DNA from: Nemertoderma westbladi
Taxonomy: Eukaryota > Animalia > Xenacoelomorpha
Length of the DNA: 41,775 nucleotides
Direction: 5' to 3'
Assembly: GCA_032718475.1 (NCBI GenBank)
Contig: JAUCBJ010007563.1
Coordinates: 1 to 41,775, forward strand
The notes under the pieces are model-generated. The model ran no database searches, was not told the DNA's origin, and saw nothing but the letters and a program-made list of their open reading frames with translations. Below, in pieces: positions 1 to 41,775 of this stretch. How positions within the stretch are numbered: the first letter of the stretch is position 1; each line of letters starts with the position of its first letter. Position numbers and translations under genes: made by a program.

Positions 1-615
1 GCCCTCTCTCCAGTAGGGGGTGAGACAGGCAGCCGGTCAGGAGTTAACTGACGCCTGTGAGGCCGATTGTGTCCGGTAATTCCACTGGCCTCTAGTGGCC
101 GGACCTCCGCATTGCTAATGTAATCCATAGTGGGGGGTTGGGGGGTGCTTTTTTGCCGAGTCAGCTCTCGGGGCAAATACCACACCCTGGTTTGCTATTC
201 CACAGGGTGGGTATCGCAATGGAGTCAGATATGAGGCCCATCACCCATATCTACTCTGGCGCACATGACCCACCATTGGCTGTTGCAGCTCATCTGCTGG
301 GTCATGCCCTGTACCCTTGCTGCCAGGTGCAGGTCGCAGTGAAGTGCTCTCAGAGTGGACATGAGAACACTCTACTCCTGACCAGCCATTGGTAGATCAC
401 CATCTGCCTGGTCAGGCCATATACCCCTGCAGCCAAGTATATGGGTCCTTAATCCAGGACCAAGGGCGTCCTTATCCCAGAACGAAGGGGGTCCTAGTTA
501 CAGGACCAGATTTGCCCTAGTAAGAGGGTCTATGCAGCTACAGGTGGCACCTCCTTTATGCTGCATGGAGGTGGCAAGTTTTCTTGATCAATGACCCAGA
601 ATACCCGACCTGACT
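1..615 (-). mobile_element. 5' end / structured 5' UTR of an RTE-clade LINE (family A), running off the left edge of the window
   Basis: 403-600 is the reverse complement of 2693-2895, which is joined to an RTE RT C-terminus. It begins with a GTCAGGTC motif like the RTE at 18969. Positions 1-400 form a run of short hairpins. Confidence 0.7.
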
Positions 616-1035
616 ATAAAATCACACAACCGCCTAGATTATAAAACAGATGACTTTAAATCTTTTAGTATCGCCTATCCAATATGATTACCTCAATTCT
701 GAAATTTACTGAACCGATATGATCTGTTTGTTCCTTATCAAATATTCGTCGAAATCTGGGAAACCAGGAAATCTGGAAACGCAAACCTGGGATCTACTGG
801 AACTAATTTATTGGTGGCATAACGGCGATGTTGGAACCAAATTACTTCGGACGTAATTCTCGAAAACTTCAGATAAGTGAGTAAATTGTCACAGAACAGA
901 AGGATTATATCCTACAGTCGGGGTCTCTAAGTGCATCTGGCATTACTGTTATTGTGAATACATTATTCAATAATTATATTATTTCAATGTAAGTTATAGG
1001 TAGAGCTCACAAACTATATCAGGGAACTTTTAACG

Positions 1036-1153
1036 CTCATAAACTCTACCCAGTAACCCATCTACTCATAAACTCTATCCATTAATCCATCGGATTGATA
1101 AATTCTATCCAGTAACCCATCTACTCATAAACTCTATCCATTAACCCATCGGA
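1036..1153. repeat. Tandem repeat, ~30-bp unit x4 (ctcataaactctatccagtaacccatcta-like)
   Basis: Direct repetition visible in the sequence. Confidence 0.85.
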
Positions 1154-1799
1154 GTCATTCAATAAAGAACAGATCAGTAATGAAGGTGAAGCCAGGGTCA
1201 CAGAGGGAAGCATTAGTAGACATGAGAAGGTACGGTACAGTATATATTCAATCCAAACTTGATTCTTCTGAAATACAAATAATAGTGAAGTATAAATCCC
1301 TCCAAACATTATCTAAAGGAGTAGAAGATATATTGTTTTCTGGTAAACATCAAGATATTCTGGCTAAAATTAATGAGGAAGACAGTCGCTTTTCTCTACA
1401 GATAGTCGATTTTGGTGGCCATGTATTTATTACACAACCCAACAGATGTTTTTTAGTAGACGTGCTATTTATGTAATTGTATTTAATCTAATGGAAGATC
1501 TGGAAAAAACTACTGATATTATTTTATTATTCTATAACAATATTTAATTATATACTGATATTTATATTTATTAGCTTAAATATTTCTTAAGCGTAAATAA
1601 CTAAGCTATTTTCCGCTATGCAGCATACGAATCCTTAATTGTTCTAAATACTAGCATAATAGTACAGGCTCCAGTCTATGATCCCGTAGGAATTTTATAT
1701 ATGACTCGGCTACCCACATAGATGTTTAGTGCAGACTTGGCACATTTAAAATAATTTGTGTAGACTTCACCAAATGGTTGCGCTCTTCTTTTAGGGTGT

Positions 1800-2586
1800 C
1801 TTAAACATAGCAACGGATAAAATTACCATAGCAACAGCTCTTATAGTAGATATGACGATTTAAAATTTATAGCAGATTATTTTGGATATAAAGAATTTAA
1901 TGGCATATTTCGTTTTTTGAAAATACTATAGCAACCAGGCGAAAACGACCTTCAAAGATAGCAATATTAACCATGTCCATAGCAACGGGCTTTGTAATGC
2001 GTATTCAGTGATCGTATCATGATGGAATCAGAGTCTACCACAATTATATCACGTAAGGAACAATATGCATTCTTTTTCAGTTTCTAGTTGCCATGGCAAC
2101 GAGTAACCTTGACTAAAAACAAGCTACATATTAGCCGCAGCGTTTTTAAATCAACCTCTACCCCACTATATCGAGTATAAGGAAAAATATGCAATATGTT
2201 TTACTTTCTAGATGCCATCCCAACGCGTCAAATTGTATTTTTAAAATCAAAAGGTGTCTTTAAAATCTCTTAGCCGTTTACACTATGCCAATTAATCACA
2301 ATTATAACATTCTTAACTATGGAATTAAATTGTGAGAAGAATCGCAATTCCGACAGTATTCAGTGCACATAACACCATTACGCCTACAAGAACATCGCTG
2401 CGTCAAGCAGTCTTTCTGACAGGCACATGTATGTACTAGTGAATCGGGAATTTGTGAAAAGTATTTATTGGGTAACAACATTCCATTTGCACCAGCAGCA
2501 TTCCAACCAAAATCTAATACACTTAGATTTATCACGAAGTCATTGCATAATGACGCAATCTTATTTATTATGTAGAGAGATCGCAA
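1800..2586 (-). mobile_element. Academ-like DNA transposon remnant: C-terminal Cys-rich (Cys8/CXC) finger at 2317-2586 plus a subterminal region rich in CATAGCAAC motifs
   Basis: The ORF reads GW...LLP...IP..LVHTCACQKDCLTQRCSCRRNGVMCTEYCRNC, the pattern of the Cys8 finger that ends Academ (XPG-type) proteins. Repeated (c)cat(a/g)gcaac motifs occur at 1805-2225. Confidence 0.55.
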
Positions 2587-2625
2587 AATGTGACCATTTA
2601 TGGATTCTGTTGTTGGAGGGAGATC

Positions 2626-2685
2626 CTATTACTACTACTAGGATCGGCATGCTGCATTGCAGCCAGCACTTTTAAGAATGCTGTC
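2626..2685 (-). mobile_element. 3' tail fragment of RTE family A in inverted orientation
   Basis: Reverse complement of 3437-3493, including the (TAG)n tail. Confidence 0.85.
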
Positions 2686-2689
2686 TATG

Positions 2690-3497
2690 AATTCTAGGTC
2701 ATTGATCAAGAAAACTTGCCACCTCCATGCAGCATAAAGGAGGTACCACCTGTGGCTGCATAGACCCTCTTACTAGGGCAAATCTGGTCCTGTAACTAGG
2801 ACCCCCTTCGTTCTGGGATAAGGATCTGGGTCCTGGATTAAGGACCCAAATACTTGACTGCAGGGGTATATGGCCTGGCCGGGCAGACCAGGCAGACCGG
2901 AAGGCAGATGAGGACCTTCGAATACGTAAGGGAAAGGCATGGGCAGCCTTGAAAATGCGTTCCAGGATTTGGAAGTCACCGATAATTAATTGGAAACTTA
3001 AGGTCCGATTATTTAGAGCAGCAGTAGTTCCAGTACTCCTCTACGGGAGTCCATGCTGGGCTCTAACTGTTGAGGACACCAAATCTCTGGATGGCACATT
3101 CACAAGAATGCTACGCCAGGTTCATTGTGACAAGTACAATGCACACATCTCCAACCAGACACTATATAACATTGGATGTGTCTCATTGGTTCCCCCAAGC
3201 TTGACACTAGAACAAAATCGCCTCCGCTTTGCAGGACATTGCTTTCGCCGTGAGGACAAGCCAGTGCATAATCTTGTACTTTGGCAGCCTCATGGAGTGA
3301 ATAAGCATGGTGGACAGCCCATGACTTTCTTGAGACGCATCTTAAAGGACACTGTCCTTGAAGATGCGGATGATCTAGCAAATGTCATGGGTGATAGGGA
3401 GTTGTGGCGGTGCAATTTTTTTGTTGACAAGCCGGCACAGCATTCTTAAAAATGCAGCTGCAATGTAGCATGCCGATCCTAGTAGTAGTAATAGTAG
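2690..3497 (+). mobile_element. Internally deleted RTE LINE (family A): 5' end fused to the RT C-terminal region and (TAG)n tail
   Basis: The first ~210 bp match 403-600. The coding part (~2910-3449) reads RKGKAWAA...IWKS...KVRLFRAAVVPVLLYGS..W.LT...LDG.FTRMLR...RLRFAGHCFR, typical of the RTE post-RT domain. Microsatellite tail at 3480-3497. Confidence 0.85.
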
Positions 3498-4149
3498 TGC
3501 TGGAACTCTATCTATCTTAAACTGAATCCAGAATACAGACACACAAAAACTGCATCCATGATACTGACAAACTCGGAATCTCTAACCGGACCTGCTAAAC
3601 TTTGAAACAGCGATAGAATCGTTCAGTAATAGGAGACTCTATCCAATGTTCTGTTCTACTAGGAACCGCAATCTGGTATCTGAAATGAAAATTAATTATT
3701 GGTGAGGATTTTTTGAAATATAATATTTTTTCTGACAAAATTAATTGTTGTTAATATCAAAAAATGAGTTGGTTTATTTGTTGTAAATCTAATTTTTTTT
3801 ATTTTGTATTCTTATTAAGAGATAATTACACATATAAAACATACCTAAAAAATATAAAACACCCTAAAAACAATAATTTAATAGTTAGTTACTACATTTC
3901 AGATTTATAGTCATAATAACAATAACTATTAGTATATGAAAAATTAACAACAAAGTTCGTTATTTTAATCTCTGTATCTTCCACAAAGTCATTAGTCATT
4001 ATAGTATTTTATATTATATTTGTATTATATATAGTCATTAGTCATACTACAATCCTTTATCACGCCCTGCTCTTCTCTGATGATATAAACTTCCTGTTTT
4101 ACAAATCGCCTAGCCATAATTATTTCAATGGGAGTCTCATCTCTGCAGC

Positions 4150-5225
4150 ATCCTCTTGTCCCAAACCACTTCGCCATTTGTATCTCAACGCCCTCTGTGA
4201 CCTATTGCCTGAATAATTGCGAATTGAAGATGTGCCCTTAGCCACCATTAACCATACCCATCACATAACCTCCTCTTAGCCTTTGCCCCACTTTGTAACC
4301 AATCGACCGCGCGCGTCTTTGTGTGCCTCTCTTCCAGCAACACCATCTATCGAGTACACCATGGGAGTAAAGAAAGCGATAAGTTCTTCACAGTGATTTC
4401 CATACTTATGTGATTTGAATTCTTCTGATTCGTCAAGAACTGCAGCTGTGCTGCGGCCAATGTATGATCGGGCGTCAAGGTTCAATACCTGTCGGTCTGT
4501 GGCTGCCACACTGTACGGATCCGCAAATCTGCCCGTAACCTTGGCTCCTCTCTCTCCAAATTCGCCTCCCTTACCACTGGTTCCCGCTGCACTTAACTGT
4601 GTATGCTAATGCAGCAAGGTCCCCATGAGCATCTCGGACATCATTGTGACGCCGCACTAAAACCCCACCTGTTGCAATTCAGGGCATGGTCCAAGGAGAA
4701 AAGCCCCCTACATCCATCACACCTAGATGATAAAGAATCCATAGGCAGACTATATAGCAAAGCGAGTAGATCATGAAACTTCTGGGATGAGAGATTGAAC
4801 AACTGTTGGCGCTCAATTGGCAGTACTGTTAGCCAAGCCGAGATTTTCCATCTACTACACGTTCCACTGTCCTAGCTTTCTCAGGATGTGATGTTCGGAA
4901 GTTAGCTATTATCTCGTTATACGACTGTTCATCACTTTTTCGTTTTTCATGTCATCTTTCAGCCTGTGCTTCTTTTAATGTTACCTCGTGCGCGTGAGTG
5001 GAGTAAGGATGTCGACCGAGAATTGCATCTTCCGAGAATACTTACTTGCGAGCCTATCTGTTTGTGTACGTTCATGTATGCCCTGCCCACCCACCCAGTC
5101 CTCGTTTTCGTGCTGGAAGGGTGTAGAGTTTTCAATCAAGGATCAACGTTGACACCAACAGGTGCATTGGTGACTGCTGGCAGAAAGTGGTCTGCTAGAG
5201 TGGAGCAAAATGAGAAGAACAACAA
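4150..5225 (-). pseudogene. CRE-clade (restriction-like endonuclease) non-LTR retrotransposon 3' fragment, frameshifted
   Basis: Minus-strand motifs in order: LPARKRGLG, SAWLTVLP, CDGC...LDHALNC..GG...RHNDVRD (CCHC finger), then DARSY...E..K..KY...C....FTPMVYSIDG..G.EA (RLE). Confidence 0.8.
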
Positions 5226-6495
5226 GTAGATTATAGTTACTACAATAAATTTAATATATTTAGTATTATGTGGAATTTTATAATTTATATATATAACATA
5301 TATAATATAATTTTATGTGTATATAATATATTTTTACCATTATCTACTGTACAAAAGCATATAATAATATATAATATTTATATTTCGTCGCAATGCGATC
5401 ATATCTATAATTCCTCAATAAACATATTTATTTCTATACAATAAACTATGATAGATATAGAGATAATAAATAGATATGTGTGAAAGAGTTTTATTATGAA
5501 ACATTATCACGCGTCTTATAAATATAGTTTTCTTTAATTTTTGGTAAAATTTTACATATATTTTTCTAACCTTATTTATAGATTATGCGTGGCCGCATAA
5601 AAAGAATCGCAAAATTCTAAATAGAATGGGGGAACTGTTCTATTCAATCTCGTGTAACGGATATTTCAACTTCTTCAAACTCCGGTCAGAATCTCAATAA
5701 ATACTGAAGTAGGTATGTATATCAGTGAGACCTAAAATAGAGAAAGGATTTGTTCTTGCACTAGCAACCCAGGCGCGCTTACGCACGAATGGGAGCCAAT
5801 TAACAATAGAACAGTATGTTCACAGTAAATTATAAAAAAGACAATACACTACTGTACAGTAAAGTATACTACTGTATAACTAAAAGTCATTCAGATTTCC
5901 CATCAACCTAAAGTACTGTAATAGACATTTACTTTCATTGAATCCAAGGCAAGAGTTTGTGTTGTATTCTGTGAAAGGAGCTATCAGCTGGGTAAAATGT
6001 TATTTGCCTAATGGTCAGAGAGAGATCCCACTCTGTAACTTGGCAATTATTGCTTAAATCCATTCAGCTGAATGGCACTGTAGAGATTTGATTCTGGGTT
6101 ACAACTAATTAGCAATCAATGACAAATTCTCGTCGATTTGCACACCGACGTGTAATAATTGGCTGAAGTGTGTTCGAGAGCAATGGATATTGAGCTCAAC
6201 TTAACCGACAAGGTGGGGATGGTAGAGGAGGTGGGAGGGGGGGGGGGGGGGGGGTTCCGTACACTAAAAGTCATATTTTAAGTTTATTTTTAATTGTATT
6301 GCTAGCTACATCGGTTCTTAGTATGGTGACTTAGTTATGATGTCGTGTTATGGTGATCATCTGTATTGTAGTGGGGGGAGTGGGGCAGTGCTCGTATAAT
6401 ACTACTGGTATTTACGCTACTTTCTGACGAAGGGGTTGTACATAAGATTTTATATTTTTTAATTTTTAATTTTTAATATATTATCCGGGTCATGC

Positions 6496-6985
6496 TTATA
6501 ATTTAGTAAGAAGATAATTTTTGAAATTTTTTGAGAAGCTTAATTTAGATTTATTGCATTTTATAGAACTCGGGATATTATTCCAAATAGAAGGGCCCTG
6601 AAAACTCAAAGATTGCTGGGTTGATGTTAGTCTGACTAGTGGTGGACGGTAGTTGTCCTGAGTAGATGAGCGGGTAGAATAGTTGTGGATAGAGGAGACC
6701 TTATTGAAACGAAGGGCGATAGTAGATGTTGGTTTAATAGATTTAGAATTAATTTCGTGCATAAATAGGCCTACTTGGTGCTTATATAGAGAGTCGAGAG
6801 GTAGAATGCCTAAAGATTTATATAGAGGAGCTGAAGAAGATTGATAATGGCTGAAAGTTATGTATCTAATGAGATCATTAATTTTAATACGTAGAGGTTT
6901 TAGAGTAGAATTATATGTACCTCCCCAAAGTAGAATACCATAGTGCAGATAGGGATGAATTAAAGAGAAATAGAGTAGACGGAGA
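6496..6985 (-). pseudogene. 3' end of an L2/Crack/Daphne-group LINE ORF2
   Basis: LYFSLIHPYLHYGILLWG...SAPLYKSLGIL...HNYSTR...SFQGPSIWNNIP...F...K.YLL is the typical C-terminus of this group. Confidence 0.85.
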
Positions 6986-7126
6986 CCACCAAACAAATTC
7001 TCGTAACGTTTCACCGGAGTGTTTAGGCAGAGATAGCGCATAGAGATAGAGATAGAGCTACGACAAACATACAACATTGACAACCATGTCTACATAATAA
7101 ATAACTGGGAATACAGGCCTACTTAT

Positions 7127-7393
7127 TACGGAAGCCCAGAAGGGCCATGTTGCGTACACACAAAATCTTTGAATTGATTGCATATTTTTGTGTGTGCGCG
7201 ACAGTAAAATTATCGTGTTTTATTTGTTGTCGTTTTATTTGTTGTTGTAATTATCGAAGGAATATTTCTTGTGCGCGCGAGGGTTTGTAGTCAATGGTTA
7301 GGCCTAAAATTATACACTATGGTAGGCTACAGCCTGATAGCCGAGCACTAACTGCAAGAAATCACCATTTCAAATTCCCCTCCAAATTCACAC

Positions 7394-7437
<44 letters not shown>

Positions 7438-7564
7438 TGGGGGTTCTAACAGTCGCGCGCACACCCCACGTATTCCGTCGCACGCACACGATAAATTTCA
7501 AATATGCAATCATTTCTAAGATTTTGTGTGTGCGCAACATGGCCGGCCCTTCTCGGTTTCCGTA
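7127..7564. mobile_element. MITE with ~65-bp imperfect TIRs (TACGGAAGCCC...) and an internal (CA)n tract
   Basis: 7127-7190 is complementary to 7500-7564. (CA)n at ~7397-7432. Confidence 0.75.
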
Positions 7565-8736
7565 ACTTCTACAATAGGGGTGGTGCGCAAAAAACTGTTG
7601 GGCTAGAAACAATTGAATAAGGGATAACAAGGTGCCCAGGATCGAGTGGCGGGGAGTGTTTTGTGTTTTTTATATGGTGGGACGAGTCCCGATTATACAT
7701 TTTGCACATTTTTTGTGCCTTTTTTTAATGTTTTTTTTTTAATATGTTTGCAGGGTTAAGACCCCAAGTTTCATAATAGATGGCACAGTACCGATATAAG
7801 TTTTTGCTATTAAATATCCAATTTACAGTGTTTTTTTAAGCTGAACTATCAAAACAGTCGAGTTTAAGATAATTAAATGATTTCATATGACATCATAATA
7901 TTTCCGTTTTGTTTTATTTCAGCCAAGTATCTTTATGGTTTCTAAATTTACAATGGAAGAAATTCACTTTAAATCTTTGTTATCAAGTGAGACATAAAAT
8001 ATATATCATTCTACCTTTTTGGAGTTGCAGCATCGATTTATTAAAATGTAAGTTGCAAAGGCCTCTACTCAATTACTATTTTTTATTTTCAGCCAGGATG
8101 AATGCGAAACAAATTATATATCGGCCTATTATATTTCTTTATTTACAGAATAACCTCGCCTCAAATAGAATTAGATGAACCATATCGAATGGAATAAATA
8201 AACTGGTCAGTTATTTAAACGTTCGAAAAGTTACTGGGGGCTGTTTCAGCTGTCAGATCAGAGGAACTGAATCTGAACAGATGAAAAACTAATAACGCCA
8301 CAATGAGGATTGATACCATGCAGAAAGTTATTAGTTCAGATGTTGTTACAACAAACTCTCCTTCCTATGTATTCCATAGAAGATCAAATAATATAATTGA
8401 ATATAACCAGCTCAATTCCGGAATTATTTTACATTTAGTTACCGAAAATATTTAATTATGATGTAATATTTTCATGTTTTAATGTTGAACTTGAAATCAT
8501 AAATATTTATATATTTAATGTAAAGTTGATATGTCTATAATTGCATAATTTATATTATATGAATTTGAATTACTGTTTAAGATGAATAATAACTAAGATT
8601 TAAATAGTATTTTCCATAGGAAAAGCTCGCAATGTTCATTTAATTTGGAACTTAAATAATTTATATTATAGAACAATGATATTAATTTACCTCGATATAT
8701 TTAAATATTAAGTCATTTTTCACTTGAATATCAATA

Positions 8737-9305
8737 CCATATCTGTATTGTATATCTGTCACTGTGTACCTGTGTATCTGATACGTCCCTTGGGTAGACA
8801 CAAATATGGTCTATCCACTATCCAGTGTTAATTAATCATCTGAAGGATTAATAACTCCATTGGTTATATTACAGTATTTAACCAATCGGGTTTTTGACCA
8901 ATAATATATTGATTACAGTACCAAATGAGTGTAGGCCTATTGGAGTTTGTTGCCTTTCAGAACTGCTATAATGTTGTATGTAAATCTAATCTATTCTAAT
9001 TATCTCGGTTCCATTGTGGCTGGTTGTGGTTTCCCTAAAGTTACCCGACAACCCTATGTCATTGTACGTCCGTCCGTGTTACTAAACTATCAACTCTGTT
9101 TGGACAATCGCACTCCATACTGCACTCAAAAACACCAGTTCAGCTATTATCCTTATATTGGATATATTTCGCATTAATTACAGCGATCAGTGGATTGGTT
9201 ACAGACTACTAAGGTCAGTAAACCCATCACGGGGTCTGTATTGGATACACATGTTTACAGTAGTTCTCTATATAATTACATTTATATAAATGTACACAGA
9301 TATGG
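8737..9305. repeat. Degenerate inverted-repeat element (old MITE?)
   Basis: 8737-8836 aligns loosely with the reverse complement of 9173-9305 (ccatatctgt...tgtgtatc.aatac...tccact...aattaat). Confidence 0.4.
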
Positions 9306-11436
9306 AAAGCGTACATGAATCTATCTCTATTCATCTGATGTAATTATTGCGGCAACATTATTGTGAGCTAAACCTATTCAGCCTACTTATGGATATTTAT
9401 CAATATTCTGTTCAATTGTTGTGATCTCCTGGATAGTATATTAATATCACTGCATAATAAAATTGGTAATTGAATATTTTATGTAGAATAATTTTTTTAT
9501 TCTTTCTATTATATTTTCATAACTTTCTATATGCTTATGTAATTTATAATAAAGATTAAAAAGTTTATATTGAGTAATATTTATAGCCCTAATTGTATTT
9601 ATAGACCTACAATCCTCATATAAATATTGTTATAATGTTTCTGGTGAAAATATAATGTAATAATAATATTATATATAATAGATATTCCATTCGCCCATAC
9701 TTTCTCCTCCTCCTATATTATTTTATGTAACCATGCCATATAACTCCCATTATTCTCCCATTTAAAATGTATATACCAACCCTTTGCTTCTCAACTACAT
9801 GTGCATTGGTGACAGAGTCTATGGGAGAAGAGATAAACTCTGTAGCATTCGGATAGAATAATCAATTAACATCAGAAAAAAAAATTTAAGTTACGGTTAC
9901 AAAAAACCCTCTTGTCGAGATAACCAATTCACCAGAAGTATATATAAACCGGACTGGAATCGGTAAGGAATTCCAAGTAATTTCGCACAGCAATAGAGCT
10001 TGTGCAGCTGCATTATATTGTCAGACCTAGGTTGTTTCTTATGAAGACAAACCCAAATAAATTTAATGGCCTTGAAATTTCATGGGTGAAGATCACACGA
10101 CCCCAGAATTCTATACAGTTAATTATTGGCACCATATGCCATAGACAGTAGGGGTGAATGAAAAAAGTGTTTTTTTTAATTTTAGATTTTCTCTCTTATA
10201 GAGCTTATGGCATTGTGTTGAGATAACTAAGAAAATATAGGAAAAAACTTTTTAAATTAACAGTTGACCCCTCCACAACAAATTTCAAATCTGAAACTTT
10301 TGCCGCAAACTAGAATTTTTGAGTGAAAGCTGAGAAAAGCAAATATTGGAGCATTCATGGTACTTAACAAAAATATCTGTAGTTGGAATTTAAACTTAAT
10401 GTTTAAAACCCTTCCACAAATGGCTTGAAAATATCAAAATTCGTCATTTTTTCTGAAAATTTAGCAATGACTGAAATTTCAACCATAGAGTAATGGATGT
10501 CTTGAATTATGTTTTTTCTCCCATGGATTCAGTTTTATGGTACATAGACGAGTTAAAAGAGCAATAAATTTATGTACTATCATCTACTTTAACAAAAATA
10601 TTCGCACACGACTTATTAAACACGCGAATGCAACATATCTTCCCTTTTATTGATGACCAACTTTTAGCACTCATATTAATCTGATCTTATGCTCATACTG
10701 TCAATGCATTCTTACCAGTAGTAGTGCGGACTTATAGTATTGCCATGGCCTATAACATTATAGAAATACAAATAAAAGTTGGCCTATATTAGGTGCAGAA
10801 CTAACATCTCAGATGCGTATAAAATGTAATAATAACTGCGGACTGTATACTTTTAGAGTCAATCTGTGCGGAAATTCGAATTATCGCGTTGAAACAGAAA
10901 ATCCACTCAAACTAGGCTATTATTCTGGTCATGGAGGATATTACCAATGAAAGAGATTAGCCGCATTTATTATACCAAAACATGTGTACAAAATTCGTGA
11001 ATACACTTTTGTTGATTTAATAAGGTGTAAGGCATCCCAGAAAATGTTTATTTGCTTACAAATGCATTAAAAACTAATTTTAATCAAAACATTGGTATGG
11101 CATCAATATGGTATTGTAATTTCACTAAACACAGGGGTCCAGTGTTTCCAAAGAACCACTGTTAGTTGTTCTTTGTTTGTTTATAGTATCCAAATATTTC
11201 CAATTGTCTCCACAACTCCAAAGCATGGAGGGTTTCCGAGTCCAGCAAAGTTGTTGTTGGAAGTTTTACATAAACTAAACCCCATCTACATTCTATAGCT
11301 TGTTGATGATGAGTTGAATAAAGTACAGTTACTACTGGGTGAATGAGGCCGTCTGCACCTGCACATGCTTTGGTATACAGGATTGCACTTCAACTCTTTC
11401 AGTTAAGCTTGAATCTGTTTATTCTCCCACAATGAA

Positions 11437-11755
11437 TCTAATCAGAACCAAACTTAGTTTTGCATTAGTAAACTGGGCATTGATGAACCTCTCCATGGAG
11501 GTCGAGGTGACATAAGAGTGATGAGCAGGTTCCATCTCTAGCAGAAACTGGTTTATAGTGGGAGGAGAGAGGGGGGAGAGAGACAGAGATAAGTAAATCC
11601 GCCTATCATTGTTACTAACTCTGCATTAGCTGACCAAACACCGGATTCTGTGACAAACTGAACCTGCTTGTTATTCTTATATCGCTTTGAACCTCTTCGA
11701 GAGATTCATATGGCGCAGTTTTCTAATGCAAAATTAAGTTTTGTCAGGATCAGAT
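11437..11755. mobile_element. Small MITE-like element with ~60-bp imperfect TIRs
   Basis: aaacttagttttgcattagtaaactgggca (11450) versus gcgcagttttctaatgcaaaattaagttt (11713), and the match extends inward. Confidence 0.55.
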
Positions 11756-12552
11756 GCACCTTGGGAGAAAACATAGCTACACGCATAATTTTGCTGCACA
11801 CGCTAACTGCATGTTGAAATCTTATATTTTTATCAGAGAACTATTCAACTTCTGTGCACATAATATTCGTCTCAAATCCGTGTTGTATATCACTGTTAAG
11901 ATTGTTTGTCCGTTGCCCAGCATCGGTTGCCGTAACCCTAAAGCACTTATTGGTTGCCATACTTTATGATGTTCTTGCGCCCCATTGGCTGTTTCATTTC
12001 TTACAGTGCTATAATAATCGATGTTTATCCTGCTATTTTAGGCATAACATTATAACATCTTAAGCCTGTTACGAGTCATGTAACTAGCAGGACCTATGAA
12101 ATTTCAACTTGCTGTGATGCATCATTATCTTATTGCATTGCATCAATAACTTACTGCAATATTATTCCCCAACTTGTAACTATAATCTATTGATAATATG
12201 ATGCTTGCAGTACGATTAAACTGTGAGGCTTACCACTCACTAGGTCCAACATAGCGTCCTACCTGTAATATATATCAAGTCACTCATACATTTACCCGCC
12301 GACCCGCCGCAAATTAAATTAAAGTAAGATATAAGACTAAGACTAAGTGAGTGAGTGATGAGTGATAACCGAAGGACAAACGGCACCTTATATAGCAAAT
12401 CCTAAGCATGGAATTCACTAGAACATTCTACGAGCGCACATTGGATCAATAAATTTTCAAGTGCCCTATGATTGGCCCAACTCATCTTTCCACGTGTTGT
12501 ATGCACCCCATTGGCTTATCTAACCGAAATGAAATAACGCAAAATACAAATT

Positions 12553-12626
12553 TTACCGACCCATATTCGAACTCTCGACCTACTTAGAATGTAACCTGCG
12601 CCTTAACCTACTTGACCACTGCGCCA
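12553..12626 (-). ncRNA. tRNA-derived Pol III-type unit (not a functional tRNA), copy 1
   Basis: A-box-like TGGTCAAGTAGG, B-box-like GAGTTCGAAT and a downstream TTTT. The acceptor and anticodon stems do not pair. Confidence 0.6.
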
Positions 12627-12971
12627 ATAGAAACCCATGCCCAATTATAACTAATGTAGGTGATATGCAAATTACAACAAACTACAAATCAAGGCAAATA
12701 CGTCGGAATTTTGAAAGTTTTTACGTAGTACAAATTGCAAATATCTACCTAATAGTGAAATAATCCCATACCGCTCCATGAAAACAGTAAGAAAGGCTGT
12801 TTTCACCAATCGAAATATAAAACTAATAACTAAAAATATATCTAAATCTAGTGTGGGGCCTAAAATATAAAATAATCACTGCTTGAATCTTATTGTATAC
12901 GAGATATTGCGGATACTGCGTAAATATAGACCTTCGTACATACATACATACAAATGTGGATTTACTATCTA

Positions 12972-13002
<31 letters not shown>

Positions 13003-13897
13003 ATCTTTATTGAGTCCAGGGCTATTAGCCCCCAGCCGCAATCGACTTATTGGACTTCCATCAACAATCCTTCAACTGCACTGCACAAACTGACCTGACT
13101 GACAACAATAAATAACAAGAGAAATACTTAATTAATAAGTGAAAACAAACCAATTTCTAGCAAAGCGAATAGTACAATCAATTCACAAATATATTTTACA
13201 CAAATTGATAAATAACTAAATACCTCCATGTCCATATATTAATTAACCTAAAAAATTAACAACTAGTAGGGCATCATTTGTTTTACTCCAAAGATTAAAC
13301 ACCTCCTTAGCTAACGATATTTGAGATTGTGCCATTTGTGTATTTAATTGATCTACGTCTGAAAGAGCACAAATCCTTAACAAATTATTTCTAGCACCAT
13401 CAAGACTTTCACAGTGAAAAAGAAAATGGAATTCTGATTCAATACGATTACTAACATTAACAGTAGCACCACAACACAGTTTACAAAAACGCTCCTCCGC
13501 AGGTGTTCCACTAAAACGTCCAGTTTCAATGGCTAATGGTAGAACGCCCAGTCTAAACTGCACAAAGCGCGAATGTATTTGGATGGGAAGATTATATTTA
13601 ACATATGGTTCTACAGCAAAATCCAATTTAAATGCACTATAATTAGAAAGCTTTGGTTTACTCATAACTTCCAATTTCCAAATGTTAGAAAAATACAAAT
13701 TGCACTTATCATCAAAAATGTTCAAATTTCAAACACGTTTATTATCGAAATAGTCAACCAATCCTAAATTACTTAAAATTGATTTAATAGCTGCACACCA
13801 CCCTCGTTAGAGTTATAGTCTAGCAAAAATACTTGTTTAGTCAGACGATTATTTGGCATACCTACCAATTTATTCCATAATCTACATATTTCCTTAA

Positions 13898-15456
13898 CCC
13901 TATTAAACCCGGGGGGGGGGGGTCAATATGACCCCTCGCCCTCCCGTGGTTTTTTTATTATAATTCTGAAACTAACGCAGTTGGGAATCTGAAATTGTAT
14001 GACTTTTCCTAAAAATCTATTGTCTTCCTAGTAGTGAAAACCGTTTTCAAAAATATTGGGTACTTTTCGAGTTATAGCACCATTTTTTAACCCTACTTTT
14101 GGCACTTTTTTTGAGACGTTTTTTGAAAATTAAATTTCATTAAATATTAATTGTAACATCTCTATTTTTGATTTACACCGGTTTTTTGGTGTTAGAAATT
14201 TGATGGAATTCATATAAATTGATTTAGAAATTTCAAACTTGTTTTTTTCGGTGGGTGCCAAATTTTGGTGCCAGCACCAAATTTTGAAATAAGTCAATTT
14301 TGTAAATTGATCGTTGGAAACTTGTTTTTTACGCAATTGGGGTTTTTCGGGTTTCTGGATTCGATGAAATATATACGAGTTGCACCAAGCGTATCAAACT
14401 TGTATTTTTCGGTGCTGTCTGCAAATTTTGGTGCTAGCACGAAATTTTGAAAATCTGTTCAATAGATAAAATTGCTTGTGATAATTTATTTCTTGCGTTT
14501 TAGAGGTTTATGGCTGTTCTGAATTCAATGGAAAATATAATTATCGAACTAGACATCTCAAACTTGTATTTTTCGGATGTGGGTGCAAAATGTGGTGCTA
14601 GCACCACATTTTGAAAACCATCAAATATATCAATTGATTGTGTCACCTTGTTTCTTGCGTTATACGGGTTTGTGATGGTTCTGAATTCAATGGAATCAGT
14701 AAAAATTTCTTAAGAGTTCTCAAACTTGTATTTTTCGCCGGTGGGTGAAAATTGTTGTGCCTGCACCAAATTTTGGAAAATATGCAAATTAATAAGTAGA
14801 TAATATCACCTTGTTTCTTGCGTTATACGGGTTTATGAGGGTCCTGAATCCGATGGAATCAATAAAAACAGCACTGGACATCGCAAACTTGTACTTTTTG
14901 GTGATGGGTACGAAATTTGGTGCTAGCACCAAAATTTGCCAAATTACGCCGAAAAAATACAAGTAGCAATGATCTGGCATATTAGAAATGTATTCCATTA
15001 GAATCAGCGCCCTCGAAAACCTGAAAATGTGAATTTATAGCATCGTATAAGTGAATTAAAAATTTTGTGTTCTAACTGAAAAGTGCTGGTTACTTGTTTT
15101 TTTCATGTTTTTTCCTACGCAGAGAGGACTAAACAGCCATTTATAGTAATCATATCATTTTTTAATATTTTGCAATGTATTTTGCACCCCAGAAAACCTG
15201 TATTGAAAAATAATTAGCCGAAAATGTAACTTTCAAATTTTGTGAAAATTGTGCACTACTTGTAATTTTGGTGCTGCAATATAACCACCCCAGTACATTT
15301 TTTCGAAAATTTTTTTTTTCGGTCGGATCCAGACAAGTGATACCTACACACAAACAAAAAATCAGACGTTTTCGTAAATATTTGTAGATTTGTAGAATAT
15401 GACCCCCCCCCCCCCCCGGTATTTGTACAACATTTTATAGCCCGGTACTAATAGGG
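13898..15456. mobile_element. Non-autonomous piggyBac-type DNA transposon
   Basis: TTAA on both sides (13894-13897, 15457-15460), CCCTATTA terminal inverted repeats and subterminal G/C runs. The LINE reading frame resumes across the TTAA. Confidence 0.85.
14200..14950. repeat. ~162-bp diverged tandem repeat x~5 inside the piggyBac-type element
   Basis: The caaacttgt anchor recurs at 14234, 14395, 14559, 14721 and 14884. Confidence 0.85.
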
Positions 15457-16687
15457 TTAAAGCGCCTACGCTTACTGTGAGGCCAAGCCATATCCCCTTC
15501 TACTCCCGCGTTTGCTGCGTATCGGTGCACGCCGAGAAACCACTTACATGCACTTAGCTGTGCGGTGCGAATTTTCAATGAATCCCTGTAGCCCCATACA
15601 GCCGAACTATAATCTAAGATAGGGGCAACACCGAGGTTAAATAGTTTAGTAAATACTTTATAAGAAAAACCATTTACATCCCTGGATTTAGCCTTAAGGG
15701 CCCCCAACGCACGTTTAGCCGAAGCAGCTAACTCTTCAGTTGCTTTACCAAAATTTAAATGCTCATCGAAATAAACACCCAAATATTTATAATGTGGCAC
15801 GAGTGATATAATATTATTACCCACCGAAAATATATAATTTGTTCTATAAACACTAGTCTTACGAAAATGTACAACATTCGATTTCTTCAAATTAATTTCA
15901 AGGAGCCACTTTTTACACGAGTTATTTAAAATACTTAATAATGCTTGTAAATCATTAGGTGTTTCTGCTAGTAATATTACATCATCAGTGTATGCTAAAA
16001 TAGATACTATCGTTGCATTATCCAAATGTACTCCTATCCCGCTACTTTTTAATTCTTTAACTAAACTGTTTATAAATATATTAAACAACGTTGGACTTAG
16101 GCATTCTCCCTGACGTACCCCTGATTTAGTTACAAACCAACTAGACATATAATCATTGACTAATATAGACGATACCGTATCTGTATATTAGGCCTTAATA
16201 CAACAATAAATTCTGCCCCCAATTCCGTTTTGCAATAAAGTGTAAAGCAATAAATCACTATACCCAGTCGAATGCTTTTTTAAAGTCTATAAAAGCACAA
16301 TATTTTTCTTGATCCAACATTTTTCTCTTATCTACAACACTGTTTAAAATAAAGACTTTATCAATGCATGACCTCCCCCCTCTGAAACCACATTTCTCGT
16401 CGGCAAGTAAGTTATTACTTCTATATAATCTGAGATTCTACAGTTTAATAAAGAGGTGAATAATTTGCTCAAGCACAATAATAAACTGATCCCCCTATAG
16501 TTCAATGGTACCATCTTATCGTTGCTTCCGGGCTTATAAACAGGACGTATAAAGGCTTGCAACCAACTAGTCGGTATGCACCCGGAACTAAAAATCAAAT
16601 TAAAGAAAGAACATAGCGGCTTCAATAAAACAGGTAATTTTAAAATTTCGTTTGGTTTCCCATCTATCGGTATCATATCTATTACTA

Positions 16688-17609
16688 TCAAGGCTTGGTG
16701 CATAAAATATAAAAAACTCCTCGGTTATCCAAAATTAAACAAATTAAGGTAATGCTATCGAAGAGTTCGGGTGTCATTTCCTTGGGTTCGGTTTGATCGT
16801 GGGATATCCAATAGAACGTTAGGCTCGTGAGCCTTCCACCGAACTCCTTGATCTCGCCTTTCTCGTACGCCTTGTATGCCATATATAGTCTAAGAGCTTC
16901 CCTCTTCCCCTGTGTCGACTTGTTGGACTCGTCTATTATCATACTGTAGACGTCCAGTTCGACTAGTTTGGGTTCGTATATCACGATCTCGCCCGCTTTC
17001 GGTACGCTCATCTTGAACGAGTGATACGGATTCTTCAAGGGGTATCCACCTTCCTGATAACACAGACTCTGGTGGTTTGGGCATCACACTAATATTGGTT
17101 CGGGGTTCTCGGGGTTCAATCACATAGGGATCGCGTTGTCTTGCGCACGCATACATCCTCCACATTTATAGAAGAGTTTATATATGGAGAACGCTTCCTT
17201 AGTCTCCTGGTCTGCTCATCGAGCGCGTCTATACAGGTGCATCCCGTCAAATTCGTCCCTAGCTGCAGGCATGGGCTCACCCGCCGTCTGATATTGCAGC
17301 ATGTGATATAATCGGCGTATCTCTGTATCGGGGTTCTCGCATATGTTGCTGGCGTCACACAATACATCGTAGGGGTATAACACGTTAAACTCCGTGCGTA
17401 ACTCCTCCATTCTCTTATTATAAGCGTTTTGTCGCTGTCACATAACATTTGGATCAGCCTTTGACTTTGCGAGCTTGGCTGTACTCCTTGCCATGCTCTC
17501 GACTCCGAACACGCTAAACTTCTTGGCCCCATATTGGTTGAACGGTGCCTGGTGCTCCTGTTCCTGCGTGAATCACTGTCGTTTGTTCTTTGTGGATCCT
17601 CTCTGCCAT
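16688..17609 (-). pseudogene. Orphan accessory ORF2 (~305 codons reconstructed; one frameshift, four TGA stops)
   Basis: One frame runs from ~17520 to 16688. Where the homolog at 32.6-32.9 kb covers the stops (two sites) it has CGA. Contains CGGC...CPNH. Confidence 0.7.
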
Positions 17610-17665
17610 TATAAGCGTATATATAGGTTACGTATCGTTACGTTTATCTATACCGTTGCATTCTA

Positions 17666-17691
17666 CTAGAGGAAGCACAAACAGAGGTTAG
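17666..17691 (-). promoter_or_regulatory. Predicted 3' splice acceptor upstream of ORF2
   Basis: Minus strand CTAAC-CTCTGTTTGTGCTTCCTC-TAG (branch point, pyrimidine tract, AG). Identical at 32921-32946. Confidence 0.65.
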
Positions 17692-17726
17692 ATATGAGGA
17701 AACTTAGAGTTTTGTCGGCTTTTGGC

Positions 17727-18392
17727 TCAACTTTGCTCTAAACCCCTACCCATTTGCCTAAGCTTTAGCTGGACATATCCTGCTGCTGACCTCTTCCATA
17801 CAGCTGGATCTCGAGTGTCCCTTACGATCCCCATTTGGTATAAGTCCTCCCAGGCAGCTTCCGATAAGTTAAACGGGAGTCCGGGTCCGGGGAAGTTCCA
17901 TTGCGTCTCTACAATAGACCTTAGTTCCTCCATCGTGTATCCCGCATAACTGTCCCTGGTCGATCTCTTATTTCTCATCCAATCAGCTTGATGTTCCTCC
18001 ACAGCGATCAATACTCTAGTGAGTACGGCCCCAGGAAGAATTAGAAGTGGATCTGGATAAACCGCTTCTGTCATCCTTGCTCCGATCTCGGGCATTAACT
18101 CTTCAGTGTCGGAACTACTAGAGTTATTCTGCCGTTGAGAAATAAGTTCTCGGCTCGGGTGCTGCTGCTGTTTAACTGCCGTCTCTTGGTCTCGCTTAAC
18201 TTGAGATCTAGTGCCTATAATAGACCTATGGTGCTTTATTAGTCTAGGGTCTGATACCACTACTGTAGGGATAACATTTCTTACAGTAGGAGGGGACTTG
18301 GACTTTGGTCTGAGATGTTCAATACTTTTATCTGGGTCACAGATCGTTCTTTCTAGGAGACTATCTGACAGTGTTTGCTTTGTGTCAGACAT
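17727..18392 (-). CDS. 221-aa ORF1 with a Gag-like N-terminus
   Basis: Open ATG-started frame. MSDT-x13-CDPDKS matches MSDT-x13-CDPDRS of the BEL Gag. Confidence 0.6.
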   Translation of the reverse strand: MSDTKQTLSDSLLERTICDPDKSIEHLRPKSKSPPTVRNVIPTVVVSDPRLIKHHRSIIGTRSQVKRDQETAVKQQQHPSRELISQRQNNSSSSDTEELMPEIGARMTEAVYPDPLLILPGAVLTRVLIAVEEHQADWMRNKRSTRDSYAGYTMEELRSIVETQWNFPGPGLPFNLSEAAWEDLYQMGIVRDTRDPAVWKRSAAGYVQLKLRQMGRGLEQS

Positions 18393-18968
18393 AACTTAAT
18401 TTACAGTTGAATGCCTACTACTATAATGACAGTTAAAGCAAGTCTAGAAGAATCAACTGTAAGCCTAGTAGTTATTTACCGATACCATTACTCAATGTAA
18501 CGTGATATATATATTTATTAAAATACCGGTATACACTTATAGTATATATATATAAGTATTATTTACAGACTAGGATCAGTCACAGAATACCGATATATAA
18601 GTTCAGCCTAAATTTATATAAATAAATATAATAAGCTTACCATAAATACCGGTAATGTCAATTATTTAATAATAACTGAATTTCTGGATTTTAGGGTTAC
18701 TTCCCTTTACTTTATTACTGATATTAAGCAGTAGTTCAACTGATATTAAGACCTAATTGATGTATGACAGGCCTACTATTTTATAAATCTGATTGAGTTG
18801 ATTTATAAATATATATACCCGTACAATGGGTTTTGACAATATTTTAAATAAATGTTATTATTTCTGTGTAAGGGGCCACTACACAGAAGCTGAACGCTCT
18901 CAGTGGAGTGCTACTTGCTAGACACTAATACAGATAATTTGACTTTACTAAGTTACTTATCACTACTG

Positions 18969-21601
18969 GGGTCAGGTCAGGTCAGGTCCCCAAATCCTGC
19001 TACCACTATGGCAGTAATGTGGTACTACCTGTAGCTGCCAGCCCAGTAGGGCAGGCCCGATAAGCATATCCTATTCATTATTTAGTTGATCAAGAGTGGG
19101 TTGGTTCAGCCCCGTCAACTAAATAAGTCATTGAGGGCTATAGCGCCTAGGGCACCATTGAAGGCAAAGGCTTGATACGCATCTGCATTAGAGATGATAC
19201 ACACCCCGCCCTGTCTATACTGGATGCTCCTCTACCAGTGTTAGGTAACCTAACCCAGGAGGCACACTTGGTTCAAGGTGTAACAAAAGGACCCCTACAG
19301 TCGGCAGCCGGGCTGTAGACCATGGATAGGCGGAAGGTAATCAACCAACAGCTAGACATGCTGACAAGGTCGGCGGAAGGTAATCAACCAATGGCGATCT
19401 ACTGCGAAGACGCTTGTAGGAGTTGCGACCACAAGCGGTTTACTCCCGCAACTGAAAGATATGAGTAAGAGAACCCTCCAGGAGAAATACCGGCTCGGTC
19501 GTCGCCCGGGTCAACAAGGACTCCCAGTGGACCCCAAGGACCCCCAGTGGTACACCAGGCTGGGGTCGATAAATTGGCTACTGGAACAAAAGACCGAGAA
19601 GAAAGAAGAACCAACCTGTTGAAATGTAAAAAGACACTAAAGATTACTACAATGAACGCACGCATGCTGAAAGCACATACCAAACAGGGTGACATGGTCG
19701 CTCTGGCAATGGAATATAACATCGATATCATCTGCATCCAAGAACATCGGATTTGTCATGAAGACACTGCCATGAAGTACAATGACATTGGAAATGGATG
19801 GACGTTAGTAACAAGCTCAGCAGTAAGAAACTCGGCCAATGCATCAATTGGTGGAGTAGGAATTCTGCTAAGCCCATTTGCACTTAAGACCCTAAACAAC
19901 ATCGAATCTATAAATTCCAGGGTTATGATCGCAACATTTGATGGGAATCCCAAGGCAACAGTTATATGTTGCTACAGTCCAACCAATGCCTCAGAGCCAG
20001 AACAAGCAGTCAAGTTTTATGAAGAACTGACTGGACTTATAAAGGACATTCCGAAACACAATGTTAAAGTCATTGCTGGTGACCTGAATGCCCAAATTGG
20101 CCCAGAAGACATCAAGGGTTACCCCTATAACACCAGTTCTAACAGAAATGGGTACTTACTTTTAGACCTAATGGAAGAATGTGAATTGATAACAACAAAC
20201 AACACATTCGAAAAGAGTAAGGGGAAGCTATGGACCTTTCAATACCCTAATGGAACCAAAGCACAACTGGATTACATCCTCATAAACAAAAAGTGGAGAA
20301 ACAGCATGATCAACTGCGAGGCATACAACTCGTTCAACCTAATTGGTTCGGACCACAGAATTGTGACTGCAGAGATCAGACTCAGTTTGAGAGCCAGCAA
20401 ACCCAGGACAAGCAAGCAAACTGACAATGCTGAAAAGGATGCTTATACAGTAGAAGTTCAAAACCGCTTTGAAGCACTTCAGTCAATGGATGAAGACCAA
20501 TCCACCAATTCAATATACCAGAATATAATAACAGCCCACAAGGAATCAGCTAAGAGGCATATCCCCCAGAAACCCAAACGAAAACAATATGTGCCATGGC
20601 AAAACTCTGAGGTTACTTGTAAGAGAGAAGATCTATCTTAAGATAGCCTACAAAGTTAAAACCGAACAACCAACAACCGAAAACATTAACAAGGTTGAGA
20701 AAGCTAAGGACGATCTTAAATTGGCCTACAACATCAGCCAGGAAAAGTACATACAGGATAAAACTGAAGCAATTACAACTGCTCACATACATGTGCACGT
20801 ACACGTTATGACTTTTGTGGACTTCAAGAAGGCATTCGACTCCATCCATAGAGGTAAAATGCTTGAAATCCTAAGAGCTTATGGAATACCAGAAGTAATT
20901 GTTGCTGGCACTGGATTGTTATATTGTGACACAGAATCGCAGGTACTCTCACCAGATGGTGAAACTGAGTTTTTCTCAATCCTGGCTGGCGTACTGCAAG
21001 GTGACACATTAGCACCATGACTATTTGTAATTGTGCTGGATTACGCAATGAGGACGGCCACAAAGGGTGAAGACCTGGGATTCACACTTCAAGAACGCAG
21101 AAGTAGTAGATATCCGGCAACTACAGTCACAGACACCGACTTTGCGGATGACATCGCCCTGCTCTCTAATACCCTAGCAGATGCACAGCTTCTACTAAAT
21201 AAAGTGGAGAGGGCTGTTAAGGAGGTTGGATTGCATATAAATGCTACAAAGACCGAATTCATGACCTTTAATGTTGATGGAAACTTGACAACCATTGATA
21301 ATAATCAACTAAGGAAGGTCGATGACTTCCAGTACCTTGGATCATGGATAGAGAGTAGCAAAAAGGACATAGAAGTTAGGAAAGCAAAGGCTTGGGTAGC
21401 TCTATCAAAATTGGATACCATCTGGAAATCAGATCTCTCCAGGCAGCTGAAGACTAAGTTCTTTCGAGCCACAGTGGAAAGTGTATTTTTATATGGGGGT
21501 GAGACCTGGACACTGACTAAATCACTTGAACAACGAATTGATGGTTGCTACACAAGACTACTAAGGGCAGCCCTAAACATCAGCTGGAGACAACACATGA
21601 C
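18969..21601 (+). mobile_element. RTE-clade LINE (family B): 5' UTR, APE endonuclease and RT; internally deleted near 20790, frameshifted, 3'-truncated
   Basis: APE motifs ICIQEHR, GGVG, YSPT, GDLNAQIG, QLDYIL and SDHR (19547-20641). RT motifs FVDFKKAFDS, GVLQGDTLAP, FADD and FQYLGS. Starts with (GTCAG)n. Confidence 0.92.
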
Positions 21602-22134
21602 ATTATTGAGGGGGTTTATGATTATTTATCGGTATTCTCCAAAAATAACATCAATATCCATTAATATAACAACAATTAATACCATAAGCAGAAGTAAATA
21701 GTGCAGTGATTCAGTAATATGCAGTCAGTTAATGACAAGTGTAAAATGAGTTGAATTGAATTGTTAATAGATTTACGTTCTCATAACCAAGGCCATCTGA
21801 TGTTGCTAGGCCAAAGTCTGAAACTTCCGCACAGAAGCACAGAAATTCTGAGTTGGTTCTGATGCTCAGAAAATAGTAAACAAAGACTGTAATGCATTGC
21901 GCGAGTTTCCATAGGTTTCTGTTAGACATAAAGTGAAAATTGCTCTGATTGGCTGAATAAGACAGAACAAAGAACTTCCACATCCACAAAGAATCAGCTG
22001 ACAGATTTCGTCATCTTGGTTGTAATTCCTTCCCGTCGCGTATTTGGATAAATTTAGGGCTATTTTAGAGTATTCTGCGCATTGCGTAAAAATGACTTGT
22101 TATGTCTGCAAAAGCTTTTACAGTACCATTAGCT

Positions 22135-22622
22135 AGAGAGTTAGTAAGAGGGTACGTGGTACCGTTAGTTAGAGAGTTAGTAGAGTTAGAGAGTTGGAGA
22201 GTTAGTAGAGGTAGAGAGTTAGTAGAAGTAGAGAGTCAGTAGAGTTATAGCGTTAGTAGAGGTAGAGAGTTAGTAGAAGTAGAGAGTTAGTAGAGTTAGA
22301 GAGTTAGTAGAAGTAGAGAGTCAGTAGAGTTAGAGAGTTAGTAGAGGTAGAGAGTTAGTAGAGTTAGTAGAAGTAGAGAGTTAGTAGAGTTAGAGAGTTA
22401 GTAGAGGTAGAGAGTTACTAGAGTTAGTAGAGGTAGAGAGTTAGTAGAGTTAGTAGAAGTAGAGAGTTAGTAGAGTTAGAGAGTTAGTAGAGGTAGAGAG
22501 TTACTAGAGTTAGTAGAGGTAGAGAGTCAGTAGAGTTAGAGAGTTAGAGAGTTAGAGAGTCAGTAGAGTTAGCAGAGTTAGGGAGTTAGTAGAGCTACTA
22601 GAGTTAGTAGAGTTAGCAGTAA
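22135..22622. repeat. Purine-rich minisatellite of AGAGTTAGT/AGAGGT variants
   Basis: Direct inspection. Confidence 0.9.
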
Positions 22623-24029
22623 GAGAGTAGAGAGCACAATATATCGTAGTAAGGTAGATAGGATAATAGCGCAGACAGGGGGAACATGGGTAGAATAAAA
22701 ATAAAATTAAGAATATCAGGATCACCTCCGAACTACAGAAGGTCCTTCTAGGTGGCCTTCGAAGGTCTGGTAGACCACCCAGGGCTGAAGGGCAAGTCGG
22801 TGTAATACAACAGCCGGCACTAGGCAGCCGGCCTAGTAGATAGGGAGGTGGATACACATATCAGAGGTGGGAGAAGTTGGAAGTGGATAGACTTGAGGAG
22901 AAGCGACTGGAAGAAGTCGCCAGGCGAGAAAGGCAGAGAGAGAATGAAACGCGTCATGTAGACGAGCATATAATATAATATATAATATATAATTATAATA
23001 ATTAATTGTTATATATAACTCATATATTATACAGTATGTACCGTAGTCAAGTACAACCTTTTCCAATTAGCTACTGGGACTAGGGACTAATTGACTAGAA
23101 TAGAAGGACGAGACTTAGACGGATCCCACTAACATGGTGCACACATGTGTGGGACCCGATAAGTGTGTGGTCATTCAACAACAGGGCGGAGTTCAGGATT
23201 TATTGTGAAAGCTCGTATCCTGCGGGATAAGAATCGTGCAGATGGGCAGTACCGGGATATGAGTAGGAGGGGCACTTGATGGGACCACAGGCGTGGAGAG
23301 TGAGGAGTATGAGAGGAGTATGAGAGGAATATGAGAAGAGTATGAGAGGAGAACGCAGGAAAGATAGAGAGAGGTGGTGTTGAGGCGTGTGGAGAGAGTA
23401 CGGGTGCGATTCAAATGTGGGGGGGGGGGGGGGGGGGGGGGTAAGAAGCAGAATGAGGGACGAAGAGGTCCGAGAGTAGAGAAGAGTTAGAGTGAAAGCG
23501 GATAGAAGTTAGAGAAGAGTTAGAGTGGAGTGGAGATAAAATTGTGTGAGAGAGGTCCACAATTGTCTCGAACCGAGACGCCAGATGTCTTGGTGCAACA
23601 CAGGTCAAAGTTGCACCAAGAGAGGGTAGTAATATCATACCCAGAGGGAGCGGCCTGGAAAGCCGACTCCAAGTAAGAGAACTCCACCCCACACCCGATA
23701 GTAGATCTGGTTCCAGCGAAATTGAAGCGCACTCGAAGGTGATGCTATCTTCTCACCGGGAAGATAACATGGGGGGGAGTGTGAGTGGATTCAATTCCGC
23801 CTCACTATCCCCATAAAGTTGGGAAGTGGCGCCTTTTTCAGCAATATTGGGGATACGAGATTAATCACAACTAATCTCGTATCATACCCAATAACGGGGA
23901 CAACACACAGCCCCAAAGAGCCTCACAAAGGGAGGTTAGAGGTCAAACCTCCTTGAGAGGGAAAGTAACAGCAGCGGGGGGGGGGGGGGGGGAAGCACTC
24001 CCACAGAGGTGGGAGCCGAGAATTAAGTT

Positions 24030-24364
24030 GTTAGCCAATGAGGGACGAGGGAGAGCATCCACTAGGTAATAAGGCGTAAGGGTGAATATATATTATCAGT
24101 TAATTACATTACCAGTCAGTTATCTCAGTCACTCAGTGGGGACCAGTTACATTTCGTACCATCACCGTAACTACCAGTACAACATATTATATTAGTCTGA
24201 ATACATTAATCCTTGTTCAACTGTGCTATCATATTTATATCAGTTATTTCATATTTGCGTTAACATATAACAATATCACAACGATAACGACAAACTATCT
24301 TCTTCTCAATTACACGGTGACACGTAACGTAATAAACCGGTCGGGATCCCCTGATCCCGTCACA
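24030..24364 (+). mobile_element. Possible 3' part of an LTR (CCAAT, TATA-like, TCAGT initiators, AATAAA, ...GTCACA)
   Basis: gccaat at ~24034, aatatata at ~24086, repeated tcagt at 24097-24137, aataaa at 24331, ends in CA. No 5' boundary was found. Confidence 0.3.
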
Positions 24365-24759
24365 GAGTCGTGTAAATTAATATGTATTAACTACAACTGT
24401 AGTATAGTCTTCTATGTTCCAAGTAACTAAACCTAAACCTAAATCCATACAGCTTTACTTACTGCGTTGGACCGTTGGTTGATACATATGAGTTGGATAC
24501 CCATCTGCATTGGGTATCACACAGCGTTGGATTTTCATCACCATCTGTTAAAATTTACACTTCTTACTTCACAAATTAATTAACACAAGCCTGCATTGAG
24601 GAAAGGGTACTGCTTTCAAGCAATCTCGTGAAAATAATTTAAACTTAATTACAAAAGAGCATAAAATTATTTAAAATATATTAAATATTAAAATTAAATG
24701 TAACTTTAAGTTTTTTAATTTAAAATTCTATTTAAGTAAACTACCTATCTATAGTTGTT

Positions 24760-25072
24760 ATGATGCATTCCAGCTGCAAGGCTAATTTTGTCAGGTTTTC
24801 AATAAAATTACGCCAATGTGTTTATCCGCATCTTCAAGGCCAGTGGTCCTTTAAGATGCGTCCCTAGGAAGACAAGGTCTTAGAACTCCTCTGTCCTATT
24901 TAGCCTGCTCGACCGCTTGCATTCCAGCATCTAATGTGTCCAGGATGTAACTGGCTGCCACACTGCGTGGGTGTAGTCCGCTAGACGTCTCCTTAACTCC
25001 TGATCTAGACACTGGCTGGTCCTCGCAGTGAAAGCCATATCCTGCGAAGCAGAAGCGGCTCCGTTTCAGTGT
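24760..25072 (-). mobile_element. Rearranged RTE 3' fragments
   Basis: 24822-24862 is the reverse complement of 3333-3372. The minus strand encodes RFCFAGYGF.CEDQPV. Confidence 0.7.
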
Positions 25073-25122
25073 TAAGTTCTGGGTACTAATGAATGAATGG
25101 GAGAATCTTTTAGGCTCGTTAA

Positions 25123-25520
25123 CCCTATTAGTACCGGTCTATAAAATGTTGTAAAAATACTATATTGAGATATGATATTAATTGATATAATTTTAATATT
25201 AAAATAATTTGCACACAGCACCGAAAAATACAAGTTAGATACGCTTAGTGCAACTCGGATATATTCTATCGAAACAAGAACCCCAAAAACCCCTATTGCG
25301 CCAGATATAGGTTCAACAATCAATTTACAACATTAACATACAGTATTTCAAAATTTGGTGCTGGAACCAAAATTTGGCACCTACTGAAAAAAAAGTTTGA
25401 AGCTTCTAAATTAATTTATATGAATTATATCTAATTGCAAACACCAAAAAACCTGTGAAATTAAAAATAGATGTGTTACCAATCATATGTCATGTTATTT
25501 AATTTTCAAAAAAAAAACGT
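25123..25520. mobile_element. Truncated second copy of the piggyBac-type element
   Basis: TTAA-CCCTATTAGTACCGG matches the 15456 end. 25205-25520 is the reverse complement of ~14110-14430. Confidence 0.8.
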
Positions 25521-25809
25521 ACAGTCCACATTCTAGACCTGACTCGAATAAATTGAATTTTCTTGACCTGATTTTGATCAACTTTGAAAAAATGTCTTCA
25601 AGTTGTCCAAATGACCAGTGGAAATGTGAAAAACATAACTCGATTGTCGAGTGTACTGTACGTACAGTACATTGCATGTCAATACTGTAGGTACAGTCAA
25701 GGCCTAGGTACAGCAGAACACAGTGTAGATCAGTATATTTTTTTTAGCTAGTTCGTATTTTTTCAATGTAACAATATTTTTTATTAATTAACAAGATTGT
25801 ATATATAAG

Positions 25810-26245
25810 AAAGGACAAACGAAGAGACAGCAGAAACGAATGGGGTGAACCCGACCCCGGAGCTGTGACACTCCTCGGCGTGGGCCACGATCTTACGCTC
25901 CCGGCCTCAGTGAGGGCATGTCCAGGTTTGCTGGGTGGTGGGGACAGGAAGAGCGGAGGTTGATATCCTCTCGGATTCCTCTGCAGATGTGGACAGGGAG
26001 GTTAGGCCAGGATCTAGGTGTGGGTTGGCTGGTTGGTGGCCAAGGATGAGGGAAACCAGGGGTCCAGCCTGGCAAACGGAGTCTACATATGCAGCTGGTG
26101 CATGGTCAGTTGCCTTGTGCAGGCCTAGACCCCCCATAGCGGTTGGAAGGCATGCCTTGTTGTATGACCAGTTGGAGAGCGAACCTCCGACCAGGTCAGA
26201 CAAGGAGTCACGCATGATGAGGTCGAATTCCAAGGAATACCAGAG
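25810..26245 (-). pseudogene. CRE-clade non-LTR retrotransposon fragment (post-RT region)
   Basis: FD..MR.SL..LVG......KACLPTAMGGLGL......PAAYVDS. Confidence 0.65.
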
Positions 26246-26985
26246 ATGGAGGGCAACAGCGCAGGACATTGTATAGGCCTAATATAATAAATAATGGCGT
26301 TCTAGAAAAATATTAATTTTTGTTATTTTTTTTACATTTTGTCTTTTGACGTTGACTTTGACTCATTAGTGTGAACGCGGCCTAAGGATCAGCATCAGTA
26401 TATCGGAACAGCAGTACTTTGCACAGTACTTTTGTGCACAATGTACTTCTTGATACAATAGTCGATAACTTGATAGGCCTACAGTCCCAATCCCAATAAA
26501 CATTAACTTGGTCATTTTGGCGGCCAAAACGACCAAAATGGCCAAATATAAATTGCGGCATTCATGAAAGGAACTTCTGAGGCAAGCTGGCTTGTCAATC
26601 ACAGCCAGTGAATAGAGGCTGAGTGTAAGTAAAGTCCAGGATGTTGGCAGATAGAAAAAGGCTTCGATTTCCGGATTTCGAGACCATTGCCATTGGTTAG
26701 CTGTATGCTATTGTAATACAAAGAGAGCGGCAGGATAAAGAGAAATGCCGACCTCACTAATAATGGGCTGGTCCCACAGGTCACTTTAAGGTAGGTGGTA
26801 AAGTAGGTACTAGGCCCCTACAGTTTACATGTTCAAGGGCGCCAGTCCCTAGTCGCTAGCCCATAGTCTGTCATGGAGTTCCTGTAGTAGTTTCAGACGC
26901 TTTCACTCAGTATCCTAGTGTCCAGGAAGTTGGGAGTTGAGTGTGGGTGGGTGGATTGGTGGCCCCCACGCAACACCGCAGTGTC

Positions 26986-27546
26986 GGGTGACTACAAAAC
27001 AAAGACCAACGACCCAAATAATAAAGACCTGTACAAATACAAAACACATGTGTTAACTTTCGTTTATTGTTTTGGTTCCCTAACACGCCTCTGTAACCTG
27101 CTTCTTTACTAACCTGCTCCTTTAAATGGAAATGTGACCTCACGCTCTCTGGCAATGGGACCTAAAGCTCTTTGGAACCTAACGCTCTTTGGGACGTAAC
27201 GCGACTTTACCTCTTTGTTTTGTACAGGTCACAATGAGCGTTATGTACTATTTATTTTATTTTTATTTATTTATTTACACCAAACCGATGGTTCATATCA
27301 GTGTACAGTACATAATAATAGCACAAATATTAAATATAGTATAACTAACAGACTATAAGATAAACTATACGGTAGAAAGTAACTATAGTAGAATGAAAAA
27401 TATCACTATTGCTATTTAAAGGAGCAGGTTAGTAAAGGAGCAAGTTACAGAGGCGTAACGGGGTATTCAAAACAATTAACGAAAGTTAACACATGTAACA
27501 AGATTATGCAGGTCTTTATAATTGGGTCTTTGTTTTGTAGTCACCC
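26986..27546. mobile_element. Mutator-like MITE with ~140-bp TIRs and a 9-bp TSD
   Basis: GGGTGACTACAAAACAAAGACC... / ...GGTCTTTGTTTTGTAGTCACCC. CGCAGTGTC is duplicated at 26977-26985 and 27547-27555. Confidence 0.85.
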
Positions 27547-27604
27547 CGCAGTGTCCGCGAATTATACATTGTAAAAAAATATTTAAATAAATTTAAAAAT
27601 ATTA

Positions 27605-27910
27605 TTGAAATTAATTTCCGAAATTAACATCCCGAAATTAATTTATGGACGTCCATTAATTAGTTATTTCAATACGATTCTGATTGGTTGATAGATTAAT
27701 TTCGGGACGTCCATAAATTAATTTCGGGACGTCCATAAATTAATTTCGGGACGTCCATAAGTTAAATTCGGGACGTCCATAAGTTAATTTCGGGACGTCC
27801 ATATAGTTAATTTCGGGACGTCCATAAATTAATTTCGGGACGTCCATAAATTAATTTCGGGACGTCCATAAGTTAATTTCGGGACGTCCATAAATTAATT
27901 TCGGGACGTT
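27605..27910. repeat. 22-bp tandem array (TAATTTCGGGACGTCCATAAAT) x~10 with inverted copies at 27605-27658
   Basis: Direct inspection. Confidence 0.9.
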
Positions 27911-29141
27911 CAGATTATTATACATACTCCTCCTTTAACGAAGCACCATTCAACTCTTTTTATAAGACTGTGTAGGCCTACTCTATCAATGCCTCAGTGG
28001 GCGGACTCCAGTATTGCAAGGCTCAGCGCCGGGTAAGTTAACAATCTGTCAATAATAAAAATGAAAGCGAGCCGACATTTAGTCAGATCCACCAAATGGA
28101 TGGCCAAGGAGACAGACTGTCTGGATTGAGCTGATTCGAGATAAATCGCTTCGCCAAAACGACCAAGTAGCCCATAGAAACACACTGCATTTTTTTGGTG
28201 ATTTTGGTCATTTTGGCCGCCAAAACGACCAAGTTAATGTTTATTGGGATTGGGATTGTATCTTAATGAGGTTTTACTTTGGTGTTTATGTTGGTTTGCT
28301 AAGTTCCGTTAAAAAGACTGCATTATTTATTCCTCATAAGACCCTGTCGAGCCTTTGGCTCTCCAGTGGCAGCCTATTGCTCAAGGCAGTAATGTTGACT
28401 TGTGCCGTACTTAACATTTTCTGTAATATCTCAAGAACTATTCGCTCTATGCTTATTTTGATGGTGTCTACCCCCACTAAATCGGTCATTGCGGTTCTAA
28501 TGAGCATAATAATAATGCCGTAGGAGAACTAAAAGTTGTCCATCACCAATATTGAGAATAATCATCACTTGCGCCAAAGAGTAAGTTCTGGTCATGTGCC
28601 TGTGGCACTACTTCCATTAATCCAAAAATTAAAATTTTGGTATCTAACTAAGTTTGGACCCATTTGATGACATTTGATGCATGCAGGAAGTTCTTTTTTG
28701 AGTCATTGATCTTTCATCAATGTGTTATATTGTTATAAATTTCATTATGGTGCATCGCGATGGCACAAAATTTCAACCCTCTTGGGATCCGTGAAGATAT
28801 AGACGAAATTTAAAGATAATTTTTTTTGCCTTATTTTTTTACAATTTGGCAACTTTTGTGCACCGGTAGAACAATGAAATCGAAAAAAAGTAAAAAACGC
28901 ACCGCCCTAATAAGCAGGTCATCGGCTTACTGATATAAACTAACTGTAAAAAAGTTACTGTTGTTAAGATAGGTTCCGGTAGCCGTTTATGAGAAGATGT
29001 ATACCGGGATGTTCTGTCAGATTTACTTTCGGTTTATCGAGTTCCGTTTATAGGCCTATACAGTGGGTATAGTCTATAATGCGTAATGCCTTGCCGCTAG
29101 AGTGGGCCTACACGTGCAATGTACACATACTACATAGACTA

Positions 29142-29300
29142 CAGTCCCAATCCCAATAAACATTAACTTGGTCATTTTGGCGGCCAAAATTACCAAAATG
29201 GCCAAGTAAATACTGCGGTATTCATGAAAGGAACTGCTGAGGCACGTTGGCTTGTCAATCACAGCCAGTGAATACAGGCTGAGTGTAAGTAAAGCCCAGC
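29142..29300. mobile_element. Left end of another copy of the Tc1-type element
   Basis: Direct repeat of 26482-26640. Confidence 0.8.
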
Positions 29301-31707
29301 ATTTTGGCGCTGAGGTAGAGTTCTGAGGTAGAGTTCTCTCTACCTTTAGGTAGAGAGAAAGGCTCCAGTGTAGTAATGGCTGGGCTCGCCACTGTAGTAA
29401 ACATGCCTGTAAGAGTGAAGTGTGAGGCGCCCTAACTTATTATTTTCTACATATTTTTTACTAATCTAATAATTAACACCCCTTTACCTGTCACCTAGGT
29501 TATAAGCAGTGTGCTAGCACTTGCAGCGTAATAATTAATTATTTACTTTAATTTTATTCGATTGGTAATAAAAATAACAAGTTCAAATATTTAATTTGTA
29601 AAAATTCTTTAAAATATGAGAAAAGTACTTTACATATTTTTCTTTATTTAGCTGTGTAAGGGTCCAGTAGTATACCGCTTACCAGATCCTAGTAACGATA
29701 TATCTTACTATGAGACTCTAGTAATGTATACGGGCTCGTACAGTATCTGACAACAAATCCCAGTCCAGGATATCTAAACAAACAGATACAATACACAAAC
29801 GACTACTGGCGAGGAACAGAGCCTAGTATCTATTCTATGTACGTGAGCGGGTCTAATGCCTACTGTACGTACTAGACAAAAGGATACCTGTCCTCTAACC
29901 GGTGAGGCAGATGTACAGTTACAGTAACAGACCAAACTCACGGGAAAACAATCCCCGCGCAGCGAATCCTAACTATCACTGACAGTCCTAAATACAGTAA
30001 CTTGCCGCGGTGTGATTTATATGGTTTATATACGAACTAGGTGGTTAACAGACCTAGTGTAACAATGCTGATTACCCCTGTCTAAATCAGCCTAAAAGTC
30101 GTGCCTAAATGTAACGATAACTGATCCCCCTGTACGAAATCAGTCTAAAGGGTCAAGCCTAAATGTAACAATACTGCTGGACAGAAAACAACAGTTTGAT
30201 AACGAAAGTGAAATGCTCTCTCTTGCCGCAACTAAATATCAGATCCTAATTTTACAAATACAGATAATTTCTACCTAAAATAATGTATAGTGCGCTATAG
30301 CTAGTAGAACTCTAAGGGCAATATGTTTTAGGGCGTGTGTGTGTGGGTGTGTTACAAAATAAAACAATTTCGTGTAATTCCTTTACTAGGTTTTAGTGAT
30401 TTTCTGACCGAAATGATACCGTGCGCTAGCTACTAAAATAAACTAGTCGCGTTTTGTAGAACTTTATACTCACAAATGACGTCAAAGCTCTCTCCTTCCT
30501 ATCCACAACCCAATGGGCAACCACAGTGTTAGTAACTACACCCGTGATCGGCACTAATACCAGATTCTGGTTGTAAGATAAGAAATAGGGGTTAATCGCT
30601 ACCGTACGTTAGCTGATCTGGTATACTAATTTAATTCTAGAACTTTGTTGCTGCGGTAGTTAGCAGCAATACCTATCAGTACGTGGCAAGGCGCGGTAGG
30701 ATATTAATAAACCTCCCTAGGCCAAGCAGTGTGCCGGTAGCAGAAATACTCCTTGCCTGATCAAATAGCTAACTCCAGACAGGGGGGGGGGGGGGGGGTA
30801 CTAATGTACGTTCTACAAAGCGAACCGGTACCAAACAGTCAATACTACGAATCACTAAATTATGGAACATATGCTGTCCGTACCTAATATGTACTCGCGT
30901 ACTGACGAATGGCAATAGTTCGCACCTGTAGGAAGTACAGGTTAACCCAGGGGTTCGTAGGACTGACAAAGGGGGGGGTGTTTCTGTCTGAATATAATTA
31001 TTTGATCCTAAATTTGCGGCGTCCAGGACGGCGTCACGCTTACCCTGATCTATAGGTCTTACGGCGGGCAAGGGCGTCGAACAAAGTCTTACCTTCTCAC
31101 AAAGCGGGCGCTGCATGGCAAGTGGAGTATTTCGAAGGGCAAAGGGGGTGCGCGGTCAATCCAATGTGGGCGCTAGCGTGTTGTGGACATCTTTTCCCTG
31201 CGTTGCTGACGGCCTAACGGTCTAGGCTGCCATCTTCCCGATGTTTGGCTGTCCCAAGATTGGACCAAAAGAAAACATGTTCAGGAATTTGCAGTATATT
31301 TACAGTTTTAACAAAGGATTTATCAAACGAAGTTTCAACAAGAAACCAAATAAACTAAATAACAATTTAACTAATACTAATCTGGGATAAGTTGATAACC
31401 GAAGGCAAACCGGCCTTTTTATACTAAATATCGCACATGGAAACTAAACAGAATTTTCCACAGCTTCACATTTGAGCAATAAAGTGCTTTGTGCCCTATG
31501 ATTGGCCCAGCTCATCGTTCAACGCAATCCGGCCCTTACACTAATCTGGGACATGGAATCCTAACAGAATTTTCCACTGCCTCACATTTGAGCAATAAGA
31601 TCATTTATGCCCTATGATTGGCCTGGCTCATCATTCGCTATGTTGTACGCTTCTCATTGGTCCACCAATTAGCACCAAACGAAAATAAATGGCCCCAAAA
31701 TACAAAT

Positions 31708-31780
31708 TTCCCGACCGGGATTCGAACTCGTAACCTATCTGTAATGTAACCAACGCCTTAACCATCTGACCACTACGCCA
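31708..31780 (-). ncRNA. tRNA-derived Pol III-type unit (not a functional tRNA), copy 2
   Basis: TGGCGTAGTGGTCAGATGGTTAAGGCG...GAGTTCGAATCCCGGTCGGGAA followed by TTTGTATTTT. Confidence 0.65.
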
Positions 31781-32555
31781 CGAGAGTACCTAAGGGTTTT
31801 ATGTGTACAAATATGAATAGGCATATTACATTACTGTAACTTAATCAAAATGCGTCGGATTTTCGAAAGTTTTTACGTTAAAGTTAAACTACAAATGCTA
31901 CCTTATAGTGAAATAATTCATCACCGCTCCATGAAAACAGTAAGTAAGACTGTTTTCACCAATCGAAATATAAAATATTTACAAACTACTTCTAAATCTA
32001 CTGGTAGGGCCTAAAATATAAAATATAATCACTATCTAATTATTGCATACTTAATATTGCAGATACGGCGTAAATACAATCGATCGTACATACAAATACA
32101 AATTTACTAATTAACTTTAGTGCCTAAAATACAAAAAGGGCTTTCGGTTATCAAGGTAAGCAAATTAAACAAATCAGAACAAATAAATCAAAACAAATCG
32201 AACAAATAATTGTAACTCTTTCGATAAATCTTTATATATTGTAAATATACATAATAAATTCACCAAATTAAATCAGTCCAAATATAAAATAAACATAATG
32301 TGCTAAAATCCTTTCAAATAAGTCTTAAAGAGTCCTCCTGACGATCTGAAAAGTTCGTCCTGCTGGTCTGGATATCTTCTCCTGAGCACTAATTGCTAAC
32401 GGTAGGCTCGCAAGCCTTCCTTTCCATATCTCGCTCTTCCTTCATCTCGCTCTCCTAATCCTTAGTCGAACGGCTCGTCCACGTCCTCTAATACGATTGG
32501 GTGGTGGTCGGGATCGAACTGGACTCGGGCTTCGGTGTCGAGCTGTCGGTGGTTC

Positions 32556-32920
32556 CTACGTCGAGTTGCCTGCGGTTCTAGAATACCGGGAAATGAAATG
32601 ACCGCCTTCTTGGTAACGCAGACTTTGGTGGTATGAGCATCGCGCTAATATCGGCTCGGGGTTCTCGCAAACGTCGCTGGCGTCGCATAACGCATCGTAG
32701 GGGTACAACGCTTTGAACTCCGCGTGTAACTCCTCCGCTCTTTTGTTATAAGCGTCCAATCGCTGTCGCGTGATGTTTGGATCCGCCTTGGACTTAGCGA
32801 GCTTGGCTGTACTCCTAGCCATACTCTCCACTTCAAACACGTTAAAGTTTTGGCCCCATATCAGTTGAACGGCGCCTGGTGCTCCTATTCCTGCGTGGAT
32901 CCCTGATAATAGTGTTTCTA
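32556..32920 (-). pseudogene. Internally deleted homolog of orphan ORF2
   Basis: MARSTAKLAKSKADPN...YNKR.EEL..EF..LYPYD.LCDAS..CENP is shared with 17330-17520. Confidence 0.7.
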
Positions 32921-33610
32921 CTAGAGGAAGCACAAACAGAGGTTAGATGTGAGGAGACTTATTTTGTCGGCTTTTGGCTCAACTTTGCTCTAAACCCCTA
33001 CCCATTTGCCTAATGATTTCGGGTTCACGTGATTTCGCACTGGCTCCTAATCCAAAAAATGTGCCGATAAAAAACGAATTCCGGGTAAACTAGCCGTGAG
33101 TCTAAAATACTCACCTTTTAATTTCCCACGCTACACTTCCCAAGAAAAATAGTGCAGTCGAGAATTAATTGGTCTAAATAATAGTAGACACGACTACGTA
33201 GAACAAGGCCGATTTTCTTTTTCCAAAAAAAATTTATCGGTAGGCTCGCAAGCCTTCCATCCGCTCTTGTCCTCCCCAATTTTAATTTTTATCTAGCTGT
33301 ATTCTAGAATTTGCTTTCACTGGAGAATCGTTTTTCTTAAATTTAAATCCAAATAAATGGATTTGTCTAATAAATTTTGAAAAATGTCTCACTTGTGGGT
33401 TCCAAGTGGAATTCCATTCCTACTGTACACACAATCCCGCTCCTATGTGATACATAAGGGTACTACCCTCCATGTTCACGCATAAAGACAATGGAATTCC
33501 ACCGCTGTCTCTATCTACAGTGAAGAGGATTACAAATGCACGTACAGTAATACAAATACAAATAACTAAAATACAGTAGGTCTATGTGGCGGCCAACCAA
33601 GGTCCCACAT

Positions 33611-36264
33611 CTATTTACTAATATTGGGTGGAGATTTGTAGTCTCCCGTCTCGTTTCTAGTCTCCTCAAGGAGTACGAGACGTTGTACAGGCCTATCTAC
33701 GGTACGTCCGTCGATAGTCCTTACAGTAACTGTCCTCACTACACCAGATGTAGGGTGTGTGGTCAAAATGACTCCAGTCAGCCAAAACCGTCTTTTCAGA
33801 TTAGCTTCAGCCAATAAAACATGGTCACCACGTCTTAGACATCGGGTATTTAGATACCAAGAGGTTCTGGTCGAAATAGAGGGCAAATAATATTTCTGCC
33901 ATATTTCCCAGAATTTATTTGCAAGCAATTGAGTGATTTTCCAAGCCTTGTTGCCGTATCCGTCACTATCAACGGGTACCGAAATGGGCAACAATGTCGT
34001 CGGCGCCTGCATAAGCAGGTGCGCTGGTGTCAAGGCAAACTGTACGTCGTTATTGTCTGGGAACAAAGCGATCGGTCTAGTGTGATTGCTTCGATTTCTA
34101 TTAGTAACGTCGTCAGTTGGTCGTCTGTCAAGATGTGTTGCGTCGGTACTACTTTAGCCATAGCTGTCTTTATTGAGCCAATCAGCCTTTCCCAAACGCC
34201 GCCTCTCCACGGACTGTCTGGAGTATTGAAATACCAAACAATACGGTGAGGACGTAGTTCCTCGGAAATCTGGTTTTGGTCCAATTTTCTCAAAGCTCTG
34301 GTTATTTCGTTCCGTGCACCCACAAAGTTTGTCCCTTGGTCGCAGTATATGGATTTGACCAATCCACGTCTTGCGATAAATCGCCGTAAGGCTAGGATAA
34401 AGGCATTGGTGGTCAAGTCTGTCACTCGCTCTATATGGACAGCTCTGCTGGCCATGCAAGTGAAGATCAATCCCCAACGTTTTACCTGTACCCTTCCGCG
34501 TTTCACGATTATGGGTCCAAAACAGTCTATCCCTGTCTCAGTGAAAGGGGGTCTAAACGCCTGTAATCTAGCTAGTGGTAGTTCACTCATTTCTTGGTGT
34601 CCTATCCTCGCATGCACCTTCTTACAAATAATACAGTTCCGTGTTACCGAACTCAGTGCCTTACTAGGTCTAATCAGTACAAACCTCGAGCGTAAGTGTG
34701 ATAGACAGTGGTGTCTACCTACGTGTTTGAGTTGTACATGTGCGTCCAGTATCATAGCGCGCTGTAATTCATGGTGTTGCGGTATGATGATAGGATACCT
34801 AAAATCAAGTGCAAAGTCGATGTTTTGGAGTCTGGACTTGTGACAAAGTAAGCCCCGGTAAATAATCGGACTCCAACTCAAAATCGGTGAAGACTTAATC
34901 TGTTTACCTTGTTTGATCGCTGTGAACTCTCGTGCGAAATATCGCAATTGATAATGTCGAATGATATCAACTTCACAGTGGCCAATTTCCTTTAAGGTAA
35001 GTCTTCTAGGAAAGTCGCGTTTGCCTCTGGCATATTGTCTCAATCGTTTGAGCCATGCTAACTTGCGGCACGCGTCAGTCCATGATCTAGTTAGGTTCAC
35101 TATCCTGTCAACGTAAGTGTTAGTGACGTCATCAGGTAAGGTGTAATCGTAGTGTGGATACTTGTCTGGACTTGGTAGGCCTACGGGCCTTCCGGTAGGT
35201 TTGTCTGAGTCCCCAAGTACGTCAATCTCTACGGTCTTACCTTTACCGTCCGCACCTAATGTGTCGACTGGCAGTAATGGTTTCAACTCTACAGTGTCAG
35301 TGTGTTCCTGTGAGCCTGTAAGCTTCCTAACCTTAGTCACACGTTTACCTGTAGGTAAGTCAAGTACCTTCTTCGAGCGGAGTGTAATCCCTGTGGCCAC
35401 ACCTTTGTCGTCCAAAGAAGTCAAATTTGGTAAGTCTCTAAAGGTCCGCTCCAATGGGTCTTCTAATGGAGTGTCTAGTAGACAGTCTGGTGAAGCGTCT
35501 GGTGAACAGTCTGGTGAGACGTCTGGTGAGACATAGCGCGGAACATCCGACGAAATATCCTGTCGTCGGTCCCAAAGTCTGTCTAGCGTAACTTCTGTCA
35601 GAAAGTCTGGTTCAAAGTCTGGTCTAAAGTCTGGTGGACAGTCTGTCGAGATGTCTGGTGGAAAGTCTGGTGAGACGTCCGGTAGACATTCTGTCGAGAG
35701 TTCCATCAAACAATCTGGCGAACAATCCGGAGAACAATCTGGTGTCTCTTCTGGTGAATAGTCTGGCGAGTAATCTGGTGAACAATCCGGCGAAACGTCT
35801 GGTGAAATCTCCCGCGGAACATCCGGCGAAGGATTCATACAAGCGTCTGGTCGAGTGTCTGGCGAGACATCTGGCGTAATGTCAGGTCTGGCGTCCAGGT
35901 CATCAGATTTCGTCCGTCCTTTTTTCCTCTTGACCTTGGCGTTGGCTTTCGCTTTAGACTTGACAACCTTGTCGAGTTTTATCTCGGCATCCTCTGGTAT
36001 GGTGTTGGTTGTCGCGTCGAATAACGGTGGCCATTCGTCTGATGGTCGCTGTAGGAAATCGGGTCCTCTAAACCAAAAGGATTTATTGTCCGGTTTACAA
36101 AAGTCAAGCGGTTGCATCCCCCGTGACGCGGTGTCAGCTGGGTTCAGCTTCCCTGGACAGTGACGCCAATCTTGTTTGAGCGACCGGTCTAATATTTCAG
36201 CCCGTCTGTTGGCTACGAAAGTCTTGAACTCAAATGCTTCGTTGTTTATGTACCAAAGTACCAA
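33611..36264 (-). pseudogene. pol: BEL pol C-terminal part: RH end, long linker, integrase (frameshift near 34050) and DUF5641-like tail
   Basis: FVANR..EI, W.H.PG..NPAD.ASRG, H..LKH...C..C, PFTETGIDCFGP, FTCMASRAVHIE, LRRFIARRG...CDQGTNF, PWRGGVWERL, LTPAHLL...FW..W...YL. Confidence 0.92.
35480..35890 (-). repeat. In-frame 12-bp repeat array encoding (S/P/T)PD(V/C/Y/F) tetrapeptides
   Basis: gtctggtgaaca-like units, visible in the translated ORF. Confidence 0.9.
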
Positions 36265-36272
36265 CGTCGCCT

Positions 36273-36542
36273 TTAAGTTAGCTTAGTCGTGACCTTTAAG
36301 TTAGCCTCCAGCTCGCGTTGAACTAGACTGACAATATCGGTGGATATCGTCCCGGCTTGCAGCTCCCCACGAGGTACAGTCATATACTTCAATGGCATCG
36401 TTCTAGCCCTTGAATTAACGAGAGATACATCGTAGCTGTCCGATGTCACTTGTCGTCTAAGGTATAAAGTAACCCCCAATCCATCCTTGCTAGCGTCACT
36501 AAAGCTGTGAAGCTCTAAATCGGCAGGAAAGGTGGTTTGCAA
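36273..36542 (-). pseudogene. pol: BEL RNase H (Pao peptidase A17 region)
   Basis: ELHSFSDAS...YLR...SRAR..PL...TVPR.EL. Confidence 0.9.
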
Positions 36543-36548
36543 AGGAAA

Positions 36549-38120
36549 TTATACCCTCGGTATGGTATAATCTTGTAGGAACGTCAGTTGGGCTTCCCAG
36601 TCCCTCCATCGCTCAGCTAACTTTTCTGGGATGGGATCGTCCCATTCCAGTCCGGCTTGCCAAATGCTGCGGAGTATGATCCTGGCATGTAGGATCACTG
36701 GACTAATGAAACACAATGGGTCATACAATCGACTCATGGTCGATAAGCAAGTCCTCTTAGTGAGAGGTCTAGTCTGGTCGTTGGACCTTACACGTACCCT
36801 AAAATTGTCGGTGTTAGGGTCCCAACTAAGTCCTAATACTTTGGTCGTCGGCAGAGGTTCTAGGTCTAAGTCCAAGTCACCTCCACTGCGATCCATCGGG
36901 TCAAATGAGTTCACCAGTTCGGGTTCGTTGGAAGCGAACTTCGTCAGGTGAAATCCGCCCTCAGCGAGACAATCCTGGAGTTGGTGTGCTACGGTAGTAG
37001 CGCGCTCCAAGGTGTCACAACTCTTGAGGCCGTCATCCACGTAGAAATCTCGTTCCACAGTCCGAACTACTTCTGGGTCAAATTGGTCTCGTCTGTCCAA
37101 TGCTGTCTGCTTTAAGGCGTACATGGTGCAGTTGGGGCTGTCCCTGGCTCCGAAAACTCTTACCTGCATTTGGTAAGTTTCTGGCGGAAGTTGTAAGTTT
37201 CCGTCCGGATACCAAAGAAACCTCAAGCTGTCCCTGTCCCGCTCCAAAGCCTTAACCTGGTGAAACATGGCCTCTACGTCACAGGTGAAAGCCACTTTGC
37301 ATTGTCTAAAACGCATTAGGACTCCCATGAGGTAATTATTCATATTCGGCCCGTCCATCAGTTCGCTGTTCATAGACATCCCTTGGTAAAGCGCAGCGCA
37401 GTCGTTGACTACACGCACCTTGCCAGGTTTGTTCGGGTGTCGAACAAAATGATGTGGCAGGTAATATGTCTGGTCTGTGGTTACCTCGGGATTTAACATC
37501 CTAATGGCGTATCCCTTTTGGAGATACGTCTGAAGTTGTGCATTGTATTGCATATGGGCCATCTCGTCTCGCAACAATCGCTGCCTTATTGATTTGAGTC
37601 GCCTCAAAGCAAGCGGGTAATTGTTAACGAGCTTTGGTTGTCCATTGCGCCACAACATACCAACCTCATAGTGGCCATTCGCGGTCTGGCGAATGGTATC
37701 TCTCATAATATTTAATGACCGTTTTTCCTGTTCTGACATAGCGGTCTCGTAACTACCGGGTTCTGCTGAGTCCTGTTCCAACCATTGTATGGTCCGTTCA
37801 GTCAGCAGTCGGTCAAGCGCTGCTTGCACTGCGCCATGGTCCTCGTACACGTCTTCGTCCGCTGCGGTGGCTAGTGTCAAGGTGTCTGGTAGGCTCGCAA
37901 GCCTTCCGGTGTCACTAGTCGGCGTCGAATCGTCGTGCGGCGGTTTGACAACTTCTTGATCTATCGGTAGGCTCGCAAGCCTTCCAAGATCAACGACCGG
38001 TGTCGAGGCCTGGTGGGTGGGGTCAATGACCTTCGGATTTTTCGGTAGGCTCGCAAGCCTTCCAAAATCCTCGTTCATCGAGTCATCCACGGCAACAACC
38101 CTTTGGTCTTCGGTAGTCAA
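36549..38120 (-). pseudogene. pol: BEL reverse transcriptase region
   Basis: YYLPHH.V..P.K..KVRVV.D, GP, L.RFR, DVEAMFHQV, LRFLW, FG..SP, FYVDD, TKR..LS..YDPL. Confidence 0.95.
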
Positions 38121-38225
38121 TACAACCTGGTCTACTGCAAGTAGTTGTAAGTCAGAGGTCCGTATGGTCGTGTCCAGATCGGTTACGTCAGTATCGGTGG
38201 CGTCTGCGTTAGTGACGCAAGTCTG

Positions 38226-39056
38226 TCATAGTGCCGTCCGTACAATTGGACCACAGGAGTGTGAAGGAGAATTATCTATCGTGTTAGTCAATAAACTACA
38301 CGTACTCAAAACGTCGTCCTCCTGGTCACTTACCTCTAGTGAACGTATTGGTGCTCTAGTATACCAACCTATGGGAGTTCTACATGCGTAGGGGTTGCCC
38401 GCTGTAATAACAGATGGGCGTGTCTCCCATACCTGATGTAAGTTAAACTGGTCTGTCCCAATTAACATCGCAATAGAACGATAATTAACAGGACATTCCG
38501 GTATTCCAAGGTGTCGGAAATACTTACGATCTTCCGTTGATTGTCGCAGTGTCCGAGTGGATACGGCGCCTGAACTGCTTACACAACAGTGTTTGGTGGT
38601 GCAGGTTCGAATCCGACTAAAGACTGTAGAAATTTCGCACTGTTGTGTCCCTAGGCAAGACACTTTAGACATTAGTGCCTACGTCAACCCAGCGGTATAA
38701 TGGGAACCTGGCTTTGCTGGGGTAATGATAATAAAAGCGCTTTGAGTATGCTGAGCGTAGAAAAGCGCTATATAAATAACCAATATTATTATTATTATTA
38801 TTATTATTATTATGATTGCTCTGGCACAGGGCCGAGCAAGTTACTAAAGTCCTTCGTAGCTGCAAAGGTCAAATTTCTTACCGGAAGTAATGAGCGCTCC
38901 TCCTTGCTGTGTTCCGCTTTGGAAAGAAGAGTGTCTAAAGTTAATTTTACTCTTGTCACAGGGATCGCTCTCTTACCATGCATGCTGCTTACAGTATACT
39001 GAGCAGTCTTACCTTGACTCATGTCCGTAACTACGTCGGCTACTTGTTCGTCGACA
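38226..39056 (-). pseudogene. Disrupted BEL protease region
   Basis: MLIGTD...PYACRTPIGW is the typical end of the BEL protease region. Interrupted by the insertion at 38671-38813. Confidence 0.65.
38671..38813 (+). mobile_element. 5'-truncated L2-type LINE/SINE 3' tail
   Basis: AAAGCGCTTTGAG...GAAAAGCGCTATATAAAT...(ATT)n is the conserved L2 3' stem-loop and microsatellite tail. Confidence 0.8.
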
Positions 39057-40814
39057 TCACAGGTTTAACGTGTTCGACGTCACAGGATTAACTTGCAATG
39101 GTTTACTCACCTGTTTCACTGTCATAAACGCAGGTTCGTCTCTCTCCACAAGTAAACTACAACTTACTGTAGGTGGACTAGTTATGTTACCTGCTAAAAT
39201 TGGCGATGAAGTCGCCCTAGGTTGCGGTATTTCCGTCACAACAAACCTGCTACCTTGCGTCGGGCGCACAGGCGTTATTTCCTTAGGTTTCGTAACAAAG
39301 ACCGGTTTTATCGGAGTCGTGGGTTTGAGCATAGGAATAACTTGGGGAAAACGTTTACAGTAATCCTCGACGAACTCCTCTCCTCGATCTATCGCTCCCA
39401 CACTTCCTTCCTCGATTCGCTTCTGGATTCCGCGATATCGAGTCTCCATGCGATCCGGGGCAGACAAGTCGTGTCCAGTTCGAGACCTTATAGATCTATC
39501 TCTCGCGTCGAGTTCGAGGTCCGCTTGCGCGTTCGTTGCCTCGCGCGATCTACGATTCAGTTCGAACTGGAGCTGCATCTCTCTTTCGCGTCGATCTGCT
39601 TCCTGTTGTTGTGCCGCTAACTCCGCTTCCTGTATCGCTAAACGAGCGTTTATTTGTCGCGCCTCCAACTTGGCACGAGCGTCGGATGCTGCTTTTTTCC
39701 GTGCTAACTCAGCTGCGTTTACCGCCGCAACTCGTGCTAACTCGTCGGCTGCCGCCGCTGCCTGTCGTGCTAGCTCGTCAGCTGCTGCCACCGCGGCCGC
39801 TTCTCGCGCTAAGTCCTCCTCCAGTCTCCGCATCTCTGATGCTTCGAACTCAGCCTGTGCTTGAAGTTTCGCAAGTTTCGCTACATCCTCTCTGCGCTGT
39901 TTTTCTCCTTCGATGGCGATCTGTGCCATCTGTAGTTGCGCTTCTTCCTCGGCGACTTGTTGTCGGCGTGCGACCTCCTGTTGTTGTCGAATAATTACAG
40001 ACGCTGTTCTACTAACGTCGCCAACGTCGCTCCGTACACTAATGAACGATCTATCCAGTGGTGGAATTTGGTAGGCTCGCGAGCCTTCCGTAGATAGAAC
40101 TTCCGTCGTCTCTCTCGGTACAACTTCCGGTTCTTCGATCGGTACTCCGCATCTATGAAGAAAATTGGTGAGCGTCTCCAACCTCCCGTCCAGGCAGTAG
40201 AGTTCTTCTTCCTCTTCGGGTTGTAACAACGCGTCCGAAACTGACTCACCTAGCAGTTGGTCGAACTGCTCCTGTTGAGCCAATCTTATCACCGACTTAA
40301 ACTGGATAAGGCTTTCTCTCGCACTTACTAATTTATCTATTATCTTTACCTGAGTAAAGTTGTCGCCACGCAACTCTGCAAGTTCGTGTAAACCTTTAAG
40401 TTTATCTACGGAAGCATGTACCCTACTTTCTATCCTTACCTGTAAGGTGTAGAACTCGTATCTCGACATCGGGGCGGTTAACTCGCGTAAAACGCGAAAA
40501 CCTTCTCCGAAGTTTCGAGTAATCTGGGCCATGTGTCCTCCTATACTCCTAATAACGTTCTCCTGGCTTCCAGTCAAACTTACCATGTCCGGTTCCCGCG
40601 ATCTAGTCTGCGGGACGGTAAGGAAATCTTCGATTCTGCCGTCGCCACGCGTTGCGGCTTCCGGTATTTCCGTTCGGGGTACCGGCGACGCAAGCGGTGT
40701 GACATCTGTGGAATCTCGGGTTCTCCTTCTCGGTTCGTCTACTGTCGATCTGTCCGGGTCGCACGAGTCATAGTCGGTAGATGGGTATCTCGTCGAATGG
40801 GGTGTGTCACTCAT
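39057..40814 (-). CDS. gag: Gag N-terminal/coiled-coil ORF (585 aa) of the BEL element; capsid and zinc knuckles not seen
   Basis: Long ATG-started ORF upstream of pol with an E/A/R-rich coiled coil. Confidence 0.75.
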   Translation of the reverse strand: MSDTPHSTRYPSTDYDSCDPDRSTVDEPRRRTRDSTDVTPLASPVPRTEIPEAATRGDGRIEDFLTVPQTRSREPDMVSLTGSQENVIRSIGGHMAQITRNFGEGFRVLRELTAPMSRYEFYTLQVRIESRVHASVDKLKGLHELAELRGDNFTQVKIIDKLVSARESLIQFKSVIRLAQQEQFDQLLGESVSDALLQPEEEEELYCLDGRLETLTNFLHRCGVPIEEPEVVPRETTEVLSTEGSRAYQIPPLDRSFISVRSDVGDVSRTASVIIRQQQEVARRQQVAEEEAQLQMAQIAIEGEKQRREDVAKLAKLQAQAEFEASEMRRLEEDLAREAAAVAAADELARQAAAAADELARVAAVNAAELARKKAASDARAKLEARQINARLAIQEAELAAQQQEADRREREMQLQFELNRRSREATNAQADLELDARDRSIRSRTGHDLSAPDRMETRYRGIQKRIEEGSVGAIDRGEEFVEDYCKRFPQVIPMLKPTTPIKPVFVTKPKEITPVRPTQGSRFVVTEIPQPRATSSPILAGNITSPPTVSCSLLVERDEPAFMTVKQVSKPLQVNPVTSNTLNL

Positions 40815-40844
40815 GTCTTATTATATACGTCAAGTACGGGTAAT

Positions 40845-41035
40845 AAAATGTCAAAGTGTCTGAATGTTGAAGTGTCGAACTTACCTTGGTATATATAGTA
40901 TCTATATACCCTAACCGGTACAAATAAATCAACAAGTCAGAATGTCGAAATGTCAAAATGTCGAAATGTACAAATGTCAAACTTACCTTGATATATATAT
41001 TTATCATATATATACCCTAACCGGTACGAATAAAA
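40845..41035. repeat. ~105-bp tandem duplication in the 5' leader, each copy carrying a consensus splice donor
   Basis: acttaccttg...tataccctaaccggtac.aataaa occurs twice. Minus-strand AAG|GTAAGT at 40879-40887 and 40981-40989. Confidence 0.75.
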
Positions 41036-41775
41036 CTAACAAGGTATATAATAAAATAAGTAGTAATCTAGCCTACCGGCTAAATTTGTACGAATAAATG
41101 AGATAACGGTATACGTTACCAAAATGTAGATCAACAAGTACAAATAATAGGCTAAACAGCAACGTCTAACGGGAAAATACGTACCAACAACACTACTAAT
41201 AGACAGTGAAACCCACAAATTTTGAGTACTACTGTGCTTTCTTAAGTTTAAACGACGCGAGTCGTAAAACTTACGTTCCTTTGATCTTCCAGTCGTACAA
41301 ATTCCCAAATACAAACCGGACGTGGGTCTTTCCGTTTTTCGGCGGCGCGGACGAATTTATTGTCTCCCAAACTTTGCGAAAAGCGGTCTAATCCTCGAAG
41401 CGGTCCAGAAATGAGTCCTTGAGTCCTGAAAAGGTCGAAGGTGAGAGTTTTACTTCTACGCTTACGAAAAATCTTCCTAGGTACCGATACAAATTGGTCT
41501 TTAAACCCTATGTACCTTTTCAAGTACCGAAAGTAACACCGCACACACACGGCGTAAAACAAAGTGCTACAAACTAACTGTTAGCTAGTCAAATATTAAA
41601 TACGAAAGTACTAGCTACCCTAAAAGCCTACTGAAGCAGGGGACGTTCTAAATTACTAAATTTACTAACCTTAATTTTAAATATCTCCTACTTTCAATAG
41701 CTAACAATATTTATCTATATCTCACTTTAAATGCGCACGCACTTTCAGTTAAGATATTTAATAAATACTTCCTAC

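Follow-up and report, generated by a model that had tools for sequence, protein, structure and literature searches.

A near-invariant 20-nt motif repeated through a BEL/Pao retrotransposon of Nemertoderma westbladi and its pol-less relative

Why should a retrotransposon carry the same 20-nt near-palindrome over and over, in coding and non-coding DNA alike? The question is raised by a stretch of 41,775 nucleotides from Nemertoderma westbladi (the window), in which seven copies lie in a main BEL/Pao element and one in a shorter, pol-less relative (Table 1). A preliminary description had proposed that the copies are selected as a nucleic-acid structure. Judged from sequence comparison, the motif is a family-specific signal held unchanged at the nucleotide level. 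The reading that we tentatively favor, and which may well be wrong, is that it is a stem-loop present in many copies on which a protein lands, so that full-length RNA is marked for packaging.

The motif and the elements that carry it

All eight copies are present where they had first been placed and far exceed shuffled expectation, with a shuffle mean of 0.00 for the five exact copies and the variants at 40070 and 16818, and of 0.12 (maximum 2) for the variant at 35174. Our coverage of the window comes from a mismatch scan and a descriptor scan. The former, allowing up to 6 mismatches in 20, returned the eight known sites and one unrelated 6-mismatch match (chance mean 1.25), with no overlooked degenerate or reversed copies. 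In the latter, the stem-free descriptor asked for a Watson-Crick stem of any sequence with an A.A mismatch and a loop of 4 nt; it found 7 sites on the sense strand and 0 on the opposite strand, in keeping with the single orientation originally reported. This orientation is weak evidence, since copying within a single RNA leaves orientation unchanged. The preliminary description had held that its proposal would fail if the motif were equally common outside the elements; within the window there are 0 copies in the 28,786 bases (about 28.8 kb) outside both. Main-element copies are spread over 7.7 kb, and three of them form one array with 78-nt spacing, so that the number of independent sites is at most six. 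REP/RPE-like elements are host-wide palindromic repeats inserted in genes; the p53, BANP, REP and UNCG motifs are presumably poor fits to the 20-nt motif.

The main element is classed as a BEL/Pao retrotransposon by its pol domain order: PF05380, PF00078, PF17921 and PF18701, found in this order, make up a protease-RT-RNase H-integrase-type Pao pol, and the homolog polyproteins tested were collinear with it in 10 of 10 cases. The BEL/Pao elements of PMC3118150 have the same domain order and Pfam signature, and all listed protein relatives are BEL/Pao. The window element differs from those of PMC3118150 in its large family-specific linker insertions, its spliced-type, homolog-less ORF2 and, apparently, its repeated motif. 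ORF1 had been called gag, a label that it bears by position only, as it shows homology to neither a capsid nor a zinc knuckle. Searched in all three sense frames, the window copy matches none of the homolog residues ahead of about 760 and contains neither a zinc knuckle nor a D-x-G motif; the missing capsid, knuckle and protease-site region is probably a deletion in this copy, because one family contig runs on past 39079.

The four motif copies in pol sit in family-specific insertions, which distant BEL relatives lack. The insertion in the protease-RT linker has a median length of 158 aa (measurable in 26 of 141 homologs) and that in the RNase H-integrase linker one of 272 aa (98 of 141). A motif-encodable peptide was found in 0 of the 141 homolog proteins, and the 142-aa array region had 0 matches among 1.84 billion representatives. 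The window includes approximately 1.7 kb of the 5' portion of the element, in which no copy is found. The 3' terminal region is common to both elements and has no 5' counterpart in the window, whose edge the main element reaches.

Consensus matches alone predict a gag-pol intron, and 6 of the 7 main-element copies fall between its donor and acceptor. The acceptor 26-mer is inside a 101-nt block that is 95% identical between the elements. Downstream of the acceptor lie one main-element copy and the only visible copy of the relative, which is damaged; spliced RNA would therefore carry both. Searches with ORF2 found no homolog and no Atlas match, and its predicted model, with a pLDDT of 39, is not usable. 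No Rev-like protein was identified: an arginine-rich stretch downstream of ORF2 was considered as a Rev-like motif and set aside, as it lies past a stop codon in an uncertain frame (a probable deletion).

Table 1. Features of the two elements and positions of the motif copies in the window
Feature	Position	Strand	Remarks
Predicted splice donors, two (AG|GTAAGT)	40884..40986	-	in 102-nt duplication upstream of ORF1; prediction only
ORF1 (586 aa)	39057..40817	-	gag by position; alanine/charge-rich; no Pfam match, zinc knuckle or BEL capsid-region match
Motif copy 1	40070..40089	-	loop CGCG; lies in ORF1; read in the second frame as EGSRAY
pol segment: expanded linker, RT, start of Peptidase_A17 (Pao RNase H region)	36549..38225	-	PF05380 4e-18; PF00078 0.005
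Motif copy 2	38044..38063	-	exact; first of three 78 nt apart; expanded protease-RT linker; GRLASLP
Motif copy 3	37966..37985	-	exact; array member
Motif copy 4	37888..37907	-	exact; array member
pol segment: RNase H end, Pro/Asp-rich insertion, integrase	34030..36282	-	Pfam and homolog alignment
Motif copy 5	35174..35193	-	C-G closing pair, different loop, GRPVGLP; 3' edge of expanded RNase H-integrase linker
pol C-terminal DUF5641 segment	33611..34153	-	separate frame in window copy; PF18701 3e-19
Motif copy 6	33239..33258	-	exact; non-coding; between pol end and predicted splice acceptor
Branch point, pyrimidine tract and AG (all predicted) ahead of ORF2	32921..32946	-	identical 26-mer in relative
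ORF2 remnant, main element	32556..32942	-	no homolog found
Motif copy 7	32401..32420	-	exact; downstream of ORF2 remnant; outside any long ORF
3' terminal region	31393..32103	-	in common with relative (73%); probably part of 3' LTR
Relative's ORF1 (222 aa)	17727..18395	-	at most weak N-terminal likeness to main ORF1 (9/23, E=0.13)
Relative's predicted splice acceptor	17666..17691	-	consensus match
Relative's ORF2 region	16688..17637	-	stops and frame changes; 83% identical to main element where aligned
Motif copy 8	16818..16837	-	read as GRLTSL in relative's downstream ORF; an outer pair disrupted
Relative's 3' terminal region	12363..12955	-	parted from its ORF2 by LINE-type and other insertions

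Constraint on nucleotides and on peptide

The coding copies are read as EGSRAY, GRLASLP, GRPVGLP and GRLTSL, as had been reported. That the motif is used in different frames is true of the copy at 40070, which is in a second frame; the other five of the six coding copies share one, the GRLASLP frame. Given this shared frame, and given that three copies sit in the protease-RT linker, selection could be imagined to act on the peptide GRLASLP, e.g. as a protease cleavage site. We consider this largely excluded. Across the three-copy array all 20 motif columns are invariant against 9 of 58 flanking columns, and for third codon positions the figures are 6 of 6 and 2 of 20. Family polymorphism, sampled in Logan contigs from 4 public runs (at most 3 samples) with a 2% variant cut-off, affects 1 of 60 motif positions and 29 of 158 flank positions (p=4e-4), a comparison in which motif read depth includes other copies and variants may be diluted below the cut-off, up to about twofold. 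In the same contigs the variable fraction is 0/18 against 12/55 at third codon positions and 1/9 against 12/30 at CpG positions. The check on synonymous sites that the preliminary description had called for thus comes out on the side of conservation. The evidence supports selection on the nucleic acid rather than the peptide, because third positions are invariant, one copy is in another frame, two exact copies are outside long ORFs, and the copy at 35174 keeps its stem while three residues of its peptide are changed.

Constraint ends sharply at the motif edges, and the 25-nt flanks are mostly at background identity. Diverged contigs match in motif-sized pieces that lie on both sides of other letters, and in 2 contigs of one run relative-like letters adjoin a 22-nt match to the 40070 form. 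The sharp edges bear on the proposition that the palindrome has no function and merely copies itself, template switches in reverse transcription having spread it and conversion having kept the copies alike. Such a history would suit the common orientation of all copies, the existence of contigs joining motif to motif and the few extra 3' bases that three copies share (a 28-nt family). We nevertheless hold it to be distinctly improbable: apart from the sharp edges, the variant copies differ in the loop and not in the arms, repair by template switching would presumably erase the A.A mismatch, and conversion would need to outrun mutation about tenfold.

A hairpin, a DNA site or a duplex

On the sense RNA the motif would likely fold as a small stem-loop, predicted as a GC-rich stem of 7 pairs with a symmetric A.A mismatch and a 4-nt loop. 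As first described, the mismatch is fixed, both A's being invariant in 8 of 8 copies and never corrected to a perfect palindrome, and variation falls mostly in the loop; copies differ at 6 of 12 loop positions, 2 of 6 closing-pair positions and 1 of 42 outer-arm positions (loop versus outer arms, p=2e-4). The copy at 16818 has one outer pair broken. The bases flanking the stem are T.G in four copies, C.A in three and A.G in one, and never Watson-Crick (p=0.03). With 200 nt of context the stem is predicted in 5 of 7 copies. These features, the broken pair excepted, are consistent with the packaging reading. Counting against it, the hairpin is predicted to be absent at 37888 and only partial at 35174 in that context, is not predicted at 33239 with 80 nt, and is equally stable on both strands (predicted, -7.6 kcal/mol). 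The compensatory closing-pair change claimed for 35174 is indeed a double change, the only one, but the covariation is not significant: 142 of 500 shuffles reached as much, there are 4 distinct sequences, and 5 of 7 pairs never vary. The earlier proposal of selection on a nucleic-acid structure therefore holds as regards nucleic acid, whereas structure is not separated from sequence.

Across the family the loop, too, never varies in the three copies of the array, as would befit a site read by its sequence, and this tells against the packaging reading. The motif could be a double-stranded DNA site made of two GGWAGGCY half-sites, to which a protein of the host or the ORF2 product binds on integrated or unintegrated DNA, e.g. 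as an enhancer, insulator or anti-silencing element. Its invariant arms are free of wobble-type substitutions, the loop and its CpG do not vary in the array, folding is strand-symmetric and an array for DNA binding would be well served by the even 78-nt intervals. Even so, we think a DNA site quite unlikely, as the A/T asymmetry points the same way in 8 of 8 copies and no copy is a perfect dyad, both sides of the closing pair change together and, where the flanking bases pair, they do so solely as T.G or C.A.

Alternatively, the 20-mers may pair with one another into extended RNA duplexes, which would provide the genome with numerous contacts for dimer linkage or over long range. The major form self-pairs fully via G.U wobbles (-30.7 kcal/mol on sense versus -22.9 on antisense) and the CGCG form reaches -34.9 kcal/mol; Ty1, moreover, dimerises via the palindromes PAL1 and PAL2 (PMC8396678). 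Full self-pairing of the sense RNA is predicted for 6 of 8 copies. In the remaining two, at 35174 and 16818, the loops are not self-complementary on sense (-22.0 and -21.5 kcal/mol, weaker than antisense), and a pure duplex role would leave the kept A.A mismatch unexplained. We regard this explanation as improbable.

A proposed packaging role and other possible readers of the RNA

According to the packaging reading, full-length RNA would be selected by a protein that binds several hairpins and reads the base pairs around the mismatch; this protein would probably be the Gag of the element itself. Copies may have arisen by short duplications during reverse transcription and been kept because more binding sites would give higher avidity. 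Splicing of the predicted intron would strip the ORF2 message of 6 of the 7 copies, and the copy in the pol-less relative may help it to borrow the packaging machinery. In favor of this are the placement of eight copies in one orientation in family-specific linkers and non-coding gaps, their strong constraint within the family, and precedent from ssRNA viruses, where multiple dispersed stem-loops, such as those resembling the MS2 TR, lie in the coding sequence of genomic RNA and act as packaging signals (PMC6281560). An alphavirus coding-region signal likewise consists of stem-loops with a shared feature, repeated GGG (PMC6283419). However, the viral signals are variable apart from a sparse loop motif, or are clustered within about 400 nt (PMC6281560, PMC6283419), whereas the BEL motif is a near-invariant 20-mer with an invariant predicted stem, spread over 7.7 kb. 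In the LTR retrotransposon Ty1, short palindromes and Psi are tied to dimerisation and packaging, but they lie near the 5' end, within the first 580 nt, while the BEL copies are dispersed (PMC8396678). Also unfavorable are the copies that spliced RNA would retain, the lack of a capsid or zinc-knuckle region in the window copy, the damage to the relative's one copy and the possible dilution of motif variants.

A bolder version, which we find rather doubtful, is that the motif is a private RNA operator in purpose-grown linkers, read by an element protein with high specificity. Hairpin number would separate full-length from spliced RNA and let the pol-less relative co-package, making a natural MS2-like tag-and-coat pair.

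The reader could instead be a host protein that recognizes the sense-RNA stem-loop for nuclear export, germ-cell localisation or translation of intron-retaining RNA, the motif being a many-copy miniature CTE/PTE or zip code. We consider this unlikely. The distribution of copies relative to the predicted intron would suit it, and the RRE, CTE, MLV PTE/CAE, MusD MTE and SPRE are cis RNA signals on intron-retaining RNA, of which some, like the MLV PTE, overlap pro-pol coding sequence (PMC4588558, PMC8579622). The 17-nt SPRE is a short fixed motif like that of BEL, common to 378 repeat families (96% ERVs), and the BEL element too has a predicted spliced downstream ORF (PMC8579622). Yet described export elements are single large structures of about 400-1400 nt or a 3'-biased motif (PMC4588558, PMC8579622), whereas the main element has seven dispersed predicted hairpins, 20-nt units with unrelated flanks. 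The I factor offers a precedent for localisation, with a stem-loop in retrotransposon coding sequence that hijacks the transport protein Egl (PMC13186709). It is a non-LTR element, however, and its stem is longer, bent and without fixed sequence, Egl-type signals needing 3'-strand bulges and U-A pairs (PMC13186709); the BEL motif is short, GC-rich and symmetric. A conserved host reader might also serve other BEL families, yet, as noted, none of the 141 homolog proteins carries a motif-encodable peptide.

The preliminary description knew of no distributed hairpin signal in BEL/Pao elements, and our literature search likewise found no cis-acting RNA signal described for them; the motif strings and GRLASLP occurred in 0 papers in a text search. 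The words 'hairpin', 'stem-loop' and 'packaging' are absent from the available main text of PMC3118150, as is a motif match from its readable supplements. Little is understood of how LTR retrotransposons select their RNA, and this holds even for Ty1 (PMC8396678); with a discrete, repeated, strongly conserved 20-mer the choice can be tested directly by means of short oligonucleotides. Should a protein of the element bind the motif specifically, multi-site packaging logic would extend to animal retrotransposons, and a new orthogonal RNA tag would be at hand.

Searches of sequence collections gave no Rfam match at the motif, no phage match and no BEL DNA in viral contigs. A degenerate pattern matched once each at 70 loci (68 in viral contigs, 2 in metagenome contigs); we treat these as chance, because each lacked both a second site and any likeness to the element. 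Two short matches were seen in prokaryote genomes.

Recovery and conservation of the motif

A pattern scan of the window returned five exact copies of the 20-nt motif and two variants at up to three mismatches (mean in shuffles, 0.00), and the eighth copy, at 35174, was found with a loop-free pattern (shuffle mean, 0.12). As a safeguard against pattern-limited detection we also scanned both strands at up to 6 mismatches of 20, which gave the eight known sites, one hit at chance level and nothing more. A further descriptor left the stem letters free but required the A.A mismatch; its hits, seven in number, were all on the minus strand. The eight copies in one orientation reported in the preliminary description are therefore confirmed, and its check for copies elsewhere yielded none in the 28,786 window bases beyond the two elements. 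Rfam returned nothing at the motif sites.

In the three-unit array (38044, 37966 and 37888), all 20 motif columns are invariant compared with 9 of the other 58; for third codon positions the counts are 6/6 and 2/20. To describe polymorphism in the family, contigs from four public runs, which represent three samples at most, were aligned to 37830-38120, a position being called variable when it had a variant at 2% or more. Of the 30 variable positions, one fell in the 60 motif positions and 29 in the flanks. The flanks comprise 158 positions if limited to the span of the outermost variants (p=4e-4) and 231 if the whole interval is taken (p=0.006). In these counts, depth added by other motif copies dilutes motif variants by as much as about twofold, and some diverged contigs may have aligned there because of their motif content. 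Variable third positions numbered 0/18 in the motif and 12/55 in the flank, and variable CpG positions 1/9 and 12/30. For the array copies, the third positions answer the suggested synonymous-site check in favour of constraint. Selection on an encoded peptide is largely excluded, and we regard it as most improbable. Judged from sequence, the motif is a genuine cis signal, present in multiple copies, specific to the family and strongly conserved, with a mode of action that is putative.

In the diverged contigs, stretches the size of the motif match while the letters adjoining or separating them differ. In two contigs of X3, a public run searched as Logan contigs, relative-like letters run directly into 22 nt that match the 40070 form, which suggests that the broken outer pair at 16818 reflects decay of that copy. 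That the motif spread by neutral conversion appears very unlikely.

Placement in the BEL/Pao element and its relative

Domain matches assign the main element to BEL/Pao, on the minus strand, and none of its 141 protein relatives exceeds 49% identity. None of ten homolog polyproteins tested matches before about residue 760, and a zinc knuckle and a protease active-site motif are both absent from this copy; since a contig continues past 39079, the window copy probably carries a deletion in this region. The window shows no pair of LTRs.

Features of the window
Feature	Position	Strand	Basis or remark
ORF1	40817-39057	-	gag by position only
Presumed SINE-like insert	~38550-38830		TAT tail; between ORF1 and protease remnant; raised depth and loose ends in public run X5
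RT and Peptidase_A17	38225-36549	-	domain matches
Integrase	36282-34030	-	domain matches
DUF5641	34153-33611	-	domain matches
12-nt tandem repeat	35450-35900		encodes SPDV/SPDC-like units; occupies the insertion between RNase H and integrase
Second hairpin	35180-35199		overlaps the 35174 copy
Pol-less relative	about 18400-12363	-	homology to main element
Segment missing from main element	17112-17327		~216 nt, flanked by a pair of short direct repeats
LINE-type RT or endonuclease remnants	13243-16724, 19469-21701		
163-nt-unit repeat, inverted recurrence	25203-25513		
tRNA-like stretches	31712-31786, 12556-12636	-	Pol III A- and B-box-like words
CCAAT-containing block, then TATA-like word	31393-31636, 12363-12494		block duplicated in main element
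Minisatellites (17-nt, 22-nt units); several MITE-like pairs of inverted repeats	22167-22634, 27691-27909, 403-2887, 2626-3494, 7126-7565, 26986-27546		

One motif site lies in ORF1, three lie before the RT (78 nt apart) and one before the integrase; two others fall in no long ORF, and the last is within the downstream ORF of the relative. Use in different reading frames, as first described, holds for one coding copy, but the other five of six share a frame. Both pol locations are insertions relative to homologs, the protease-RT linker being a median of 158 residues longer and the RNase H-integrase linker 272 residues longer, as measured against the homologs in which the two anchors aligned (26/141 and 98/141, respectively). 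A motif-encodable peptide, in any frame, occurs in 0/141 homologs, and a search of 1.84 billion representatives returned nothing related to the array region, so the motif looks private to the main element's family.

Two splice donors (AG|GTAAGT) are predicted by consensus match upstream of ORF1, alongside five other donor-like sites, and an acceptor (branch point, pyrimidine tract, AG) is predicted 5' of ORF2. Of the seven copies in the main element, six fall inside the predicted intron, whereas one, like the copy in the relative, is downstream of the predicted acceptor.

The relative has the acceptor block (95%), ORF2 (83%) and the 3' region (73%) in common with the main element. Its ORF1 (222 aa) is different, and it lacks pol and is disrupted by stops and LINE-type inserts.

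Predicted fold and candidate roles

The 20-mer is predicted to fold, with the same energy on both strands (-7.6 kcal/mol), into two pairs, the A.A mismatch and five further pairs closed by a 4-nt loop. With 200 nt of sense context the stem is predicted in five of seven copies, partially at 35174 and not at 37888; with 80 nt the prediction fails at 33239. Since the six final letters of the motif also stand ahead of the 35174 copy, a second hairpin overlaps it there, and in the predictions this hairpin is an alternative that competes with folding of the motif.

Copies differ at 6/12 loop but only 1/42 arm positions, in line with the earlier remark that variation falls mostly in the loop. The closing-pair change at 35174 described as compensatory is present, but this single double change was matched in 142/500 shuffles and is not significant, and five stem pairs never vary; the first interpretation is thus partly supported, in that the nucleotide constraint speaks for selection on the nucleic acid, which may act on its structure.

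U.G and C.A pairs are similar in shape. The bases just outside the stem are T.G (four copies), C.A (three) or A.G (one) and never Watson-Crick (p=0.03, relatedness among copies ignored); T.G and C.A could represent a wobble position, or each could have arisen from an ancestral C-G pair through a single CpG decay. Together with the polarity of the A.A mismatch, identical in 8/8 copies, this hints at a single-stranded hairpin rather than a DNA dyad. A duplex DNA site is rather unlikely. RNA-RNA linkage seems quite unlikely: the major form does self-pair as a duplex more strongly on the sense strand (-30.7) than on the antisense (-22.9), but two copies show the opposite preference.

We tentatively favor, with well short of full conviction, the possibility that the motif is a multi-copy protein-landing stem-loop: a protein would land on the repeated stem-loops of full-length RNA, and this RNA would thereby be chosen for packaging. 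The constraint on the motif copies and their placement are demonstrated; hairpin folding and splicing enter as predictions, and we infer the binding partner and the step served by analogy with known systems. Homology searches and a structure model of ORF2 gave no clue to partner or mechanism. The relative, by virtue of its single, damaged copy, is a candidate for co-packaging.

There is precedent for dispersed packaging signals in ssRNA viruses (PMC6281560, PMC6283419), and Ty1 has 5' palindromes and Psi (PMC8396678). A role in host export or localisation is unlikely; the retroelement export signals described are large domains (PMC4588558), a localisation stem-loop is described for the I factor (PMC13186709) and a short 3'-biased motif for retroelements (PMC8579622). 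In searches of the open literature no BEL/Pao element came up as bearing a repeated hairpin, and the words hairpin, stem-loop and packaging are absent from the main text of a BEL/Pao survey (PMC3118150).

Minor observations

At the segment missing from the main element, other genomic copies carry on with relative-like letters. One LINE-type remnant interrupts the relative and is itself split by the 163-nt-unit repeat. The tRNA-like stretches lie in the 3' region common to both elements; ARAGORN made no call on them at default settings and, when relaxed (28 calls in all), called only that of the main element. Homology between the elements stops about 30 nt past the TATA-like word.
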